Assembly: GCA_963706575.1 (NCBI GenBank)
Contig: CAVPNL010000006.1
Span: 640,001 to 704,000, forward strand
From: an uncultured delta proteobacterium
GTDB lineage: Bacteria > Desulfobacterota > Desulfobacteria > Desulfobacterales > JAHEIW01
Direction: 5' to 3'
DNA length: 64,000 nt
Shown: piece by piece, positions 1 through 64,000 of the stretch
Layout: the number at the start of each line of letters is the position of its first letter
How positions within the stretch are numbered: position 1 is the stretch's first letter
Translations under genes and position numbers: made by a program
The notes under the pieces: model-generated
Database searches by the model: none
What the model was told of the DNA's origin: nothing
The model's input: only the letters and a program-made list of their open reading frames with translations

Positions 1-2
1 TG

Positions 3-827
3 GCCTCCGTGCCTGAGGAGCAATGGCAACGGATCGTAGAACGGGCAAGTCGAAACCTCCAGCGACTGGTGGACATGCAAATTGAAGTCGAGGATATTTT
101 GGGAAACCCGGTGGCCCGGAATTACCATGCTGTTTCGGGCTTAATCGATCAGTGCGCCGACGAACTGGAAGTGCTCGTTGCCGAGCAGACCGGAGATACA
201 GCGGTGATCGCGCGGGTCCGGCAGCGGATCGAAGAGATATTCGGGCCGCGGGAGGCAGTTGCCGAAGACATTGTTCTGGAGGAATTCGTCAGAGAAAAAA
301 TAAAGAAGATCGAACCCCATTTTTCGCACCGCCAACTGGAGTTGATCATTGATACAGATCGGACAGAGGTGGTGCACATTCCCCCGGAGCCGCTTGAAAA
401 GCTGGTCATCGGTTTGATTAAAAATGCGATCGAAAATACGCCGGATGAGGGCAAGATTGAGGTGAAGGTCAAAAATCGGGATAGTGCCGTGGCGTTTGCC
501 GTCCATGATTACGGCGTCGGCATTATCGAAGAACATCGCCAGCGCATATTCGAAGGCTTTTTCCCGACACAGGATACGATGGACTACTCGTCAAAGAGTG
601 CTTATGATTTCAATGCCGGGGGCAAGGGGGCCGATCTGCTGCGGCTAAAGATATTTTCCGAGCGATTTGATTTTAAGCTGGATATGTCCTCTTCAAGGTG
701 CCGCTATATCCCGCTTGCCACCGACATGTGCCCGGGCCAAATCAGCCGGTGCCAATTTTGTAAAACCATCGAAGATTGCCACCTCTCCGGAGAAACCCGA
801 TTCACAGCCGTTTTTAAAGCCCATTGA
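3..827 (+). CDS. Sensor histidine kinase, C-terminal part (5'-truncated by window), with Cys-rich tail
   Basis: HATPase boxes LIKNAIENT, VHDYGVGI, RIFEGFF, GGKGADL; tail CRYIP..CPGQISRCQFCKTIEDC. Confidence 0.85.
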   Translation, partial: ASVPEEQWQRIVERASRNLQRLVDMQIEVEDILGNPVARNYHAVSGLIDQCADELEVLVAEQTGDTAVIARVRQRIEEIFGPREAVAEDIVLEEFVREKIKKIEPHFSHRQLELIIDTDRTEVVHIPPEPLEKLVIGLIKNAIENTPDEGKIEVKVKNRDSAVAFAVHDYGVGIIEEHRQRIFEGFFPTQDTMDYSSKSAYDFNAGGKGADLLRLKIFSERFDFKLDMSSSRCRYIPLATDMCPGQISRCQFCKTIEDCHLSGETRFTAVFKAH

Positions 828-880
828 GCAATGCGTCAAAACCATACGCCATCCTTTTTCAATTTGTTCTCCAATATTAT

Positions 881-1036
881 TAGAAGCTATCTTAAAAATA
901 GTAGATTACGTCCAAGGGTGCGACGTAAACCGATTCAAAACTCGTGTGTCCGAGCATACACGATAGTATTCGAGTATTTTGAATCGGTTTACAACAAAGC
1001 CCTTGGGCGTTAGATGCATTTTTGAGATAGCTACTA
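881..1036. mobile_element. MITE-like element with terminal inverted repeats
   Basis: TAGAAGCTATCTTAAAAAT (881) vs ATTTTTGAGATAGCTACTA (1018-1036), 2 mismatches; core related to elements at ~5.2-5.5 kb and 31.2 kb. Confidence 0.65.
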
Positions 1037-2479
1037 GATTTTGCGCTGGACCGTCAGCATGGTAATATCGTCTTCTTGCGGGGCTTTGCCGATGTGAGAA
1101 AAAAGATGGGTACCAATTCGTTCCATGAGTTCAAATGCGCTCGATACGGGTTGGGACAACAAGGTGCTCAATCGCCTTCGGCTAAAACGCTCTTCTTCCG
1201 GCGAGCGCGCATCAATGACGCCGTCCGTGTAAGAAAACAGAATATCGCCGGGGTTGAGCTGAATCTGTTTATATTTGAATTGCGCCTGAGGGTACAATCC
1301 GACAGCCGGTCCGGTTGACAGGAGCTCTTCTTTAATACCGTTTTGATCAATGACAAATACCGCTTCATGCCCGCCGCTGACATAAATCAGCCTGCCGTTT
1401 TTTGGATCCAAAACACCAAAGAAAAGCGTTGCAAACATACACATCTCACCGTGTTCCTGGGCGATGTAATCATTGGTCAGCGCAACCGCACGGATGGCTT
1501 CAACCTGACTGTATTTTCGAACCGAAGCGGAGTCGAGTGTGCCGCCGACGGTTTGCGATTTTTTGTCGATAAGCGATCTGCTCAATTGCGCCTGACCGGC
1601 AAATATGCGGATTAAGCTTCGAATCAGCGCCATGAAAAGCGCCGACCCCACCCCTTTATCACAGACATCACCGATGACCAATCCGGTGTAACCGCCCGGC
1701 AATACAAATGCATCGTAAAAGTCACCGGAAACCCGACTCGCCGGGAAAAAAAATTCCTCAAGATACCAATTGTCCAATTGCGGCAATTTCTGCGGTAAGA
1801 AGTCTTTTTGAATTTGGCGGCATTTTTCCAGCTCCCGGTCGAGTTCCTGCGAATAGGCTTCGATCTGTTTGTTGGCTTTTCCCAGTGACTGAAGCGAATC
1901 ATTGAGGCTGTTAAAAAAGTATACATTTTCCAGAACCAGAGCCATCTGGTTTGCCGTGATATTGATGAGCGCTACGATTTTGTCGGTGAAATGATTGGGC
2001 CTGGAATGCATCAGCGTCAGAACTCCCAACAGCATGTCATTGCTGATGATCGGCAGGGCCAGAGCCGAGCGAGCCATGTATGGCTGATCGGGAAGCATCA
2101 ACCAGCGCTCATCCTTTTCGGTGTCATGGACCAGACCGATTTTGCGATGATGCATGACCCATCCGGCCAGGCCTTCTTTAAATACCGATTTGATAAGCGT
2201 GGAACTGAGATCAGGAGAGATTTCTCCGCGGGATAAGATACTGTCGACTACCAGGCCATCGCTGTCGATCAGGATGAGACTGCCAAGTTCTGCTCCGGTC
2301 AGCTCGGTTGCGATGCAAATTGTTTCGCGCAGCATGGCTGTAGTGACTTCGGGTTCATCCGGAGACCTTGCCATGGAAATGAACTTTTCAAACAGCACGG
2401 ACTGGGCCTGAAACGCGGCCACCACTTCCTCCGTGCTGAGAATGCTGCTGACTTTAGGGTTGATATCCTCATGAGTCAT
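1034..2479 (-). CDS. GAF domain + SpoIIE/PP2C (RsbU-like) phosphatase
   Basis: GAF-like N half; PP2C motifs VSGDFYD, IGDVCDKGVGSA, YTDGV, DDIT. Confidence 0.9.
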   Translation of the reverse strand: MTHEDINPKVSSILSTEEVVAAFQAQSVLFEKFISMARSPDEPEVTTAMLRETICIATELTGAELGSLILIDSDGLVVDSILSRGEISPDLSSTLIKSVFKEGLAGWVMHHRKIGLVHDTEKDERWLMLPDQPYMARSALALPIISNDMLLGVLTLMHSRPNHFTDKIVALINITANQMALVLENVYFFNSLNDSLQSLGKANKQIEAYSQELDRELEKCRQIQKDFLPQKLPQLDNWYLEEFFFPASRVSGDFYDAFVLPGGYTGLVIGDVCDKGVGSALFMALIRSLIRIFAGQAQLSRSLIDKKSQTVGGTLDSASVRKYSQVEAIRAVALTNDYIAQEHGEMCMFATLFFGVLDPKNGRLIYVSGGHEAVFVIDQNGIKEELLSTGPAVGLYPQAQFKYKQIQLNPGDILFSYTDGVIDARSPEEERFSRRRLSTLLSQPVSSAFELMERIGTHLFSHIGKAPQEDDITMLTVQRKI

Positions 2480-2836
2480 CGGGATCGCCTCCTCCGAAAC
2501 ATTTGGGAAAAGTGAAATTATCAGAAAGTTACCGCAAGCAATTCAGGAAGGCAGGATACGAGTCGCAGGACTTTTTGATTCAGCAACGGGAAATTGGGCA
2601 TCTGGTCAGGTAGAGATTTCAGATAATTCTTCATTTATATATAATACCAAGTGTTGAGGAGGGTCAATTTATTTTGTAGTTTTTATTCATCCAACAACCG
2701 CCCTGCATGATAGAAGAATTACCTTAGAAGCTGCATTGACAACCCCGGATAAGTACCTACTTTTTTCCAATAAAACGGGCTGATTCTTGATTTAAAAATA
2801 GAGAATTCCGGGAACCCTTCTTAAGATCAAATCATC

Positions 2837-4213
2837 ATGAACCTATATTTACTGAGTCTCGGGTGCGCCAGGAATCTGGTGGACAGTGAAATTATGATGG
2901 GCCGTATCAAACGGGCCGGCTGGACCCTTGTGGACGAGCCGGAGGAGGCCGATGCTATCGTTGTCAACACCTGCAGTTTCATCGAGGATGCGGCCGATGA
3001 AAGCATCGAGATGATTCTCGAGCTTGCCCATTATAAACAGGAGGGAAGGTGTAAACGGCTGGTTGTCGCCGGCTGCCTGCCGGAACGCTATCGCGAGAAA
3101 ATCGCCGATGAGCTGCCGGAAGTCGACGCTTTTATCGGGACCGGAGCCTATGACCATATTGTTGAAGCCGTAGAAGGGTCTAAATATTCCGGTGGATGCT
3201 TGCTGCCGGATCCGGATAGCCTTTCACCCCGGGAAAAAGATATCCCGCGAGCCCTGAGCACATCCCATATGGCCTATCTTAAGGTTGCCGAAGGCTGCAG
3301 CCGGCATTGCACCTATTGCATTATTCCGAAACTACGGGGCAAAAAACGAAGCCGGCTGCCGCAAGAGGTGATTGCCGAAGCGCAGGGTTTGCTTGAAGGC
3401 GGCGTAAAAGAACTGGTGCTGGTGGCCCAGGATACGACCTCATACGGCACCGATCTCAAACCGCAGGCATCACTGAGCCAGCTGGTCGAAAGCCTGGCCG
3501 GCCTGCCCGCCGATCCGAGCCGGCAGCCCGGTGCCCGTGTTGACGGCAGCGCCGCGGACCATGCCTGGATCAGAGTCCTCTACGGGCATCCTGAAAGCAT
3601 CGATGATGCCTTTATCAAAACAGTTGCATCCCACCCCAATGTATGTTCATATTTCGACATTCCGATTCAGCATGTCAGCAGCTCGATTCTGAAGAAAATG
3701 GGTCGCATGTACAGAAGCGATGACCTGCAGCGCCTTTTTGATAAAATCCGGTCACGGGTTCCGGGAGCGTCTCTGAGGACGACTATTATTGTTGGGTTTC
3801 CCGGGGAAAATGAAAAGGATTTTGCAGCGCTGCTGCGTTTTGTCGAAGACACCCGCTTTGATCATCTGGGCGTTTTTCTCTATTCTGACTCCGGAGATCT
3901 GCCGTCCCACGCGTTGTCCGACCATGTGCCGGCTCAAGTTGCTCAGGAGCGTTATGATCAGCTCATGTCCAGCCAGCTGGACATATCGGCCCTGAATTAT
4001 CAAAAATATATCGGTCAAACGTTAGAGGTCTTGGTGGAAGAAGCGGTGGAGAAAGGGTTATTCGCCGGGCGCGCCGCATTTCAGGCCCCTGAAGTTGATG
4101 GCATGGCCTATATAAAGTCCGGGCCTGAACTGCCCGGCCTGCGGATCGGATCATTTTCACGGATCAAGGTAACCGATGCAATGGAATATGACCTCATAGG
4201 AGACGCTGTATGA
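2837..4213 (+). CDS. rimO: Ribosomal protein S12 methylthiotransferase
   Basis: SLGCARNLVDSE, VNTCSFI, EGCSRHCTYC radical SAM motif, QAPEVDG in TRAM region. Confidence 0.93.
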   Translation: MNLYLLSLGCARNLVDSEIMMGRIKRAGWTLVDEPEEADAIVVNTCSFIEDAADESIEMILELAHYKQEGRCKRLVVAGCLPERYREKIADELPEVDAFIGTGAYDHIVEAVEGSKYSGGCLLPDPDSLSPREKDIPRALSTSHMAYLKVAEGCSRHCTYCIIPKLRGKKRSRLPQEVIAEAQGLLEGGVKELVLVAQDTTSYGTDLKPQASLSQLVESLAGLPADPSRQPGARVDGSAADHAWIRVLYGHPESIDDAFIKTVASHPNVCSYFDIPIQHVSSSILKKMGRMYRSDDLQRLFDKIRSRVPGASLRTTIIVGFPGENEKDFAALLRFVEDTRFDHLGVFLYSDSGDLPSHALSDHVPAQVAQERYDQLMSSQLDISALNYQKYIGQTLEVLVEEAVEKGLFAGRAAFQAPEVDGMAYIKSGPELPGLRIGSFSRIKVTDAMEYDLIGDAV

Positions 4214-5190
4214 ATGAACTCAAGCAAAGGATTCTGGCGGAAAACAAAGAAGATCTGAGTGAAATCGAAAATCAGCTGTCAGAGAATTTAAAACCCTACC
4301 TGGACCTGGTGTCTGAGGTCGCCCACCACATTTTATTTGCCGGTGGCAAGCGGCTGCGGCCGTTGCTGCTGGTGCTTGCCGCCAAACTCTGTGATTATAA
4401 AGACAAATACGCCAAAACCATTGCTGCAGCGATGGAATACCTGCATGCCGCCACCCTTTTACATGATGATATCATCGATGATGCCATCCTGAGACGCGGC
4501 CAAAAGGTGGCCCACTCCTTATACGGCAATGCCGTAACGGTTCTGGTGGGAGATTTTCTTCTGGCCCGTGCCCTATCGATCTGTGCCGACTCCGGAAAAA
4601 TTAAAGTCATTCATATCATTTCCAATTTGACCGAGAACATGTCCACCGGTGAAGTCCACCAACTGATGCGCAAAGGCGATGTCACCCTCACCGAAGATGA
4701 GTACCTGGAGGTGATTCGGCGAAAAACAGCCGTTCTTTTCCAGGCCGCCTGCACCGTCAGTGCGATCATCGCGGAGGCACCTCCCGAAAAAGAGAAGGCA
4801 CTGTCCGATTACGGCTATAATCTTGGGATTGCCTTCCAAATGATCGATGATTTATTTGACTATACCATGGACACTGCTGAGTTGGGCAAGGAAGTGGGGG
4901 CAGACCTTAGAGAGGGGAAACTCACGATACCGGTTATTCATGCGCTCAAGCAGGCGGATTCAACTGATCGAGACCAGATGGTCAAAATAATACAGAATGA
5001 AGATTTTAGCGGGGATGAGTTCAAAACGCTTGTGGCGCTGATGGAAAAAAATGACGGTATCGACTATACTTTAAAACAAGCTGCGGCCTGCGTCGAAAAG
5101 GCCAAGGAGGCCCTTTCGGTTTTTGAAGCCTCGAAAAACAGAGATAGCTTGTATGATATTGCCGACTATGCCCTGGCTCGCCGCCTCTAA
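4210..5190 (+). CDS. ispB: Polyprenyl diphosphate synthase (IspB-like)
   Basis: GGKRLRP, LLHDDIID, FQMIDD, DLREGK. Confidence 0.88.
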   Translation: MNELKQRILAENKEDLSEIENQLSENLKPYLDLVSEVAHHILFAGGKRLRPLLLVLAAKLCDYKDKYAKTIAAAMEYLHAATLLHDDIIDDAILRRGQKVAHSLYGNAVTVLVGDFLLARALSICADSGKIKVIHIISNLTENMSTGEVHQLMRKGDVTLTEDEYLEVIRRKTAVLFQAACTVSAIIAEAPPEKEKALSDYGYNLGIAFQMIDDLFDYTMDTAELGKEVGADLREGKLTIPVIHALKQADSTDRDQMVKIIQNEDFSGDEFKTLVALMEKNDGIDYTLKQAAACVEKAKEALSVFEASKNRDSLYDIADYALARRL

Positions 5191-5334
5191 AAACTGTTTT
5201 TAGAGGCCCATCTTTTGCTCCAGGGCGGTGTTGCTCGTCGTCGAATTTCGCTTACGTACCATATGTACGCTGCGCTCGTTCTCCTCCTCGCGCCTAACCC
5301 TGAAACAAAACCTGCACCTCTAAAAACAGTTCTA
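5188..5334. mobile_element. MITE-like element; related degenerate copies follow to ~5610
   Basis: TAAAAACTGTTTTTAGAGG ... CCTCTAAAAACAGTTCTA inverted ends; core TACGTACCATATGTACGCT. Confidence 0.55.
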
Positions 5335-5694
5335 CTTTTTTTAAAAGCCCCTATTTTGCCCGATGGCTGCGTTATTATTCGATTCAAAATACTCACGTAC
5401 TACGTGTACGCTCCGTTTTTGAATCGAATAAAGCCTTGCCCTCAGACAAAATCTAAATGTTTGAAACCAGTTTTACATTTTTTAAAATACCTTGCTACCC
5501 AATATCACGCCTTTTGAACTCCTTCGTTTTTATTCAAATAGAAGTGAAATCCCGCATTATGCGGGAGCTCTCAGACAAAATCTGGGCCATTGAAGCCAGT
5601 TTTAATTTTTTATATCTATTAGAAAGAAATGCACTCCTTCTCCTCCTCGCCATTTTATTCCCTGTTTAAATAAGGGTCTTTTCCGCCAATTTTT

Positions 5695-5810
5695 TAACGC
5701 TCTGCCCTATGCGCTCTGCACTTTGCGATTAAGTGCGCCATGCGCTTAGCCCTCTGCGATTAAGTGCCCTATGCGCTATGCACTTTGCGATTATGTGCGC
5801 CATGCGAAAT
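5695..5810. repeat. Degenerate heptamer (TGCGCyA-type) tandem array with ~41-bp duplication
   Basis: GCCCTATGCGCT.TGCACTTTGCGATTA.GTGCGCCATGCG occurs twice. Confidence 0.7.
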
Positions 5811-5893
5811 GCTTATCTTAAATCTTGATTTTTTTAAAAAAATTCGTTTAAGTGATATTCGTTATATAATTTTTAGAAACGGGAGCGTAAAAG

Positions 5894-7102
5894 ATGCCTG
5901 GAATTTCATCGAAATGGAAGCGAATCGGGGTCGTGGTGGGTGTTTTGGTGTTGACCCTTTCACTATCCGTTGCGGTTTATGCCCAGCAGCGGGTGCAAGA
6001 TAAAACCTTTGTGGTCATCGGATCGAGCAAGTTGCAGGGCGCAAATATTCAGGCTGCCCGGGATCGTGCCATATCCGAAAGTTTGGTGACGGCCGTCGCT
6101 TTGATGACCGAAGAAGTTCTCAAAATAGATTCATTGGTGGAGAATTTCCCGCAGGTAAACAGCGTTATTTTCGGAAATACCGATGCTTTCGTCCAGGAAT
6201 ACAAGGTTTTGACCGAAGCAGAGTCCGACAAGTTTTACCGGGTCATCGTTAAGGCCACCGTTGCCGGTAAGAAAATAGCGAAACAGCTCTCAAAGGCAGG
6301 TATATTGAGGGCGAAAGTAGACCTGCCCTCTGTACTATTTTTTATCTCAGAAAAGAATCTTCAAGATGATTCCCCGCGCTACTGGTGGGGAAAGCAAATG
6401 GGCGGTTTCGAATCGATTTCTGAAACGACCATGGCAGATATTTTAAAGGCCAGGGGGTTTCCCATCGTTAATCACGGGGGGATCGGAATCGGTAAATTGG
6501 CGGATTTGGGCTCAGATATAAAGCCCGAATTAAGCGACGAAGAAGCCATTAATCTCGGTGCCCGTCTGCAGGCGGATGTGGTAATTTTAGGCACTGCCGT
6601 TGCCAGCCCGACAACCAGTATTATGGGCGATGATTTAAAATCCTTTAAAGTCATTTTGAATGCCCGGGTGCTTGGGACCGAAGCAGGTGATGAACTGGCC
6701 AACATTTCGCGCACATCGGTTACCGCCAATGTGGATGAGATAGCGGGTGGCAGGGAGGCCCTTATAATGGCCGGAACCCTGGCCGGAGATGATCTGGCGA
6801 CCCAATTGGATGCCGAGTGGCGAAAACTGGCTGAAAAACCGTCGCGGATGGAAATTTTGGTGGAAGGGACCGGCAACCTTGCCAATTTCGTAAAATTTCG
6901 CAGAGCCCTGACCGGCATTCCCGGAGTGGAGGGTATCCGGGTTAAAGAAATCAAACCCAGCGAGACGACTTTGATCATCGATTATAAGGGCAAAGCCGAG
7001 CAGTTGGCTTCAGCCCTGATGCTGCAAAATTTTGAAAATTTCGGCATCAACATATATGAAATTAGCAAACAAAATTTGAAGGTTGCGCTGGTTTCAAACT
7101 AA
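5894..7102 (+). CDS. Exported protein, FlgT N-terminal-like domain
   Basis: Signal peptide (KWKRIGVVVGVLVLTLSLSVAVYA); AARDRAISESLVTAV resembles the FlgT_N motif. Confidence 0.6.
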   Translation: MPGISSKWKRIGVVVGVLVLTLSLSVAVYAQQRVQDKTFVVIGSSKLQGANIQAARDRAISESLVTAVALMTEEVLKIDSLVENFPQVNSVIFGNTDAFVQEYKVLTEAESDKFYRVIVKATVAGKKIAKQLSKAGILRAKVDLPSVLFFISEKNLQDDSPRYWWGKQMGGFESISETTMADILKARGFPIVNHGGIGIGKLADLGSDIKPELSDEEAINLGARLQADVVILGTAVASPTTSIMGDDLKSFKVILNARVLGTEAGDELANISRTSVTANVDEIAGGREALIMAGTLAGDDLATQLDAEWRKLAEKPSRMEILVEGTGNLANFVKFRRALTGIPGVEGIRVKEIKPSETTLIIDYKGKAEQLASALMLQNFENFGINIYEISKQNLKVALVSN

Positions 7103-7156
7103 CTGATTTACACTTGACACGATACCAAGCCGGTGTTAGGTGAGATGGGTCATTAT

Positions 7157-7231
7157 AGGCACGTAGCTCAGGGGGAGAGCGCTACCCTGACACGGTAGAA
7201 GTCGGGAGTTCAAATCTCCCCGTGCCTACCA
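7157..7231 (+). tRNA. tRNA-Val (GAC)
   Basis: Acceptor AGGCACG/CGTGCCT, anticodon arm CTACC-CTGACAC-GGTAG, T loop GTTCAAAT, encoded CCA; TTGACA at 7114. Confidence 0.96.
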
Positions 7232-7239
7232 TTGATTTC

Positions 7240-7270
7240 AAGGGGTTATGGTTATAGCCATAATCCCTTT
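7240..7270 (+). terminator. Hairpin after tRNA
   Basis: AAGGGGTTATGGTTATAGCCATAATCCCTTT followed by T-rich sequence. Confidence 0.6.
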
Positions 7271-7788
7271 ATTATTATTTGCTACCATTTTGCTACTAAA
7301 AATTTGGCTTTATCAATAGTAATATTTAGTAAAGCGAATATAGTTTACAATGAGATCGCAGCCATTTGTAAACCTAATTGAGTTTACCATACACAACGAT
7401 GATAATATTTAGTAAACTGAATGTGACAAAATATATTAATCGCTTTTTAGCGCTTAGTTTGATCAACCAAGCGGGGAAAAAGGGCCGAAATGTTTACTAC
7501 GAAATAGCCTCGAATTTATCTATTTTGTCTTACGACCTGAATCATAAAGTTTTGTGCAATAATACGATATATTGAAAATTTTCTTGGCAATAAATAGTTA
7601 GATAGAATTAAATACCTTAAAGTTTATATTTGCCATGGTTAATCTGCAATATTCTCTCTAGTTTTCCGCTACGGTATGTTTTGTATCTTCTAATTTGACA
7701 TAGAACGATATTTTCGATATTTCAATTTTACTTTCCTACGTATTTCAGCTTCAATCAAACTGCATAGACCTTATTGGAAGGCACCAAT

Positions 7789-10700
7789 ATGAAATGCTCA
7801 AAGTGCCAGTTTGAGAACCGTGTAGGGGTCAAGTTTTGTATTGAGTGTGGAAATGGATTAGAAGTCCGGTGTTCAAATTGTCATCATGCCAATCGTCCAG
7901 AAAGCAAGTTTTGCGAAGAATGCGGTTTTACCCTGAGCCAGACATCTGCTAAAGCTCCTGAAGTCCTCTCGTTTGATGAAAAATTGGAAAAAATGAAAAA
8001 GTACATACCTACAGGCCTCGCTGAGAAAATTTTATCCCAAAGAGATAAAATCGAAGGCGAACGCAAGCAGGTTACGGTAATGTTTTGCGACCTGGAAGGC
8101 TTTACCGGGCTTTCCGAAAAATTGGGCCCTGAGGAATCCTACACCATTATGGATCAGGTGTACGAAATCCTTATTCACCAGGTTCACGATTATGAGGGCA
8201 CTGTCAATGAGATGACTGGCGACGGAATTCTGGCCCTTTTTGGCGCCCCTATTGCCCTTGAAGATGCGCCCCAACGGGCGCTTCGTTCAGCCCTTTCGAT
8301 TCACCGCGAGATTTCCAAATTCAATGACCGAAATAAACAGAAGATTCCCATAAAAATGCGGATCGGCCTTCATACCGGCCCTGTTGTTGTGGGCACGCTG
8401 GGCAATGACCTCAGGGTCGAATTCAAGGCGGTAGGCGATACCGTCAACCTGGCCTCCCGAATGGAAAGCATCGCAGAGCCCGGGACAACCTATGTCACCC
8501 AGAATACCTTTCAACTGGCTGAGGGCCTTTTTGAGTTTGAGGCCATCGGCAAAAAGAAGGTAAAGGGCAAAACGGAATTAATTCAAGTATATAAGCTATT
8601 AGGCGATAAAGGCGATTTATACCGACCCCGTCTGGGCTCCGAGCGCATGATCTTCTCCAGGATGGTCGGAAGAGACGAATTACTTGACCGGCTGGAGCTA
8701 CAGGTGATGAAGGCCGTCAATGGCATGGGTTCGATTGTGAATATAATCGGGGAAGCCGGAATTGGTAAATCCAGACTCGTTGCTGAGTTGAAAAAGCGCG
8801 ATGTCATGAATCGGGTCGCAATTTTGGAAGGAAGAGCCATTTCCATCGGAAGAAACTTAAGCTTTTATCCCATTATTGATCTTTTGAAGCAATGGGCGCG
8901 GATAAGAGAAGATGATGACAAAAATGTGGCTTACAGCAAATTAGAGGCAGCCGTCAGGGATCTGTATCCGGAAAAAGCGGGTGAAATATTCCCGTTTGTG
9001 GCGACCCTCATGGGGATGAAACTCGCGGGTGCTTATGCGGAAAGGATTAAGGGTATCGAGGGCGAAGCCCTCGAAAAATTGATTTTCAATAATATGCGGT
9101 CATTAATAATTAAAGCAACCGAGCTGTCGCCTATGGTTATAGTTTCAGAAGATATGCACTGGGCTGACACGAGTACGATTGAAATCATGGAATTTTTGTT
9201 TCAATTGGTGGAGACGCATCGGGTCATATTTATCAATGTATTTCGACCTGACCACCCTGAAACGGGAGATCGCATAACGGCAAGCATTAAAAAAAGTATT
9301 TCGCGATATTATGTCGAATTAAAAATCGAGCCGCTTGACGGCAAAATGAGCCAGGAGCTCATCCGAAATATGCTCAACATCGGAGAGCTAAAGCACGCCG
9401 TTATTGGACAAATCGTTCAGCGGGCCGGCGGCAATCCGTTCTTCATTGAAGAGGTTGTGCGATCCTTCATTGATGAAAATGTGGTGGTATTGAAAAACGG
9501 AAAATTTGAGGTGACGGAAAAGATTGAAAAGACGGTTATCCCACATAGAATTATTGATGTGCTTATGGCCAGGATCGACCGTCTTGAGGAAGAAACGCGC
9601 AGCTTGATTAAAATCGCCGCCGTCATCGGCAGAAACTTTTTTTATCGAATTATAAAGGCGGTTGCAAATTCGGTTGAGGATATAGACAGCAAATTAGTGA
9701 ATCTGAAAGATTTGCAACTGGTCATAGAGCGCAAAAGAATGGAGGAGATAGAGTATTTCTTCAAACATGCGCTTGTCCAGGAGGTTGTATATGACTCCAT
9801 TCTTCACAAGAGTCGAAAAGAGCTGCACCTGAAGGTTGCGCACTCTTTTGAGAAAACTTTCAATAAAAGGTTGCATGAGTTTTATGGCATTCTTGCCTAT
9901 CACTACAGTCGAGCTGAGGATCCGGATAAAACCGAAGAGTACCTCATAAAAGCCGGCGAGGAAGCCCTGCGCTCCTCGGCATCGAGTGAAGCCTTAACCT
10001 ATTATCAGCAGGGATTGACACTCTATCGCCGCAAATATGGAGATGCGGCTGAGCCGGAAAAGCTGGCGACATTTGAAAAAAATATTGCCCTGGCATTATT
10101 TAACAAAGGCCAGATGGAAAGCGCGGCGGAGTACTTTGATAAGGTTCTGGAGCGCTGGGGAGCGGGATCGCCGAAAAATAAAGTAATTGTTGCGCTCAAA
10201 GCCATGTATGACCTGCTGGGAGTCATCCTAAACCTCTACTTTCCGTCAAAAAAGACCAGGAAGGTACCGACAACACGGGAAAATGAGATTTTTGATTTAA
10301 GATTTAAAAAGGCTGTTTCACTCGTGAATCTGGATCCGGTGAATTGCTTTATTGAATTTATCGGCACGCTGAATAAGGTCATTAAATTTGATACGACCAA
10401 AGTAAAAAACGGCATCGCCATCTGGATGAGCGGGAGCGGTCTTTTTTCCTGGAGCGGAGTGTCATTTAGCCTCAGCAGAAAAATACTGAATTATAATAAA
10501 GGCATATATGATAAACTGGGTGATAAAGAGGTTCTTTATTATGATCTGTATGAGCTTCTCCACCAGTCCTATGTCGGCGATTGGCTGAGTGTAAAGAAAT
10601 ATGACTCAGATTTAGTCGAAAAGAATTTAAAAATCGGAGAGTTCTGGCATGTATCAACCTACCTGGTGTTTCACGGACATATTTCCATCGGGCAGGGAGA

Positions 10701-11463
10701 ATTTGAAAAAACCAAAATGCTCATCACTAAATTAGGTGAAATTTCAAAGGATTATGCAAACGAAAACGGAACCGAATACGGATATACTCTGAAAATAAAA
10801 TTATTAATGCAATTTGGAAAGCTCCAGGATGCTCTTAGGGAAGTGGAGGAGGGCATTGCATTTCTGACGCAATCCGGGCGGGAAACCGGAATCATGCTTT
10901 ATCTTGGTTTTAAAGCCGTGATTCAGGTTCGATTGAAGGATTTTGACGGCGCCGAAAGGACACTGGCGCAAACAAGTGAGATTGCAGCAAAATCTATTCG
11001 CATCTTCCCAAATTACATGAGCAGCCCTCTTCTGGGACAGTTTTTATTGGATCTTCACTTTTTAGAACAGGCCATTTCAGAAGATAATGATTCAAATATT
11101 TCTCAATACAGCAAAATAGCTTACCAGAGCGGCCGGCGCGCCATCAAAAACTCAAAAAAATATGCTTTTGGCCGGGCTGAGCTGTTGCAGTTGATGGGCC
11201 TTTATTACTGGTTGATCGGTAAGCAAAAAAAGGCGATCGGCTTTTGGAAAAATGGCATCAAAGAGGCCGAGTTCCTCGGCGCAAGGGTCGAATGTGCAAG
11301 GATCTATATGGAAATCGGCAGACGTTGCCGAGAAATGAAGGCCATGGATTTGATATTAAATGATATCGATCCGGATGAATACCTGAAAAAGGCCAGAATT
11401 CTATTTGAAGAAATTGGCTTCCAGCAGGACCTGGATCAGCTGGACAAAATCATTGATGGTTGA
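7789..11463 (+). CDS. Class III adenylate/guanylate cyclase with double zinc ribbon, STAND/AAA ATPase and TPR-like tail
   Basis: CSKC/CIEC/CSNC/CEEC; VMFCDLEGFT, GDGILALFGAP, GDTVNLASRME; Walker A GEAGIGKS; EDMHWAD; GGNPFFIEE. Confidence 0.92.
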   Translation: MKCSKCQFENRVGVKFCIECGNGLEVRCSNCHHANRPESKFCEECGFTLSQTSAKAPEVLSFDEKLEKMKKYIPTGLAEKILSQRDKIEGERKQVTVMFCDLEGFTGLSEKLGPEESYTIMDQVYEILIHQVHDYEGTVNEMTGDGILALFGAPIALEDAPQRALRSALSIHREISKFNDRNKQKIPIKMRIGLHTGPVVVGTLGNDLRVEFKAVGDTVNLASRMESIAEPGTTYVTQNTFQLAEGLFEFEAIGKKKVKGKTELIQVYKLLGDKGDLYRPRLGSERMIFSRMVGRDELLDRLELQVMKAVNGMGSIVNIIGEAGIGKSRLVAELKKRDVMNRVAILEGRAISIGRNLSFYPIIDLLKQWARIREDDDKNVAYSKLEAAVRDLYPEKAGEIFPFVATLMGMKLAGAYAERIKGIEGEALEKLIFNNMRSLIIKATELSPMVIVSEDMHWADTSTIEIMEFLFQLVETHRVIFINVFRPDHPETGDRITASIKKSISRYYVELKIEPLDGKMSQELIRNMLNIGELKHAVIGQIVQRAGGNPFFIEEVVRSFIDENVVVLKNGKFEVTEKIEKTVIPHRIIDVLMARIDRLEEETRSLIKIAAVIGRNFFYRIIKAVANSVEDIDSKLVNLKDLQLVIERKRMEEIEYFFKHALVQEVVYDSILHKSRKELHLKVAHSFEKTFNKRLHEFYGILAYHYSRAEDPDKTEEYLIKAGEEALRSSASSEALTYYQQGLTLYRRKYGDAAEPEKLATFEKNIALALFNKGQMESAAEYFDKVLERWGAGSPKNKVIVALKAMYDLLGVILNLYFPSKKTRKVPTTRENEIFDLRFKKAVSLVNLDPVNCFIEFIGTLNKVIKFDTTKVKNGIAIWMSGSGLFSWSGVSFSLSRKILNYNKGIYDKLGDKEVLYYDLYELLHQSYVGDWLSVKKYDSDLVEKNLKIGEFWHVSTYLVFHGHISIGQGEFEKTKMLITKLGEISKDYANENGTEYGYTLKIKLLMQFGKLQDALREVEEGIAFLTQSGRETGIMLYLGFKAVIQVRLKDFDGAERTLAQTSEIAAKSIRIFPNYMSSPLLGQFLLDLHFLEQAISEDNDSNISQYSKIAYQSGRRAIKNSKKYAFGRAELLQLMGLYYWLIGKQKKAIGFWKNGIKEAEFLGARVECARIYMEIGRRCREMKAMDLILNDIDPDEYLKKARILFEEIGFQQDLDQLDKIIDG

Positions 11464-11602
11464 TAGACGCATTTCAAAATTGAATCAATTCATTAACTTC
11501 ATAGAGGACCCATAGGCATTTCAGATTCACCGCCCAACCCTTCATGCTCAGCATTTTGAATTTCAACAAATCCATGTTTTCTCAGCCGACAGGAAACATA
11601 CA

Positions 11603-12379
11603 GTGAGAAAAAGACTGCACAAATATTGGCCCCGGGTTTTGTACTGGTATGTCAGCTGTGTCGACAGGCGCGCCAATATTACTTTCCTGAACTACGGATA
11701 TTCCGATAACGGTCGGAAGATTAATCTACCGGCAGACCAGGAACCGGATCGTTACTCGATACAATTATACCACCATATAGCCAAAAATGTTGATTTCCGG
11801 AATAAGGCCCTGGTTGAGATCGGTTGCGGGCGGGGAGGGGGACTGTTCTACCTGGTAAAAAAATGGGCTCCCGAATCAGCCATCGGAATCGATATCAGCA
11901 AGGCAGCCATCAGATTCTGCAATCGTCATTTCAAAGAGGAACGGCTGTCCTTTTTACACGGTAACGCACAAAAGCTGCCTCTGGCGGATAATTCATGTGA
12001 TCTTGCAGTGAACGTTGAATCCTCGCATCGATATGAAAATTTTGGGAAATTTTTATCCGAAGTTCACCGGGTTCTGCGCAAAGATGGCGTGTTGCTGCTG
12101 GCAGATTATCGCAGCAGAAATAAAATGGATGGGCTTCGCAAGGATATAGAAGAAGCTTCATTTAAAATTGTCAAAGAAGAGTTTCTTAACAGGCAGATCG
12201 TGTCCGCGTTGAAAGAGGCTGGCGATAGGAAGCGGCAATTTGTAAAGATCGTGGCGCCATGGTTTTTATACACTTTTGGAGTGGACTTCGCCGATAAAAT
12301 TGAAGCGAAGTTGATTCAAAGATTTACCCATAAGCAAAAGCTTTATTTTAACTATACCCTGCAAAAGCAATCAGCTTGA
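11603..12379 (+). CDS. Class I SAM-dependent methyltransferase
   Basis: FLNYGY, VEIGCGRGGG, NVESSHRY. Confidence 0.88.
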   Translation: MRKRLHKYWPRVLYWYVSCVDRRANITFLNYGYSDNGRKINLPADQEPDRYSIQLYHHIAKNVDFRNKALVEIGCGRGGGLFYLVKKWAPESAIGIDISKAAIRFCNRHFKEERLSFLHGNAQKLPLADNSCDLAVNVESSHRYENFGKFLSEVHRVLRKDGVLLLADYRSRNKMDGLRKDIEEASFKIVKEEFLNRQIVSALKEAGDRKRQFVKIVAPWFLYTFGVDFADKIEAKLIQRFTHKQKLYFNYTLQKQSA

Positions 12380-12401
12380 TCGCTAATTTGCCGCTATGAG
12401 A

Positions 12402-13541
12402 TTAAGTCGACGGGGCTGTTAACTTCTTTTTAAAGATTCTCGAACGGCGCTTATTGATAACCGCGTACTTTACCCAGATTCGGGTTATGGTGGTATTGGT
12501 TTCAAGCTCCCGATTGGTTTCCAGATACTTAACCCCGTGTTTTTCCAGCGCCCGATGCATAGCCAGCGCCAGCATCGGGAAAATCTTGCGGGCATTGCCC
12601 TCCGGATGGACACCCGCAAAATAGAAATCCACTGTGTCATACTTCTTGAACCCCCGCAAAATATACCAGAATCCAAAGGGAAAAAGCCTTCCTCTGGTCT
12701 TTTTAAACGCCCGGCTTAGAGATGGAAGCCCCAGAAACAGACCCTGAAGGCGATCATGGCGATCGACGACCATCAAGAGAAAATCCGGATTCACAAAGCC
12801 GAAATATTTTTGGGTGTAATATTTTTTCTGCGCATCCGTCAGCGGGGTCACGCCGAATAGATGCGCGAAAGAAGCCTCCAGCACATCCCACCATTGATCG
12901 ACATATCTTAGAATGTCTTTCTTCTTTGTTAATTTTAGCAGCCTGTACCCTTCACTTTCGGCTGCAGCAACCCTTCTGTCCATCTTCTTGAAAAGCGGGC
13001 TGTCTTTGGGGAATTCCACCCGGTGTTCAAGGTAATCGACTTCTTTCTCAAGCCCAAAATCTTCAAGAAGCCTGCGATAATACGGGAGATTATAGCTACC
13101 GGCAATCGTCGGCACGGCATCAAATCCATCGATTAAAAGCCCTTCCGGGTCAAGATCCGAAAAACCGTGCGGGCCCGTGATTTCCCGGCATCCTTCCCGG
13201 ATAAACCACTTCTCGAGGTATCCAAGCAGGGCCCGCGCTGCATGCGGGTCATCAATGCATTCAAACCAGCCGAAACGGCCACGCTTGTAACCGAGCTTTT
13301 TTTCCTCGAGTTTGTGTATAATCCCGCAAACCCGTCCGACCGATTTTTCGTTTTGGCGTACCAGCAATAGTTTTGTATCGGCAACCTGAAAACAGGGATT
13401 GCGGTCTGCCGAAAAAAAATCCAACTCTTCGCGCCTGATCTGCGGTACGTAATTTTTATCGTTGCGATAAAAGCGGAACGGAAAATCAACCCATTCCTGC
13501 AACTCGGATTTCGTCTGGACTTCAACAATCGATAGTGTCAT
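12402..13541 (-). CDS. YghO-like GNAT-fold N-acyltransferase
   Basis: GRFGWFECIDD, GPHGFSDLDPEGLLIDGF, YNLPYY, ELETN; start placed at MTLSIVEV. Confidence 0.75.
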   Translation of the reverse strand: MTLSIVEVQTKSELQEWVDFPFRFYRNDKNYVPQIRREELDFFSADRNPCFQVADTKLLLVRQNEKSVGRVCGIIHKLEEKKLGYKRGRFGWFECIDDPHAARALLGYLEKWFIREGCREITGPHGFSDLDPEGLLIDGFDAVPTIAGSYNLPYYRRLLEDFGLEKEVDYLEHRVEFPKDSPLFKKMDRRVAAAESEGYRLLKLTKKKDILRYVDQWWDVLEASFAHLFGVTPLTDAQKKYYTQKYFGFVNPDFLLMVVDRHDRLQGLFLGLPSLSRAFKKTRGRLFPFGFWYILRGFKKYDTVDFYFAGVHPEGNARKIFPMLALAMHRALEKHGVKYLETNRELETNTTITRIWVKYAVINKRRSRIFKKKLTAPST

Positions 13542-13563
13542 TTTGCAAATTCGCTTGAAAATT

Positions 13564-14703
13564 CTAAGTTCTATCCCAACCATCCATGAGGACGCGCAGC
13601 GCATTTGTTTTAAATATTTTTTCGATTTCCGGATCCGAGAAGCCTGAATTATTTAGTTCGGACTGAAGATCCGGGAACATGGCCGGATCATTGATGTCAT
13701 CCGGAGGGTCTGTAAATCCATCGAAATCAGTACCAATGGCCACGTGATCGATGCCGGCGATATTTACCATGTTTTTGATATGGTCGGCAGTATTGGCAAT
13801 GAGATCCAGGCCGTCTTTGGGTGGATTGGGAGACTTCAACCAGTAGGTATAGAAAATGATGCCCACAACGCCGCCACTATCGGCGATTTTTTTGATTTCA
13901 TCGTTAGTGGGATTCATCGGGTGCGAATTCATGTCATGAACACCGACGTGGGACATAATCAGGGGGCGTTGATTGTTATTCAGGTTAAAAATTTCAGTGC
14001 GGGCCGCCGGCGTACAATGGGTCATATCGATGATCATACCCAGCTGGAGCATCTTATTAATAACGTCTACGCCAAAGGGAAACAGGCCACCCTCCTGAAT
14101 TCGCTGATTTTGGAAGCAACCGAATGATTGGAAATCCGGAGGTATGCCCCCCACGCATTGGGTGGCTTCATTTTCATAAACATGCGCGGGCGTCAGCATG
14201 CACACCCCCTTGTTAAATAATTTTTCGAGATTTTCAATTTTACCTTCTAACGTATGGGCGCCCTCTACAGCATGCAAAAAGACGATTTTATCAGAGGCAA
14301 GCGCCGCCTGTAATTCGGTTTTGGTATTCGCAATCGTCACCTGGCAGCCATTTTGCTGCGCTTTTTCTACAGCCTCATTGAATAGATTGATCATCTTTTT
14401 GGTAACCTTGTAACGCTTTCTTTTGAGCATCTTTTTCCAGCGGCCGATAAACAGGCCTCCCACCGACAAACCTGACTTTATCAACCAACAATCATCGATC
14501 ATCTCTTTTTCCAGCACGTAATGGCTGCATATGAGAGTTTGCACGCCGCCGGCTTTCATTTTTGGCAGGCTGGCCCTCAGAGTCAGAGGATTCCAGGCAC
14601 CTCCGGCCGGATAATTTTTATATAGCTTTTTTTTAAAGAGATAGACCTTGAGTGATGGATGGGCGTGCAGGTCGAACACAGGTTGGGTAATTGAGTTGGG
14701 CAT
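13564..14703 (-). CDS. Membrane dipeptidase (peptidase M19 family)
   Basis: DLHAH, AVEGAH, DMTH, MSHVG, IGTDFDG. Confidence 0.88.
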   Translation of the reverse strand: MPNSITQPVFDLHAHPSLKVYLFKKKLYKNYPAGGAWNPLTLRASLPKMKAGGVQTLICSHYVLEKEMIDDCWLIKSGLSVGGLFIGRWKKMLKRKRYKVTKKMINLFNEAVEKAQQNGCQVTIANTKTELQAALASDKIVFLHAVEGAHTLEGKIENLEKLFNKGVCMLTPAHVYENEATQCVGGIPPDFQSFGCFQNQRIQEGGLFPFGVDVINKMLQLGMIIDMTHCTPAARTEIFNLNNNQRPLIMSHVGVHDMNSHPMNPTNDEIKKIADSGGVVGIIFYTYWLKSPNPPKDGLDLIANTADHIKNMVNIAGIDHVAIGTDFDGFTDPPDDINDPAMFPDLQSELNNSGFSDPEIEKIFKTNALRVLMDGWDRT

Positions 14704-14937
14704 TTTTACCTCCTTTTGTTTATTGCCCTGGTGCCGAATTCACGAATCCGGGTCGTCCAGAGGGTAGCTATCATTTTAGTTTAGCTGTAACTTTTGGAAG
14801 TAAAAAACAGGATTTGGGGTATGATCCTTTCATGTGTTTATAAGCCTGGTTTTAGGGATAAATCAAGACCAAAAGCCCAACTCGTTCTTTGGCCTCATAT
14901 ATAAATAAAGCCAGCTAGCCTGTCTTTAGTTCTGTCG

Positions 14938-15000
14938 TTAAAAAATCAAGCTGACGTGAAGCTATTTGCCGACGCGCTGCGCAAGGCCGGGCTCCCTACC
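14938..15000 (+). pseudogene. Possible remnant of the C-terminus of an adenylate cyclase/TPR protein
   Basis: Reads LKNQADVKLFADALRKAGLP, like the ..LRKAGL ends of such proteins; no intact upstream ORF. Confidence 0.35.
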
Positions 15001-15162
15001 TTAAGCAAAATTATGCCGGCTGCCATGACCTGCCCAAATTAAGTGATTTGCAGCCCGTCAAACTTTAAAAAGGTGTTGACCCACAGGCATCGTTTTGACA
15101 TAGTTTTTTTTCTGAAAAATGATAGTTCCTATCTCTAACAAATATAAAAATAGGAAACTATT

Positions 15163-17046
15163 TTGGAAAATAAACTAGACAAAGCACCTTTCTCTTTCCT
15201 GCCGGAAAAGGCAAAAGAAGATCTTTTGAGTCATTTTTCCTCTGAAACAATAAAAAAAAACTCCATACTTCTGGTCCAGGAAATAACGTCGATTGAAAAA
15301 TTCTTGGTTCTTTCCCGGGGATCTGCTCAATATTATTTTGAACAGAATAATGAAAAAACCCTTCAGGGCCGATTAAATGAAGGCGACAATTTCGGGGGCA
15401 TCTCGATCCTGCTAAATGATGCTGTGACCATAAGGACATTGAAGGTGCTTGAAGATTCAGTTTTTTTAAGTTTGGATGCTAATATTTTTTTAAAGGTCTG
15501 CACAGAGTTTGAAGAATTTAAAGCCTATTTTACCAATGCCTTTGGAAAGTTGATGCTGAATAAGTCCTACGCCGGTATTATTGCACGACAGATAAAGGAT
15601 AAGGAATTTAATTTACCTTTTTTTAACCAGCCCATTTCAGCAATTTTCAGGCCCAATATTGTCACCTGTCCACATGATGCAACCGTTAGCGAAGTTGCTC
15701 AAAAAATGGCAAAAAACAATTCAGGGTCATTATTCATAAAGGATGAAAAAGGAAAAGTTGATACCATAATAACAGATGCCGATCTAATAAAGAGTACCTT
15801 AGCCGAAGGGCTGGGCGATGGAGATCCTGCCTCAGCCATTGTATCATACCCCGTTGTTTCAGTTCCTGCCGATTCCCAGGTTTTTGAAGCCTTTATCACC
15901 ATGACTGTAGAAGACAAGAAGCATCTGGCAGTTTCCAGCAAAGCCAATGATATTATCGGCACGATCTCCGATAAAGATTTGATCGCTGCCCAGGCGAATT
16001 CCACATATCTTCTCATCAAAACCATAAAATCAGCTAAAAATGTCGATCAACTTGAAAACATGCACTCGAAAATGGCTTTAATGCTTCTTGACCCCATTCG
16101 AAACGGCGCAAATCCCGAATATGTCACACGGCTGATCACCTCATTTTCCGATGCTATTCTGGATAAAGTCATTGAATTCAGCATTGCAAAGCTGGGCAGC
16201 CCTCCCTGTAAATTTGCCTTCATGATCATGGGCTCAGAAGGTCGTGAAGAGCAAACCCTTGTTTCTGACCAGGACAACGGCATTGTTTACGAAGACCTTG
16301 AAAATGATAAAGACAAGGCATATGCATCAGAGTATTTCGGCAAACTTGCCGGGCTTGTGTGTAACCAGCTCAATACTGCCGGATACAAGTTTTGTGCTGG
16401 CGATTGCATGGCTAAAAATCCCAAATGGTGTCAGCCGCTGTTAAATTGGAAAAAGTATTTTCACAACTGGATCTATCAAGGATCGAATGAAGATCTTCTT
16501 CATTCAAGTATTTTTTTCGATTTCAGAGGGGTTTGGGGAGATCTGGAACTAACAGATCAACTGAAATCATTTCTTCTTGATTCTGTGCAAAAAAGGTCTG
16601 GATTTTTAAGGCATTTAACAGAAAATGCATTACATTTTAAACCACCCATAGGTCTGTTCGGCAAACTGCTTGTCGAATCCAATGGGGAACACAAAGATTC
16701 TTTAAATATTAAATGGGCCATGCAGCCGATTGTTGACCTTGCACGGGTCTATTCCTTGAAACACGGCATTGTTCAAACCAACACCCTCACCAGACTTTTC
16801 AGACTGTATACAAAAAACGTATTTAGCAATAAACAGTATATTGATCTGGTACAGTCCTACAACTATGTGATGCATTTGAGATTCTTGAGACAGATTACCA
16901 CGATCATCGATGAAGAAAAACAGCCTGACAATTATATCAATCCGAATAATCTTTCTTATCTTGATACGGCCATGTTAAAAGAAGTATTTAAAAAAATCGA
17001 ACAATTTCAAAAGAGTTTGCAAGCCGAATTTGTTGGAACGACGTAA
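15163..17046 (+). CDS. cNMP-binding + CBS + DUF294 nucleotidyltransferase-like protein
   Basis: GDNFGG cNMP region, CBS pair, MGSEGREEQTLVSDQDNG, IFFDFR. Confidence 0.9.
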   Translation: MENKLDKAPFSFLPEKAKEDLLSHFSSETIKKNSILLVQEITSIEKFLVLSRGSAQYYFEQNNEKTLQGRLNEGDNFGGISILLNDAVTIRTLKVLEDSVFLSLDANIFLKVCTEFEEFKAYFTNAFGKLMLNKSYAGIIARQIKDKEFNLPFFNQPISAIFRPNIVTCPHDATVSEVAQKMAKNNSGSLFIKDEKGKVDTIITDADLIKSTLAEGLGDGDPASAIVSYPVVSVPADSQVFEAFITMTVEDKKHLAVSSKANDIIGTISDKDLIAAQANSTYLLIKTIKSAKNVDQLENMHSKMALMLLDPIRNGANPEYVTRLITSFSDAILDKVIEFSIAKLGSPPCKFAFMIMGSEGREEQTLVSDQDNGIVYEDLENDKDKAYASEYFGKLAGLVCNQLNTAGYKFCAGDCMAKNPKWCQPLLNWKKYFHNWIYQGSNEDLLHSSIFFDFRGVWGDLELTDQLKSFLLDSVQKRSGFLRHLTENALHFKPPIGLFGKLLVESNGEHKDSLNIKWAMQPIVDLARVYSLKHGIVQTNTLTRLFRLYTKNVFSNKQYIDLVQSYNYVMHLRFLRQITTIIDEEKQPDNYINPNNLSYLDTAMLKEVFKKIEQFQKSLQAEFVGTT

Positions 17047-17058
17047 TAAAAGGGACCC

Positions 17059-17562
17059 ATGGAAAATACACAACCGCTAAATGATAAAAAGATACTTATT
17101 GTTGATGATGAACCCGATATAATCGAATCGCTGGAAGAGCTTTTGGAGGACATGTTTATGGTTGACTCAGCATCCTCATTTGAGGAGGCTGTCTCCTGCC
17201 TTAAAAACAACACCTATGACGCAGCCATATTAGATATCATGGGAGTTAGGGGATATGATCTTCTTGAAGCCACACACACTCTGGGAATTCCAACCTTAAT
17301 GCTGACGGCACACGCACTCAGCCCGGATAATCTGAAAAAATCAATTGAGCTAGGCGCCGATGCTTATATACCCAAATCTAAAATGGTGGATATTTCCATG
17401 TATGTAGAAGATGTTTTAATCTCTAGACAAGACAAGAGAAAAAATAATTTCAAATGGTATGCCAGGTTTATGCCTCTTTTTGACAAATTCTTCGGGGAAG
17501 GATGGAAGGACCCGGAAAAGGAATTCTGGGAAGAGTTTGATAAAAAACACGTCGAACAGTGA
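17059..17562 (+). CDS. Stand-alone response regulator receiver protein
   Basis: ILIVDDEPD, AILDIMG, MLTAHA, YIPK. Confidence 0.9.
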   Translation: MENTQPLNDKKILIVDDEPDIIESLEELLEDMFMVDSASSFEEAVSCLKNNTYDAAILDIMGVRGYDLLEATHTLGIPTLMLTAHALSPDNLKKSIELGADAYIPKSKMVDISMYVEDVLISRQDKRKNNFKWYARFMPLFDKFFGEGWKDPEKEFWEEFDKKHVEQ

Positions 17563-17595
17563 AACATTATTTCGGATGAGCAATTCCATTTTTTA

Positions 17596-17691
17596 TTAGA
17601 ATCCATCTCAAAAATAGGATTTTCGTTCAAGATTGCGGCGAGGCACCAACAAAGATATTGGGCCAAAAGACATTTTTGAGATGCGTTCTAA
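17596..17691. mobile_element. Short MITE-like element
   Basis: TTAGAATCCATCTCAAAAAT ... ATTTTTGAGATGCGTTCTAA inverted ends, similar to the 881-1036 ends. Confidence 0.55.
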
Positions 17692-17772
17692 TATTCTGGT
17701 AGTAAATTGAAGTCGAGGAAATATGGGTTGGCAAAGGCGTAAAATGAAAAACAGATTACAAGAGGAAAACCT

Positions 17773-18285
17773 ATGACTGAGACATTGAAGGGGAAAAAGA
17801 TTTTAATCGTTGATGATGAACCCGATGTTTTGGAAACTCTTTGTGAACTATTGGATATGTGCGTGATTGATTATGCCCGCAATTTTGAGACGGCCGAAAG
17901 GTTGCTTAAAGAAAATTCTTACGACGCAGCCATTTTCGATATTATGGGGGTAAAAGGGTATGATCTCCTTCAGCTGGCCAGAGGTAGAGAATTGCCTGCT
18001 CTAATGCTGACCGCTCATGCGCTTAGTCCGGATCATTTGGTGAAATCCCTGAAAGGGGGAGCCTTCTCATATATTCCAAAAGATGAAATGGTCGATATAG
18101 CCTTTTATCTAGATGACGCAATCCAGGGGAAATTAAAAGGTGATCGAAAATCCCAAAATTGGTTTGCAAAAATAAGCTCAGTCTTTGATAAAAAGTTTGG
18201 TTCTGATTGGCGAATCAAACATAAAAAGGCCCTAAAGGATTTCGATCTGACACATACCAGGGAAGAATTGGAAAAAATATTATAA
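17773..18285 (+). CDS. Stand-alone response regulator receiver protein (paralogue of 17059)
   Basis: ILIVDDEPD, IFDIMG, MLTAHALSPD, YIPK. Confidence 0.9.
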   Translation: MTETLKGKKILIVDDEPDVLETLCELLDMCVIDYARNFETAERLLKENSYDAAIFDIMGVKGYDLLQLARGRELPALMLTAHALSPDHLVKSLKGGAFSYIPKDEMVDIAFYLDDAIQGKLKGDRKSQNWFAKISSVFDKKFGSDWRIKHKKALKDFDLTHTREELEKIL

Positions 18286-18364
18286 GGAATTGCACCTCAG
18301 GCAATGAAATTGCTCGAGAGAGCTTGAATTTTGCACGCAGCCTGATCTAATTGAGTCCGGAATT

Positions 18365-18397
18365 AGGGGTTACAGCATTTGTCGTAACCCCTTTTTT
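18365..18397. terminator. Hairpin between convergent genes
   Basis: AGGGGTTAC...GTAACCCCT followed by TTTTTT. Confidence 0.65.
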
Positions 18398-18411
18398 GTC
18401 AGGCGATAGCC

Positions 18412-20838
18412 TTATTGCGGCTTTAAGGTCAGGGTGTGGCGGGTGTGTTCTTTAATTGCTTTGTCGCTGAACCACCAGTAAACTTTTTCACCATTCATGT
18501 AAGGCTCAATCTGATCGGTGGTGTGGGGGTCGAACTGGCGCCCGGACACCCCGCCGGGCAGCACCGCCAGGATTTTGTGGGGATCAGCCAGATCCACCAC
18601 CATCCTCAGGGAGGCGGAGACTTTGACTTTAAAAGGCCGGTTGAATTCATATATCCCACGGTAAAGGGTTTCTCCGGAGCCTGCTGCCGGATGGCTGCCG
18701 CCGCCCAGCCATTCCTTGCCGGCGCCTGATCGTCTGATAGGGCTCAAGAATTCATGGCGGTGCACTTTTCCCCATTGCCATTTTGTTGGATTGTCTCCCA
18801 AACTCGTGCGCATATATTTAATCGCATTCAATCCGGCCTGATGAAAGAGGTCATCCCGGGTTTCCTCGCGGCCACTGGTTTTGATATTGTCAAACCAGGA
18901 AGATTTGTCTTCGAGCACCATTTTCTGAAGCCGCTCCTGCCAGAAATACCAGTTGTTGAGCATTGTAATTGCCAGCTCTTCACCCAGGTCATCAGCGTAA
19001 ACCAGCAGCGCGAACTCGCGGTATACAGATTGGAACACCACCGGGGCAGTTTTGTCGGGATGGTCGCTGAAATCCCATTCAGCGAGGATTTGGCCCATGG
19101 TTTTTGTGTCTTCATGCGCCAGGAGCGCCCGGGCTATGATCGGTGAAATTTGCCTGGCCATGAGGTTGACCGTATCACGCTGGAAGCCCCAATGGTCCGC
19201 CACTGGTTTTTTGCCGGGAGCATCCATCAGCTCGCTGAGCCGTCGATAACGATAGGAAGGCGAAGCATGGGTGGTATAGTGATAGGGGTAATCCCGCTTG
19301 ACAGTCAGGTGGTTGCAGGTGCCGATCCAGCCGCGGGCCGGATTGACGGTGTGAGGCATGTCCTCCCACGGTATCCAGCCGGTCCAGTTATCTTTGGCGT
19401 CTTTGACGACATAGGGTACGAGGCTTTCACCCTGGGTGCGAACAGGGAGTTTGCCCGTGGGCTGCCAGCCGATGTTTCCCCGGGAATCGGCGAAAACAAA
19501 ATTCAAGGCGATTTGATTGACATCTTTAAGGGCGCGGCGGATTCCCGAAACTGTGCGGCACTCGATTAATCGTTCAAACCCGACCGAGGGCGCCATGGCT
19601 TCAAAACTCGACCAGCGCATGGATATCACTTTGTCTGTTTTCAATCCGGGCATAATACCGGAGATCACCGGTCCCCTGCGGGTCAGCCGGATTTGTATTT
19701 TCTCTTTGCGAAACCCGCCGGTAGCTGTTTTGTCTTTGATTTTCAAGTTTTCTTCGATGATCTCGAATGGTATGGATTTATCGCCTTCGAGGTAGTTGCC
19801 GGGTTCGTTCGGATCTACCGTTTCGATATAAAGGTCCTGGGTGTCGCCGTAGGAATTGGTCACGCCCACCGCAATATGTTCGGTCCGACCGACCGCCATT
19901 CCGCCGATGCCGGGAACCGTGACGCCGACCGCACGGATATGCGGCGTGATTAAACCGCAGGGGTACCAAATGCCCGGCACTAATGTCGTCTCCAGGTGGA
20001 CATCATTTGCCACAATAGGTTTGCCGGCCGGCGAAAGACGCGAGCCTCCGACCCAGTTATTGCTTCCAATTTTCAAAGGGCCGGTTTCTAAATACGAAAG
20101 AAGGTTTTCATCAAGTGCAGTGCCCAACCGGATAGCTTGAATAGATGGGTTGCTTGAATCCGTTGTTTGTGAGGGCTCATCGTCCGGGTTGATGTTTAGC
20201 GGAAAAATTTCGGCCGCCTTAGCCGGTCCCAGTTTTTCGACCAGCATCTGGGCAATGATTTCAGAGCTGATGTTACCCGCGCTGTTCCACCCCATGTAAT
20301 ATAAAATCATCAGGGAATCTGCGCTGTTCCAGGATGAAGGTCTTATCCCGGCCAGCTTGAACTCCAGATGGACGTTTTGCGGTCGGGTCTCGATAAAGGT
20401 ATTGATGCCGTCCACGTATTTCTGCATTAAAGCTCGCGTTTTATCATCGAGCAATTCGACATGCTTTCTGGCGTTGCGGTGGAAGCCCAGGGTTCTCATT
20501 TTGATGTCCAGGTCCCTGGCTTTTTCCCCGGCCAGCTCGGCAATACGGCCGGATGCAAAAAGCTTGGTCAGTTCCATTTGAAAAAGCCGGTCCTGAGCGG
20601 TCACAAATCCCTGGGCCAGCCACAGGTCCTCCATATTTTGGGCATAAATGAAGGCCATGCCTTTTTCATCACGATGGACGGTGACGGGTGCCTTAAGACC
20701 CGTTAGGGCTAAATTTCCTTTTTTGGTGTATGTGTTTAACGGCGAAGCACCGAAGGGATTGATGATGACGGCAACGGCAATAATGGCTGCAATAATTAGA
20801 ATTAAAACCAATCCGATAAATCTTTTTAACCACTTCAT
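18412..20838 (-). CDS. Penicillin acylase family (peptidase S45, Ntn-hydrolase)
   Basis: AQGFVTAQDRLFQM, GSNNW autoprocessing site, ANDVHL; N-terminal anchor. Confidence 0.92.
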   Translation of the reverse strand: MKWLKRFIGLVLILIIAAIIAVAVIINPFGASPLNTYTKKGNLALTGLKAPVTVHRDEKGMAFIYAQNMEDLWLAQGFVTAQDRLFQMELTKLFASGRIAELAGEKARDLDIKMRTLGFHRNARKHVELLDDKTRALMQKYVDGINTFIETRPQNVHLEFKLAGIRPSSWNSADSLMILYYMGWNSAGNISSEIIAQMLVEKLGPAKAAEIFPLNINPDDEPSQTTDSSNPSIQAIRLGTALDENLLSYLETGPLKIGSNNWVGGSRLSPAGKPIVANDVHLETTLVPGIWYPCGLITPHIRAVGVTVPGIGGMAVGRTEHIAVGVTNSYGDTQDLYIETVDPNEPGNYLEGDKSIPFEIIEENLKIKDKTATGGFRKEKIQIRLTRRGPVISGIMPGLKTDKVISMRWSSFEAMAPSVGFERLIECRTVSGIRRALKDVNQIALNFVFADSRGNIGWQPTGKLPVRTQGESLVPYVVKDAKDNWTGWIPWEDMPHTVNPARGWIGTCNHLTVKRDYPYHYTTHASPSYRYRRLSELMDAPGKKPVADHWGFQRDTVNLMARQISPIIARALLAHEDTKTMGQILAEWDFSDHPDKTAPVVFQSVYREFALLVYADDLGEELAITMLNNWYFWQERLQKMVLEDKSSWFDNIKTSGREETRDDLFHQAGLNAIKYMRTSLGDNPTKWQWGKVHRHEFLSPIRRSGAGKEWLGGGSHPAAGSGETLYRGIYEFNRPFKVKVSASLRMVVDLADPHKILAVLPGGVSGRQFDPHTTDQIEPYMNGEKVYWWFSDKAIKEHTRHTLTLKPQ

Positions 20839-21039
20839 ACCCGGCCTCCGCTGGTGACAATTCGGTGTCTGTACATCAATGGCAAATGGAAAGTGTTAGA
20901 TTTAATAAATCTTCATATTGAACATTGTCAAATAATTTTCTAACCTTATATTAATTAATATTTTTTTTCACGTTAATCTAAAGTTTAATCGCTTCGGAAA
21001 ATTTCTTTTTCTAAAAAGCATCGAACGAATAAGGGTTTT

Positions 21040-22296
21040 GTGATGGCGCCTGAAAAGGGCATGATCGTCTTGATGGGCTCCGGTGAGCTGACCGCCACCA
21101 TGGTCGAGGTTCACAAAGAATTGCTGCGGCAGTTCGGGGCGGCGGCCAAAGCTGTTTTTTTAGATACGCCGGCCGGTTTTCAGCTCAACGTCGACCAGAT
21201 TTCCCAGAAAGCCCGGGAGTATTTTCAGACCCATATCGGGCAAAGCCTTGCGATTGCGTCTTTTAAGTCCAATGATACCATTTCCCCTTTTGAAGCCGAG
21301 CAGGCCCTTCAAACGCTGCGGAATGCCGATTTTGTCTTAATCGGTCCCGGCAGCCCAACTTATGCGGTGCAGCAGTGGCAGCAATCCGCCATACCGCAAA
21401 TCCTTACCGGCCGCATCAGGGAAGGCGGGTGCCTGGTGGCCGCCAGCGCCGCCGCTTTGACCGTCGGCCGCTTTACCCTTCCGGTCTATGAGATTTACAA
21501 GGTCGGTCAGGATTTACACTGGGTCGATGGAATGGATATCCTCAAGGATTTCGGTTTCAACCTTGTCGTGATACCGCATTGGAATAACGCCGAGGGCGGC
21601 ACGCATGATACCCGCTTTTGTTTTATGGGTGAACCGCGCTTCGGGCAACTGGTCTCCTTGCTGCCGGAAGATGTTACCGTTTTGGGCTTGGATGAGCACA
21701 CCGCCTGCATATTAGATTTTGAAAACGACGAAGCCGTCATCAAAGGCATCGGCCAGGTCACCCTGCAACACGCAGGACACCAGATCGTTTTTAAAACCGG
21801 CGACCGGTTTTCACTTGATGTGCTTCGCGGCAAAGATCGGGGTGGGAATTGGCAGCCGACATCCCTGGTGCCGGAAGTTTCAGAAACGGATTCAGCGGTG
21901 GAGGCAGACGCATTCTGGGATCAAATCCACCGGCTTGAGACTGTTTTTTATGAAGGGCTTGAGACCCACGCAGCCCGCAAAACCACCAATGCCTTGCTGG
22001 AACTGGATCGGATGATCTGGAAGGCGCAGCAGGATTTGGAAAACGAGGAATTTATCATCCAGGCGCGCGACACCCTGCGGGAGCTGATTGCGGTATTGGG
22101 CACCCGGCTGGCTGCCGCGCCGCTCAGTGAAACCGATTGTCTGGCGCCGCTCGTCCAGCAGTTGCTGGGTGTGAGAGAAAACTTTAGGCAGCAAAAACAA
22201 TTCGAAGAAGCCGATGCCATCCGGGACAGCCTGCAGCGCGCAAACATTATCATAGAGGACACCGAAACAGGATCCCGCTGGCGACTGGGGTCTTAA
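21040..22296 (+). CDS. Peptidase S51/class I GATase-like domain fused to CysRS C-terminal-like domain
   Basis: LMGSGE, GPGSPTY, AASAAA, IPHWNN; C-term RENFRQQKQFEEADAIRDSL..IIIEDTETGSRW. Confidence 0.75.
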   Translation: MMAPEKGMIVLMGSGELTATMVEVHKELLRQFGAAAKAVFLDTPAGFQLNVDQISQKAREYFQTHIGQSLAIASFKSNDTISPFEAEQALQTLRNADFVLIGPGSPTYAVQQWQQSAIPQILTGRIREGGCLVAASAAALTVGRFTLPVYEIYKVGQDLHWVDGMDILKDFGFNLVVIPHWNNAEGGTHDTRFCFMGEPRFGQLVSLLPEDVTVLGLDEHTACILDFENDEAVIKGIGQVTLQHAGHQIVFKTGDRFSLDVLRGKDRGGNWQPTSLVPEVSETDSAVEADAFWDQIHRLETVFYEGLETHAARKTTNALLELDRMIWKAQQDLENEEFIIQARDTLRELIAVLGTRLAAAPLSETDCLAPLVQQLLGVRENFRQQKQFEEADAIRDSLQRANIIIEDTETGSRWRLGS

Positions 22297-22389
22297 ATAA
22301 GGGTTCAGAGGTTCAGGGTTCAAGGGTTCAGAGGTTGGTTAATAGAAAACAGAGGTCAGAGGACAGATGACAGATGGAAACCGGAGAGA

Positions 22390-22472
22390 AGGGCGGCCCT
22401 GTGCCCGGCGCGGCGAAGTCTCAGGCGAAGACCGGTGGCCGCCGGTTAGGTCGGCACAGAGGCCGACCCTAC
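22390..22472. repeat. GTAG/CTAC-type REP-like palindrome
   Basis: AGGTCGGCACAGAGGCCGACCCTAC; relatives at 34822 and 43949. Confidence 0.7.
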
Positions 22473-22565
22473 TTTTTGTCATTATCTAACCTCTGAACCC
22501 AGAACCCGGAACCCGGGAACTGACACCTGAACACTGAAACCGCATTCACAAAGTCCGGAGAATTA

Positions 22566-24224
22566 ATGACGATGTTTACCCATCCCCCTTTATCGATTCT
22601 GGCCATTGCAGCGGAACACCATCCGGAGCTGCTTTCTTTGTTTTCTTATCTTCGATCCATTTCTCACCTCGAACTCAGTGTCAACTGCGAAATTCCAGCG
22701 GACTTAAGGCCCTATGATGTCATTATTACCGCCGACACCGCCGGTTTTGACGAAGGCGGCGATCATCTTAGCCGGTTTGTTGACAACGGCGGCGGCTGGC
22801 TGGGACTGGTTCAAGTATCCGATAAACCATTGCCCGAAATTTTCGGGGCTCAAACCGGCCAGATTGGACCGGCGGCTGAATTGCGCGTGATGTTTGTTGA
22901 TCCAAATCATGGCATGGCCAAACGTTTGCCCGGCGCCCTGTATCTTAACAGCATTTACCAACCCCTGGCGCAGCAGGCGGATGGCGCCGAGCCGATCTTG
23001 TATGCCGACTGGCATTATAACCATAGCCCGATGTTGCTTGCGCGCACGGTCGGAGAAGGAAAAGTCGCCTGCACAACGCTTCAAGCTTATAATGAACCCG
23101 CTTTTCAGCAAGTTCTCTATCGCCTCCTGCGCTACCTGGCGGGCTACAATGATGGCCATCATTCGCTGGGTGTCGGACTATTAGGTTATGCGCCGTCAGT
23201 CGGCAAAATACATGGTTTAGGCGTCCAGGTGACCCCCGGATTGGAATTAAAGGCCGCCTGTGACCTGAACTCTGAACGCCTGCAGCAGGCCGGGCAGGAT
23301 TTTCCGGATCTGAAAACTTACCAGTCGGTGGATGCATTCGCTGACGACCCCGGCATCGACCTGGTGATCATTGCCACCCCGCCGAATTCCCATGCCAGGC
23401 TTGGCATTCAAATGATGGCCGCCGGCAAGCACGTGGTCTGTGAGAAACCACTGGCGATATCCCAACAAGAAACCGCTACCATGATCGAGATGGCCGAAAA
23501 GCAGAGGGTCCATTTGAGCTGTCATCAAAACCGGCGCTGGGATGTCGACTACCTGGCCATTAAGCAGGCTCTGGCTGAAGGGTCCATCGGGGATCTGTTT
23601 TATATGGAAACCTTTGTGGGCGGCTTCAGCCATCCCTGCGGATACTGGCATTCCCACGACGAAATTTCGGGCGGCCTGGCTTATGACTGGGGAGGACATT
23701 ACCTGGATTGGATCGTGGGGCTGATTCCCGAGCGTATCCAAACGGTCATCTGCACCCGTCATAAGCGAGTCTGGCATGATGTCACCAATGCGGACCAGGA
23801 ACGGATCCAGATCCGATTTACCGGCGGTCAGGAAGCTGAATTTATTCATTCCGATATCGCGGCAGTGCGCAAACCCAAATGGTATTTACTCGGAACCGAC
23901 GGGGCAATCATCGGTTACTGGAAAGATGTGGTCGAATACGAGATGGATCCGGTGGTCTATTTTGAGCAACACGATATTCCCGCAACCGAGATGCCGGCTG
24001 ATTTAACATTGCAGCGGCGGCACCCTTCGGGTCAAATCGTGGCCCAAAAACTTGCTGTTCCCGAAAGAAAGCATTATCTTTTCCATCAAAACATCGCCGA
24101 CCATCTGCTGACCGGAGAGCCGATTGTCGCGCCGCTGGAACATTCAGTTCGTGTGGTGGCAATTTTAGAAACAGCCGCCAAATCAGCTGCCAACGGCGGG
24201 ACGATGGAGGTGCTGGATGACTGA
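22566..24224 (+). CDS. Gfo/Idh/MocA oxidoreductase with N-terminal ThuA/GATase-like domain
   Basis: GLLGY, IATPPNSH, HVVCEKP, HQNRRWD, DWGGHYLD. Confidence 0.85.
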   Translation: MTMFTHPPLSILAIAAEHHPELLSLFSYLRSISHLELSVNCEIPADLRPYDVIITADTAGFDEGGDHLSRFVDNGGGWLGLVQVSDKPLPEIFGAQTGQIGPAAELRVMFVDPNHGMAKRLPGALYLNSIYQPLAQQADGAEPILYADWHYNHSPMLLARTVGEGKVACTTLQAYNEPAFQQVLYRLLRYLAGYNDGHHSLGVGLLGYAPSVGKIHGLGVQVTPGLELKAACDLNSERLQQAGQDFPDLKTYQSVDAFADDPGIDLVIIATPPNSHARLGIQMMAAGKHVVCEKPLAISQQETATMIEMAEKQRVHLSCHQNRRWDVDYLAIKQALAEGSIGDLFYMETFVGGFSHPCGYWHSHDEISGGLAYDWGGHYLDWIVGLIPERIQTVICTRHKRVWHDVTNADQERIQIRFTGGQEAEFIHSDIAAVRKPKWYLLGTDGAIIGYWKDVVEYEMDPVVYFEQHDIPATEMPADLTLQRRHPSGQIVAQKLAVPERKHYLFHQNIADHLLTGEPIVAPLEHSVRVVAILETAAKSAANGGTMEVLDD

Positions 24225-25228
24225 GGCGATCAGATGGGGCGTGATGGGAAATGCAACTATTGCCCGGGTGTGTGTGATTCCCGCGATCCAGAAATCGTGT
24301 AACGGAAGCGTTCACGCGCTGGCAACACGCTCCCCCGTGCGGGCGCAAGCGGTAGCGGCTGAGCATCAGATTGATCAGGTTTATAACAGCTACGATGCCC
24401 TGCTGGGTGATCCGGCAATAGATGTGATTTATATTGCGCTACCCAACCATCTTCACAGCCCCTGGACCGTAAAAGCGCTGAAGGCGGGTAAACACGTGTT
24501 GTGTGAAAAGCCTCTGGCGTGCACTGCAAAAGAGGCAATGGAAATGGCTTCGGTGGCTGAGGACTCCGGGCGGTACTTAATGGAGGCCTTTATGTATCGC
24601 TTTCATCCCCGCAGCCGGCGAATTAAACAGCTGATCGCTGAAGGCCACATCGGTGCCCCTTCTCTGGTCAGATCGGCTTTTTGTTTCCGAATGGGCGAAA
24701 AGGATCGGGCCAGTGAAAAAAACGCCCGTTTAAAACCGGAAATGGGCGGGGGCGCTTTGCTGGATGTCGGATGTTACAGTGTCAGTGTGGCGCGCTGGTT
24801 TCTGGGGGCTGAACCAACTCAGGTTCAGGCCCAGGCGCTTTTCCATCCGGGCGGAGTCGATATCCACATGGTCGGCACACTGGGGTTTGGTGACATTGCT
24901 CTGGCGACATTTGAGGCCAGCTTTATTTCCGCTTTGCAGCAAACATACAGCATCGCGGGCGCTGACGGTGTGATTGAACTGCCCCACAATGCATTTGTAC
25001 CCTGGGAAAATGATGCCGCCTTTTTACTCAGGGGGCAGAGATGAGGAAGAGGGGCAACAACACGTTATACCGGGGGCAGATGAATATCAGCTTATGGTGG
25101 AGCATTTTGCGGATGTGGTGCTGGGAAATGCGGATTTAATGTATCCGCTGTCCGACAGTATCGGAAATATGCGGGTGCTCGATGCCCTGGCGCAGGCAGC
25201 TCGGACGGGGGAAACAGTCAGATTATAA
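24217..25228 (+). pseudogene. Gfo/Idh/MocA oxidoreductase split by a +1 frameshift at the G5 run 25031-25035 (pseudogene or sequence error)
   Basis: WGVMGNATIA, HVLCEKP, MEAFMYRFHP, GGGALLDVGCY; family C-terminus DEYQLMVEHFAD..NMRVLDAL lies in the next frame. Confidence 0.75.
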
Positions 25229-25424
25229 AAGGTTTCAAGTGTCGTGTGTCAGTCAACTGGTTAATAGGTTCAACATTCAATCTATACGGACTTGTTAGAT
25301 TTGTTTTATTTGTCTTATTGGTTGAATTGGTTGGTTAAAACCGAACGAATTGAACAAATTAAACCAATAAAACCAATTAAACAGATGGAACGTCTGCCAG
25401 CTGACTGACAGCTGAAACCTGGAC

Positions 25425-26435
25425 TTGGACGCCGAGATGTTAATGAAAGTGAACCCTGAATACACCGTAACGCTAGAGACCTTTGATTCGATCACTTCTT
25501 ACTGGCTGGACCCCCAGCACAACCTGGAGTGGGATTGCCTGTTTGTGGTGCCCGGCTGGTTAAAGGTATGGTGGGATAAATTCGCCGGTGATCAGCTTGC
25601 CCATCTGTGCGCGGTGCGGCACCAAGATGAGCTGATCGGAATTGCGCCGTTAATGGTTCAGGGAAAAACAGCCCGCCTTATGGGTGATCCGGATGTGTGT
25701 GATTTTTTGGATGTGATTACGGCTCCCGGAAGGGCAAGGGCGTTTTTTCAAAATCTGATCCCCTACATTCAAAAACAGGGGGTCACCCACCTGGATTTCG
25801 GGGCGGTGCGTGCAGATTCAATTGTGTTTAGAGACCTAGTTGCGGTTGCGAAAGATTTGAGTTATGAAACTATCTGCGATCCGGAAGATGTTACCATGGT
25901 ATTGGATCTGCCCGCCAGCTGGGATGATTTTTTGAATCAATTGACGGGAAAAGAGCGCCATGAGATAAGACGTAAGCTCCGGCGACTCAACGAAGCGGCG
26001 CAGGTCAATTTTCGGGTCGTCGAAAACCCGGATGGTGTCGCTAAGGAGATCGACACATTTTTAGCGCTTTTTAAGCTGAATCGATCGGACAAATCCGAAT
26101 TTATGCACGATCAACGCGCTGCATTTTTCCGCGCCCTGGCCGTGGAAATGGCTGCCGCTGGCATTTTAAAGCTCTTTTTTCTAGATCTAGATGATGTGCC
26201 GGCCGCTGCCGTCATGTGTTTCGATTACGGTTCGACCCTATATCTCTATAATAATGGCTATGACATTCGACATAAATCCCTAAGTGTCGGATTGCTCAGC
26301 AAGGTTTTTTCAATAAAAGAAAGCATTCAGAGAGGCAAAACCCGGTATGATTTTCTCAAAGGCCCCGAGCCCTATAAACGACGGCTCGGGGGCAAACCGG
26401 TTCAGCTATACAGATGCCGTATTCACCTCGGGTAA
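25425..26435 (+). CDS. GNAT acetyltransferase, CelD/BcsL-like (start uncertain)
   Basis: LIGIAPL, RHEIRRKLRRL, LYNNGYD, YDFLKGPEPYKRRLG. Confidence 0.85.
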   Translation: MDAEMLMKVNPEYTVTLETFDSITSYWLDPQHNLEWDCLFVVPGWLKVWWDKFAGDQLAHLCAVRHQDELIGIAPLMVQGKTARLMGDPDVCDFLDVITAPGRARAFFQNLIPYIQKQGVTHLDFGAVRADSIVFRDLVAVAKDLSYETICDPEDVTMVLDLPASWDDFLNQLTGKERHEIRRKLRRLNEAAQVNFRVVENPDGVAKEIDTFLALFKLNRSDKSEFMHDQRAAFFRALAVEMAAAGILKLFFLDLDDVPAAAVMCFDYGSTLYLYNNGYDIRHKSLSVGLLSKVFSIKESIQRGKTRYDFLKGPEPYKRRLGGKPVQLYRCRIHLG

Positions 26436-26489
26436 GGCGCATCTTATACATTTGACTCCATCTGCGCGCGATAACGGGAGGATCAACAT

Positions 26490-27755
26490 TTGAAATCAGA
26501 TCAGTTACGAATTGCGATGTTCAGCATCCATTCGAGCCCGATTGGTGAACTGGGAACTAAAAATACAGGGGGTATGAGTGTCTATATCCGCGAACTCGCC
26601 CGTCATCTCGGTGAGTTCGGCCACCGGGTTGATATATACACCAGACTGAATGGAACCAAACATAATCAGATCATCGAGTTGTACGATAATGTGCGCCTAA
26701 TTCATTTGAGCGCCGGCAACAACGGCTATGTCCAAAAACTGGCGCTTTATTACTATCTCACTGATTTTTTCAGAGCACTCGAAGGATTTAAAAATCAGGA
26801 AGGCCTGGATTACGACCTGATTCACAGCCATTACTGGTTATCCGGGCGTCTGGGGAGCCGGGTTCAGGATCGCTGGAACATCCCCCATATCGTCATGTTT
26901 CACACCCTGGGAACCGTAAAAAACAGTGCCGGTCTGGCAGACCGCGAGCCGGATCTTCGCATCGCCACCGAAAAGAAATTGGCCCGAACCTGTCAGCGAA
27001 TCCTGGCCCCCACCGACAGGGAAAAAGAAAACCTGTTAAAATACTGCCATACACCTGCCGAAAAAATCGGTGTTGTGCCCTGCGGCGTTAATCTGGATCT
27101 ATTCCGGCCCATGGACAAGGTCGCCGCCAGGCAGCGTTTGGGATTTAAAGAAGATGAATCCATCGTGTTGTATGTCGGCAGATTCGACCCGATCAAGGGG
27201 ATCGACAGGCTGCTGGAAGCCATGGCCCATCTGAAACACCTCAAGCGGACGCGGCTGGTCATCGTCGGTGGTGATGACCCCGGTACACCCGAATATCAGA
27301 ACCTGCGACAGTTATCCGTTAAATTCGGTATTCAGAAATCCGTGCACTTTGTCGGCCGGGTAGAGCAGAACCAATTGCCGCCGTATTACAGCGCTGCGGA
27401 TGCCCTGGTTGTTCCCTCCTATTATGAAAGCTTTGGACTGGTGGGGCTTGAATCACTGGCCTGCGGGACTCCGGTTGTGTCAACCCGGGTGGGTGCCATG
27501 GAGGATGTTCTTGTGGATGGTAAAACCGGCTATGTGGTGGTCGATGCAACTCCCCGCGGGCTGGCCAACAGTATCGAAAAGATCATCTCAAACTCAGCGG
27601 GCTCATTGTTGTCCGCCCATGACATTCGTGGTTCGGTTCTTAAATACGGATGGTCGAATGTCTCGGCGGCGGTTTTTAACGAATATGAAACGATGCTAAG
27701 GGATTCGCTGTCTGAGCCTGCACGGAAGCTCTCCGCTTCCGGGTCTTCGCTCTAA
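26490..27755 (+). CDS. GT4 glycosyltransferase, MshA-like
   Basis: HSSPIGELGTKNTGGMSVY, IHSHYWLSG, MFHTLG, VGRFDPIKG, PSYYESFGLVGLE. Confidence 0.88.
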   Translation: MKSDQLRIAMFSIHSSPIGELGTKNTGGMSVYIRELARHLGEFGHRVDIYTRLNGTKHNQIIELYDNVRLIHLSAGNNGYVQKLALYYYLTDFFRALEGFKNQEGLDYDLIHSHYWLSGRLGSRVQDRWNIPHIVMFHTLGTVKNSAGLADREPDLRIATEKKLARTCQRILAPTDREKENLLKYCHTPAEKIGVVPCGVNLDLFRPMDKVAARQRLGFKEDESIVLYVGRFDPIKGIDRLLEAMAHLKHLKRTRLVIVGGDDPGTPEYQNLRQLSVKFGIQKSVHFVGRVEQNQLPPYYSAADALVVPSYYESFGLVGLESLACGTPVVSTRVGAMEDVLVDGKTGYVVVDATPRGLANSIEKIISNSAGSLLSAHDIRGSVLKYGWSNVSAAVFNEYETMLRDSLSEPARKLSASGSSL

Positions 27756-27765
27756 AAAATTTGCC

Positions 27766-28677
27766 ATGTTAACCACTGAAACGGCCTCGAGTCCTGAGCC
27801 GACCGAACAATTTTTGGAGTTACCGGACGGACGGATCCACTACCTGGATTGGGGCGGCGACGGTGTCCCAACGCATTTTCTGCATGGTAACGGATTTTGT
27901 GCGGGGACCTATACACCGTTTATCCAATATCTTGTCGATGATCTTCATATCCTGGCCAGCGATGTGCGCGGTCACGGGGGCTCGGATCAGCCCATGGTCA
28001 AACGCGTCCGTCATTGGGACATTTTTGCAGAAGATTTGAAAATTCTCATCGAGCAAAAGATGTCTCCGCCGGTCATCGGCATCGGCCATTCGCTGGGCGC
28101 CGTCACAACATATATTGCGGCCGCCCAATACCCGCATTTTTTTTCCGGCATTGTTTTGATCGACCCGGTTATTTTGCCGCGCCGGCTGCTGTGGTTAATC
28201 GCAGCACTGAAACTGCTGGGGCTAAGGGGAAATTTACCATTAGCCAAAATGGCCAGGCGCCGACGGCGAATTTTTAAAGGCAAGCAAGAAGCTTTGAGGC
28301 TCTTTGCCGCCGGCCGGGGCATTTTTAAAAACTGGTCCAAAGAATTTGTGCAGGCGTATTTAGAATGCGGGCTTCTCGAAAAAGATGAAAAGACTGCGGT
28401 TTTAAAATGCGATCCGGAGCTCGAAGCCCAAATTTTTGAATCCATTCCGCTGAATGTCTGGCGATATGCGAAAAAAATAAAGTGTCCTGTACTGGCCATT
28501 CGCGGAGAATTATCCGATACCTTCTTTGCTGACGCGGCCCAGCGGCTGGGGGGCATCATTGCCGATTATGAGCTGCAGACCATTCCTGATACCGGACACT
28601 TCCCGCCGATGGAAAAACCGCAGGAAAGCGCCCGCCTTATTTTAGATTTTGTCCATCGAAAATTAAAATCAACCTGA
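27766..28677 (+). CDS. Alpha/beta hydrolase
   Basis: HGNGF, DVRGHG, GHSLG nucleophile elbow, GHFPPME. Confidence 0.9.
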   Translation: MLTTETASSPEPTEQFLELPDGRIHYLDWGGDGVPTHFLHGNGFCAGTYTPFIQYLVDDLHILASDVRGHGGSDQPMVKRVRHWDIFAEDLKILIEQKMSPPVIGIGHSLGAVTTYIAAAQYPHFFSGIVLIDPVILPRRLLWLIAALKLLGLRGNLPLAKMARRRRRIFKGKQEALRLFAAGRGIFKNWSKEFVQAYLECGLLEKDEKTAVLKCDPELEAQIFESIPLNVWRYAKKIKCPVLAIRGELSDTFFADAAQRLGGIIADYELQTIPDTGHFPPMEKPQESARLILDFVHRKLKST

Positions 28678-29072
28678 ATTCTTGCAAGCGCCGGCAACTC
28701 CCGGGCCCACAATTTGCTAATCTTTTTAAAACCTGAATTGGCTTCATTTGATGAAATCCGGTTATTTTAATATTGACATATCAGGAGGTTCCTGCAATTG
28801 TTAGCTGACTTTTTGAGCTGGATTTAGACGGCTGTGAACCGCGGTCTGAAGGTTGGTTGGTGGATGAAGGGGTTAGTGCTTTGGGGAACCCGCCTTTTTC
28901 AAACCGGGGCTGCACCGGCGGTTTCGTAAAAAACCGTTTCCTTTCTTACACTGTGGGAAATCCGAATTTATATTGATTTTAGATGGTTAACGTTGAAACA
29001 GGTATCGTTCTCCGGCTGTATTCTCAATTTTGAGGCTCTCTATCTCAATCTGGCGATGAAGGTGGCCCTGCC

Positions 29073-30122
29073 ATGGATATGAAAAGGCACTATTACGAAG
29101 ATGTTCAGCTATTTACCTCCGGTGTGATTGTCTTCTGGTTTTGTGCTTTCATCCTTTTTCTGGCCCTGTTTCCTCTCCTTTTTAAAAATTATTATGTCTA
29201 TCTGGCCAATTACATGGCCATTAATGTGATTGTGGCCATCGGCCTCAATCTTCTGGTGGGCTATACCGGGCAGATATCCCTCGGGCACGCGGGATTTTTT
29301 GCAATCGGGGCTTACGGCACGATTGTTTTAATGAGCCAGGCCCATTTTCCGTTCATCGTGGCGCTGCCCGCCGCCGCCCTGGTGGCAGCGCTGTTCGGAT
29401 TTTTGCTGGGATTGCCGGCCCTGCGGCTTGAAGGGCCCTATCTGGCGATTGCCACCCTCGGTTTCGGGCTGACCATTACCCAGGTTATCGGCCGAATCGA
29501 GTTTTTCGGCGGACGGCAGGGCCTGCACGCCCCGGCTCTGACCATCGGTCCCTGGCATCTGGATACGGACATCGATTTTTACTATCTGCTGATAACCCTG
29601 ACGGTGTTGTTAACCATCGCCGCCCGGAATATCATTAAAACCCGTGTGGGGCGGGCCTTTATTGCCATCCGCGATGCGGATATCGCCGCTGAAACCATGG
29701 GGGTTAATCTGGTTCTTTACAAAACCCTGGCCTTTGCGGTCAGCGCTTTTTATGCGGGAATTGCCGGCGGGCTGTACGCCTTTGTCCTGCGGTTTATCGA
29801 GCCGGAGATCTTTACGCTTTTGATGTCGATTATGTTCCTGGCCATGGTGATCGTCGGCGGTCTGGGCTCCATTATGGGCGCCATTGCCGGTGCCTGCCTG
29901 CTTAGCTGGATGGATCTCCAGCTGCGCAATATCCTGAGTATTCCTTACGTGGGTGAATGGCTGGAGGCGCTGTCTCAAAGCTATTTTTCCATAACCGGGA
30001 TTTCGAATATCCAGTATATCGTATTCGGCTCTATTCTGGTGTTGATTATGCTGTTCGAGCCGCTGGGGATATTCGGGATCTGGATTCGGACCAAGAAGTA
30101 CTGGAAAACGTGGCCGTTCTGA
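29073..30122 (+). CDS. Liv-type ABC transporter permease (LivM-like)
   Basis: GYTGQISLGHAGF, GPYLAIATL, IVGGLGS. Confidence 0.92.
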   Translation: MDMKRHYYEDVQLFTSGVIVFWFCAFILFLALFPLLFKNYYVYLANYMAINVIVAIGLNLLVGYTGQISLGHAGFFAIGAYGTIVLMSQAHFPFIVALPAAALVAALFGFLLGLPALRLEGPYLAIATLGFGLTITQVIGRIEFFGGRQGLHAPALTIGPWHLDTDIDFYYLLITLTVLLTIAARNIIKTRVGRAFIAIRDADIAAETMGVNLVLYKTLAFAVSAFYAGIAGGLYAFVLRFIEPEIFTLLMSIMFLAMVIVGGLGSIMGAIAGACLLSWMDLQLRNILSIPYVGEWLEALSQSYFSITGISNIQYIVFGSILVLIMLFEPLGIFGIWIRTKKYWKTWPF

Positions 30123-30304
30123 AATGGGTACTGGGTATTCGGTATTGGGTATTTGGTACTTGAGGTAAAGATATAGGCAACAGCATATTGTTAAAGAAAC
30201 CTCACGCAAAGACGCCAAAACGGCGCAAAGGGTAACTTAAATAAACAAAAATATTTTTTCTTTGCGGGCTTTGCGGCTTTTCGTGCGAACAATGCGAAGG
30301 TTCT

Positions 30305-31180
30305 ATGCTTGATTTTTTCCAGATGATCACCAGCGGGATTGCGGTTGGCAGCACCTATGCCCTGATGGGCATTGCCATGGTCATTATTTACAAGACCTCG
30401 GAGGTGCCCAACTTCGCTCAGGGTGAAATGGCGCTGATTTCATCCTTCTTCGCCTTTATGCTCCTGGACCAATACGGCCTGCCTTACCATCTGGCGTTTC
30501 CGGCGGCATTGGTGTTTGCCATTCTGCTGGGGTTTTTGCTGGAGTTTGCCGTCCTGCGTCGCGCCAAAGAACCCAATATTCTGGGTATGATCGTCATTAC
30601 CATCGGTATTGAAATGATATTGCTGGGGCTGGTTTCCTGGAAGTTTGGTGCGGATCCCAAAACCATGCCCTTTCCCATTTCGCCCTGGGACAGCGTTGCC
30701 ATCGGGGCGGTGTTCATCAGCGGGCTTGAAATGCTGACCCTGGTCCTGGCGCTGGTCATTATGGTGATTTTATTTGTCTTTCTGAGATACTCAAAGCTGG
30801 GCGTTGCCATGAAGGCCACCCAGCAGAACAACATGGCAGCCCGCATCATGGGCATTCGCACCAATCGAATTCTGATGATCACCTGGGGGATTTCAGCGTT
30901 TGTGGGTTGCGTAGCCGGCCTGCTGATTTCACCAACGACCATGCAGCCGTATATGATGTGGGATCCGTTGCTGAAAGGTTTTGCCGCTGCGGTGATGGGG
31001 GGTATGACCTCCCTGCCCGGTGCCGTTGTGGCAGCCTATCTGCTGGGTATTATCGAAAACTTATTCGGCGGCTATGTGTCGATCGAGTTTAAATCCTCGG
31101 TGGCCTTTGCCATCATCGTGCTGGTGCTGTGCATTAAGCCAAGCGGATTGTTTGCAAGACATTATGTCAAAAAGGTTTAG
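30305..31180 (+). CDS. Liv-type ABC transporter permease (LivH-like)
   Basis: NFAQGE, KGFAAAVMGG, KPSGLF. Confidence 0.92.
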   Translation: MLDFFQMITSGIAVGSTYALMGIAMVIIYKTSEVPNFAQGEMALISSFFAFMLLDQYGLPYHLAFPAALVFAILLGFLLEFAVLRRAKEPNILGMIVITIGIEMILLGLVSWKFGADPKTMPFPISPWDSVAIGAVFISGLEMLTLVLALVIMVILFVFLRYSKLGVAMKATQQNNMAARIMGIRTNRILMITWGISAFVGCVAGLLISPTTMQPYMMWDPLLKGFAAAVMGGMTSLPGAVVAAYLLGIIENLFGGYVSIEFKSSVAFAIIVLVLCIKPSGLFARHYVKKV

Positions 31181-31386
31181 AATTGGTTTCAAAACCCCAT
31201 CTAAGGCCCAATGGCTGCGTTGTCCCGCAAATTGAAATACTCACGGACTCACGTGTACGCTCGGACACACGCATTCCAATTCGCGGGACGCCTTGCTTTG
31301 ATGCACACCTTAATTTGCTCAAATCAAGACGTGCAATCCCGCGTTCAAGCGGGAAACCTGATCTGGGGCCTTGAAACCAATTCTAA
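31177..31386. mobile_element. MITE-like element with perfect 16-bp terminal inverted repeats
   Basis: TTAGAATTGGTTTCAA ... TTGAAACCAATTCTAA; reverse-complement partial copy at ~40503-40588. Confidence 0.7.
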
Positions 31387-31461
31387 GCAACTAAACACCA
31401 AACACCAAACACTAAATACCAAACACGAATCACTAAACACCAACCAAAAAGGAGTGAAGGC

Positions 31462-32664
31462 ATGAGAAGGACAGGCTTTTGGATTTTAGCGGCAATGGTG
31501 GCCATGGTATTCGGACTTACATTCAACGCCATGGCAGAAGAGGGTCTCACCGATACCGAAATTCATCTCGGGCAGTGGGGTCCGCAAACCGGCCCTGCGG
31601 CACCCTGGGGATCCGTGGCCCGGGGCACCGGTGACTATTTTAAAATGATCAACGCCGAAGGCGGCATCCACGGCCGCAAGATCGTCTATCACATGTTTGA
31701 CGATGCTTACAATCCGGCCAAAACAAAAGCGGGCGTCAAAGAGCTGCAGGAAGGTACCGGCATATTTGCCTGGTCCAGCGGCGTCGGCACGGCACCCGGT
31801 CTGGCGGTACGCGATTATATCCTGGAACGTAAAATCCCCTGGGTCGGGCCGGCCACGGGGTCTTCACATTGGATTACTCCGCCGAACAGATATCTGTTTG
31901 CGGTTTATCCCCTGTACTATATCGAAGCCAAGGCCCTGGTTCGGCTTGGGGTCGAAGAAATGGGTTTCAAGCGCGTGGCCATCGCCTACCAGAACGACGA
32001 CTACGGCAAAAACGGCCTTGAAGCTGCCAGGAAAGAACTGATTGCCCACGGCATGAAGCTGGTGGCCGAAGTGCCGGTGGAACTCAAAGATCAGGATATG
32101 AAACCCCATGTCATGAAGCTGCGCCAGTCCGAGGCGGACATGGTCCTGTTGTGGGTGGGTCCGGTTCATGCGGTTAGAATCATCGGCACCGGCAAAGCCA
32201 TGAAATTTACACCGCAGTTTATGAGCACCAGCACCTGCTCGGATTTCCCGCTGTTGATGCACATCAGCAAAGGCCTGTTCCAGGGTGTGATTGCGACCGC
32301 CTTCGGTGAAACGCCGGATTCCACTTTGCCGCTGCTGCAGAAATACAAAAAAGATGTCCACGGTCAATTCGCTGCCAAGGGCGAGCGCTGGGGGATGTTT
32401 TATTATGCCGGTATTCTTTTTGTGGAGCCGCTGATTGAAGGTCTCAAAAGAGCCGGACGCAATTTGACCCGCGAAGGCCTGGTAACCGCCATGGAGTCCA
32501 TAAGAGGATTCAAAGGAATCGGCGGCGAAATCAGCTATGATATTTTTAACCCCAGAAACGGCTACGGGACCCGCGGAGGGATGAAAGAAATCTATATCGT
32601 TCAATGCATGGAAGGCGGCAAGGCCAAGAAATTAAGCGACTGGATGAAAATCCAATATCCTTAA
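31462..32664 (+). CDS. Liv-type ABC substrate-binding protein
   Basis: Signal peptide; INAEGGIHGRKI, DDAYNP, YQNDDYG. Confidence 0.9.
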   Translation: MRRTGFWILAAMVAMVFGLTFNAMAEEGLTDTEIHLGQWGPQTGPAAPWGSVARGTGDYFKMINAEGGIHGRKIVYHMFDDAYNPAKTKAGVKELQEGTGIFAWSSGVGTAPGLAVRDYILERKIPWVGPATGSSHWITPPNRYLFAVYPLYYIEAKALVRLGVEEMGFKRVAIAYQNDDYGKNGLEAARKELIAHGMKLVAEVPVELKDQDMKPHVMKLRQSEADMVLLWVGPVHAVRIIGTGKAMKFTPQFMSTSTCSDFPLLMHISKGLFQGVIATAFGETPDSTLPLLQKYKKDVHGQFAAKGERWGMFYYAGILFVEPLIEGLKRAGRNLTREGLVTAMESIRGFKGIGGEISYDIFNPRNGYGTRGGMKEIYIVQCMEGGKAKKLSDWMKIQYP

Positions 32665-32681
32665 TTCGTTTCCATCCGAAA

Positions 32682-32776
32682 ACTCCCTCTCCCTTGATGG
32701 AGAGGGTTGGGGTGAGGGTGTAACCTCTCGATTTTACACCCCCTCACCTGGCCTCTCCCCCTTCAAGGGGGACAGG
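32682..32776. repeat. Palindromic intergenic repeat
   Basis: CCCTCTCCC..GGGAGAGGGTTGGGGTGAGGG...CCCTCACC..CCTCTCCC. Confidence 0.6.
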
Positions 32777-32805
32777 TAATAAAAGGATACTTGCGAACAG
32801 CTACC

Positions 32806-33576
32806 ATGGCTTTTTTTGAGATTCAAAATCTGGCGATCTCCTTCGGGGGGCTTACGGCCCTGCAGGATATTTCTTTTGAAGTCAACCGCGGCGAGATTTA
32901 TGCCATCATCGGTCCCAACGGGGCCGGCAAGACCACCCTGTTTAACTGTGTTAACGGCATCTATAAGGCCGATGAGGGGGAGATTCGGTTCAAGGACCGC
33001 CCCATCAACGGGCTAAAGCCGGATCACGTCGCCAGACTGGGTATCGCCCGCACCTTTCAAAACATCGAGCTTTTCAACCACATGAACACCATGGAAAACA
33101 TCATGCTCGGCCGCCACCTGCATATGCAAACCGGGCTTTTTAGAGGCATCGCCATGTGGGGCAAGCGCTCTTTTGCGGGCAAAGAAGAAATTGAACACCG
33201 ACAGAAAGTTGAGGAAATCATAGATTTTCTGGATTTGCAGGCAGCGCGCAATCAACTGGTGGGGGGGCTGCCGTACGGTGTTCAGAAGCAAATCGAGCTG
33301 GGCAGGGCCCTGGCGCTGGAACCCGAGCTGTTATTGCTGGATGAGCCCTGCGCCGGCATGAACGCCGAAGAAAAGCAGGATATGATTTTCTGGGTCAAAG
33401 ATATCCAGGATGAACTGGGGATTACGATTTTGCTGATCGAGCATGATATGACCATGGTGATGGATATCTCCGACCGCATTCTGGCCATTAACTTCGGCCG
33501 CATGATTACCGAGGGAACGGCCGAGGAGGTGCAGACGCATCCGGAGGTGCTCAAAGCCTACTTGGGAGAGGAATGA
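32806..33576 (+). CDS. ABC ATPase (LivG-like)
   Basis: GPNGAGKT, ARTFQN, LLLLDEP, HPEVLKAYLG. Confidence 0.93.
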   Translation: MAFFEIQNLAISFGGLTALQDISFEVNRGEIYAIIGPNGAGKTTLFNCVNGIYKADEGEIRFKDRPINGLKPDHVARLGIARTFQNIELFNHMNTMENIMLGRHLHMQTGLFRGIAMWGKRSFAGKEEIEHRQKVEEIIDFLDLQAARNQLVGGLPYGVQKQIELGRALALEPELLLLDEPCAGMNAEEKQDMIFWVKDIQDELGITILLIEHDMTMVMDISDRILAINFGRMITEGTAEEVQTHPEVLKAYLGEE

Positions 33577-33763
33577 CGATTGCGGATTGCAGATTTCGGA
33601 TTGCGGATTTCTAATGCCAGATATTTTTGATATTTCAATCTGCAATCCGCAATCAAAAATCCGCAATTAATTTTGCTCCAATACTCCGGTAAGTTGTGTG
33701 CACTCTATATGTTTTTTAGCAGAATCCAAATTTATAAACCAAGATGAAAGTTAGAACGAGCTC

Positions 33764-34540
33764 ATGACGGCGCTGCTGGAAATAAAGAATATCGAGACCT
33801 ATTATGATCTGATTTATGCCATCCGGGGCACGTCGTTGAGCGTTGAGGAAGGGACGATCACGGCTATCCTGGGTACCAACGGGGCCGGGAAATCAACCAT
33901 TCTCAAAACGGTCATGGGGCTGATTTACGATCAGCCGGACAAAGGCACCATTGAATTTAAAGGGCAGCGTATTGACGGCCAGGATACCGAAAAGATCGTG
34001 CGCCTGGGCATCTCTTATGTTCCTGAAGGGCGGGAAGTTTTTGAAGAGCTCAGTGTCAGGGAAAATTTGCTGATGGGAGCCTATACCCGCAAAGACCGCC
34101 ACCACATCGCCAAAGACTTTGATCGCGTTTACGGCTACTTTCCGGTCCTCAAAGAACGGCACAACCAGTGGGCCGGCACCCTGTCCGGCGGCGAGCAGCA
34201 GATGCTGGCCATCGGCAGGGCCCTGATGAGCCGGCCCCAGCTGCTTTTTTTAGATGAGCCTTCGCTGGGGCTTTCGCCCATTCTGGTAAAAGAAATTTTT
34301 GAAATCATCAAAACGATTCATGCAGAGGGAGTGACCATTTTGCTTGTCGAGCAAAATGCCCGCATGGCGCTATCCATCGCCGATGTTGGACTGATCATCG
34401 AAAACGGACGGTTTGTGATGAAGGGCAAGGCCAAAGAATTGATGGAAGATAAAGATGTTAAGGAGTTTTATATGGGGGTGCGGTCGGAGGCGTCGGTGAA
34501 GGGGTATCAGAGATGGAAGCGAAAGAAAGCCTGGCGATAA
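33764..34540 (+). CDS. ABC ATPase (LivF-like)
   Basis: GTNGAGKS, VPEGR, LSGGEQQM, LDEPSLGL, VEQNA. Confidence 0.93.
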   Translation: MTALLEIKNIETYYDLIYAIRGTSLSVEEGTITAILGTNGAGKSTILKTVMGLIYDQPDKGTIEFKGQRIDGQDTEKIVRLGISYVPEGREVFEELSVRENLLMGAYTRKDRHHIAKDFDRVYGYFPVLKERHNQWAGTLSGGEQQMLAIGRALMSRPQLLFLDEPSLGLSPILVKEIFEIIKTIHAEGVTILLVEQNARMALSIADVGLIIENGRFVMKGKAKELMEDKDVKEFYMGVRSEASVKGYQRWKRKKAWR

Positions 34541-34618
34541 AATTGGTTTTCAACCAATTTTATATTTTGTTTTTTACGTTTGATAAAATCATAAAAAGTC
34601 AATTTTTTCTGTTTTCCT

Positions 34619-34688
34619 GTCATTCCGGTGAAAGCCGGAATCCAGTAAATTCGAAATGTTCTGGATGCCGGATCAAGTCCGGCATGAC
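34619..34688. repeat. GTC/GAC-type REP-like double hairpin
   Basis: GTCATTCCGG..CCGGAATCCAG...CTGGATGCCGGATCAAGTCCGGCATGAC; near-identical copy at 38973-39051. Confidence 0.8.
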
Positions 34689-34821
34689 GATTTCGAGGAA
34701 TTTTTCTGGAACCATCAATCGCGGCAAGATGCCGCTCCCACAGCACATTTATTAATTTATCTTTCAGACGATGTAATTTCGCCTGTTAAACAAAATGAAT
34801 ATCGAATATCGAATCACAGAA

Positions 34822-34876
34822 GTAGGGTCGGCCTCCGTGCCGACCTCTGACCGGCGGGCGCAGAGGCCCGCCCTAC
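34822..34876. repeat. GTAG/CTAC-type REP-like palindrome
   Basis: GTAGGGTCGGCCTCCGTGCCGACC...GGCGGGCGCAGAGGCCCGCCCTAC. Confidence 0.75.
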
Positions 34877-34931
34877 TTCGATATTCTGCGGTTCTGCGGT
34901 TCAAGAAGTAAACGTTTCGAAAGTTAAAGCG

Positions 34932-36737
34932 ATGACCAAAAATACCAACGAGACCGTTCCCACCAGATTTCTAAAAGCGGTGGAAAAGTGGGGCGACCGC
35001 GTGGCCTTGCGCAAAAAAGAGTATGGCCTCTGGCACGACATATCCTGGCACGATTACTACGATCAGGTCAGATCCGTTGCCTGTGCCCTGATGTCAATGG
35101 GCCTCGAAAAGGGTGACACCGCGGCGATTATTGGCGACAACTGCCCCGAGTGGGTTTTTGCCAACCTGGGGATTCAATGCTGCGGGGCAGCCACCACCGG
35201 AGTATATGCTACCAATGCCTGGCAGCAGGTGGAATATGTCGTTAAAAATTCAGATGCCAAATTCTTTTTTGTTGAAAATGAAGAACAGCTGGACAAGTGG
35301 CTACGTTTTAAAGGCAATGTGCCGAATTTAAAGAAGGTGATCGTATGGGACACCGAAGGGCTGCGGCAATTCAAAGATCCTGTGGTCATGACGTTTGAGG
35401 AGCTGGTTGAAAGCGGCAGCAAGGTGGCTGCTGACAATCCAGAGATGTTTACAAAGCGTGTTGCCGAAGTCGAACCGGATGACGTCTCGGTCCTGGTCTA
35501 TACCTCGGGAACTACCGGTCCGCCCAAGGGCGCCATGCTGTCGCATGGCAACTGCCTGTGGATGGGGCATGCCATCACCACGGACAATCCCATGACCACC
35601 AAAGACGAGATCATGTCTTTTTTGCCGCTGTGCCATATATTTGAACAACTGTTTACCGTGCTGGGCCATATTACCTGCGGGCATGTCGTCAATTTTGTCG
35701 AAAGCATGGATACGGTGGCTGAAAACATGATGGAAATATCCCCCACGGTGGGGTACGCTGTTCCGCGAATCTGGGAAAAATATTTTTCGGTCATCCAGAT
35801 CCGCATGTCTGATGCCACCTGGTTTAAACGAATTATCTTCTATTTGGCTTTTAAAATCGGAAAGAAACGCGCTATTTTGAAGATGAATTTTAAAGCCGTA
35901 CCGTTTTATTTGGAAATGCTCTACCAGCTGGCCTATTTCGCAGTTTTTCGTAAACTAAAGCAGCGTATGGGCTTTGATCGTATACGTGTGGCTGTATCAA
36001 GCGCGGCTCCCATTGCCCCGGAAATTTTACAATTTTATCAATCCATCGGTGTGAATCTGGTCGAGGCCTACGGTCAGACCGAAGCTACTGGTGCGGTCAC
36101 GATTTCCAGGCTTGAACGCGTTAAGTTTGGCGCCGTTGGTCAGCCGCTGACCGGAATAGAAATAAAAATTGCGGATGACGGCGAGATCCTGGTGAAGTCA
36201 CCGGGGATTTTCAAAGGCTATTTCAAGAATCCGGAAGCGACCGCCGCTACGATCGTAGATGGCTGGCTGCATTCAGGCGATGTGGGTGAATTCGATGAAG
36301 ATGGGTTTTTGAAGATCACCGATCGCAAAAAAGATATCATCGTTACCGCCGGCGGCAAAAATATCACCCCCCAGTATATTGAAAACAAACTCAAGGCCAG
36401 CGTCTATATCAATGACGCCGTTGTCATCGGCGACCGGCGAAAATATTTAACCTGTTTGATCATGATCGATGAAGACAGTGTCGTAAAATATGCACAGGAT
36501 CACAAAATTCAGTTTTCAACATACAAGGATCTGACTCTGCATGAGGATATTCGAAAGCTGATCCAGAATGAAGTTCGAACGGTGAACGAAACTCTGGCAA
36601 GGGTTGAACAGATCAAAAAGTTTTGTATCCTGCCCAAAAAGCTCTACGAGGAAGACGGAGAAGTCACCCCCACCATGAAGGTCAAGCGCAAGTTCGTCAA
36701 TGAGGCCTTTTGTGAACTTATCGACAGCATGTATTGA
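34932..36737 (+). CDS. Long-chain acyl-CoA ligase (AMP-dependent)
   Basis: YTSGTTGPPKG, YGQTE, SGDVG, DRKKDII, TPTMKVKR. Confidence 0.92.
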   Translation: MTKNTNETVPTRFLKAVEKWGDRVALRKKEYGLWHDISWHDYYDQVRSVACALMSMGLEKGDTAAIIGDNCPEWVFANLGIQCCGAATTGVYATNAWQQVEYVVKNSDAKFFFVENEEQLDKWLRFKGNVPNLKKVIVWDTEGLRQFKDPVVMTFEELVESGSKVAADNPEMFTKRVAEVEPDDVSVLVYTSGTTGPPKGAMLSHGNCLWMGHAITTDNPMTTKDEIMSFLPLCHIFEQLFTVLGHITCGHVVNFVESMDTVAENMMEISPTVGYAVPRIWEKYFSVIQIRMSDATWFKRIIFYLAFKIGKKRAILKMNFKAVPFYLEMLYQLAYFAVFRKLKQRMGFDRIRVAVSSAAPIAPEILQFYQSIGVNLVEAYGQTEATGAVTISRLERVKFGAVGQPLTGIEIKIADDGEILVKSPGIFKGYFKNPEATAATIVDGWLHSGDVGEFDEDGFLKITDRKKDIIVTAGGKNITPQYIENKLKASVYINDAVVIGDRRKYLTCLIMIDEDSVVKYAQDHKIQFSTYKDLTLHEDIRKLIQNEVRTVNETLARVEQIKKFCILPKKLYEEDGEVTPTMKVKRKFVNEAFCELIDSMY

Positions 36738-37001
36738 TGTCAGAGGACAGATCCAGGTGATTGCGGATTTCAGATTGCGGATTGCGGAATTTTAATAGCC
36801 ACGGACCCGTCTTCGCTCTGGCAAGTTACGCCTCGGCACGCCCACACAGACACACACAGGTGATCTATAAAAAATATCCGCAGATTACGCAGATTACACA
36901 GATTATAAAAATAAGTTATGTAAAATTCGCCACCCCAATGGAATCCTCCTAAAGGCAACCCCTCCTGTAGCTGCCAGAAGCCAGTGACCGGAAGCCCGTG
37001 G

Positions 37002-37655
37002 TTATCTTGATGAAAGTTTAAATGTATTCATAACACCGTGGCAGCTGCAGGCGGTACTGAGTATTATCGGCTTTTGAGCGGCCTCAATTTCATTTAAGGC
37101 TGCAAACAAGGTTTGGGGGGTATACCCACCCACCCCGGGTGCCAGTTGATGGCTTCGAATCACAATGGTTTTTAGGTCTTTTCGCTGAATTGATTTCAGA
37201 AATTCATGCAGGACCATTAACCGCGGTTTAGCGGTATGGGTGCAGATTTCATCCGGCTCAGGGCAATTTTCGGGGCATTTAAAATCGGCGATACTGATAT
37301 AAATTTGGCCGGTTTCTGCGTTTATCGGATTGGGAAGTTCAGTGACGAGATCCTGCGGTACGGCGATTTTTTGTACGATGCGGGTCTTTGATAGTTTTGT
37401 TCTGATCCACTCATATGCCGTATGCAAAGGGATGGCGGGTACAATCCAGTCGGGATAAGGCGGGCTCGCCAGGTTGCGTTCAAGGTATTGAATACCGTCC
37501 ATGCAAACCGCCTCAAACCCCAGCCGATCCAACTGTCTGCATACCGTTTTTTCCTTCTCCACAATGGTCAGGTTCGTTAAGGGATGTTTTTTGCTGAGTA
37601 CTCTGGCGGCCCTGAGGCCAAATTTACCGCCACCGATGATCCAAAAGTTGTCCAC
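37002..37655 (-). CDS. Rossmann (TrkA-N-like) protein with Cys-rich C-terminus
   Basis: IIGGGKFG; CPENCPEPDEIC; TACSCHG. Confidence 0.7.
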   Translation of the reverse strand: MDNFWIIGGGKFGLRAARVLSKKHPLTNLTIVEKEKTVCRQLDRLGFEAVCMDGIQYLERNLASPPYPDWIVPAIPLHTAYEWIRTKLSKTRIVQKIAVPQDLVTELPNPINAETGQIYISIADFKCPENCPEPDEICTHTAKPRLMVLHEFLKSIQRKDLKTIVIRSHQLAPGVGGYTPQTLFAALNEIEAAQKPIILSTACSCHGVMNTFKLSSR

Positions 37656-37903
37656 GGCTGATTGTCCATAGCGGTTGTCAATATGTTCTATATGCCGGAT
37701 TTGCTAACAAGCGAAATGGTAGTTTGTAACGGCTTAAAATTATTAACGCATGACAACCGCTATATTATTATTTTTAACAAACAAGGTTATGAAGAAAAAT
37801 TACTAGAGCGTTTGGACCAAGTTACATTATACGTTCTGAATAACCCAATAAAGACTCAGAAAACTGCCTATATCGGAATAGTATTATGCCAAACGCTCTA
37901 TTT

Positions 37904-38626
37904 TCAAGAACCGGTGCTTTGCTTTTTAAGCATGGCGATCGGTTTTGCCATATCCAGAATATGGTTGTGAATCATTTCCAACTGATCCCCGGGTGCACCC
38001 AGCATCAGATCACATGGATCCACCGATGATTTTAGTCTGCAACCCAAACCCAAAAACGTAATGTTAGAAATCCCTTCAAGAAGGGGCAGGGCCGTAATAT
38101 CGGCACAGCCACCCAATGCGCCGCCGGATTGAGGAAGATCCATGCGCCCGCCCTTTTCATAATTCAAGGCGTAAAGCAGCCACATGACCTGCTCACTGTT
38201 GGCGGTAAATATCAAAACCTGCGGTGTTTGTTTGAAATATGACAGCGGCGCGATCAGAGCGGCCCGGGTTTTGCCTTTTTCCAGGTACGATGATTTGAGA
38301 ATCGTTTCAGCAGAAGCCTCTTCTGTTTCAAAGAGGCCCACACCGTACTTTTCTAAAACGCCATCATCCAGGAAGGCTTCCATGTCTTTTTCAAAACCCA
38401 AAACGGATGTTCCCAGTTTGCAGCCCATTTGCTCTTTTTTCAGAAGCAAGACCTCACCCTCACCGGCGGCGACCAGCGCATGGCAATAGCTTTTGTATTC
38501 TTTTTGCGTGAAGGGCACCTCGGTCGGCAACGGGTCTGTTTCCTGGTAAAGCAATACGCCAACCGGCTCATATTGAAGGGACAGGCTTTTAACCAGGTCT
38601 TGAGAAATGGTTCGAAAATCGTTCAT
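37904..38626 (-). CDS. DUF169-like protein
   Basis: EPVGV, YCHA, GCKLG, GCAD, LGCR Cys pattern. Confidence 0.7.
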   Translation of the reverse strand: MNDFRTISQDLVKSLSLQYEPVGVLLYQETDPLPTEVPFTQKEYKSYCHALVAAGEGEVLLLKKEQMGCKLGTSVLGFEKDMEAFLDDGVLEKYGVGLFETEEASAETILKSSYLEKGKTRAALIAPLSYFKQTPQVLIFTANSEQVMWLLYALNYEKGGRMDLPQSGGALGGCADITALPLLEGISNITFLGLGCRLKSSVDPCDLMLGAPGDQLEMIHNHILDMAKPIAMLKKQSTGS

Positions 38627-38864
38627 GTCATCTGCCTCATCATTTAGATTTTAATGAATTCGTAAAATGCTGAATTCGTCAAGTGTTTGGTGTTTCGTAT
38701 TTTGTGTTTCGTATAGCGTATATGACTATTTATCAATTTGATACAATTCTAAACACTAAACACCAAATACTAAACACTCTCGTAGCAAAAAAGCCGGTAA
38801 CAGACAACCGCCTTCTGCTGTCAAACTTGACACAAAATCATGAAACGAATATTAATTATAGCAA

Positions 38865-38882
38865 TTGTCATAAATATGACAA
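38865..38882. promoter_or_regulatory. 18-bp palindromic operator downstream of TTGACA (38827)
   Basis: TTGTCATA-AA-TATGACAA perfect inverted repeat in a divergent intergenic region. Confidence 0.55.
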
Positions 38883-38972
38883 ACACTCTATCTGAGCGGT
38901 CCGGAAGTTTTACCGTCATGCCCGCCTTCCAGACTGTCTCGTAATAATCAAGCGAGAAAAATGAGCCTTTTT

Positions 38973-39051
38973 GTCATTCCGGGCTTGACCCGGAATCCAG
39001 TGTTTTTTGAAAGTGTTACAGTGCTGGATGCCGGATCAAGTCCGGCATGAC
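38973..39051. repeat. GTC/GAC-type REP-like double hairpin
   Basis: Same family as 34619-34688; enclosed by AGACTGTCTCGTAAT / ATTACGACACAGTCT inverted repeats. Confidence 0.8.
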
Positions 39052-39133
39052 AGGCAGAATTTTAGCGCTATTTTGAATTACGACACAGTCTACTTTGCGG
39101 GATCTCATGTTTATACTGGAGTTTACTACGAAT

Positions 39134-39661
39134 ATGAATCGCAAAGGCTTACTGCTAATTTATACAGGCGAAGGCAAGGGAAAGACCACCGCGGCTTTAG
39201 GATTGGCGCTCAGAGCGGCCGGGCAGGGGCTGAACGTGCTTATTCTGCAGTTTATGAAACGCAATAAAAAAATTGGTGAATTCAAAGCGTTGGTCAAGGC
39301 CGGACTCCCCATCACCATGCGACAGTATGGACGGCGGGTTTTTTTCCGTACGAGGACCTGCGAGCCTATGGATATTTATCGGGCGCATCAGGGCCTTGAG
39401 GCTTTCAAAATAGCGATGAAAGACAATGCCTACGATCTCATCGTTCTGGATGAGATCAATATGGCGGTTCATTACGGTTTATTGAGTATTGCAGAAGTCG
39501 TCGCCGCAATTGAGCAAAAGCCCCCGGAACTGCATCTGGTGCTGACCGGCCGGAATGCGAATCAAAAGCTAATTGATATGGCCAACCTCGTAACTGAAAT
39601 GCGCGAAATAAAGCATCCTTACCACCAGGGGGTCTATGCCCAACGCGGAATCGAATTTTAG
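39134..39661 (+). CDS. cobO: Cob(I)yrinic acid a,c-diamide adenosyltransferase (CobO/BtuR)
   Basis: YTGEGKGKTTAALG, LQFMK, LDEIN, VLTGR, KHPY..AQRGIEF. Confidence 0.93.
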   Translation: MNRKGLLLIYTGEGKGKTTAALGLALRAAGQGLNVLILQFMKRNKKIGEFKALVKAGLPITMRQYGRRVFFRTRTCEPMDIYRAHQGLEAFKIAMKDNAYDLIVLDEINMAVHYGLLSIAEVVAAIEQKPPELHLVLTGRNANQKLIDMANLVTEMREIKHPYHQGVYAQRGIEF

Positions 39662-39739
39662 AAGCGTTCTGTTGGGCTTATCCGTCATTTTATGGATGTA
39701 ATAAAATGCCTCTTGAAAATTTAAGGAGTACAGAAACCA

Positions 39740-40501
39740 ATGGGTACTTTAGGAATTTTAACCTGTGAGATTCTGGAACTGGAATTTGCCAGGCTTTTGG
39801 CTGCGGACAAAGAAGTGAACCGCATTACGGTTCTTGAAGATGAACGCTCTGCTAACTTTATTGCAGCGCTTGAATCCATAAAAAAAGACAACTTAAAACG
39901 AATCACCAGCTTCAAGGCATTTACCCCTGCCGCCGAAAGCCCGCTGGAAGTCCTGGTTGGTGTTTTGGAGTTGGCTTTGCACAATCGCAAACACACCCTT
40001 CAACAGGGTTTAATTGAGGCCGCAGCTACAATTGGGCCCCATGTAGATGCCCTGATGCTCGGATATGGTTTGTGCGGTAACGCATTGGAAAACCCTCAAG
40101 AACTGCTCTCCGATGCCGGTGTGCCCATTTTTATCCCCATGGATGAGGATCATCCGGTTGATGATTGTATCGGTCTGCTCATCGGCGGGCGCGAACGGTA
40201 TTACGAAGAACAATGTGAGGTAGCGGGCACGTTTTTTATGATACCGGGCTGGACATACCACTGGAAGCGCATGTTTGAGCAGGAGTTTGGCAACCTGAGC
40301 CATGAAATGGCCAAACGGCTATTCAAAAATTACGAACGGTCACTTTTGATTTCGACGCCCATTATGTCCCTTGCAGACATGCAAAAAAATTCAAAAGCCT
40401 TTAATGAGTTGTTCGGTCTGCGTACCGATGTTTGCAACGGCACCCTCAGCATTCTCCAGAAGACCTGGGATACGGCTAAAGCACACTTGAATTCAACTTG
40501 A
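39740..40501 (+). CDS. DUF1638-like protein
   Basis: LELALHN, GYGLCGN, VDDCIGLLIGG, FFMIPGW. Confidence 0.8.
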   Translation: MGTLGILTCEILELEFARLLAADKEVNRITVLEDERSANFIAALESIKKDNLKRITSFKAFTPAAESPLEVLVGVLELALHNRKHTLQQGLIEAAATIGPHVDALMLGYGLCGNALENPQELLSDAGVPIFIPMDEDHPVDDCIGLLIGGRERYYEEQCEVAGTFFMIPGWTYHWKRMFEQEFGNLSHEMAKRLFKNYERSLLISTPIMSLADMQKNSKAFNELFGLRTDVCNGTLSILQKTWDTAKAHLNST

Positions 40502-40823
40502 AGTGGTTTCAAAATCTCAGATCAGGTTCCCCGCTTTAACGCGGGATTGCACGTCTTTATTTTAACAAATTAATGTGTGCATCAAGGGCTAAAAGTGCCT
40601 GAAGTAAACTAAAGCTTGGGCCTCACGCAAAGCCGCAAAAAAACACGCGCGCAAAGACCCGAAGGTTTTTTTATTGTTTAAACTAAAATTCTTTGCGGCT
40701 TAGCGGCTTTGCGTGAACAAGAAATTAAAATGGACAGAATTCCACTTTGCATCGATCGAAAAGACCCCTCTGTAAGCTCCCCCAACGCCTGGCCTCTTGA
40801 TAAAACCATCTTTTTTATGTAAA

Positions 40824-40846
40824 AAAATCAACTATTAGACGATTTT
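40824..40846 (+). promoter_or_regulatory. Shared operator copy 1 (half-site at 40802)
   Basis: AAAATCAACT-ATT-AGACGATTTT; AAAACCATCT 22 bp upstream. Confidence 0.75.
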
Positions 40847-40904
40847 CATATTTCAGACGGTCGTGTAAAAATTTAAAACGATAATTTAATGTCTCGGAAT
40901 TTCT

Positions 40905-41861
40905 ATGCCTGACGAAACCCAAACTAAGCGTTTTATATATCCGACCCAGGGCGTTTGCCCCCCTGAGATTCATTTTAAACTCGATAACGGCATTCTTGAG
41001 GAAATCCGTTTTGTGGGGGGTGGCTGTCCGGGTAACGCTCAGCTGGTGGCGCGTCTTTTAGAAGGAAAGCCGCTGGCAGAGGCCCTGGAATACCTCGTCG
41101 GAATTGATTGCCGCAATGGAACCTCCTGCCCCGCTCAGCTGGCTGCTGCCGTTACCGCCGCTAAAAATGGCAACCTGACGCCCGCCGAATCTTTTCGGGT
41201 TCATGCTGACACTTCCAACAGATGCCGGATCGGCCTTATCAGTTCCATCGAAGGCAATTCCGTTATTTTGCAAAAACTCATGCAACACATGCAAGCCAGT
41301 GGAATAGACGCCTGCTATTGCCTCGGCAGCCTGACGGGGGATTGTGCTCATAACAAAGATTTGATTCAGAATATACGGAAACACAACATTTTTGCGATTC
41401 AGGGGGAAGGCGACTGGTGCTATGCCCAGGGTCAAGAAAAAAAGAACATGCCGCCACTCGAACAAAAGGACAGGGATTGGCTGTTGCGCTTGCCTCAGGT
41501 ACTGAGTTTTCAAATGGAACATAAAAAAGGATTTGTCTTTTTCGGCGATTATATTCAGTCACTTCCTGATTATTCTGACTTTGAACCCTTTGCCCTGGAA
41601 ATGAATATGGTGTGCGGGTTGACCCATTTCATGCAGGATGAAACCGTTTTTCCGGCCCTGGAGGCCATGATACCCCAATTTCGAGCCGATATTATTATTT
41701 TTGGCCAGCTCAAACGCTGGGGTCATTGGCATATTGCCGGCAAGGATTTCATCAGTCTCGGGCCTGCATCGGACGCAAAGGGGCTATCCTGGGGTCAGCT
41801 GGAAGTGGCTGATGAAAAGATCGAATTTAAGATCATGCAGGCTGAATACGAAGGAGGATGA
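40905..41861 (+). CDS. TSCPD-type 4-Cys domain fused to a degenerate metallophosphoesterase-like domain
   Basis: GVCPPEI, GGGCPGN, CRNGTSCPAQL; then IGLISSIEGN, CLGSL, IQGEGD, WLLRLP. Confidence 0.75.
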   Translation: MPDETQTKRFIYPTQGVCPPEIHFKLDNGILEEIRFVGGGCPGNAQLVARLLEGKPLAEALEYLVGIDCRNGTSCPAQLAAAVTAAKNGNLTPAESFRVHADTSNRCRIGLISSIEGNSVILQKLMQHMQASGIDACYCLGSLTGDCAHNKDLIQNIRKHNIFAIQGEGDWCYAQGQEKKNMPPLEQKDRDWLLRLPQVLSFQMEHKKGFVFFGDYIQSLPDYSDFEPFALEMNMVCGLTHFMQDETVFPALEAMIPQFRADIIIFGQLKRWGHWHIAGKDFISLGPASDAKGLSWGQLEVADEKIEFKIMQAEYEGG

Positions 41862-41862
41862 T

Positions 41863-42159
41863 TTGACCCAACCCGTTTTGGTGGATGTGCTTTTGACTGA
41901 TTTTCGGCAATGAGTTGCCTGCGTCTATATGGCGGAGTCGGTAAAGGTTTTACCGCAAGACATCCAGGAAATTATCGAAGTGCATGAATGGGATATGCGC
42001 ACCCGAGAAGGGGTGGTGCGCTTTCGGGAACTGAAGGCCAAGTCCCTGCCCAGCGTTGCTTTAGACGGCGACCTGGTTTATGAATCCCTTATCCCCATGC
42101 AGGAAGAACTCATCGACGAAATCCGCAGACGTTATAAGGAAAAGAATCAGAATGAATAA
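41863..42159 (+). CDS. Probable selenoprotein, thioredoxin-like fold, U17xxC20 (98 aa)
   Basis: RBS AAGGAGG (41851) + TTG start; in-frame TGA 41911-41913; ungapped alignment to 61258-61659 places U on Cys17; downstream hairpin. Confidence 0.88.
41934..41965 (+). promoter_or_regulatory. SECIS-like hairpin
   Basis: CGGTAAA-GGT-TTTACCG (41939-41955), extendable by GGA/TCC and GT(C)/(G)AC pairing; loop starts 32 nt after UGA. Confidence 0.7.
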
Positions 42160-43141
42160 TATCTATCTGGAAGATGTTAACATTGAAGGCTTTAAATCCT
42201 TTTCAGAAGAAACCAACATGAGCTTTCAGCCCGGCATCGGCGTTATTATTGGAAATAACGGCGTCGGAAAATCGAATATCCTGGATGCGATTGTCTGGGC
42301 GCTGGGCGAAAATGATCTGGACCGCATCCGTTGTTATGAAAAAGAAGAGTTGTTTTTTGCCGGCAGCAAAGACTATCCGCCGGCACCCAAAATTCGGGTG
42401 GAGTTGATGCTAAAGCAGGGAGAAGAAAAAGACGCACCCGGCATCCAATTGGCCCGTGAGAGAAACAAAAATGGGGACGATCAATACTGGATTGATAAAA
42501 CCAGCTATGCACGCCAAGCCTATCGTGAAAAATTAGATGCCTATAATCTCAGGCATTGTCTGGCAACCATCATCCGGCAGGAACAAATTAATGACATGAT
42601 TCAGCTCGATCCCTGGCAGCGGTTTGACGGCATCCGGCAAGTGCTGGGCCTTGATTCCGAAGAAGAAACCGTTGGATGCCTCAAAGATATCATTGGTCCC
42701 TTATTTCAGCGCTATATGTCTTATCTGATACCGCTTGGTGACGTCGAGCTGGATGTGATTTCAAAAGATGGGCACAGGGGATTGGAGATCGAAGTCAACC
42801 TTCCGGGCAATCGCCTGCGCAGGGCCCATCAATTGTCCGGCGGCGAAAAATCCATTACCAGTCTGGCGCTGAAGCTGGCGATTTTCCACCAACTTGAAAG
42901 CCCTTTTTTTCTGCTGGATGAAGTGGAGCCCTCCCTGGACTATACCAACCACAAGTCGATGCAGACCTTTCTCAAAGACGTGGCCGACAGCAAACAGCTG
43001 ATCATGATTACTCACCTTAGAAGCACCATCGCTCTGGCCAATACGGTGCACGGCGTGAGAACCCGCTGGGATGGATCTTCGTTCATGAAATTTTATTTTG
43101 TGATGGACGAGCGTTTGTTGAGGCTTTATAAGTGCTGCTAA
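42152..43141 (+). CDS. SMC-family ATPase head without coiled coils or hinge (329 aa), C-terminal CC
   Basis: IEGFKSF, GNNGVGKSNILDAI.W.LG, IIRQEQI, LSGGEKS, FLLDEVE, IMITH. Confidence 0.85.
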   Translation: MNNIYLEDVNIEGFKSFSEETNMSFQPGIGVIIGNNGVGKSNILDAIVWALGENDLDRIRCYEKEELFFAGSKDYPPAPKIRVELMLKQGEEKDAPGIQLARERNKNGDDQYWIDKTSYARQAYREKLDAYNLRHCLATIIRQEQINDMIQLDPWQRFDGIRQVLGLDSEEETVGCLKDIIGPLFQRYMSYLIPLGDVELDVISKDGHRGLEIEVNLPGNRLRRAHQLSGGEKSITSLALKLAIFHQLESPFFLLDEVEPSLDYTNHKSMQTFLKDVADSKQLIMITHLRSTIALANTVHGVRTRWDGSSFMKFYFVMDERLLRLYKCC

Positions 43142-43142
43142 A

Positions 43143-43886
43143 ATGATTGCGATCAGCGACCTCGATACGGCTATCCATAAGGCCAGGCCTATGCTGGAAA
43201 GCCTGCAGCGCTTATATCAGCGCTTGCCGCAGACCGGCTGCCAATGTGAGCAACCGGGTGTATGCTGTGCATTTTTGCCGGAAATGACATGGATGGAAGC
43301 CGTCCAATGGGCCGGGCTCATCCAGGCAATGCCTGCCGGTGACCGCACGAAGATTCTGCAAAAGTTTTTGGAATTTTATCTGACAAATCCCATTCGTCCT
43401 GCCGGATGTCCTTTCCTGGAAGATGGCGCCTGCACTATTTATGAATTGCGCCCTTTTGCCTGCCGCGCCTATGGTCTGTGGAGCCCCGAATTCGGTAAAG
43501 TCAGAACCCAAAAAAGCCGGCAGGATCGAAAAGCGTTGCTGCAAATGTGGCAAAAATTCGGGCTGGAGCTTCCCCCGCAGACGGTGGAATCTGAAATCGA
43601 TTATTGTGATCGGGTTCGTTGCGCAGCTGAAAAATCGATGTCTGACAGTCAACTCATGGATATCTTGCAGCAGATATATGAACTCGATCAAGCCTTAGCG
43701 GAGCTGCAAACCAGATTTGAAGCTGAATATCATTCCGACTTTAGTTTTTTGATTGCGTCCCTGGCTCTGGGCTATCGCAAAGCAGTCCTCGGGAAATTTG
43801 CCGTTATCAAGGAAATGGTTCAGCAGGGAACCACAGAGCGGCTTGAGCAAATGCTGGGCAAGGCAACTGCAGAGGTGCTTGGTTAA
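43143..43886 (+). CDS. YkgJ-like (CxxCxxCC) cysteine cluster protein
   Basis: GCQCEQPGVCC, CPFLEDGACTIYELRPFACRAYG. Confidence 0.85.
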   Translation: MIAISDLDTAIHKARPMLESLQRLYQRLPQTGCQCEQPGVCCAFLPEMTWMEAVQWAGLIQAMPAGDRTKILQKFLEFYLTNPIRPAGCPFLEDGACTIYELRPFACRAYGLWSPEFGKVRTQKSRQDRKALLQMWQKFGLELPPQTVESEIDYCDRVRCAAEKSMSDSQLMDILQQIYELDQALAELQTRFEAEYHSDFSFLIASLALGYRKAVLGKFAVIKEMVQQGTTERLEQMLGKATAEVLG

Positions 43887-43948
43887 TTTTGGGTTTCGGG
43901 TGCCAGGTGTCAGGTGTCAGTAAACAGAGGACAGGCAATAAATGGGAA

Positions 43949-44035
43949 GTAGGGTCGACCCCCGACTGCCGCGGCGAAGCCCCGAGCGAAGACGGGTGCC
44001 GACCGCAGAACGGCGGGCACAGAGGCCCGCCCTAC
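43949..44035. repeat. GTAG/CTAC-type REP-like palindrome with nested GCGAAG element
   Basis: GTAGGGTCG...GGCGGGCACAGAGGCCCGCCCTAC. Confidence 0.7.
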
Positions 44036-44101
44036 ATCTGAATGCTGACACCTGAAACCACAGTTATTACGACTTTTGTAACTTTTTTGTGCGACACAGT
44101 A

Positions 44102-45112
44102 TTAAGAAGTTTCAACTATGCAGCGGTTTAATTCTTTGAGCGTTTCATCCGCATTTATTTTCCATCCGATAAAGGCCAGCCGGGTTTCAGCTTCACCTTC
44201 CCATGGGGACCATTCGCTTTTGCCGCCGACAAAATTGAGCATTTCCAAGCGATCCACAAAACGAACCGGGCCTTTAATTCGAAATAATTCCCAGGGTAAA
44301 TTGGTGATAAATTTTTTAAAGCAAGCCTCGTCGAAAATTCTTGAATCATGGAAAGAAAATGTCACAAAGTTAATAGACTTAGCCGGATGGCTGTCGTGTT
44401 CTTCGGGAGAATGATGATGGTCGCTTGAATCAGGTTTGGCGTTTAAAGCCGCAGGCTGGAAAAATTGAATCGGCTTTAATCCAAATATTTTTGGTTGAGC
44501 CTGTGCCCAAAGGGTTTCCGGATCGATTCCGCAGTGAATTGTTGGCACCACCTGGCAGTCGGGTATGACGTCATGGATTTCGGCAAGAAACTGCGGAATT
44601 TTTTCTGCGGCCATTAAATCAATTTTATTTAAAAGGATTAAATTGGCCATTTCAAGCTGGTTGTAAAAAAGCTGTCCGAATACTTCGCGCGCCCCCCAGA
44701 TATCTGCCTCCAACACCGTAATAATTTTTTTAAGTTGCATGTGTTGACCGATCTGCGGATCCTGCAAAACCGTTGTAATCGATTTGGGGTCGGCTACGCC
44801 TGAGGCTTCTATTAAAATACGGCGGGGTTTGAATCGCTTCCAGATGCGCGTCAGCGATTGATGCAAGTCGGCGCTGAGCGTGCAGCAGATGCATCCACTG
44901 GTCAGCTCGATCACGTCAGAACCGCTATCTTTAAGCAAGGCACCATCGATGCCGATGTCGCCAAACTCATTGACCAGGACAACTGTTTCGGAGAGGTCGG
45001 CTTGCCAGGAAAGAATTCTTTTGAGCAGGGTGGTTTTACCCGCCCCCAAAAAGCCCGACAAAAGTAAAATGTCGGCTTTATATTCCGGCTGATTGCCAAG
45101 TGGTGCGCTCAT
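44102..45112 (-). CDS. CobW/COG0523 G3E GTPase metallochaperone
   Basis: GFLGAGKTT, NEFGDIGID, GCICC, IEASGVA, NKID, RIKG, His-rich linker. Confidence 0.92.
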   Translation of the reverse strand: MSAPLGNQPEYKADILLLSGFLGAGKTTLLKRILSWQADLSETVVLVNEFGDIGIDGALLKDSGSDVIELTSGCICCTLSADLHQSLTRIWKRFKPRRILIEASGVADPKSITTVLQDPQIGQHMQLKKIITVLEADIWGAREVFGQLFYNQLEMANLILLNKIDLMAAEKIPQFLAEIHDVIPDCQVVPTIHCGIDPETLWAQAQPKIFGLKPIQFFQPAALNAKPDSSDHHHSPEEHDSHPAKSINFVTFSFHDSRIFDEACFKKFITNLPWELFRIKGPVRFVDRLEMLNFVGGKSEWSPWEGEAETRLAFIGWKINADETLKELNRCIVETS

Positions 45113-45163
45113 TGAACTTTTCCTCCGAATTGACCCGGATCAAAATAACCGGGGTGGATGAAT

Positions 45164-47122
45164 CTACACGGCGATGGTTGCCACCTGGTAACAGCGCAAG
45201 CAGCGCTCGGCTTCGGCCACGGCTTGCTGGGCGGATAGGCCCTGCTCGACTTCATCAAAGGTTGATTTTCGCGTGTCCGGTGGGAGTATGTCCGGCTGGA
45301 AGCGCGGTTTGCTCTCGACCTTGAGGATTTCCTCGTCCGGGTCATAGACTTTTACGGTTTCGAAAAGCTTATCAAAATAGTGGTCGTCATCATAATCAAG
45401 GGACTGCGTATTAATTAAGCGATCGATGCTGTGAGCCGCCCGGCGGCCGCCGGCGCAGGCGGTAATCAAGGCATCCGGTCCGGTTTCGCAGTCACCGGCA
45501 ACAAAGATTTTTGGGCGGCGGCTCTGCTTGGTGTATTCGTCAACGACAATGGTATTCCATTGGGTTGTTTGAACATCATCCATTCCGGCAAGCAGTGAAA
45601 GATCGACCTGCTGCCCAATAGCTGAAACGATGGTATCGCAGTCAAAAACAAATTCCGAACCCTCAACCGGCACCGGTCGCGGTCTACCGCTGGCATCCGG
45701 TTCACCCAGTTCCATTTTGATGCATTCAAGGCCGACCACCTTACCCGCTTCAGCCAGGATCCGTACCGGCGCCGTCAGGAAGTGGAACTGCACCTGTTCT
45801 TCTTCGGCATCGTGAATTTCGGCCTCATCGGCCGGCATTTCGTTGCGGGTCCTGCGGTAAACCAGGTGAATATCTTCTTTCTCGGTGCGCAAGGAACAGC
45901 GAACACAGTCAATGGCAACATTTCCGCCGCCGATAACCACGACTTTTTTGCCCTGCGGATACGGATCACGGCCGGCGTTCACCTCTCGCAGGTACGCAAG
46001 CCCCGGGATAAATCCCTGATATTCTTGGCCTTCTCCTTCGATACCGATTTTGGTGCTGTCCTGCGCACCCATACCGATAAAAACCGCATCGAATTCATTT
46101 TCTAGTTGAGAGAGCGTCAGATCATTTCCGATGGTTTGACCGTAGTTGATGGAAACGCCCATTTTCTGAATTTGCTGCACCTCACCCTGCAGGATATTAC
46201 GGGGCAGCCGGTAGTCGGGAATCCCCACGGCGGACATACCGCCCGGTCGATCCAGGGCCTCATAGATCGTTACCTCATGGCCTTTGCGGGCCAGGTGATA
46301 GGCACAGGTAATGCCGGCGGGTCCGGCACCGACAATGGCCACTTTCCCGGTATTTTCGGAAGGCGTGATTTCGTATTCGGGCTCCTTTTGCTCGGCGAGC
46401 TCATGATCCGCCACAAAGCGCTTGAGCGCTTTTATCGAAATGGGTTCATCTAAATTGCCGCGCCGGCAATGTTTTTCACAGGGCCTGAAACAGACACGAC
46501 CCACGATACCCGCTATGGGCAGACGTTCGCGAATGACCGTGAGAGACTCTGCAAATTTGGCGTCTTTGATCAACTCAACGTATTTGGGAATATCGAGGTG
46601 AATCGGGCAGGCGTCCAAACAGGGAGCGGTCAGTTTTGAATAATAGGTTCCCTTTGTCATCTGTTTCTCGCCGCTGACGGCCTGTGAAAAATCATCGCCA
46701 AAATATTTGAGGGCATGAAATAGTGGTGCCGGTCCGGATTTGCCGATGCTGCATTTTGCATTGCTAACGATTGCTTCAGCAGCCGACTGCATAAATTCCA
46801 GGTCTTCTTCGGTCGCTTCGCCGTTGGCGATATCCTCAAAGACCTCGAGCATCTCCTCCCAGCCCGTTTTGCAGTAATTACATTTATCACAGGTTTTTGA
46901 ATGCGCCAAAACGGCCTCAAAATAGGCCCGGCAAAGATCGATGATATCCACATCAGGTGATCGCAGTACAATTCCTTTCCAGCCCATCAATGCTTTGATC
47001 TTTTCGTCCTGCTTGAAATATTCAGGCAAATCCAGATCTTTGATTGATGCCTGGTTTTGCGCTTCATCGCCGCGGTTTTCAATAATTTCTCCGCCCCATG
47101 AACTGAAAATTATGTCCGTCAT
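45164..47122 (-). CDS. Fe-S/FAD NAD(P)-dependent oxidoreductase (NuoF C-terminal-like + GltD/NfnA-like)
   Basis: CDKCNYC..C; APCLDACP, GRVCFRPCEKHC; VGAGPAG, IGGGNVAID, EAERCLRC; RBS GGAGG before MTDIIFSSWGG. Confidence 0.88.
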   Translation of the reverse strand: MTDIIFSSWGGEIIENRGDEAQNQASIKDLDLPEYFKQDEKIKALMGWKGIVLRSPDVDIIDLCRAYFEAVLAHSKTCDKCNYCKTGWEEMLEVFEDIANGEATEEDLEFMQSAAEAIVSNAKCSIGKSGPAPLFHALKYFGDDFSQAVSGEKQMTKGTYYSKLTAPCLDACPIHLDIPKYVELIKDAKFAESLTVIRERLPIAGIVGRVCFRPCEKHCRRGNLDEPISIKALKRFVADHELAEQKEPEYEITPSENTGKVAIVGAGPAGITCAYHLARKGHEVTIYEALDRPGGMSAVGIPDYRLPRNILQGEVQQIQKMGVSINYGQTIGNDLTLSQLENEFDAVFIGMGAQDSTKIGIEGEGQEYQGFIPGLAYLREVNAGRDPYPQGKKVVVIGGGNVAIDCVRCSLRTEKEDIHLVYRRTRNEMPADEAEIHDAEEEQVQFHFLTAPVRILAEAGKVVGLECIKMELGEPDASGRPRPVPVEGSEFVFDCDTIVSAIGQQVDLSLLAGMDDVQTTQWNTIVVDEYTKQSRRPKIFVAGDCETGPDALITACAGGRRAAHSIDRLINTQSLDYDDDHYFDKLFETVKVYDPDEEILKVESKPRFQPDILPPDTRKSTFDEVEQGLSAQQAVAEAERCLRCYQVATIAV

Positions 47123-47241
47123 GCTATCGCCTCCATACCTTAATAATGCACTCAATTTTCCGATCAAATTTTTCTCATACCGTATAACCGATGTCAATGC
47201 ATTCGATTTTATTGTTTATAAAATCATCTATATTCATTCTA

Positions 47242-47264
47242 AAAATCATCTTTTAGACGATATA
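47242..47264 (+). promoter_or_regulatory. Shared operator copy 2 (half-site at 47220)
   Basis: AAAATCATCT-TTT-AGACGATATA; AAAATCATCT 22 bp upstream. Confidence 0.75.
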
Positions 47265-47450
47265 AAAAAGAGGAAGTTTTGATAATAGATAATTGAGACT
47301 TTTTCACCCTGCAAGGTTTTTGAGTTAAGTCGGGAGGATGACCCCCATGGCATATTCCTGCGCGTAATGCGCTTTAATATGTTAAACCGCGACAGGGCCC
47401 TCTGGGTGGTTTGGGGAAATTATTTTTTTAAAGACCAAAGGAGGTAGGCT

Positions 47451-48434
47451 ATGCAACGTTTTAGTAATGAGCCAAAGGTTTATGACGTCGGTGGCGTGAA
47501 ACTCGGCGGTCAGCCGGGCGATTATCCCACAGTCTGCTGCTTCTCCATCTTTCAGGAAAGCGACAAGTTGTTTGACAAGGGCAGCCGCAGAAAAGGGTTC
47601 AATGAAGCGCGAGCAGAAGAATTGCTGAAAGGGGCAGAAAAACTGTGGAAGGAAACGGGCGTGCCCGTTATGGCCGACATTGTCGCCAGCCCGGGCGAAA
47701 AATTCAAAAAATATGTGGATTTTGTCACCTCGGTCAGCGACATGCCCTTTTGCGTTGACGCCATTATGATGCCGGCCAAATTGGAGGGCGCGGCCTATTG
47801 TGCCGAACAGGGTTTGCTGGACCGAATGTTCTATAACAGTATTACCGTCTGGGAGGAAGACTTAGAAACGGAAGTTAAGGAATTGGCACAAATTGGCGTC
47901 AAGCATGTGCTGCTGGTTGCCTTTGATCAGGATGATCAGACACCCAATGGCAGGATTACCGGCGCCCAAAAACTGCTGGATGCCATCGAAAAGGCCGGCG
48001 CCGAATTTGAAAGTATTATTGTCGATACTACCACCCTCAACGCGCCCGCCAATGCGTTGTGCGGGCTGTCGAATCAGTTAATAAAGGAAAAATGGGGCTT
48101 TGCAACCGCCAGTGCGCCCAGCAACGGTTCTTACATGGAATTGCAGCGCTTTAAGGATATGTTTGGATTTAAAGGTTGGGCCGGGTTTGATGCCGCGGTG
48201 GAAGCCCTTTCGGCGTTTTATTACAATGATTTAATTTTCACCGGGCCCATGGCAGGTGCGCCGCGGGTCGTAACCGCAGTTGCGGCGGCCGATGCGTTTT
48301 TAGCCACGTCGGTTTTTAATGAAACCAAAGAGCTGCCCAAAGATCCCAACCACCCATTGCTCAAGCTATTTCCGGAGTTTGCCGAACAGCTCAAGGTGGC
48401 CTGGGATAAGCCCAGTGACCTTGAAAAAATGTAG
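47451..48434 (+). CDS. MtrH-like methylcorrinoid:pterin (probably THF) methyltransferase
   Basis: MQRFSNEPKVYDVGGVKLGGQPGDYPTV, PFCVD, YNSI, IVD, KEKWG...APSN, HPL. Confidence 0.88.
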   Translation: MQRFSNEPKVYDVGGVKLGGQPGDYPTVCCFSIFQESDKLFDKGSRRKGFNEARAEELLKGAEKLWKETGVPVMADIVASPGEKFKKYVDFVTSVSDMPFCVDAIMMPAKLEGAAYCAEQGLLDRMFYNSITVWEEDLETEVKELAQIGVKHVLLVAFDQDDQTPNGRITGAQKLLDAIEKAGAEFESIIVDTTTLNAPANALCGLSNQLIKEKWGFATASAPSNGSYMELQRFKDMFGFKGWAGFDAAVEALSAFYYNDLIFTGPMAGAPRVVTAVAAADAFLATSVFNETKELPKDPNHPLLKLFPEFAEQLKVAWDKPSDLEKM

Positions 48435-48491
48435 CCGTATGGAATATGGAATGATGCGTTTGTAATCTTCAGTTGCATGCCTTTTTGAGTC

Positions 48492-48523
48492 GGGCGAGGA
48501 TTGCTTGAGATCCTCGCCCTTTT
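48492..48523 (+). terminator. Rho-independent terminator
   Basis: GGGCGAGGAT-N8-ATCCTCGCCC-TTTT. Confidence 0.75.
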
Positions 48524-48826
48524 CAACCCCATCGTTATGTCGCCTCCGTGCGCTCCCCGGAGATCCTTCCACTCAAAAAACAATTTGTTCCCGCCGGCAG
48601 ATCTCTATCTGTAAGCTGCCGCGCATATTCATTTATCGGATGCGGGGGCAGCGGATCTTATATTTGAATCAAAATCGGCTTGCTGATTGACATTATCAGT
48701 GTTAATAAGGATTTGGCGTGAGCCAGCGCCTTTTGCAATGATGCGTGAACCTGAAGGAAGGCCCTGCCTAAAATCGGGCCGGCATAAAATTATGCGACAT
48801 TTCGTTATCCGTCATCCAGGTGGGAA

Positions 48827-49351
48827 ATGACTATTTTTGACTGGCAAAGTGAACTCAACCGGGACGGGCACCGGGTTGTGATCTCGGGACAGCCCATTGC
48901 CATGCACTGCCATCATTATAATATCAATTTGCAGAAAACGCTGGAGGAGACCCTGGGCGCGGAAGGCATCGAGCTTTTGTACCGTTCGGCTGAGGAAACC
49001 AATTATAATAGTTTGCAGCACCTCTTCAACCAATATAAAAAAATCAGAACCCTAAAATCGAAGCTGGAAATGGCCTCCCTGCTCTTTCAGAATTGCGGTT
49101 TGGGGATAATCCATTTCAGGAAGGTCAGACCCCATGCGGCTTATATTGCGAGCACCTCCAGCCATCATGTCACCGGGTGGCTCGCAAAACACGGGCGACG
49201 CGAAACACCCGGCTGTCACTTTACCCGGGGCTGGATTGCCGGTGCGCTGGAGGTGATTTACCAGCGTCCCCTTGGTTTTTATATCGTGGAGGAACGGCGG
49301 TGCAAAATGCAGCGGGATGAGGAGTGTGTCTTTCATGTCAAGGAGCGTTAA
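48827..49351 (+). CDS. V4R domain protein
   Basis: HCHHYN; GCHFTRGWIAG; EERRCKMQRDEECVF. Confidence 0.82.
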   Translation: MTIFDWQSELNRDGHRVVISGQPIAMHCHHYNINLQKTLEETLGAEGIELLYRSAEETNYNSLQHLFNQYKKIRTLKSKLEMASLLFQNCGLGIIHFRKVRPHAAYIASTSSHHVTGWLAKHGRRETPGCHFTRGWIAGALEVIYQRPLGFYIVEERRCKMQRDEECVFHVKER

Positions 49352-49954
49352 GTGGCAATTGATGTAAGCAAGATTATCCATGCGGTCATGGAAGGCAGCA
49401 AGATAAGGGAATCAAAGGGGATCATCCCCCTTTTCGGGGTCTATCTCTCGTTATTTTCGGTGAACTATTACAACCGGTTGAGCTTTGACTTTGAAATCAA
49501 AATGGGCAAACAGCGTGAGGCTGAAGCCAAGGCCCTTTTGATTGAAGCGGCCCAGGAGTGCGGTTATGCCACTTTTCAAGGCATTCGCGATTCCTGGGAG
49601 TGGCAGCAGGTTGTCGCCCCCATGGTTGAAAACAAAAAAGATCAGATTTTCGGTTTTGTGGCCGTGGCCGTGGCTTTTGGCTGGGGAGACCTGACCGTCG
49701 CGGAACTTGTTCCGGATGAAAAACTTGTGATCCTCGCCAGCGATTCCTATGAGGCCAACGGCTACCTGGAGCAATACGGTGCTGCAAAATCGGAAAAATG
49801 CTATATGCTGCGCGGGGTAACGGCTGCCTTCATGGACCTGGTTTACGGCGGCGATTATCCGGATGGCTGTTTTACCTTCGCAGCTCAAGAGCCGCGTTGC
49901 CGGGTAAAAGGAGACCCGTATTGTGAGTTTATTGCTCGAAGATCATCTGATTGA
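49352..49954 (+). CDS. V4R domain protein
   Basis: FGWG; CYMLRGVTAA; EPRCRVKGDPYCEF. Confidence 0.82.
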   Translation: MAIDVSKIIHAVMEGSKIRESKGIIPLFGVYLSLFSVNYYNRLSFDFEIKMGKQREAEAKALLIEAAQECGYATFQGIRDSWEWQQVVAPMVENKKDQIFGFVAVAVAFGWGDLTVAELVPDEKLVILASDSYEANGYLEQYGAAKSEKCYMLRGVTAAFMDLVYGGDYPDGCFTFAAQEPRCRVKGDPYCEFIARRSSD

Positions 49955-52181
49955 GATTACGCTTAAGGATAAAAGGCTCATAAAAGAGCAGGCCTGTTGG
50001 AAATGCTTATCCTGTTCCAAAGTGCTGTGCCCGGCGCATGGGAAACCATCGGTAGAATGCTGGCTGATTCCCAAAACCCATTGTGCCGATGATGTTAAAG
50101 ACGATTTTTTTCAAAAAATATCCTCATGCATTACCTGCAGTTATTTTAAGAAACAGGGCGAACTGCACCCCCAGGGCTGGAATATTTTCATTTCGGAACA
50201 AATCCGGCAATACAATGTCAAAGCCTTGGAACATATCTATCAGAAAGAAGAAAGCTTTGTCGAGATTCTTGACCGCATTCCGGACGGTCTTTTCACGACC
50301 GATGAAGAATGGCGCATCACTTACTTCAACCCGGCAGCCGAAAAAATTACCGGTTTTTCGGCCGATGATGCGGTGGGGATGTATTGCAAGGATGTGTTTA
50401 AGAACTCCATCTGCGAGTCTGACTGTGCCCTTAAGCACGCGATCGCAGAAGGCAGAGATATCCACAACCGGGAGTATGAGATTACCAGCATTGAAGGCAA
50501 ACGGATACCCGTTATTTGTTCAACATCGCCGTTTCGCGACGCGGCCGGGCGCGTTACCGGTGGTCTTGAAATATTTAAAGATATCTCCGAGTTGAAACGG
50601 CTCCAGGAAGAGGTCGCCAAACGCGAGAAAAAATATCGTCGCATCTTTGAAGGCAGCCACGATATGATCTATACCACCAACCAGAAGGGCCAGATACTGG
50701 ATATTAATCAAGCCGGTGTCGAAATGCTTAACTTTCCATCCAAGGAAGAAATGCTCAAAACGGTGTCGGCCCAGACGCTTTATCGCCACTCCTTGGATCG
50801 AGATCGATTTCTGGCGGCCATTAACCGGCGGGGCCAGGTAAAAGATTATGAAGTTGAATTTAAAAAACACGATGGCGCTGCGATGCATGCCCTGATTTCC
50901 AGCCGGCGATACCAGAACCCTGAAACCGGCGATGTCGAGTACGAGGGCATCATCAAAGACATTACCCATCGCAAGCGGACCGAAGAAGCGCTTAAGCAGC
51001 GCAACCGGGAACTTTCGATATTAAACAGCATTGCGGTGGCCTTAAATCACAATATGCCCTTGAACCTGATTTTACAGGAGGCGCTCAAAAACGTACTGAA
51101 GGTATTAGAGCTCAATCGGGGGGCCATTTTTCTGATCAATCGCGACCGCGAAAAAACCGAGGTCATTGCCAAATCTGGTTTTAATGCGGAAGGCACTGAA
51201 GACAACCAAGCGGTATTTTTCAAAGATCCGCTGTTGAGCAAAGCCCTCCTGGAAGTTGACATGATTTTAAAGCCCGAACCCATCTTTCCGACCTTTAAAG
51301 CCCGTTTTGAGTCGAAAGCCCAAAAATCTTCACCCTGGATGACCTGTTTTCTGATTACCTTCAAAGGCAAAGGAGTGGGCTTTTTGGGGCTCGACATCCC
51401 CTCATCTCGCAGATTGAGTCAATATGAGTTCCATTTGATGGGTTCTCTGGGCAACTTTTTGGGGGGAGCCATCGTGAATGCCCAGATGAGGGAGACGATT
51501 CGTCGCGATCGGCATGAGTTAAGACGGCTTACCGCAAAATTATTTCAGAGTCAGGAGGAAGAACGACGCCGTATCGCTCGAGAGCTTCATGATGAATCCG
51601 GTCAATCTCTAACGGCCGTGAAACTGGCCCTGGAAAGGTTGGAACAAAATCTGCCATCGCAAGAAAAAGGTCTCAGGGAAGCCATCGGCGAAATCATTAT
51701 GATGGTGCGACGAACGTCCTCGGAAATCAGGCACCTTTCATACCACCTGCACCCGACCCTGTTAAGTGATCTGGGTCTTGAACCGGCGCTGGATCTTTAT
51801 TTCAAAGAAATCAAAAATCATACGGGTCATAACATCGAGTTCAGCATGGTGGGATTTGATCACCGCCTGGATGCTGACATGGAAACGGTTTTCTATCGTT
51901 TCAGCCAGGAAACCCTGACCAATGCCCTGAAGCATTCCGGTTCGGATAACTTCCGCCTTTCCATTATCAAAAGCTATCCCAAGATCATCTTCCGGGCAGA
52001 AGATGACGGGATCGGTTTCGACACCCAGATCATTGGAACCGATAAGCGCAATCTGGGCCTGCTGGGTATGCGGGAACGAACCTCTCTGCTGGGGGGAACC
52101 TTCCAGCTGCGCAGCAAACCGGGAGAAGGAACCCGAATCCGGATTGAGATACCTTTTGCTGAGTCATTGAGCCATGGCTAA
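49923..52181 (+). CDS. Cytoplasmic sensor kinase: Cys-rich N-terminus, 2 PAS, GAF-like, HisKA_3-type (start uncertain)
   Basis: CWKC..CPAH..CWL..C..CITC; FNPAAEKITG; QEEERRRIARELHDESGQ; EDDGIGF, GLLGMRER. Confidence 0.9.
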   Translation: MSLLLEDHLIEITLKDKRLIKEQACWKCLSCSKVLCPAHGKPSVECWLIPKTHCADDVKDDFFQKISSCITCSYFKKQGELHPQGWNIFISEQIRQYNVKALEHIYQKEESFVEILDRIPDGLFTTDEEWRITYFNPAAEKITGFSADDAVGMYCKDVFKNSICESDCALKHAIAEGRDIHNREYEITSIEGKRIPVICSTSPFRDAAGRVTGGLEIFKDISELKRLQEEVAKREKKYRRIFEGSHDMIYTTNQKGQILDINQAGVEMLNFPSKEEMLKTVSAQTLYRHSLDRDRFLAAINRRGQVKDYEVEFKKHDGAAMHALISSRRYQNPETGDVEYEGIIKDITHRKRTEEALKQRNRELSILNSIAVALNHNMPLNLILQEALKNVLKVLELNRGAIFLINRDREKTEVIAKSGFNAEGTEDNQAVFFKDPLLSKALLEVDMILKPEPIFPTFKARFESKAQKSSPWMTCFLITFKGKGVGFLGLDIPSSRRLSQYEFHLMGSLGNFLGGAIVNAQMRETIRRDRHELRRLTAKLFQSQEEERRRIARELHDESGQSLTAVKLALERLEQNLPSQEKGLREAIGEIIMMVRRTSSEIRHLSYHLHPTLLSDLGLEPALDLYFKEIKNHTGHNIEFSMVGFDHRLDADMETVFYRFSQETLTNALKHSGSDNFRLSIIKSYPKIIFRAEDDGIGFDTQIIGTDKRNLGLLGMRERTSLLGGTFQLRSKPGEGTRIRIEIPFAESLSHG

Positions 52182-52836
52182 TCCAGTTCGCATACTCATC
52201 GCTGATGACCATACCATTGTTCGCCAGGGTTTAGCGAGTTTGCTGAACGACCAGCCTGATTTGAAGGTCGTCGGCCAGGCCGACAATGGCAGAGCAGCGG
52301 TGGACAAAACGCTTGAGCTAAAGCCGGATATCATCATTATGGATATTGCCATGCCTCAGATGAACGGTATTGAAGCCGTAAAGCGCATAAAGAAGCAAGT
52401 TCCGAAAACCAAAGTTTTGATTCTGTCCATGTATTCCCATGAACATTATATCCATGAGCTTTTAGAAAGTGGTGTGTCCGGCTATCTTCTTAAAGATTCC
52501 AGCGGCCGGGATATTATCAATGCGATTCACGCTGCCATGAACAATGAGACCTTTTTGAGCCCTTCAATTTCCAAGGTGGTTGTGGACACCTATCGATCCC
52601 CCCGCAAAGGAGCCGCCAGTGCGGAGCGTTATAAACGATTGTCCAATAGAGAAAGGGAGGTTTTTCAGCTAGTTGCTGAAGGACATTCCACCCGACAAAT
52701 CGCTGATATGCTTTGTGTCAGCATCAGTACGATCAAATCCCATCGGGCCAAAATCATGGAAAAACTAGAAATCTATTCGCCGGTCAAACTGGTCCATTTT
52801 GCCATCCAGCTCGGATTGGTTGATCCCGAATTATGA
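52174..52836 (+). CDS. NarL/FixJ-family response regulator
   Basis: IADDHTIVRQG, MDIAMP, LSNREREV, HRAKIMEKL. Confidence 0.93.
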   Translation: MANPVRILIADDHTIVRQGLASLLNDQPDLKVVGQADNGRAAVDKTLELKPDIIIMDIAMPQMNGIEAVKRIKKQVPKTKVLILSMYSHEHYIHELLESGVSGYLLKDSSGRDIINAIHAAMNNETFLSPSISKVVVDTYRSPRKGAASAERYKRLSNREREVFQLVAEGHSTRQIADMLCVSISTIKSHRAKIMEKLEIYSPVKLVHFAIQLGLVDPEL

Positions 52837-54713
52837 ATCCAAATAAAAAAATAGGCATCATCACTCTTACCCGTCAGACGAGTTTAGCCTATTCAGCGCT
52901 GAAAAGGATTGTTGAGGACCTGGGATACGAACCCATTTGTGGTGAAGCCATCGGGTCCGATTGTATCTTTTTCCCATTAGAAGAAATCAATCTGGTGGGG
53001 CATGATTTTTTAGCCGAATTTTTTAAAAAGGCAAAGCTGCCAGATGCCGATGTCATTCTAATTTCAGCGCCTTATACGGTTAACTGGTTTATGTTGCCAA
53101 AGGTCGTTCATTGCTTGAGAAGCGTCTGTTCGGCCCCCATCATCCTGGGCGGCAATGAAGCTTCCAACAACTATAAAAATCTGATGGATTTTCGATTCTC
53201 CACTTTTGTGAATGAAGTGGTCGATGTCGCTCCTGATTTCATCGTCAGGGGAGCCGCTGAAAAAGTGTTACCCGACCTTTTACCCCTGCTGGATAAGCGC
53301 ACCCTGGCCAATAACTGGGATCGAGATTTCCTGAAACAATTGCTCGAGATCCCCAATATTGTCTTTTGGCTGCCGGCCAGAAAGGCGCTGATTGCCACTG
53401 ATTTTAACGCTGAAGATTTATCGGAAAAAGATATTTTTTCATATGTGAAATATGGCGAGAAGTCTATTGCGCTAACGTTGCAAAGAGCCTGTATCTGGGC
53501 CAGAAAATCCCGCGGAGGATGTTTATTCTGTGCGATTGCCAGTCAGTTCGGGGACCATTTTCATTGTGCGGTTCAAAGTGATTTTTTTGTAGAAGATCTG
53601 AGCGTATTTTTAAATAAAAACCCCCAGGTTAAATATATCGATATCTGGGATGATACCTTTAATATCAATCCGGAATGGGCGCTTAAAATCTGCCGCTATT
53701 TACAAACCTTAAGTAAAAAAGCCGGACGAAAAATCAGATATTCCTGTTTCCTGAGGCCCAAAGGCTTAACCGAGAAACTCGTCGCACAAATGGCAGACGC
53801 CAATATTCGGACGGCCTTTATCGGCGCAGACGCCATGACCGATGAGCTTTCACGGCGCATGCGAAGGGGCTGCACCATTTCGGAAATGAACACCTCGATC
53901 GCACTGCTGGCCAAAGGAAAAATCCAGCCCCGATTAAGCGTTCAGCTATTTTCGCCTGAGTCCACGATCGATGATGTCGGCATTACATCGACCCTGGCGT
54001 TTGGCTGTATTAAAAATGGGGAATCAACGGTTCACGTCCACCTGTACACCTATCCCTTATATGGATCGGATATCCATAAACTTCTGGCTGCCAGAGGTAA
54101 TTTAAAAAAAATTCCTTCCCCCCTCTTAAAATTTGATAAAAATTGCGGCTTTGAACCCTATTCTATTGCCTATGACTATATGAATTATGACCCTGATGTT
54201 GAAGATATTAAGCTGAAAACATTTAATCTTTTGAACATTGAAACTTCATTCTATGTTCGAACCTACCCCGGCGATACCGTTAATGCCCGGGCGCTCAAGG
54301 AAATTCTAAGCCAGGTCAGAAACTGGTGTTTAGATGTTAAAAAGTCTCAGGCCACCAAATCGCTCTGGTATATGATGATCCTTTTTTGGGAAAATCAAAA
54401 CGAAGGTTTGAGCAAAACGGAGTTGATCGATTGCCTGTCAAAAAATGAGCCGGATGAGCAAGTGCCGCAACATTTAAGAAAGGTCTATGGCAATTTCGGT
54501 TATCGTTACACCTTATCCAGATCATTTAATGAGGTCATGGAAATCCTCATAAAACAGAAATGGGTGAACAAAATAAAAAAAACGAAATACCGTTTGACTC
54601 CGGCCGGGATAAAGGAATTGAAATCGAGGATTAAAGCTGACAAGGTCGGTTCTTATCATATTGCGGCATATGGTGTCATAACCGCCAACGATTTGTTGGT
54701 GCGTCTCGCATAG
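52833..54713 (+). CDS. B12-binding-domain radical SAM protein with Cx9Cx2C motif
   Basis: APIILGGNEAS, DFIVRGAAE; RACIWARKSRGGCLFC; IWDDTF; FIGAD. Confidence 0.78.
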   Translation: MNPNKKIGIITLTRQTSLAYSALKRIVEDLGYEPICGEAIGSDCIFFPLEEINLVGHDFLAEFFKKAKLPDADVILISAPYTVNWFMLPKVVHCLRSVCSAPIILGGNEASNNYKNLMDFRFSTFVNEVVDVAPDFIVRGAAEKVLPDLLPLLDKRTLANNWDRDFLKQLLEIPNIVFWLPARKALIATDFNAEDLSEKDIFSYVKYGEKSIALTLQRACIWARKSRGGCLFCAIASQFGDHFHCAVQSDFFVEDLSVFLNKNPQVKYIDIWDDTFNINPEWALKICRYLQTLSKKAGRKIRYSCFLRPKGLTEKLVAQMADANIRTAFIGADAMTDELSRRMRRGCTISEMNTSIALLAKGKIQPRLSVQLFSPESTIDDVGITSTLAFGCIKNGESTVHVHLYTYPLYGSDIHKLLAARGNLKKIPSPLLKFDKNCGFEPYSIAYDYMNYDPDVEDIKLKTFNLLNIETSFYVRTYPGDTVNARALKEILSQVRNWCLDVKKSQATKSLWYMMILFWENQNEGLSKTELIDCLSKNEPDEQVPQHLRKVYGNFGYRYTLSRSFNEVMEILIKQKWVNKIKKTKYRLTPAGIKELKSRIKADKVGSYHIAAYGVITANDLLVRLA

Positions 54714-54849
54714 CGATCCCCTAAAACCCTTCTTGCGCTTTTCCATTTCCAGCCAGGTTCCGGAAACCCGTTGTTATGTTGCTTTATTTCGGTCTCAATT
54801 TCTGATCTAAGTTTTAGATTTCAAATGAAAATCATCTCGTATCACCACA

Positions 54850-54872
54850 AAAATCATCTTTTAGACGATTTT
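54850..54872 (+). promoter_or_regulatory. Shared operator copy 3 (half-site at 54828)
   Basis: AAAATCATCT-TTT-AGACGATTTT; AAAATCATCT 22 bp upstream. Confidence 0.8.
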
Positions 54873-54980
54873 CAAGAAGTGCTGAAATCGGTTAAGAAGA
54901 TGAGATAATTTTCGGATCATGTGATAAAAAAACAAAATAAAAGCGAAAATTAACATTTAACAAAGAAAGGAGCTTTAATT

Positions 54981-56057
54981 ATGGCTGAGCTGACTCCCAT
55001 AGAACGAGTACAGCGATTTTTTAATCGCGAACCCGTAGACAAGATGCCATTTTTTTCGGGGATGGGTATGGTCCTCCTGCCCGCGATCAAAAAACTGGGC
55101 TATAACTTTCCATCGGTCCACCGGAATGCCGAGCGCATGGCTCGTTCTGCGATCGAATCTGCCCGAATGTTCAATTTGGATTCTGTTGTGGTTCCCTTTG
55201 ATATGTGCTGGGAATCCGAAGCCCTGGGTAATGAAATCAGTCTGTATGAAGATTCTGAGGATATCCTTTATCCGACCATTCCCTATAAAAATTGGACGGA
55301 AGTGGATCAAGTCGAAATTTCCCAGGACGATATCGACAATATCATGGATAAATATCCGATGAACTTGCTGCCCGAGGCCATCGCGATTGTCAAAAAGGAA
55401 GCGCCGGATCTGGCCCTGGGTGCCTGGCAATTGGGTCCCTTCACCCAGTGCGGCCAGACCATTGAGCTGGATAAGGTCCTGAAGGCGGTTTTCAAAGATA
55501 CCGCACGCGTAGAGGACATCCTGGACAAGTTTTCCGATATGATCATTAATATCGGAAAAGCACTCAAAGCCGCCGGAGCAGATTTTCTTACCCTGAGGGA
55601 ACCCGGGGTGGCTGCAGACCTTCTGAGCCCCAAGACGTTTAAGGAGATGATCGCACCGCGACTCACACGGATTTTGTCGGGCTGGGAGTCACCGAAAGTG
55701 TTGCATATTTGCGGTTCTACCGATCCACTGGTAGAAATGATGTGGCAGATTGTGACCGATTCGGGCGCCCAGGCAGTCAGTTTCGACATAAAAAACAATC
55801 TTTTAGAAACACGGAAAAAATTAGGTGATGACGCCCTGATTGTTGGCAATTTCGATGTCTTCGGGCTGCCCTGTGCGGAAGAAACGACCGTCGAGCAGGC
55901 CATTGCGGGTATCCGGACCAATATTGACGGGAAAATCGATGCGGTCTGGCCGGGTTGTGATCTTTGGCCGGATATCAAAGAAGAAAACTTTAGGGCCATG
56001 GAAAAAACGGCCCGTGAGTATTATGCCGGTCCGACTCCAGCCGTTGGGCGGCTTTAA
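54981..56057 (+). CDS. MtaA/CmuA (UroD-fold) methyltransferase, Cys form
   Basis: PVDKMP, PFDMCWESEALG, GPFT, LHICG and WPGCD Zn ligands. Confidence 0.9.
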   Translation: MAELTPIERVQRFFNREPVDKMPFFSGMGMVLLPAIKKLGYNFPSVHRNAERMARSAIESARMFNLDSVVVPFDMCWESEALGNEISLYEDSEDILYPTIPYKNWTEVDQVEISQDDIDNIMDKYPMNLLPEAIAIVKKEAPDLALGAWQLGPFTQCGQTIELDKVLKAVFKDTARVEDILDKFSDMIINIGKALKAAGADFLTLREPGVAADLLSPKTFKEMIAPRLTRILSGWESPKVLHICGSTDPLVEMMWQIVTDSGAQAVSFDIKNNLLETRKKLGDDALIVGNFDVFGLPCAEETTVEQAIAGIRTNIDGKIDAVWPGCDLWPDIKEENFRAMEKTAREYYAGPTPAVGRL

Positions 56058-56095
56058 ATTTAAAATAGACCGATAAGGAGATAAGGAGAATAAAA

Positions 56096-56767
56096 ATGGC
56101 GAGCAAAGAAGAATTATTTGAATTGCTGAAAGACGGTGTGATCAATTATAAAGAGGAACAGGTCAAGGAAGCCGCGCAGCAAGCGGTCGATGAAGGATAT
56201 GTGGCGCTAGAGATGATCATGGATGGTTTGGCTGCCGGAATGGAGGTCGTCGGTGAGCTCTACGAGAAGCACGAATATTTTGTCCCCGAGGTACTCATGT
56301 GCGCCGATGCCTTATATTTGGGCCTGGATATACTGCGACCGCATGTCCCCAAGTCGGACGCGGGCGCGGTGGCGCAGGTGGTAATCGGCAGCATCCAGGG
56401 CGATGTGCACGACATCGGTAAAAACCTGGTCAAGATGATGTTTGATGTCGCCGGTTGGGAGGTTTATGACCTTGGCCGGGACGTGCCGCTTGAGAATTTT
56501 GTGGAGGAACAGTTGCGGACGGATGCCGAGGTCGTGGCCATGTCAGCCATGATGACCACAACCATGCTGGGTATGAAAAAAGTTATCAAGATGATCAAAG
56601 ATAAGAACCCGGACGTGGCCATCATGTTAGGCGGCGCGCCCGTGACCCAGGATGTCGCCAACCTTTTTGGTGCCGATGGTTATGCCGAGTCTGCCGGGAA
56701 TGCGGTGGCAGAAGGGATCAAGATGATCGGGCGTCTGCGGGAATTCGAAAAAAAGAAGGAAGGGTAA
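56096..56767 (+). CDS. Corrinoid-binding protein (MtaC/MtbC family)
   Basis: GLAAGMEVVG, YFVPEV, GDVHDIGKNLV, SAMMTTT, GGAP. Confidence 0.95.
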   Translation: MASKEELFELLKDGVINYKEEQVKEAAQQAVDEGYVALEMIMDGLAAGMEVVGELYEKHEYFVPEVLMCADALYLGLDILRPHVPKSDAGAVAQVVIGSIQGDVHDIGKNLVKMMFDVAGWEVYDLGRDVPLENFVEEQLRTDAEVVAMSAMMTTTMLGMKKVIKMIKDKNPDVAIMLGGAPVTQDVANLFGADGYAESAGNAVAEGIKMIGRLREFEKKKEG

Positions 56768-56936
56768 TTTACTGCTTCCATCTGGAAATCCCGGCCGGCA
56801 GCTTCTATTATCGGGGCTGTCTGCCGGGTTTTCCGTATTCGAAATATTGTCGCTAGGGGATTACCCTATATTCAGATCAGATCGCCGTCAGTTGCTGGCT
56901 GCCCGCTGATTTCAAAATGAAGGAGGATTTGAGCGC

Positions 56937-59003
56937 ATGGGAGACAAGGATAACAACGCGATGGTTATTTTTCAACCGTCGGGACGAAGAGGCGAGGTGC
57001 CTAAAGGCATCAATGTGTTAGAAGCGTCCAGATTGCTGGGGGCTGATATCGAGGCCCTGTGTGGAGAAAAGAAGGTTTGTGGCAAGTGTAAAGTCCGTAT
57101 CGAAGAAGGCCGTTTTGAGAAATACGGCATCGAGTCCAAAATGACCAACGTTAGCGCCTGGCAGGAAGAAGAAGAAAAGTTTATCTTTCCTAAAGAAAAA
57201 GAGACCGGTCATCGATTGGCCTGCGTCTGCGAAATTCAGGGCGATCTTTTGGTTTTCGTACCGGAGGAATCTCGCGCCGGCAAGCAGGTGGTGAGTAAAG
57301 CGGCCCGGGACATATATATCGAGCATAACCCGGCGGTAAAAATTTACACTGTTAAAGTCGACCCCCCCACCTTTGAAGAACCCACCGCAGATTTTGAACG
57401 CGTCTGCCGGGTACTGGAAAAAGAGCACGGACTTAAAGATCTGGCGGTTGACATATTTGCCTTAAGGCAGCTGCCCACGGCACTGCGCGACGGCGATTGG
57501 TGCGTGACGGTCAGTGTCTGGAACGACAGGGAAGTTGTGCGCTTTCGACCCGGCAAGGCCGAGCGCGCTTACGGATTGGCGATCGATGTGGGCACGACCA
57601 CCGTGGCGGCCTATTTTTGCGATCTGACCACGATGGAGGTTGTCGATACGGTCTCTATGATGAATCCCCAGTGCAAATATGGCGAGGACGTCATGGCGCG
57701 GATCACCTATCACATGACCTCTACCGATGGGTTGCAGCGAATGAACGACGACATCATCGAGGGGCTCAATTCTCTGGTCGATCAGGCCATCCAGAACACC
57801 TATCCGCCCAAGAAGAAAAAGAAGAAGAAAAAAGGTGAAGAAGGACCGGCTGAGTTTGTGGAAGTGCCCGAGGAAGGCAAGACCTATCTGCGCCTGACAA
57901 AAGAAGATATTGAGGATGTAACCATTGGGGGCAACACTGCCATGCATCATATTTTTCTAAAACTCAATCCCGAGCATGTGGGGTTGGCTCCTTTTCCCCC
58001 GGTGATCCATCACAGTCTGGACATCAAGGCCCGCGATATGGGCATCAACATCAATCCCGCTTCTTATGTATTTGTGCTTCCCAATGAAGCCGGATTTGTG
58101 GGTGCGGATAACGTCGGTGTGATGCTGGCCGAAGAGCCGTACAAAAAAGACGAAATCTCACTGATTATTGATATCGGCACCAATGGCGAGCTGGTGTTGG
58201 GCAACAAAGAGAAGTTGATCTCCTCTTCCTGTGCGACCGGTCCGGCCCTGGAGGGGGCCCAGATTGCTTTCGGTATGCGGGCAGCCCCCGGGGCCATGGA
58301 ACGCATCGAAATCGATCCTGAAACGCGGGAGGTGAATTACAAGGTGATCGGCCGCGACGCCTGGCGTAAATATTCGGAACCCAAGGACATGAAAGCCAAA
58401 GGCATCTGCGGTTCCGGTATTTTGGACCTGCTGTCTGAGCTCTACTGTGCGGGGATTATTATCAAAAGTGGCGCATTTAACAAAGAAGCGTTAGCGGGGC
58501 ATCCCCGTTACCGATTGAACCCGGATACCAACCAGCCGGAATTTGTTCTGGCCTGGGCGGAGGAATCCAGCATTGATAAGGACATCGTGGTCACCCAAAA
58601 AGATGTCCGCCAGATCCAATTGGCAAAAGGCGCACTTTATGCCGGCTGTAAGCTCATGATGCAACGCATGGGAATGGAGAAAGTGGATACGATCAAAATC
58701 GCAGGTGCTTTCGGCACCCATGTGGATCGCGAAAAAGCGCTGATTATGGGGCTGTTTCCGGACTGCGAGATCGAAAAGATCGAAAGTGTCGGTAATGCTG
58801 CCGGTGACGGTTGCCGAGCGGCGTTGTTGAATAAGGACAAACGGGAGGAAGCCAACTGGGTATCGCGCAATGTGGAATACATTGAGCTGACCGTAGAGGG
58901 AGACTTCCAGACCGAATTCATGGAGGCCATGCAGATACCGCATATGACGGACGAATTTCCGCATCTGGTCGGTGTCGTCCCCGAGGAAATTCTAAATCAA
59001 TAA
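56937..59003 (+). CDS. ATP-dependent reductive activator of corrinoid proteins (RACE; 2Fe-2S + ASKHA)
   Basis: CGEKKVCGKC, RLAC; IDVGTTT, NPQ..YGEDV, DIGTNGE, CATGPALEG, GICGSG, AGAFG, GNAAG. Confidence 0.93.
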   Translation: MGDKDNNAMVIFQPSGRRGEVPKGINVLEASRLLGADIEALCGEKKVCGKCKVRIEEGRFEKYGIESKMTNVSAWQEEEEKFIFPKEKETGHRLACVCEIQGDLLVFVPEESRAGKQVVSKAARDIYIEHNPAVKIYTVKVDPPTFEEPTADFERVCRVLEKEHGLKDLAVDIFALRQLPTALRDGDWCVTVSVWNDREVVRFRPGKAERAYGLAIDVGTTTVAAYFCDLTTMEVVDTVSMMNPQCKYGEDVMARITYHMTSTDGLQRMNDDIIEGLNSLVDQAIQNTYPPKKKKKKKKGEEGPAEFVEVPEEGKTYLRLTKEDIEDVTIGGNTAMHHIFLKLNPEHVGLAPFPPVIHHSLDIKARDMGININPASYVFVLPNEAGFVGADNVGVMLAEEPYKKDEISLIIDIGTNGELVLGNKEKLISSSCATGPALEGAQIAFGMRAAPGAMERIEIDPETREVNYKVIGRDAWRKYSEPKDMKAKGICGSGILDLLSELYCAGIIIKSGAFNKEALAGHPRYRLNPDTNQPEFVLAWAEESSIDKDIVVTQKDVRQIQLAKGALYAGCKLMMQRMGMEKVDTIKIAGAFGTHVDREKALIMGLFPDCEIEKIESVGNAAGDGCRAALLNKDKREEANWVSRNVEYIELTVEGDFQTEFMEAMQIPHMTDEFPHLVGVVPEEILNQ

Positions 59004-59004
59004 A

Positions 59005-59355
59005 TTGCGGTGCATCTTGGCTTCTCAAAAACCAAAATGGGTGTGTGTGACGGTTGATCCGGGAATCTGCGGCTTTCCGTGTGTTATAAAGGCCCGCAAA
59101 ACAGGCGCTCGCGCGGTTTCGCTAAAAATTTCCGGTTCGGATTGCGAGCAGATTCAAAGACTGGCCGAGCGCCTTACGACTTTATCGATAAAAGAGCTGT
59201 TTACACCGCTGAGCCGCAATCCGGTATACATCTCAACTGAAAAGTCGGGTTGCCACCTCTCCTGTGCGATTCCGGTGGCGGTCATCAAGGCGGCTGAAGT
59301 GGCATTGGAGCTGGCGCTGCCGCAGGAAGTCCATATCAAATTCGAAGCGTGCTAG
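59005..59355 (+). CDS. Small Cys-containing conserved protein (DUF6951-like; start may be 59017)
   Basis: DPGICGF, SDC, CHLSCAIP..IKAAEVALELALP. Confidence 0.7.
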   Translation: MRCILASQKPKWVCVTVDPGICGFPCVIKARKTGARAVSLKISGSDCEQIQRLAERLTTLSIKELFTPLSRNPVYISTEKSGCHLSCAIPVAVIKAAEVALELALPQEVHIKFEAC

Positions 59356-59368
59356 GAGCGCAACATCA

Positions 59369-59965
59369 ATGCAAGAATCAAAAGTGGTTCCGTTTAAAGC
59401 CGGTGACGGCATATCGCATACCCTGACCCAGCGTCTGCTGGAAAAGGGCCGGTCATATGGCCTAAATGCGATTTTTCCGTTTGACATCGATAAAATTTCT
59501 GTGGCCGAATGGGTTCATCTTAAATGCCGTTACGGCTGTAACCAGTATAATACGAACTGGTGTTGCCCGCCGGCCACCCCTGATCCGGACAAGGTTCGTG
59601 CCGTTCTGTCGGAGTATTCCACCGCGCTCCTTCTGGTGGGAACCACAAATTGCTCGGACTTTTATCTGAACAACGAACGCAAGCGAATCTCTCAGGTCCG
59701 CTGCTGGAAGGGTACCATCAGCCTGGAACGCATCCTGTTTCTGGAGGGGTATTACAAAGCGTTCAGTCTTGTGGGGGAGTGTTGCGCCCTCTGCAAGGAA
59801 TGCGCCTACCCGGATGATTGCCGCTTCCCGCAAGAAAAAAGACCATCGGTGGAATCATTTTCCATTGATGTCATTGGAACCTTGAAAAATCTGGGTACCA
59901 CTTCAGCGGTTGCCGCTAAAACCTGTGAAACCTACAACTATTATGGCATTATTCTTTTGGAATAA
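59369..59965 (+). CDS. DUF2284-like metal-binding protein
   Basis: KCRYGC..Y..NWCCPP; GECCALCKEC..CRFP..RPSVES.SIDV; RBS AGGAG. Confidence 0.82.
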   Translation: MQESKVVPFKAGDGISHTLTQRLLEKGRSYGLNAIFPFDIDKISVAEWVHLKCRYGCNQYNTNWCCPPATPDPDKVRAVLSEYSTALLLVGTTNCSDFYLNNERKRISQVRCWKGTISLERILFLEGYYKAFSLVGECCALCKECAYPDDCRFPQEKRPSVESFSIDVIGTLKNLGTTSAVAAKTCETYNYYGIILLE

Positions 59966-60195
59966 ACCCCGGAGGGCCATAATCAAAAATGGTTCTTGAC
60001 AATTTTAGTCGACAATGATGATAAGTATTTGTGATTCATCGTTCAGGATTGCTGCAGAGAATTTGCAACTGCGGACGGCTTATCTTTCCACCAGATAGCG
60101 GCAATTAGACCATGAAAGGAGGTGATGAAAAAAAAACGTTTATACAATTTTATGTAAAAACGTGACCCCTAATCAAAAACGAAAGGAGATTCCCA

Positions 60196-61230
60196 ATGGC
60201 CAAACAAATGTTGATCGATGCCTATCGGGGAAAAAGAACGGAAAAACCACCCTGGGTACCATACGCAGGGGTTCACTGCGCCTTTTTGATCAATGAGCCA
60301 GCTGACAAAATGCTCAAGGATCCCAAGCTTTTGGCGAAAGGAGTCGTTAATGCCGCCAAGAGATACAAAGCGGATGGAATTCCACTGGTATTCGATCTTT
60401 CGGTCGAAGCCAATTCCATCGGGTGCGACCTGAAATGGTGGCCCGACAATGTCCCTTCCGTAACCAATCATCCCTGTTCCGACAAGACTCCCAAAGATGC
60501 CGGGCTCAAAATGCCCACCAAAGAATCGGGTCGCTGGCCGGTGCTTTATGAAGCCGCAAGAATTGCCAAACCTCAGCTGGATGAACTCGATTGCGTCCTG
60601 ATGGGTCTATTTTGCGGTCCTTTGACCCTGGCTTCCCATCTGGCCGGTGTGCGTATCTTTACCGATGTTTACAAAAATCCCGATTTTGCCGCCGAAGTTA
60701 TCAAATTTGCCGGTGAAGTCGGCGCGGCAGCTGCAAAGTTCTATGCCGAGATGGGTTGTGAGATTATCGCCATCGTTGATCCGGTGGCCTCACAGATTAA
60801 ATCCGAGACCTTCCAGAAATTTGTCACCCCCAATTCGCAACCGGCGATTAAAGCGATTCATGATGCCGGAGTGACCTCATCATTTTTCATTTGTGGCGAC
60901 TGCACCAAAGTCATGGAAGATGTCTGTAAGATCGGCACCCACGGCTTTGCCATTGATGAACAGCTCAATATGCTTTTTGTGCGGGATCTGGCACGTAAAC
61001 ACGGGGTGGGCTTTGGCGGCAATTTGAAGCTGACGCTGGCCCTGAGCCTCGGGTTATTGTCTCCCAGAGAGGATGCGATTGTGAGCTTGGCAGCAGGCGG
61101 GCAAGAAGGTTATACCTTCGCCCCTGGCTGAGATATGCCTTACGATGTTCCGGTGGAACATATGGATCAGGCCATCGAAGTCAGAGATTGGTTTGAACAG
61201 TATTATGCCAAGTATCCGGAATCTTGGTAA
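60196..61230 (+). CDS. Probable selenoprotein: MtaA/CmuA (UroD-fold) methyltransferase, Sec312 (344 aa)
   Basis: PWVPYAGVH, FDLSVEA, GPLTLA, VDPVASQI, FFICGD; ..FAPG-TGA(61129)-DMPYDVP.. open to TAA 61228-61230; matches PGCD of paralogue 54981. Confidence 0.9.
61145..61161 (+). promoter_or_regulatory. SECIS-like hairpin
   Basis: ATGTTCC-GGT-GGAACAT; loop starts 20 nt after UGA. Confidence 0.75.
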
Positions 61231-61257
61231 ACAATTATAGAAAGGAGGATTCGGATC

Positions 61258-61659
61258 ATGGCAGACAAAATTACCATTGATGTGCTGACACTGGACAGCG
61301 TGCAGTGCGCCGCCTGCGGCTACATGATGGAGTCCATCGCCGCTTTGCCATCTGATGTTCAGGATATGATCGTATACAAGGAATGGTCGATCAAAAACAA
61401 AGATGGCATTGGCAAGTTTCTGGAGCTGAAGGGTAAGGTACTACCGACCATCTGTATCGAGCGGGATCTGGTTTTTGAGAGTATCATTCCGCAATATGAG
61501 GAACTGATCGATGAGATGGCCAAACGGGCGCCGAATGACGATATGCGTGATCGTATCCAGGCCCTGCGCGAAACAGGATTTGAGTTCGATAAAATCCAGG
61601 AGAACCTGGCGAAAGCAGGAGCCGGCATGTCGACGCGCACAGATTCCAAAGTGCAATGA
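61258..61659 (+). CDS. Thioredoxin-like protein, C17AAC20 (Cys paralogue of 41863)
   Basis: DVLTLDSVQCAACGYM, VLPTICI, FESIIP; RBS AGGAGG. Confidence 0.88.
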   Translation: MADKITIDVLTLDSVQCAACGYMMESIAALPSDVQDMIVYKEWSIKNKDGIGKFLELKGKVLPTICIERDLVFESIIPQYEELIDEMAKRAPNDDMRDRIQALRETGFEFDKIQENLAKAGAGMSTRTDSKVQ

Positions 61660-61676
61660 TAACTGTATAAACATGC

Positions 61677-61712
61677 ACAAGCCGGGCCCTGCAAAAGGCC
61701 CGGCTTGTTTAA
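61677..61712 (+). terminator. Rho-independent terminator
   Basis: ACAAGCCGGGCC-N8-GGCCCGGCTTGT followed by TTAA. Confidence 0.7.
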
Positions 61713-61730
61713 TTCTACAGGCCGGGAGAC

Positions 61731-62036
61731 GTGTTCCTATTGGAAACCAATGAAGCGGCTGAAAAACTGAAAACGTTTGTCTTAACGCACGACCTGCCCA
61801 AAACAGACATGGCATTGTTCGGCATTAAATGCCCCTATTGCGGAAAATCCGATCGCATCCGGGAGCTGGAAGAACCGGATGCATTGAGCGCGAAGATAGA
61901 TTCGGAAAATGTGGCCATCTATTTTAACCTATGGGATCAACTTGCCCGCTCAAACGGATCGCTGGCAGTCTGCAAATTTTGTCAAAACCTTCTATTGCTG
62001 CAGGATCAGGCAAGTGCTGCACCCCTGTATGAGTGA
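61731..62036 (+). CDS. Small putative Zn-binding protein
   Basis: CPYC and CKFC pairs. Confidence 0.65.
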   Translation: MFLLETNEAAEKLKTFVLTHDLPKTDMALFGIKCPYCGKSDRIRELEEPDALSAKIDSENVAIYFNLWDQLARSNGSLAVCKFCQNLLLLQDQASAAPLYE

Positions 62037-62386
62037 TCTATAAAAGGCGGTAATATTTTTGCGCAGTCGAGTTACTTAAAAAACGCCTGGTTCAAAGGTT
62101 CAACGTTCAAAGGTTCAGGAGTTAGAAAACAGCAAAAATAAGTAAACAGATGTTAGAGGACAGCGGGTATTGTTAAATGTTTAATTGGTTGAATAGTCAA
62201 TTCGTCAGGTGATTTAATCCATTTTAAACTATTTAACCATTCGACCAATTAACGAATCGACTAAACTCACTGACCGGTAGCAAGAACCCAGAACCCTGAA
62301 CCCTGAACCCGAGAACTGACACCTAAGATAAAAACGTATATTGTAAATTATCTTTAAGACGCAACACCAGCGAAAAGGGGTACAAC

Positions 62387-62632
62387 ATGAAAATCGAAGT
62401 TTTAGGGCCCGGATGCAAGCGCTGTGATCAACTCTATGAAAACACCCAAAATGCGGTGGCCGAATTGGATACCCCGGGGCCGATCGAAATTGTAAAAATC
62501 GGGGATATCAATTACTTTGCCAAAATGGGGGTGTTCATGACACCGGGGCTTGTGATTGATGGAGAGGTGGTTTCAACCGGCAAGGTGCTCAGCCCCGATC
62601 AAATCAAGCAAAAGATTGCGGAGAAGATGTAA
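62387..62632 (+). CDS. Small thioredoxin-family redox protein (MTH895-like)
   Basis: MKIEVLGPGCKRC, TPGLVIDG. Confidence 0.9.
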   Translation: MKIEVLGPGCKRCDQLYENTQNAVAELDTPGPIEIVKIGDINYFAKMGVFMTPGLVIDGEVVSTGKVLSPDQIKQKIAEKM

Positions 62633-62635
62633 AGC

Positions 62636-63670
62636 ATGTCGGATGTCACCCGCGTATATTTGATTACCGGTTTTTTAGGCAGCGGTAAAACCACCTTGCT
62701 GAATCGCATTATTCAGCGCTTCCCCAAAGATAAAAAGCTGACACTGCTGGTTAACGAATTCGGTGAAGTCGGTGTGGATGGTACTCTGGTCGAAGGCGAA
62801 GACATCGATATGATGGAAATCAGCAAAGGTTCCATTTTCTGCGTCTGCGTTAAAACCGATTTTATAAAAGGTCTATACGAGCTCAACAGCAAAGTCCAGC
62901 CCGATGTGATGCTGATTGAATCAACGGGTGTGGCCAACCCCTCAGACTTAAAAAAAGATTTAAAACTGCCCATCTTCAATGACCGATTTCATTTCGTGGA
63001 GCAGTTTTGCGTGATCGATGCGGCCCACTTTTTGGATGCATACGGCGTCTATGCCTCTTTAGAAAAACAGATTGCTTCTTCCACCGTATTTATCATTAAT
63101 AAGATTGATACCGCCTCACCTGAAACAATTGAAGAGACTAAAAATGTCATTCGGCAGTTTCATCCCGATCCATTTTTTTACGACACCACCTATGCCGACA
63201 TCCCGCTGGCGGATTTTTTTGATTTAGCAGAACTGGATTTGCCCGATTCCGAAGTGCCGGAACCTAAAAAGGCAAAAGTGTCGGTTCTTTCGGAGGAAGC
63301 GCTTGACCAATTTATTGATGACCTCCTGGATAGCCCGGATCTTGAAATTACGCCACCGGACACGCTCATGTCCGTTACCTATAGCTGGAACGGAGACGAT
63401 CTGGAGCAGGTTAGAGCTATGGCCGAGGCTTTACCCCCTGCTGTAGTCAGGGCCAAGGGGTTTGTCGAAGAAAAAGGTGACATGTATTTGTTCAATTATG
63501 TCATGGGCGATTGGACCGTTGAAAAAACCAATGTGCCCAAGGATCGCATCCAAAACAAAAATATTGTTGTTTTTATTGGGCCGCCTGAATCTATGGAAGG
63601 AATCGAAGGGGCATCCAAAACAGGTGATTGGACCGGCAGAGGGGTATTTCAACCTTACTCGCAAACTTGA
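62636..63670 (+). CDS. CobW/COG0523 G3E GTPase metallochaperone
   Basis: GFLGSGKTT, NEFGEVGVD, GSIFCVC, IESTGVA, NKID, RAKG. Confidence 0.92.
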   Translation: MSDVTRVYLITGFLGSGKTTLLNRIIQRFPKDKKLTLLVNEFGEVGVDGTLVEGEDIDMMEISKGSIFCVCVKTDFIKGLYELNSKVQPDVMLIESTGVANPSDLKKDLKLPIFNDRFHFVEQFCVIDAAHFLDAYGVYASLEKQIASSTVFIINKIDTASPETIEETKNVIRQFHPDPFFYDTTYADIPLADFFDLAELDLPDSEVPEPKKAKVSVLSEEALDQFIDDLLDSPDLEITPPDTLMSVTYSWNGDDLEQVRAMAEALPPAVVRAKGFVEEKGDMYLFNYVMGDWTVEKTNVPKDRIQNKNIVVFIGPPESMEGIEGASKTGDWTGRGVFQPYSQT

Positions 63671-63722
63671 AAAAACAGCAACTTAAATTTATTTGAAACC
63701 ACTTCTTTAGTTACAAAATGAT

Positions 63723-63788
63723 CGTCACTCCCGCGCAGGCGGGAGTCCAGTTCAAAGCCGCTTGGATTCCCGCCTGCGCGGGAATGAC
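63723..63788. repeat. CGTC/GAC-type REP-like double hairpin
   Basis: CGTCACTCCCGCGCAGGCGGGAGTCCA...TGGATTCCCGCCTGCGCGGGAATGAC. Confidence 0.8.
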
Positions 63789-63901
63789 CAGTGGGGAACA
63801 CACATCAGTATTTAATATTATTTTTGACAATATTTCTGGGACACAACATTAGGAATCAGCGGCCAGCGGCTATTGAATTCCATGATGATAAAGGTCTAAA
63901 A

Positions 63902-64000
63902 ATGTCTGAAAACGGAAACCACTATGATTTAATGATTTTGGGTGCAGGGCCCGCCGGCATCACCGCCGCTTTATACGGGCAACGGCTGGGATTGAAAACG
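63902..64000 (+). CDS. Thioredoxin reductase-like FAD oxidoreductase, N-terminus (3'-truncated)
   Basis: [33 protein letters not shown]. Confidence 0.75.

Follow-up and report, generated by a model that had tools for sequence, protein, structure and literature searches.

Two predicted selenoproteins and a putative methyltransferase–thioredoxin pair in a conserved corrinoid methyl-transfer locus of Desulfobacterales

The closest known system to the locus described here is that of the mlp gene clusters, which parts of one report (PMC10418091) link to methylselenide. The same parts describe, for UroD-family S-methyltransferases, a His-Cys-Cys site that favours sulfur or selenium ligands, and COG0523 genes are reported to occur in clusters with mtaA, mtaB and mtaC (PMC2770081). 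The likeness to the CmuA/CmuB and mec systems appears to be an analogy of parts only; the kinase of the locus has PAS/HisKA_3 domains and not PocR, and a MecJ-like transporter is absent. At the locus, no gene stands out as a transporter for a methyl compound, and MtaB, MttB, MtbB and MtmB gave no Pfam match anywhere in the window (the whole stretch of 64,000 nucleotides that was analysed), in agreement with the initial annotation. That annotation knew of no described system of this type with two selenoproteins, and a selenocysteine (Sec) methyltransferase with its own thioredoxin (Trx)-like partner was indeed not found in the literature searched, but the system is less isolated than first thought.

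The locus occupies 37-64 kb of the window and extends ~1.8 kb beyond its end. All genes listed initially were found again with Pfam and NCBIfam, and the locus comprises an MtrH-family methyltransferase, a corrinoid protein, RACE, two URO-D methyltransferases, three COG0523 GTPases, three thioredoxin-like proteins, a TrxB-like reductase and a two-component system. The core contains the following features:

54981..56057, + strand: MT_HxC, MtaA-like methyltransferase with the canonical H-I-C...C motif (Pfam URO-D, E 6e-49)
56096..56767, + strand: corrinoid protein, DxHxxG present (Pfam B12-binding and B12-binding_2)
56937..59003, + strand: RACE-type reductive activase of corrinoid enzymes (Pfam RACo_C_ter, E 3e-94)
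59005..59355, + strand: DUF6951, small eight-Cys protein (Pfam, sequence)
59264..59965, + strand: DUF2284 metal-binding protein, likely start ATG 59369 (Pfam, E 1.5e-44)
60196..61230, + strand: SecMT, MtaA-like (URO-D) predicted selenoprotein, 344 aa, U312 (in-frame TGA 61129-61131)
61145-61161, + strand: SECIS-like hairpin of SecMT (conserved stretch after the UGA)
61258..61659, + strand: CysTrx, putative Trx-like partner of SecMT, C17-A-A-C20 (gene adjacency, fused homologues, complex model)
61731..62036, + strand: small CPYC...CKFC zinc-ribbon-like protein (sequence; 45/80 related loci)
62387..62632, + strand: Thioredoxin_3 protein (CKRC), MTH895/ArsE family (TIGR00412, 83.8 bits, cut-off 62)
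62636..63670, + strand: COG0523/CobW GTPase 2 (Pfam)
63791..64000, + strand: start of a TrxB-like flavoprotein disulfide reductase with a CSIC motif, continuing beyond the window

The TrxB-like gene ends at C6:704834 (L001:1834), and 3' of it lie genes for a GcvH-related protein, PadR, a third CobW and a MIP channel, cobalamin genes, and a BtuB gene with a cobalamin riboswitch. By NCBIfam, the DUF2284 protein weakly resembles the DUF2284 domains found in the MbdU and ArsM/DUF2284 selenoproteins.

The genes that had been grouped into one pathway recur together in other genomes. Across 80 related loci, CysTrx-type genes were counted in 70, DUF6951 in 63 (also after RACE in L099), CobW in 60, DUF2284 in 57, RACE in 55, the corrinoid protein in 47, MT_HxC in 46, TrxB in 43 and MtrH in 36, minimum numbers, since short contigs are frequent. 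The core, an operon conserved in Desulfobacterales, usually runs in the order MtrH-like, H-x-C methyltransferase, corrinoid protein, RACE, DUF6951, DUF2284, SecMT, Trx-like CxxC protein, zinc ribbon, Thioredoxin_3, COG0523 GTPase and TrxB-like reductase. In most related loci the MtrH-like gene lies directly 5' of the H-x-C methyltransferase gene; here it is found 6.5 kb upstream of the core operon, with the same operator, and a B12-binding/radical-SAM gene, present in only 4/80 loci, stands where MtrH would be. The MtrH-like protein reached 256 bits with the NCBIfam MtrH-family subfamily model and 150 bits with MtgA, both below cut-off, and is probably a methyl-corrinoid:tetrahydrofolate methyltransferase. 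The best PDB match of MT_HxC is MtaA (4AY7, E 2e-31), and both MT_HxC and SecMT score below the curated TIGR01463 cut-off. Five of the 39 long Desulfobacterota loci carry the SecMT module without a corrinoid protein in the examined flank. A sixth such locus, L053, ends before the expected place of the corrinoid protein. The operon genes occur in RNA libraries, where contigs from four studies cover 29-30 of 30 operon bins at ≥90% likeness and two contigs (X15 record 8, X20 record 31) span the SecMT UGA; such contigs fall short of proof of transcription.

Codon 312 of SecMT is TGA in 77 of the 78 orthologues covering the position, the exception being TGC in L050. Among the 120 best database matches, 116 had been called at 311 aa, that is, stopped at the UGA, and three are full-length Cys forms. 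Downstream of the UGA, third-position entropy is 0 at codons +15 to +27, compared with 0.8-1.9 bits in the flanking codons (76 unique sequences), and this stretch folds into a 7-bp stem with a GGU loop. For the second candidate, SecTrx, the codon aligned to U17 in related loci reads TGA in 17 cases and TGY in 70, and a hairpin, CGGUAAAGGYUUUACCG, is conserved 3' of the SecTrx-type UGA. By comparative sequence analysis, both in-frame UGAs are real Sec codons. The initial annotation's view of a locus for corrinoid methyl transfer that encodes two true selenoproteins is supported. In the genome, the Sec machinery that it had asked for is present as tRNA-Sec, selA, selB and a Sec-containing selD, as are CdhC of CODH/ACS and DsrA. 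When SecMT is aligned to MtaA 4AY7 (E 9e-24), the H-I-C-G of MtaA falls opposite F-I-C-G and the Cys of its APGC opposite U312. By this alignment U312 is placed at the distal Zn-ligand Cys position of MtaA, as had been claimed for the UGA of one methyltransferase. The His ligand of MtaA is lost (Phe231); C77, H92 and C233 are conserved, and Cys236 is not (43/83).

The three thioredoxin-like proteins reported initially are all present, but the one with UxxC, SecTrx, lies apart at 41863-42159. SecTrx and the CAAC protein CysTrx are paralogues, with U17 opposite C17, and the NCBIfam model nearest to SecTrx is HUIPC_Trx_selen (score below cut-off). The CysTrx-type gene follows SecMT directly in 67 of 71 evaluable loci. 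A complex model of a SecMT-type methyltransferase with the Trx-like protein scored 0.91 (best of three controls, 0.00), the methyltransferase chain being the natural Cys form P0006 from another organism, 80% identical to SecMT, and the alignments being author-built; the mark applied to this score is reached by 116/157 solved complexes versus 2/215 mismatched pairs. At least 90% of contacts agree between runs, partner pLDDT is ≥88, and the modelled interface joins methyltransferase residues 233-235 and 312-313 to Trx residues 15-19. The CxxC of the Trx-like protein is placed by the model onto C233/U312, which supports binding.

By its sequence, SecMT falls in a distinct MtaA-like clade: in a quick tree search with SH-aLRT as the only support measure, all 25 F-x-C rows were inside one 48-row clade (SH-aLRT 99) that is separate from the H-x-C clades. 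The Trx-like CxxC module of this clade is encoded by an adjacent gene in Desulfobacterota and is fused to the methyltransferase in Bacillota and Chloroflexota, as in P0129, P0131, P0132 and P0134, and a COG0523 GTPase and a corrinoid protein usually accompany it; in P0156 the CxxC and the two methyltransferase Cys residues have disappeared together. Atlas proteins that combine URO-D with Thioredoxin_3 form clusters of 73, 57 and 239 members in Bacillota and Chloroflexota. Across 79 metagenome loci with the fused gene, C77 (73/73), H92 (74/74), F231 (77/77), C233 (77/77) and Cys312 (77/77) are invariant. Gene adjacency, fusions in other phyla and the model on the Cys/Sec site strengthen the dithiol relay proposed initially. 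Among the 27 fused loci of ≥9 kb, CobW is directly downstream in 17, and a corrinoid protein is found in 10 and RACE in 5. Fused relatives are also found in operons that carry MtaB (L099, L157) or a gene of the MttB family (L091), which suggests that the trio of methyltransferase, Trx-like protein and CobW may serve corrinoid systems in general, as a component or helper, and may not be a substrate-specific enzyme.

The core operon shares an operator with two upstream units:

37002..37655, − strand: TrkA_N-like NAD-binding protein, 217 aa, peripheral (Pfam TrkA_N, E 1.4e-6; homologues in 6/80 related loci)
37904..38626, − strand: DUF169 protein, peripheral (Pfam DUF169, E 6e-41; 0/80 related loci)
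39095..39661, + strand: CobO, ATP:corrinoid adenosyltransferase (Pfam CobA_CobO_BtuR, E 4e-63)
39740..40501, + strand: DUF1638 protein (Pfam DUF1638, E 1e-35; gene also adjoins the fused methyltransferase-Trx gene in L133)
40827..40843, no strand: operator copy 1 (ATCAACTATTAGACGAT), upstream of the TSCPD unit (one mismatch, plus upstream half-site AAAACCATCT)
40905..41861, + strand: TSCPD-domain fusion protein, 318 aa (Pfam TSCPD, E 2e-15)
41863..42159, + strand: SecTrx, Trx-like predicted selenoprotein, 98 aa, U17-V-A-C (TGA 41911-41913; TTG start, ribosome-binding site GAAGGAGGA ahead)
41940-41954, + strand: hairpin of SecTrx, conserved after the UGA
42152..43141, + strand: mini-SMC/RecF-like ATPase without coiled coil (Pfam SMC_N, E 2e-44)
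43143..43886, + strand: CxxCxxCC protein, putatively Zn/Fe-chelating (Pfam PF03692, E 8e-5; like arrangement in L072 and L041)
44102..45112, − strand: COG0523/CobW GTPase 1 (Pfam cobW and CobW_C)
45164..47197, − strand: Fe-S flavoprotein, NuoF-type 4Fe-4S, GltD-like, Pyr_redox_2 (Pfam/NCBIfam; gene adjoins MtrH in L029 and L053)
47245..47261, no strand: operator copy 2, upstream of the MtrH-like gene (exact palindrome ATCATCTTTTAGACGAT)
47451..48434, + strand: MtrH-family methyltransferase (Pfam MtrH, E 2e-42)
48827..49954, + strand: two V4R-domain proteins, putative small-molecule sensors (weak Pfam V4R)
49923..52836, + strand: PAS/HisKA_3 histidine kinase and LuxR-type response regulator (Pfam)
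52833..54713, + strand: B12-binding/radical-SAM protein, 626 aa (weak Pfam and NCBIfam matches)
54853..54869, no strand: operator copy 3, upstream of the core operon (exact palindrome)

The sharing of one operator by three promoter regions, noticed at the outset, proved real: ATCRTCT-N3-AGAYGAT is exact at 47245 and 54853 and has one mismatch at 40827, each copy has an extra AAAAYCATCT half-site ~20 nt upstream, and the window holds 8 matches at ≤2 mismatches versus 0.75 expected (0/100 shuffles reach 8). In relatives, 28 sites were found across 24/80 loci, 13 of them before MtrH, 6 before MT_HxC and 4 before DUF6951. The histidine kinase is conserved in 29/80 loci and the LuxR-type regulator in 35/80, and V4R genes precede the kinase in relatives as well. 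Around the Sec-type Trx-like gene, a TSCPD gene upstream and a mini-SMC gene downstream were each seen in 5/17 such loci.

We give about an even chance to an inducible corrinoid system that shuttles a methyl group between a soft-atom compound and methyl-tetrahydrofolate, with a Sec/Cys redox step. The V4R/PAS-kinase/LuxR-regulator system appears to turn the operon on through the shared operator, which would place the MtrH gene and the TSCPD/SecTrx/mini-SMC unit under joint control. The corrinoid protein, held as Co(I) by RACE, would accept the methyl group of a small compound from a soft atom, most probably S or Se and possibly As; the MtrH-family enzyme would hand it to tetrahydrofolate, and methyl-tetrahydrofolate would then be oxidised via the Wood-Ljungdahl pathway of the sulfate reducer. 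The V4R sensors, and the Liv-type ABC transporter and AMP-ligase encoded nearby, would also be compatible with an aromatic substrate. Two MtaA-like enzymes would act on the corrinoid protein, MT_HxC with a classical His-Cys-Cys zinc site and SecMT with Sec (U312) replacing the distal Cys, its metal probably being loaded by the COG0523 GTPase. SecMT and the Trx-like protein encoded next to it would form a fixed pair, in which the CxxC docks on C233/U312, as modelled, and may be recharged by Thioredoxin_3 and the TrxB-like reductase, so that the SecMT step would include or depend on a selenenylsulfide/dithiol exchange. Compared with the literature searched, what is new is the predicted Sec in the active site of the second methyltransferase, together with a dedicated thioredoxin-like partner.

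The locus between 37.0 and 64.0 kb is most safely described as an inducible corrinoid methyl-transfer operon of the kind built from MtaA-like proteins, a corrinoid protein and a RACE activator, to which an MtrH-family THF methyltransferase is added. Its second methyltransferase, termed SecMT here (60196-61230, URO-D/MtaA-like), is on the same cautious terms a new selenoprotein; it belongs to an unrecognised clade that is coupled to thioredoxin-like (Trx-like) proteins and associated with COG0523 GTPases. All gene classes listed for this region in the initial annotation were recovered by ORF listing and by Pfam and NCBIfam scans, and no related-looking genes were found in the window 5' of approximately 34.7 kb. 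Farther upstream, positions 7774-11463 encode a 1229-aa protein with a double zinc ribbon, an adenylate/guanylate cyclase domain, an AAA_16 ATPase and TPR repeats, adjoining a tRNA gene (7157-7228). The genome holding the window (C6:640001-704000) comprises 5.67 Mb in 25 contigs, and its host is a Gram-negative sulfate reducer in which DsrA was found. The Wood-Ljungdahl genes and Sec machinery that the annotation expected elsewhere in this genome are represented by CODH/ACS and by tRNA-Sec, SelA, SelB and a Sec-containing SelD, the latter four all above curated cut-offs. A tRNA-Pyl gene is also present (G000:C15:118432-118505 of the host genome), and the genome therefore uses both Sec and Pyl, a combination that marine Deltaproteobacteria and the Olavius Delta-1 symbiont are reported to have.

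Both proposed selenoproteins of the locus are backed by conserved TGA codons, aligned Cys homologues, SECIS-like hairpins and the presence of the sel genes and tRNA-Sec. With its TGA read as Sec (U312), the second URO-D gene extends from 311 to 344 residues. Of the 120 top-ranking relatives in the database, 116 have an annotated length of exactly 311 aa, and three full-length ones carry a Cys aligned with the Sec of SecMT. The codon is TGA in 77 of the 78 orthologues that cover the site within 80 related loci, and TGC once, in L050; Cys occupies the position in this locus, in the database proteins P0006, P0068 and P0098, and in the paralogue MT_HxC of the same operon (54981-56057). Five codons in a row 3' of the UGA show zero third-position variation in 76 unique sequences, and codons for invariant residues near this frozen stretch vary freely at the third position. 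A hairpin with a 7-bp stem and a GGU loop (AUGUUCC-GGU-GGAACAU) begins 13 nt past the UGA; this SECIS-like hairpin was judged by fold and synonymous conservation. In the sole TGC orthologue (L050:6647-8281) the hairpin loop reads GUU instead of GGU, and CobO, not the Trx-like gene, lies directly 3' of the methyltransferase, as it does in L055.

The second selenoprotein, SecTrx, is encoded at 41863-42159 with a TTG start and a strong ribosome-binding site directly past the stop codon of the TSCPD gene, and reads MTQPVLVDVLLTDFRQ-U-VAC. A UxxC thioredoxin was found at this place and not at 61-62 kb beside the other Trx-like genes, where one had also been considered. The Trx-like protein encoded next to SecMT, CysTrx (61258-61659), has Cys at residue 17 (CAAC), the same residue as the Sec of SecTrx. 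Across the related loci the aligned codon of this family is TGA in 17 cases and TGY in 70, and the TGA-type genes have the hairpin CGGUAAAGGYUUUACCG in common. Identity of the Trx-like proteins with SaoT was rejected, given no SaoT match, as was identity with HUIPC (43.6 for SecTrx and 31.9 for CysTrx against a cut-off of 105). A URO-D, MtaA or PF01208 family does not appear in the accessible text of a 2026 review of prokaryotic selenoproteins (PMC13188914), nor does a URO-D/MtaA selenoprotein family in that of the Olavius symbiont study by Zhang & Gladyshev (2007).

MtaA of Methanosarcina (PDB 4AY7) is the sole significant solved methyltransferase relative of SecMT (E 9e-24) and MT_HxC (E 2e-31), all three sharing the URO-D TIM-barrel family. 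UroD-family S-methyltransferases are described in the accessible sections of PMC10418091 as having a His-Cys-Cys zinc sphere, and these ligand residues were mapped onto both proteins by motif alignment. MT_HxC retains the full set (H-I-C...PGC). In SecMT, F-I-C-G stands opposite the H-I-C-G of MtaA and APG-U opposite APGC, so that U312 faces the distal ligand Cys; the site thus reads F-I-C...U, and the alignment suggests that Sec takes a ligand position and that the His is lost. Phe231 was found in 78 of 83 SecMT hits. Cys236 as a third ligand was rejected, being present in 43 of these hits only. Although both proteins pass Pfam URO-D, neither reaches the curated MtaA/CmuA cut-off of TIGR01463 (134.5 bits for SecMT and 167.8 bits for MT_HxC against 235.4), and they further differ from MtaA in their bacterial host and, for SecMT, in the Phe at the His position. 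URO-D-family matches in the host genome number ten.

The 80 related loci come nearly all from Desulfobacterales-type MAGs, but also from the Olavius Delta-1 symbiont, Desulfatitalea alkaliphila and a Desulfococcaceae isolate. When the window proteins were compared with these loci by tblastn, the proposed co-occurrence of the genes across genomes was confirmed as a recurrent order, (V4R-V4R-kinase-regulator)-MtrH-MT_HxC-corrinoid protein-RACE-DUF6951-DUF2284-SecMT-CysTrx-Zn ribbon-Thioredoxin_3-CobW-TrxB, often followed by a GcvH-related gene or by PadR-CobW-Thioredoxin_3-MIP-TPR. The Trx-like gene comes next after SecMT in 67 of 71 judgeable loci. In the host genome a B12/radical-SAM gene occupies the usual place of MtrH, which lies 6.5 kb upstream. 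As the initial annotation had noticed, three promoter regions share one operator: one and the same composite operator precedes MtrH, the core operon (MT_HxC to TrxB) and the TSCPD-SecTrx-miniSMC-CxxCxxCC unit. Its palindrome recurs in 24 of the 80 related loci, mostly before MtrH (13 sites), MT_HxC (6) or DUF6951 (4). A copy with two mismatches (34756-34772) lies upstream of an AMP-binding, acyl-CoA ligase-like gene at 34932, which comes after a Liv-type ABC transporter set (region 29073-36737); this gene may be an extra member of the regulon and may hint at a carboxylated substrate. Three loci from Syntrophobacteraceae-like and other MAGs (L057, L077 and L041) hold a reduced module, DUF6951-SecMT-Trx-TSCPD-SecTrx-Thioredoxin_3-CobW-TrxB, with no corrinoid protein in the fetched flank and with a BtuCDF-like gene, CbiX, a tetrapyrrole methylase and a ThiC-like gene as neighbours.

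The TrxB-like gene is completed in the DNA downstream of the window (L001), where it is followed by genes for a GcvH-related protein, PadR, a third COG0523 GTPase, a MIP channel, a small B12-binding protein and an OYE flavoprotein, and further on by a second CobO, cobS/cobU/cbiP, TonB-ExbBD and a BtuB gene. One regulatory RNA was located there:

L001:17544-17730, minus strand, cobalamin riboswitch (103 bits), preceding the TonB-dependent receptor (BtuB) and ExbBD-TonB genes and then the cobalamin salvage genes

A B12 riboswitch on the core operon was not found; the Rfam matches are one tRNA and this riboswitch before BtuB only. The cobW nucleotide-binding domain occurs in three genes (Pfam cobW, E 1e-23 to 3e-44), but the COG0523 GTPases of the locus do not reach the CobW equivalog model TIGR02475. 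The Thioredoxin_3 protein passes TIGR00412 of the MTH895/ArsE family (83.8 bits, cut-off 62), while the TrxB-like protein stays below its cut-off (254.9 against 343 bits) and has the CSIC motif. The downstream MIP channel recurs in 10 of the 80 related loci. In the spacer between the Zn-ribbon and Thioredoxin_3 genes (62037-62386) there is an element of about 210 nt bordered by imperfect inverted repeats, GTTCAAAGGTTCAGG ... CCTGAACCCGAGAAC, with tandem GTTCAAAGGTTCA copies. It is bypassed in relatives' RNA-library contigs of three runs, which jump from 62109/62116 to 62284, and it looks like a small, perhaps MITE-like, insertion peculiar to the host genome.

RNA-library contigs from four studies of sediment, estuary and seawater cover 29-30 of 30 bins of 54981-63670 at a likeness of at least 90%, and two of them cross the UGA of SecMT into the Trx-like gene. 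These are contigs of relatives and document presence in RNA libraries, not transcription levels. In two libraries the depth over SecMT-CysTrx exceeded that over the rest of the operon, which gives no basis for ranking genes because the data are contigs from runs that had been picked with the same stretch.

The coupling of SecMT to a Trx-like protein extends well beyond the Desulfobacterales. Among 1.84 billion representatives searched, no more than 62 proteins reached E<=1e-30. Some of the closest relatives that are not orthologues (35-39% identity) are 455-539 aa long and are natural fusions of the methyltransferase with a CysTrx-homologous domain, one reading ...VVTLDSEGCAPCQYMMES... and one with an additional third, Thioredoxin_3-like domain. 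In the ESM Atlas, clusters of URO-D plus Thioredoxin_3 belong chiefly to Bacillota and Chloroflexota. Across 79 metagenome loci encoding the fused form, C77, H92, F231, C233 and Cys312 are invariant where covered; position 312 is Cys in all 77 and never TGA. In P0156, both Cys residues of the methyltransferase and the CxxC are gone together. In a structure model of the natural Cys form P0006 (80% identical to SecMT) with the CysTrx of the window, each with its own alignment, the complex scored 0.91 and the best of three controls 0.00. Of 157 solved complexes, 116 attained this score, as did 2 of 215 mismatched pairs; these counts hold only roughly because own alignments were used. The runs agreed on at least 90% of contacts with a partner pLDDT of at least 88, and placed Trx residues 12-19, with C17, and the 61-63 loop on the mouth of the methyltransferase barrel, including residues 233-235 and 312-313. 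The model supports, without showing, that SecMT binds the Trx-like protein; adding the fusions and the simultaneous loss seen in P0156, we take the pairing as well supported. The chemistry of the pairing might be thiol/selenol-disulfide exchange, metal hand-over or presentation of an acceptor.

In a quick maximum-likelihood tree of 89 URO-D-family rows, all 25 rows with Phe at the MtaA His position (F-x-C) fell into one clade (SH-aLRT 99), separate from the H-x-C clades, to which MT_HxC and other paralogues of the same genome belong. The F-x-C clade is joined by a Cys-less sister group (P0173 and others, L-x-R...W) that keeps C77 and H92 and is similar to the acetophenone carboxylase epsilon subunit (PDB 9FOU, E 4e-14). 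Of the 27 fused-form loci of at least 9 kb, 17 have a COG0523 gene directly after the fusion; 10 contain a corrinoid protein and 5 contain RACE. Further neighbours are MtaB (L099, L157), an MttB-family gene (L091), PF02574 homocysteine-S-methyltransferase-like genes (L133, L157), PocR/AraC regulators, DUF6951 and DUF1638. The CobW gene after the SecMT module, like that after the fusions, recalls the COG0523 subfamily 13 GTPases, which according to the accessible text of Haas et al. (2009; PMC2770081) adjoin mtaA, mtaB, mtaC and ram genes; that text differs in describing neither a Trx-like module nor Sec. In a Gram-positive sulfate reducer, two 'MtaA' proteins, and 'B12 synthesis' proteins as well, were induced along with MtaB and MtaC (accessible text of PMC5770442). 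We rejected the possibility that the fusions are known bacterial MTII enzymes (MtqA, CdmA or bacterial MtaA), given that the accessible part of PMC13222342 places UroD with MTI enzymes. There, the MTII enzymes CdmA and MtqA are grouped with AcsE and MetH and the H4F site of CdmA is modelled on PDB 4O1E; in our reading these are of the MeTr/pterin-binding type, not UroD.

Under anaerobic conditions, corrinoid methyltransferase systems drive the cycling of methyl compounds of sulfur, selenium, nitrogen, oxygen and the halogens. To our knowledge, the route of sulfate reducers for methyl-sulfur and methyl-selenium compounds is poorly defined. Our preferred reading, at about even odds, is that the locus demethylates a methyl-sulfur or methyl-selenium compound (methyl-arsenic being less likely) into methyl-THF. 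SecMT would then be a second enzyme on the substrate side, and its Cys/Sec pair would cycle with the Trx relay. A bolder and distinctly tentative proposal is an undescribed enzyme type, a redox-coupled corrinoid methyltransferase made up of SecMT and its Trx-like partner, in which Cys233/Sec312 would bind the substrate, covalently or as a ligand, and cycle through a selenenylsulfide. In one version, methanethiol or methylselenol would be bound, and so activated, in the adduct enzyme-Se-S(Se)-CH3, after which Co(I) would take the methyl group and a per(seleno)sulfide would leave; in another, arsenic or other metalloids would undergo a cobalamin-dependent, Trx-driven methylation or demethylation of the Challenger type. 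The literature searched contained neither a Sec-containing MtaA/UroD methyltransferase nor its coupling to Trx. The combination of UroD, thioredoxin, corrinoid and methyltransferase retrieved the mlp preprint only, with thioredoxin just in a reference title.

The described systems closest in composition are the type 1 mlp clusters of Kountz & Balskus (PMC10418091), which comprise Mlp1-3 with His-Cys-Cys sites, a corrinoid protein and RACE, have no THF methyltransferase and, in the accessible text, are tied to methyl-sulfur salvage and to the demethylation of methylselenide, including the sdm genes of Methanococcus voltae. The window locus resembles them in its several MtaA-like methyltransferases (two here), the corrinoid protein and RACE/Ram activase, a Cys-rich soft-ligand site and an anaerobic host capable of Sec synthesis. 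By analogy, the locus might serve selenium salvage, demethylating dimethylselenide, methylselenol or other methyl-selenium compounds to free selenide for a host rich in selenoproteins, while the Trx system reduces oxidised selenium and THF is a methyl sink only. We regard this explanation as possible but doubtful. The link of MtaA-like proteins, corrinoid protein and RACE to methylselenide, the transfer of methyl from methylcobalamin to selenide by ClMlp2 and the Sec machinery in 87% of species with such clusters (all from the accessible text of PMC10418091) speak for it, as do the full Sec machinery of the host and the His-Cys-Cys site of MT_HxC. However, an MtrH-family gene is under the operator here and adjacent in most relatives, SecMT has Phe-Cys-Sec together with C77/H92 and a dedicated Trx-like partner where the Mlps, taken by their published description, have His-Cys-Cys, and control by a sensor kinase resembles a catabolic operon more. 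Neither a Sec-containing Mlp nor Trx coupling is mentioned in the accessible text of PMC10418091.

A general role in the maintenance or maturation of corrinoid proteins, instead of a substrate-specific step, is unlikely for the trio of F-x-C...C/U methyltransferase, Trx-like partner and COG0523 GTPase; in such a role the trio might strip alkyl or adenosyl groups from wrongly modified cobamide, or load the cofactor or a metal. The position of this trio beside varied substrate methyltransferases (MtaB, the MttB-family gene, MT_HxC) would fit such a role, as would the cobalamin transport and synthesis genes (CbiX, BtuCDF-like, ThiC-like) adjoining it in the reduced Desulfobacterota loci and the two CobO genes and cob genes close by. 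B12 genes are nevertheless often found near corrinoid methyltransferase operons, and the trio here lies within an inducible operon that has no B12 riboswitch and whose operator is common to the catalytic genes.

ArsM/AS3MT enzymes work through a Trx-dependent disulfide cascade. A cobalamin-dependent analogue, equally improbable in our view, would pass methyl from methyl-THF via the corrinoid protein to As(III), or to Sb, Te or Se(IV), held on C233/U312; the oxidised product would be reduced as an Se-S bond forms, which the Trx relay would reopen. A dedicated Trx relay that docks, in the model, at the Cys/Sec site fits a two-electron step per turnover, and the Thioredoxin_3 protein of the MTH895/ArsE family and the downstream MIP channel are consistent with metalloid chemistry. 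The DUF2284 domain of the locus is common with ArsM/DUF2284 selenoproteins, and the Sec-type arsenite methyltransferases and HUIPC Trx-like proteins (NCBIfam; accessible text of PMC13188914) likewise have Sec for Cys at a metal(loid) or redox site; those methyltransferases, however, are SAM-dependent and of another fold than SecMT. Further points against this explanation are that arsR, arsC, acr3 and arsM were not found in the window or 20 kb downstream, that the fused relatives are located in methanol- and MttB-type catabolic operons, and that all systems of two methyltransferases, corrinoid protein and RACE that are known to have been characterised demethylate (PMC13222342 in its accessible part).

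O-demethylation of methoxylated aromatics or use of halomethanes (Cmu, Cdm or mec type) is very improbable: although the locus shares the part list of the mec cassette (MtaA/CmuA-like and MtrH-like methyltransferases, corrinoid protein, RACo activase, sensor kinase and regulator; 10.1101/2021.08.30.458270), V4R domains are known from aromatic-compound sensors (NCBIfam MobR match) and a Liv-type transporter and AMP-ligase lie upstream, UroD-family O-demethylases have their Cys ligands replaced and CdmB lacks a metal (accessible parts of PMC10418091 and PMC13222342), whereas both methyltransferases here retain Cys or Sec and match only MtaA among PDB methyltransferases. The kinase, moreover, is of the PAS/HisKA_3 type without the PocR domain of MecA, no MecJ/cation transporter occurs in the window locus, selenoproteins or a Trx relay are not reported for mec in the accessible text of 10.1101/2021.08.30.458270, and its authors state there that outside dichloromethane and chloroform degraders there are close homologues of MecJ only. 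CmuA, in turn, is a fused methyltransferase-corrinoid protein (accessible part of PMC13222342), while the genes are separate in the window.

Taken by itself, the identification of SecMT turns what is routinely annotated as a truncated 'uroporphyrinogen decarboxylase' of 311 residues into a selenoprotein. Its operon is conserved, widespread in Desulfobacterales from sediment, estuary and wetland sites and present in a symbiont of a gutless worm, and Desulfatitalea alkaliphila (L070) is a cultured carrier that allows direct tests. The existence of a cross-phylum MtaA-like clade coupled to a Trx-like module, and often to a COG0523 GTPase, hints at a redox or metal-handling step that is absent from current schemes. 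If the redox-coupled reading were true, the Cys-type clade would be a component that has been missed in the methylotrophy operons of Bacillota and Chloroflexota, both of the methanol and of the MttB type, and activation of methanethiol or methylselenol at the Cys/Sec pair would supply a missing route for the degradation of methanethiol and dimethylsulfide by sulfate reducers.

Follow-up and report, generated by a model that had tools for sequence, protein, structure and literature searches.

Introduction

The closest described systems are the methylcobamide:coenzyme M methyltransferases MtaA, MtbA and MtsA of Methanosarcina (4AY7/4AY8). According to the excerpted text of PMC8318568, MtbA serves MtmB in methanogens. 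The Kountz and Balskus preprint (PMC10418091) gives His-Cys-Cys as the zinc ligand set of S-methylating UroD-family enzymes, and ascribes a His-Cys-Cys coordination sphere, with few exceptions, to the Mlps. It further reports that type 1 mlp gene clusters, which include SdmB/SdmC of Methanococcus voltae, have a strong genomic link to selenium use, and that ClMlp2 catalyses methyl transfer from methylcobalamin to selenide. No Sec-containing Mlp is described in that paper, in whose text "TGA" marks other genes of the clusters. MT2-A and MetE share their ligand set (excerpt of PMC539065). The bacterial "MtaA" of acetogens was considered as an equivalent of the protein described below and rejected, because it is grouped not with UroD but with pterin-binding MTII proteins, i.e. 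MtvA, MtqA and AcsE (PMC13222342).

To our knowledge, nearly all selenoproteins are redox enzymes or Mo/W/Ni enzymes. Among proteins of methyl transfer and metal(loid) handling, a 2026 review lists selenoprotein forms of HgcA (CU), ArsM (UxxG), MbdU and the Sao proteins (PMC13188914). They share with the present case a Sec at a predicted soft-metal- or substrate-binding Cys, a role in methyl-transfer or organometallic systems, and a distribution in anaerobes; they differ in that they have other folds and belong to other families, none of which is in the URO-D superfamily.

Here we describe a gene for a predicted selenoprotein, MlpSec, in a window of 64 kb (the whole stretch of DNA that was analysed). 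Its internal stop is predicted to be a Sec codon, so that a B12-linked methyl-transfer enzyme would have selenium where its relatives use a zinc-binding Cys. MlpSec has the fold of MtaA/MtbA/MtsA and the I-C-G and A-P-G-C motif positions, its gene adjoins those for a corrinoid protein and a reductive activase, and its distant orthologues follow an MtmB-family gene. In contrast, it is only 24% identical to MtaA, has Phe for the His ligand, Sec for the distal Cys and an extra Cys236, is accompanied by a probable thioredoxin-like partner of its own and a CobW GTPase, and occurs in bacteria of the sulfate-reducer type instead of Methanosarcina. As far as we know, coenzyme M is not expected in such bacteria. 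The ligand pattern of MlpSec is Phe-Cys(-x-x-Cys)-Sec and departs from the His-Cys-Cys rule for the Mlps. The window contains two MtaA-like genes, a corrinoid protein and RACo, and may represent a type 1 mlp cluster.

Reading frame and gene product

The following features, all on the forward strand, define the gene:

60196..61230, forward strand: MlpSec, predicted URO-D/MtaA-fold methyltransferase-like selenoprotein, 344 aa, U312
60181..60188, forward strand: Shine-Dalgarno-like GAAAGGAG, 5′ of ATG 60196, read from the sequence
61129..61131, forward strand: TGA, predicted selenocysteine codon 312 (APG-U-D), the same codon in 14/14 site-spanning orthologue matches
61145..61161, forward strand: SECIS-type hairpin ATGTTCC / GGT loop / GGAACAT, identified by synonymous-site invariance and likeness to SECIS elements of its own genome
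60886..60903, forward strand: F231-I-C233-G-D-C236, at the position of the MtaA H-x-C zinc motif (HMMER, 73-homologue table, DSSP)
54981..56057, forward strand: MlpCys, canonical MtaA-like paralogue with H-I-C ... PG-C-D (PF01208, residue table, conserved synteny)

The frame starts at ATG 60196, contains the in-frame TGA at 61129-61131 and ends with TAA at 61228-61230. If TGA is read as U, the protein continues as ..GYTFAPG-U-DMPYDVPVEHMDQAIEVRDWFEQYYAKYPESW. A preliminary description of this DNA had proposed that the frame extends beyond the TGA up to position 61230; the coordinates were exact, and the downstream coding is conserved. It had also placed the Cys of the PGCD motif of the paralogue at the position of the TGA, and BLASTP does pair U312 with that Cys. 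Its expectation that standard annotation truncates the gene was borne out: pipelines call a protein of 311 aa, and 117 of the 120 nearest database clusters stop at ..APG and are therefore truncated at the TGA. The residues after U312 belong to the fold, because the HMMER alignment to MtaA reaches residue 333, and the block-mean pLDDT of the AF2 model is at least 95 through residue 330. Both the alignment and the model indicate that a product stopped at the TGA would be without the last helix of the barrel.

Positions 60144-61720 are covered by RNA-library contigs of four studies, and one of these contigs bridges the TGA; such contigs are no proof of transcription and are silent on translation. 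The gap in their cover at 59900-60082 was considered as a transcript start, and is not evidence for one.

Conservation of the TGA codon, the hairpin and the Sec machinery

The preliminary description had listed what would speak against selenocysteine, i.e. a sequencing error, close homologues that all have Cys and no hairpin, or a genome without selB/selC. Each of these checks came out in favour of selenocysteine. Codon 312 is TGA, and never TGY, in all 14 orthologue matches that span the site, which were found in 13 of 61 related genomes with identities of 66-100% and are spread over several families of the order. The same codon is present in 14 independent assemblies. The 31-33 codons after the TGA are conserved, the synonymous changes fall outside the hairpin, and the pattern indicates purifying selection on the 33 codons 3′ of the TGA. 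Cys forms are a minority (3 of the 120 best database clusters): P0006, P0068 and P0098 are 76-80% identical to MlpSec and read APGCDMP, as does P0122 with 61% identity. The wider family has mostly Cys in the U312 column of a residue table of 73 homologues.

The perfect 7-bp hairpin of the preliminary description is present, with arms at 61145-61151 and 61155-61161 and the GGT loop at 61152-61154. Its stem begins 13 nt past the TGA; counted from the U, the loop G is at +23. Among 13 full-length orthologues, no other stretches of invariant nucleotides in the gene are as long as gene nucleotides 950-958 and 960-965, which correspond to the hairpin. At 171 codons the amino acid is degenerate and invariant; all 13 use a single codon at only 6 of them, and three of these six positions (V318, P319 and E321) are inside the hairpin. 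The geometry and the GG-containing loop resemble the hairpins that follow the TGAs of FdhA, SelD and FlpD in the same genome, e.g. the FdhA hairpin with a GGUCU loop at +21. The consensus for bacterial SECIS elements, reportedly given by Zhang and Gladyshev in 2005, is a stem-loop that closely follows the UGA and has a small apical loop containing G, and the MlpSec stem-loop agrees with it (7-bp stem, GGU loop at +23).

When the 62 nt after the TGA were folded alone, the minimum free energy was −13.3 kcal/mol with a z value of −0.10 against shuffles, i.e. there was no excess stability. The hairpin is marked by conservation, and thermodynamic stability alone does not mark the element. An Rfam scan of 61050-61300 with E values up to 10 yielded no SECIS family and only chance matches, e.g. 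L19_leader with E 0.21. We gave this result no weight, because Rfam has no general bacterial SECIS model that matched.

The genome contains selA, selB, selC and selD, namely the gene for tRNA-Sec on contig C3, a SelB wing domain (63.9 bits), SelA (521 bits) and two SelD genes, each of which has an in-frame TGA. Further TGA-containing selenoprotein genes are present. The gene next to MlpSec ends with TGA TAA, and TGA is therefore otherwise a stop here. Taken together, comparative genomics shows that 60196-61230 has the properties of a gene for a full-length, 344-residue selenoprotein with the URO-D/MtaA fold, the UGA at codon 312 being predicted to be decoded as selenocysteine with the aid of the hairpin at 61145-61161.

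Fold and active-site positions

MlpSec matches PF01208 with an E value of 2.1e-47 over residues 3-329, across the TGA. The AF2 model has a mean pLDDT of 96.6, and the comparison of a predicted structure with MtaA, which had been proposed as a check, gave MtaA entries as the best Foldseek matches (4ay8, TM 0.88; 4ay7, TM 0.86). In a sequence search of the PDB, MtaA was the only match (E 9.2e-24). The score for TIGR01463 (mtaA_cmuA, NCBIfam) is 134.5 bits, below the cut-off of 235.4, and the scores for the NCBIfam equivalog models of MtaA and MtbA are far below their cut-offs.

HMMER alignment to 4ay7 pairs U312 with the Cys of APGC and F231-I-C233 with H-I-C. The His-Cys-Cys zinc ligand set (H-x-C ... 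G-C) is thus replaced by Phe231, Cys233 and Sec312. The segment F231-C236 lies between strand 227-231 and helix 237-245 (DSSP of the model), and the FFICGD seen earlier continues as FICGDC, adding Cys236 beyond F231 and C233. On the basis of the alignments, MlpSec is shown to group within an MtaA-like clade that has Phe for the His of the H-x-C motif, and Sec312 to align with the distal zinc-ligand Cys. The central claim of the preliminary description, a Sec codon at this position of an MtaA/CmuA-like methyltransferase, is supported, and every test that was run against it came out in its favour.

Two of its statements on the motif stood in part. The change from His to Phe was confirmed, but it is not specific to the Sec form, as it is found throughout the clade, including Cys-containing relatives. 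Phe231 does take the place of the His ligand, but a metal site is not necessarily lost, because Cys236 and an acidic residue at the MetE/MT2-A-type carboxylate position are available. The Sec subfamily has the extra Cys236 and keeps the acidic Asp254. In the table of 73 homologues, the Phe-type clade keeps C233, D254 and C312, while a sister group that has neither Cys has also lost D254 in 7 of 9 rows. That C233, C236, D254 and U312 are close to one another is presumed from the homology to MtaA.

Gene neighbourhood and a probable thioredoxin-like partner

The neighbourhood contains the following further features:

56096..56767, forward strand: corrinoid (B12-binding) protein (Pfam B12-binding, B12-binding_2)
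56937..59003, forward strand: RACo/AcsV-type reductive activase of corrinoid proteins (Pfam RACo_C_ter, Raco_middle, RACo_linker, Fer2)
59005..59355, forward strand: DUF6951 gene (Pfam)
59264..59965, forward strand: ORF with uncertain start, DUF2284 Cys-rich "predicted metal-binding" gene (Pfam)
61258..61659, forward strand: Trx133, thioredoxin-like, C17-A-A-C20 and C66 (synteny, homology to a fused C-terminal domain)
61680..61711, forward strand: GC-rich inverted repeat followed by a T-run, terminator-like, after Trx133 (read from the sequence)
62387..62632, forward strand: Trx3, second small thioredoxin-like protein, MTH895/ArsE family (Pfam Thioredoxin_3)
62636..63670, forward strand: CobW/COG0523-type metallochaperone GTPase (Pfam cobW, CobW_C)

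MlpSec is encoded together with its cognate corrinoid protein (pyl_corrinoid of NCBIfam, 197.4 bits, cut-off 215.3) and the reductive activase (an AcsV-like NCBIfam match below cut-off), and the synteny is conserved. Two selenoproteins, MbdU and ArsM/DUF2284, have C-terminal domains that the DUF2284 gene resembles below cut-off; an in-frame TGA was looked for within the DUF2284 ORF and not found. Trx3 scores 83.8 bits against TIGR00412 (cut-off 62), and both Trx3 and cobW are syntenic in 6 of 8 loci. A thioredoxin-reductase-like gene (TRX_reduct, 254.9 bits, below the cut-off of 343) lies beyond the terminator-like site and further genes.

The gene context points to a possible function as MT2-type methylcorrinoid:acceptor methyltransferase. 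At one orthologous locus (L026), the operon comprises genes for a corrinoid protein, an MtmB-family methyltransferase, MlpSec, Trx133, Trx3 and CobW, and no other candidate for the second methyltransferase was found among the ORFs scanned there. The ORFs scanned around MlpSec include no pterin-binding MT2.

In 7 of 8 orthologous loci, Trx133 is the gene immediately after MlpSec, and the protein is near-invariant among 8 orthologues; its match to the NCBIfam model HUIPC_Trx_selen is weak and below cut-off. It shares 45% identity (E 3e-21) with the C-terminal domain of P0132, one of the Phe-type URO-D proteins of many phyla that have a Trx133 homologue fused to their C-terminus. Gene fusion and synteny make Trx133 a likely binding partner of MlpSec. 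The fused proteins have about 455 aa and were seen under generic names only ("uroporphyrinogen decarboxylase family protein"); their hosts include Synergistota, Bacillota, Bacteroidota, Kiritimatiellota, Planctomycetota and others. Like MlpSec, they belong to the Phe-type clade (99 in the tree), have the F-x-C ... G-C-D pattern and have cobW and corrinoid-protein genes as neighbours. Unlike MlpSec, to which they are 33-39% identical, they contain Cys instead of Sec and have no Cys236, and barrel and thioredoxin-like domain form one chain instead of two proteins. In other phyla, cobW adjoins them in 7 of 16 loci. They are found beside MttB and a corrinoid protein (L051, L052), beside MtaB (L054), and beside a URO-D paralogue and a corrinoid protein (L076).

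An alignment of the fused proteins has F, C, C and the CxxC in 109 of 110 rows, and the remaining row is the unfused query, so that there is no variation at the five positions with which correlated loss could be tested. That the Cys pair of the barrel tends to be lost together with the CxxC of the partner was considered and rejected, as only P0156 shows such a joint loss.

Proposed function and alternative explanations

The best overall explanation, to which we give slight preference, is that MlpSec is a Sec-decoded, metal-site MT2-type methyltransferase that works with Trx133 and CobW. That it is an MT2-type component with a metal site, most likely zinc, for activation of the acceptor is proposed with about even confidence. 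MlpSec would take a methyl group from the methylated corrinoid protein and pass it to a soft (thiol- or selenol-type) or other acceptor, which would be activated by a metal, most likely Zn, bound by Cys233, Cys236, Asp254/Glu255 and Sec312. Cys236 would substitute for the lost His, and with the selenolate of Sec312 the site would be softer and more reactive. The metal would be loaded by the CobW GTPase. Trx133 would dock on MlpSec as the domain does when fused in relatives, and could keep the Cys and Sec ligands reduced or complete the site.

The canonical His ligand of such a site is absent. In the wider Phe-type clade there are only two Cys and an acidic residue, perhaps not enough ligands to bind Zn stably. 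Besides Zn, CobW-family proteins can serve Co. The presence of two thioredoxin-like proteins and a thioredoxin-reductase-like gene nearby fits redox turnover as well as maintenance.

A metal-free redox centre is a possible, although doubtful, alternative, and adds a third reading to the two of the preliminary description, which had named a methyl-accepting nucleophile and an altered metal ligand. Cys233, with Cys236 as a CxxC, and Sec312 would form a redox-active selenenylsulfide. Trx133, together with the second thioredoxin-like protein and the thioredoxin-reductase-like enzyme, would recycle it at every turnover, and methyl transfer would be coupled to a two-electron thiol/selenol step, e.g. 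generation or release of the acceptor. The clade-wide loss of the His is compatible with this, as is the location of C-G-D-C at a strand-to-helix junction (the N-terminus of helix 237-245), like a thioredoxin-type CxxC. Nearly all of the relatives examined have a thioredoxin-like CxxC domain, either fused or adjacent, Trx3 and the thioredoxin-reductase-like gene (TRX_reduct below cut-off, as given above) are encoded downstream, and P0156, a single case, lacks both active-site Cys as well as the CxxC. However, the Phe-type clade has kept D254, and the sister group has mostly lost it along with the Cys pair, a pattern that fits a metal site. The CobW metallochaperone is a persistent neighbour, and the reductase-like gene is separated from the cluster by the terminator-like site and further genes. 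We know of no corrinoid methyl transfer that requires a dithiol reductant, so that redox-coupled chemistry of this kind is hypothetical. The zinc-ligand Cys of MetE and BHMT form disulfides when oxidised, according to the titles of PDB entries 1xr2 and 1lt7. Sec generally evolves from redox-active Cys and usually does not replace structural metal ligands (excerpted text of PMC1794560), which favours the redox centre and argues against Sec as a metal ligand.

It is improbable that Sec312 itself, free or zinc-bound, is the methyl-accepting or -relaying nucleophile, comparable to the Ada thiolate. The selenolate would attack methyl-Co(III) or a methylated substrate, and the resulting Se-methyl enzyme intermediate would be passed on, or resolved by a neighbouring Cys and Trx133. 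Selenolates are stronger nucleophiles than thiolates, Sec is found at the exact place where MtaA activates the substrate sulfur, and Cys233, Cys236 and the thioredoxin-like partner are candidates for resolving the intermediate. A zinc-bound Cys is the alkyl acceptor in Ada, a protein listed among those of zinc thiol alkylation (excerpt of PMC539065). In contrast, a selenoether is a poor methyl donor, so that it would have to be activated further for turnover, and no evidence of this was found. A much weaker S-methyl route would have to serve the Cys-form orthologues and the whole Cys-containing Phe-type clade, and no precedent was found in the literature searched.

It is very unlikely that MlpSec is not a selenoprotein, i.e. 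that the TGA is a true stop in a truncated gene or pseudogene, a sequencing error or a site of non-Sec readthrough. The pipeline-derived entries, which stop at this codon in 117 of the 120 best clusters, the lack of a matching Rfam SECIS model and a lone hairpin no more stable than shuffles are compatible with this. They are opposed by 14 independent assemblies, 66-100% identical, that share the TGA and show purifying selection behind it, full-length forms with Cys at this position, constraint on the hairpin at the RNA level, a complete Sec machinery with other TGA-containing selenoprotein genes, the last barrel helix that a truncated product would miss, and the TGA TAA end of the neighbouring gene, which shows that TGA is otherwise a stop.

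As a wider reading, which we regard as possible at best, we tentatively propose a previously unrecognised, phylum-spanning second-methyltransferase module of a Phe-type URO-D protein, a thioredoxin-like CxxC protein or domain and CobW. The module would pass methyl groups from MttB, MtmB-like, MtaB and URO-D corrinoid systems to an acceptor other than coenzyme M. Its active centre would extend across two proteins, with the Cys/Sec of the barrel and the CxxC of the partner, and selenium would be an upgrade in sediment sulfate reducers. If true, this would be the first natural Zn-selenolate alkyl-transfer site, or else a selenenylsulfide-coupled methyl transfer.

Database status and occurrence

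A URO-D/MtaA-family selenoprotein is not mentioned in the literature searched, i.e. the main texts of PMC13188914, the deep-Sep paper (PMC12013277), the Olavius symbiont paper (PMC1976440), Haft and Gwadz (10.1101/2022.07.06.499078), Kivenson et al. and PMC1242214. The text of the review PMC13188914 contains none of the terms PF01208, MtaA, CmuA, uroporphyrinogen and methylcobamide. The family is in none of the selenoprotein lists searched and has no NCBIfam model; gene callers and NCBIfam-type rule sets could include it. Because databases systematically truncate the family, models of methyl-group metabolism in sulfate reducers are built on a broken gene.

Selenium at the substrate-activating zinc position of a corrinoid methyltransferase would extend selenium biochemistry to alkyl transfer. 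The destination of the methyl group in bacteria with MttB-, MtmB- and MtaB-type systems has been a question since such systems were found outside methanogens, and the link to thioredoxin-like and CobW proteins across phyla points to an uncharacterised step in the fate of methyl groups without coenzyme M. The family comprises more than 100 clusters at 90% identity in data from marine, estuarine and wetland sediments, and DNA and RNA libraries from 17 studies contain parts of the window.

Reading frame across the TGA

The preliminary description had proposed that standard annotation truncates a gene for an MtaA-like protein, in which a TGA at the conserved PG-C-D cysteine, followed by a perfect hairpin, encodes selenocysteine. 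The open frame and the hairpin are present in the sequence as described:

60196-61230: MlpSec, the protein of URO-D/MtaA fold (ATG 60196, TGA 61129-61131, TAA 61228-61230)
61145-61161: hairpin with a 7-bp stem (arms 61145-61151 and 61155-61161, loop GGT 61152-61154)
61258-61659: Trx133, a thioredoxin-like protein of 133 aa, starting 27 nt downstream of MlpSec

The start codon is preceded by GAAAGGAG, and 32 in-frame codons lie between the TGA and the TAA. ORF calling yields only a 311-residue form (60196-61131), and read-through of the TGA results in 344 residues with U312. The URO-D model of Pfam spans residues 3-329, TGA included (E 2.1e-47). U312 pairs with the Cys of PGCD in the canonical paralogue at 54981-56057 (BLASTP). 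Among PDB sequences, only MtaA of Methanosarcina mazei is matched (4ay7, E 9.2e-24), with "lhICGN" aligned to "ffICGD" and "lAPGCg" to "fAPG(U)D", so that both comparisons place the TGA at the conserved Cys.

Conservation of the selenocysteine codon

The gene was found in 13 of 61 genomes, i.e. the source genome and 60 relatives. All 14 matches that span the site (66-100% identity, several families of the order) contain exactly one internal stop, a TGA, which is codon 312 in every full-length copy extracted. The flanking residues are [FY]-T-F-A-P-G on the N-terminal side and D-[MI]-P-[YF]-[DN]-V-P-[VA]-E-H on the C-terminal side, and the frames close at TAA or TAG, 31-33 codons further on. Among the best 120 protein clusters, 117 stop at ..APG (116 with 311 aa, one with 295 aa), as expected for truncated annotation, and only three are full-length Cys forms (343-344 aa, APGCDMP). 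Selenoprotein families are typically recognised by such an exchange of Sec and Cys within an otherwise conserved context, which supports the Sec reading of the TGA.

The source genome, in which the window is C6:640001-704000, has complete Sec machinery, i.e. tRNA-Sec, SelB, SelA, and two SelD. Both SelD genes carry a TGA themselves, and further genes with a TGA were found, each with a downstream hairpin (contig:positions):

C5:349796-350719 and C3:439308-439886: SelD (the latter seemingly recovered as two fragments)
C6:896254-898260: FdhA
C5:248257-249012: second Fdh-like gene
C4:343776-344144 and C4:3547-3915: FlpD/MvhD

RNA-library contigs from four separate studies cover 60144-61720, and one of 372 nt bridges the TGA, which shows presence in RNA libraries, not translation. 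The best-supported differences of these contigs, a set to which 167 further differences do not belong, include none at 61129-61131 or in the hairpin.

No other nucleotide stretch in the gene is as conserved as the hairpin. Across 13 full-length orthologues only 45% of all columns are invariant, and the hairpin arms correspond to the two longest runs of invariant columns (gene nt 950-958 and 960-965). Only 6 of 171 codons for an invariant degenerate amino acid are identical in all 13 sequences, and three of these (V318, P319, and E321) fall inside the hairpin. Variation is confined to the third loop base (GGU to GGC) and, in one genome, the outermost pair. The predicted stability is unremarkable (z -0.10 versus shuffles), and no Rfam family matched the region. 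The FdhA, SelD, and FlpD hairpins of the source genome share the general build, with stems of about 5-8 bp that start about 13-19 nt past the UGA and a small loop, which contains GG in most cases; the loops are GGU at +23 in MlpSec and GGUCU at +21 in FdhA.

The TGA is thus almost certainly a genuine Sec codon, and MlpSec is a real, widespread, and systematically mis-annotated selenoprotein. The overall claim of a Sec-containing protein with an MtaA-like methyltransferase fold is borne out by the conserved TGA, the Cys forms, the Sec machinery, and the constraint on the hairpin. A search of openly accessible full text retrieved no paper that mentions a URO-D-superfamily protein with Sec. A URO-D-family selenoprotein was likewise not found in the family table of a 2026 selenoproteome review (PMC13188914), deep-Sep (PMC12013277), the Olavius study (PMC1976440), and the Haft & Gwadz preprint (10.1101/2022.07.06.499078).

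Fold and ligand positions

A confident AF2 model built from an alignment of 73 sequences (mean pLDDT 96.6, pTM 0.94) matches MtaA best (4ay8, TM 0.88; 4ay7, TM 0.86). Uroporphyrinogen decarboxylases rank next, and the Zn/homocysteine barrels of MetE and BHMT are more distant matches. The residues after U312 are predicted to form the last barrel helix (320-336), and therefore the 311-residue form would be incomplete. MlpSec scores far under the cut-offs of the NCBIfam models MtaA/CmuA, MtaA, and MtbA, and no selenoprotein-specific NCBIfam model matches it. Because it falls short of the curated MtaA/CmuA family on two defining counts, missing the score cut-off and lacking the His-Cys-Cys triad, we call it MtaA-like, in fold and in probable role, rather than a member of that family. 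Among characterised proteins, MtaA, MtbA, MtsA, and the Mlps of type 1 mlp clusters are closest to it. The family is rather isolated: a search of 1.84 billion cluster representatives retrieved one full-length Cys form with 61% identity (P0122), after which identities drop to 27-39%.

Within the 73-homologue alignment, the nearest relatives mostly have F-x-C-G ... G-C-D, and more distant homologues have the canonical H-I-C-G ... G-C-[DE]. In the maximum-likelihood tree, MlpSec and four Cys forms are a group with support of 100, which nests in a clade of 38 rows (support 99; 22 Phe-type, 14 with other residues, and 2 His); the remaining 35 rows are all His-type. Therefore, His was already lost in the ancestor of a large clade, within which Sec arose from Cys. 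The His ligand is indeed replaced by Phe in MlpSec, as had been noted, but this is not specific for Sec and is shared with a large Cys-containing clade. Cys236 is an additional hallmark of the Sec subfamily (FICGDC in 107 of the 120 best clusters).

MetE has the ligands His, Cys, Glu, and Cys. According to PMC539065, MT2-A uses the ligand set of MetE. The acidic position D254/E255 of MlpSec is aligned to "VEE" of MtaA, and D254 is retained in Phe-type proteins. The sister group of the Phe-type clade (support 100; P0173, P0187, P0193, P0202, P0207, P0215, P0218, P0227, and P0241) has lost the ligand positions, typically with L-x-R ... W: both Cys positions are missing, and D254 is lost in seven of the nine members. 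In these URO-D-fold proteins, metal or thiol chemistry at this site is precluded.

The thioredoxin-like partner

Trx133 follows MlpSec directly in seven of eight loci examined and is almost invariant among orthologues, including C17-A-A-C20 and C66; it has no Pfam match. In several relatives from the Phe-type clade, an added C-terminal domain brings the length to about 455 aa; in the fused relative P0132 this domain is 45% identical to Trx133 (E 3e-21). Both weakly match the NCBIfam HUIPC thioredoxin-like (seleno)protein. The fused form is common, with 4778 proteins at E ≤ 1e-20 (7999 candidates scored), and a scan of species-representative genomes confirmed 223 loci. By record title, the best 80 of these 223 belong to Synergistota, Bacillota, Bacteroidota, Kiritimatiellota, Planctomycetota, Verrucomicrobiota, Lentisphaerae, Fibrobacteres, Spirochaetales, and delta-proteobacterial MAGs. 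The F, C, C, and CxxC pattern is intact in 109 of 110 aligned rows, the odd one being the unfused query. The fusion is good evidence that MlpSec and Trx133 would work together physically.

Gene neighbourhoods

Gene order was compared in eight related-genome loci, some of which are cut by contig ends. Five share the gene order of the window, namely histidine kinase, response regulator, canonical His-Cys-Cys MtaA-like protein, corrinoid protein, RACo-type activase, DUF6951, DUF2284, MlpSec, Trx133, small 4-Cys ORF, MTH895/ArsE-type thioredoxin-like protein (Trx3), and CobW GTPase. The most distant orthologues (72% and 66% identity) have another setting. In locus L026, the order is GntR regulator, corrinoid protein, 460-aa MtmB-family protein, MlpSec, Trx133, Trx3, and CobW, adjoining genes for histidine ammonia-lyase-type proteins and urocanase. 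MlpSec of L027 is flanked on one side by an MtmB-family gene with a corrinoid protein and on the other by a canonical URO-D paralogue; an MttB-family gene and a urocanase are close by.

The two MtmB-family proteins (PF05369, monomethylamine methyltransferase; 460 aa; L026:8075-9457 and L027:3812-5194) lack an internal stop and therefore apparently pyrrolysine; no NCBIfam model matched them. GntR/UTRA regulators and corrinoid proteins are among their neighbours, and they may represent a demethylation route for a methylated histidine derivative.

For the fused homologues, 65 of 128 neighbouring ORFs at 16 loci were scanned (a 17th chosen locus was dropped, its central gene not being called). CobW is adjacent in seven loci, a corrinoid protein was found in five, MttB in two (once with a BCCT transporter), MtaB in one, and URO-D paralogues in two. 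Fused Phe-type genes also occur in Lutibacter oricola (L076) and Pontiella sulfatireligans (L107), polysaccharide-degrading Bacteroidota and Kiritimatiellota, beside URO-D paralogues, a corrinoid protein, CobW, a MetH-activation-domain protein, P450, and AraC regulators; therefore, the fused module is not confined to strict anaerobic methylotrophs.

Proposed role

The substrate-specific first methyltransferase next to MlpSec and a corrinoid protein differs between loci, and several operons have MlpSec as their only further methyltransferase-like gene; no pterin-binding MTII was found among the ORFs scanned. This context suggests, by analogy with MtbA and MtaA, that MlpSec is probably an MT2, which would transfer the methyl group from a methyl-Co(III) corrinoid protein to an acceptor.

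The URO-D-type MT2 enzymes known so far use zinc to activate a thiol (PMC10418091 and PMC539065). At the Zn-site positions MlpSec has three chalcogen residues (C233, C236, and U312) and an acidic residue. Together with the constant neighbourhood of a metallochaperone-type GTPase, this leads us to favour, at about an even chance, a metal site with Sec312 as a ligand. A metal-free Cys/Sec redox couple serviced by Trx133, the main alternative, is less likely; it draws support from the loss of His throughout the clade, the location of the CxxC at a helix start, the obligatory thioredoxin-like partner, and the fact that Sec as a rule replaces redox-active Cys. A covalent Se-methyl intermediate at Sec312, the other idea of the preliminary description, is unlikely, as its turnover would be chemically harder. 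Candidate acceptors would be sulfide, selenide, a small thiol, or homocysteine. ClMlp2 has selenide methyl-transfer activity (PMC10418091), which makes Se or S acceptors attractive; however, ClMlp2 is a His-Cys-Cys protein, unlike MlpSec.

Further genes in and near the cluster

52833-54713: B12-binding radical-SAM protein (626 aa)
59264-59965: Cys-rich DUF2284 protein
61731-62036: 101-aa ORF past a terminator-like site
C6:703791-708556 (L020:9791-14556), just beyond the window end: genes past CobW

The radical-SAM gene, with weak PhpK-like and HpnJ-like matches, lies between the two-component regulator and methyltransferase genes. A counterpart between the response regulator and the canonical MtaA-like gene was seen only in L022, the closest relative examined, and was not detected in L023. 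The DUF2284 protein is similar, below cut-off, to two NCBIfam double selenoproteins in their C-terminal domains, MbdU (E 3e-24) and ArsM/DUF2284 (E 1e-21), and its gene has no TGA in the window; the listed GTG start, which overlaps the DUF6951 gene, is probably too far upstream. Past CobW, the source genome encodes a thioredoxin-reductase-like flavoprotein, a GcvH-like protein (opposite strand), a PadR regulator, a second CobW-like GTPase, and a MIP-family channel. The 101-aa ORF has the Cys pairs C-P-Y-C and C-K-F-C and no Pfam or NCBIfam match. It is conserved in place at five of eight orthologous loci (51-84% identity) and therefore probably encodes a genuine protein of the MlpSec cluster, small and zinc-ribbon-like.
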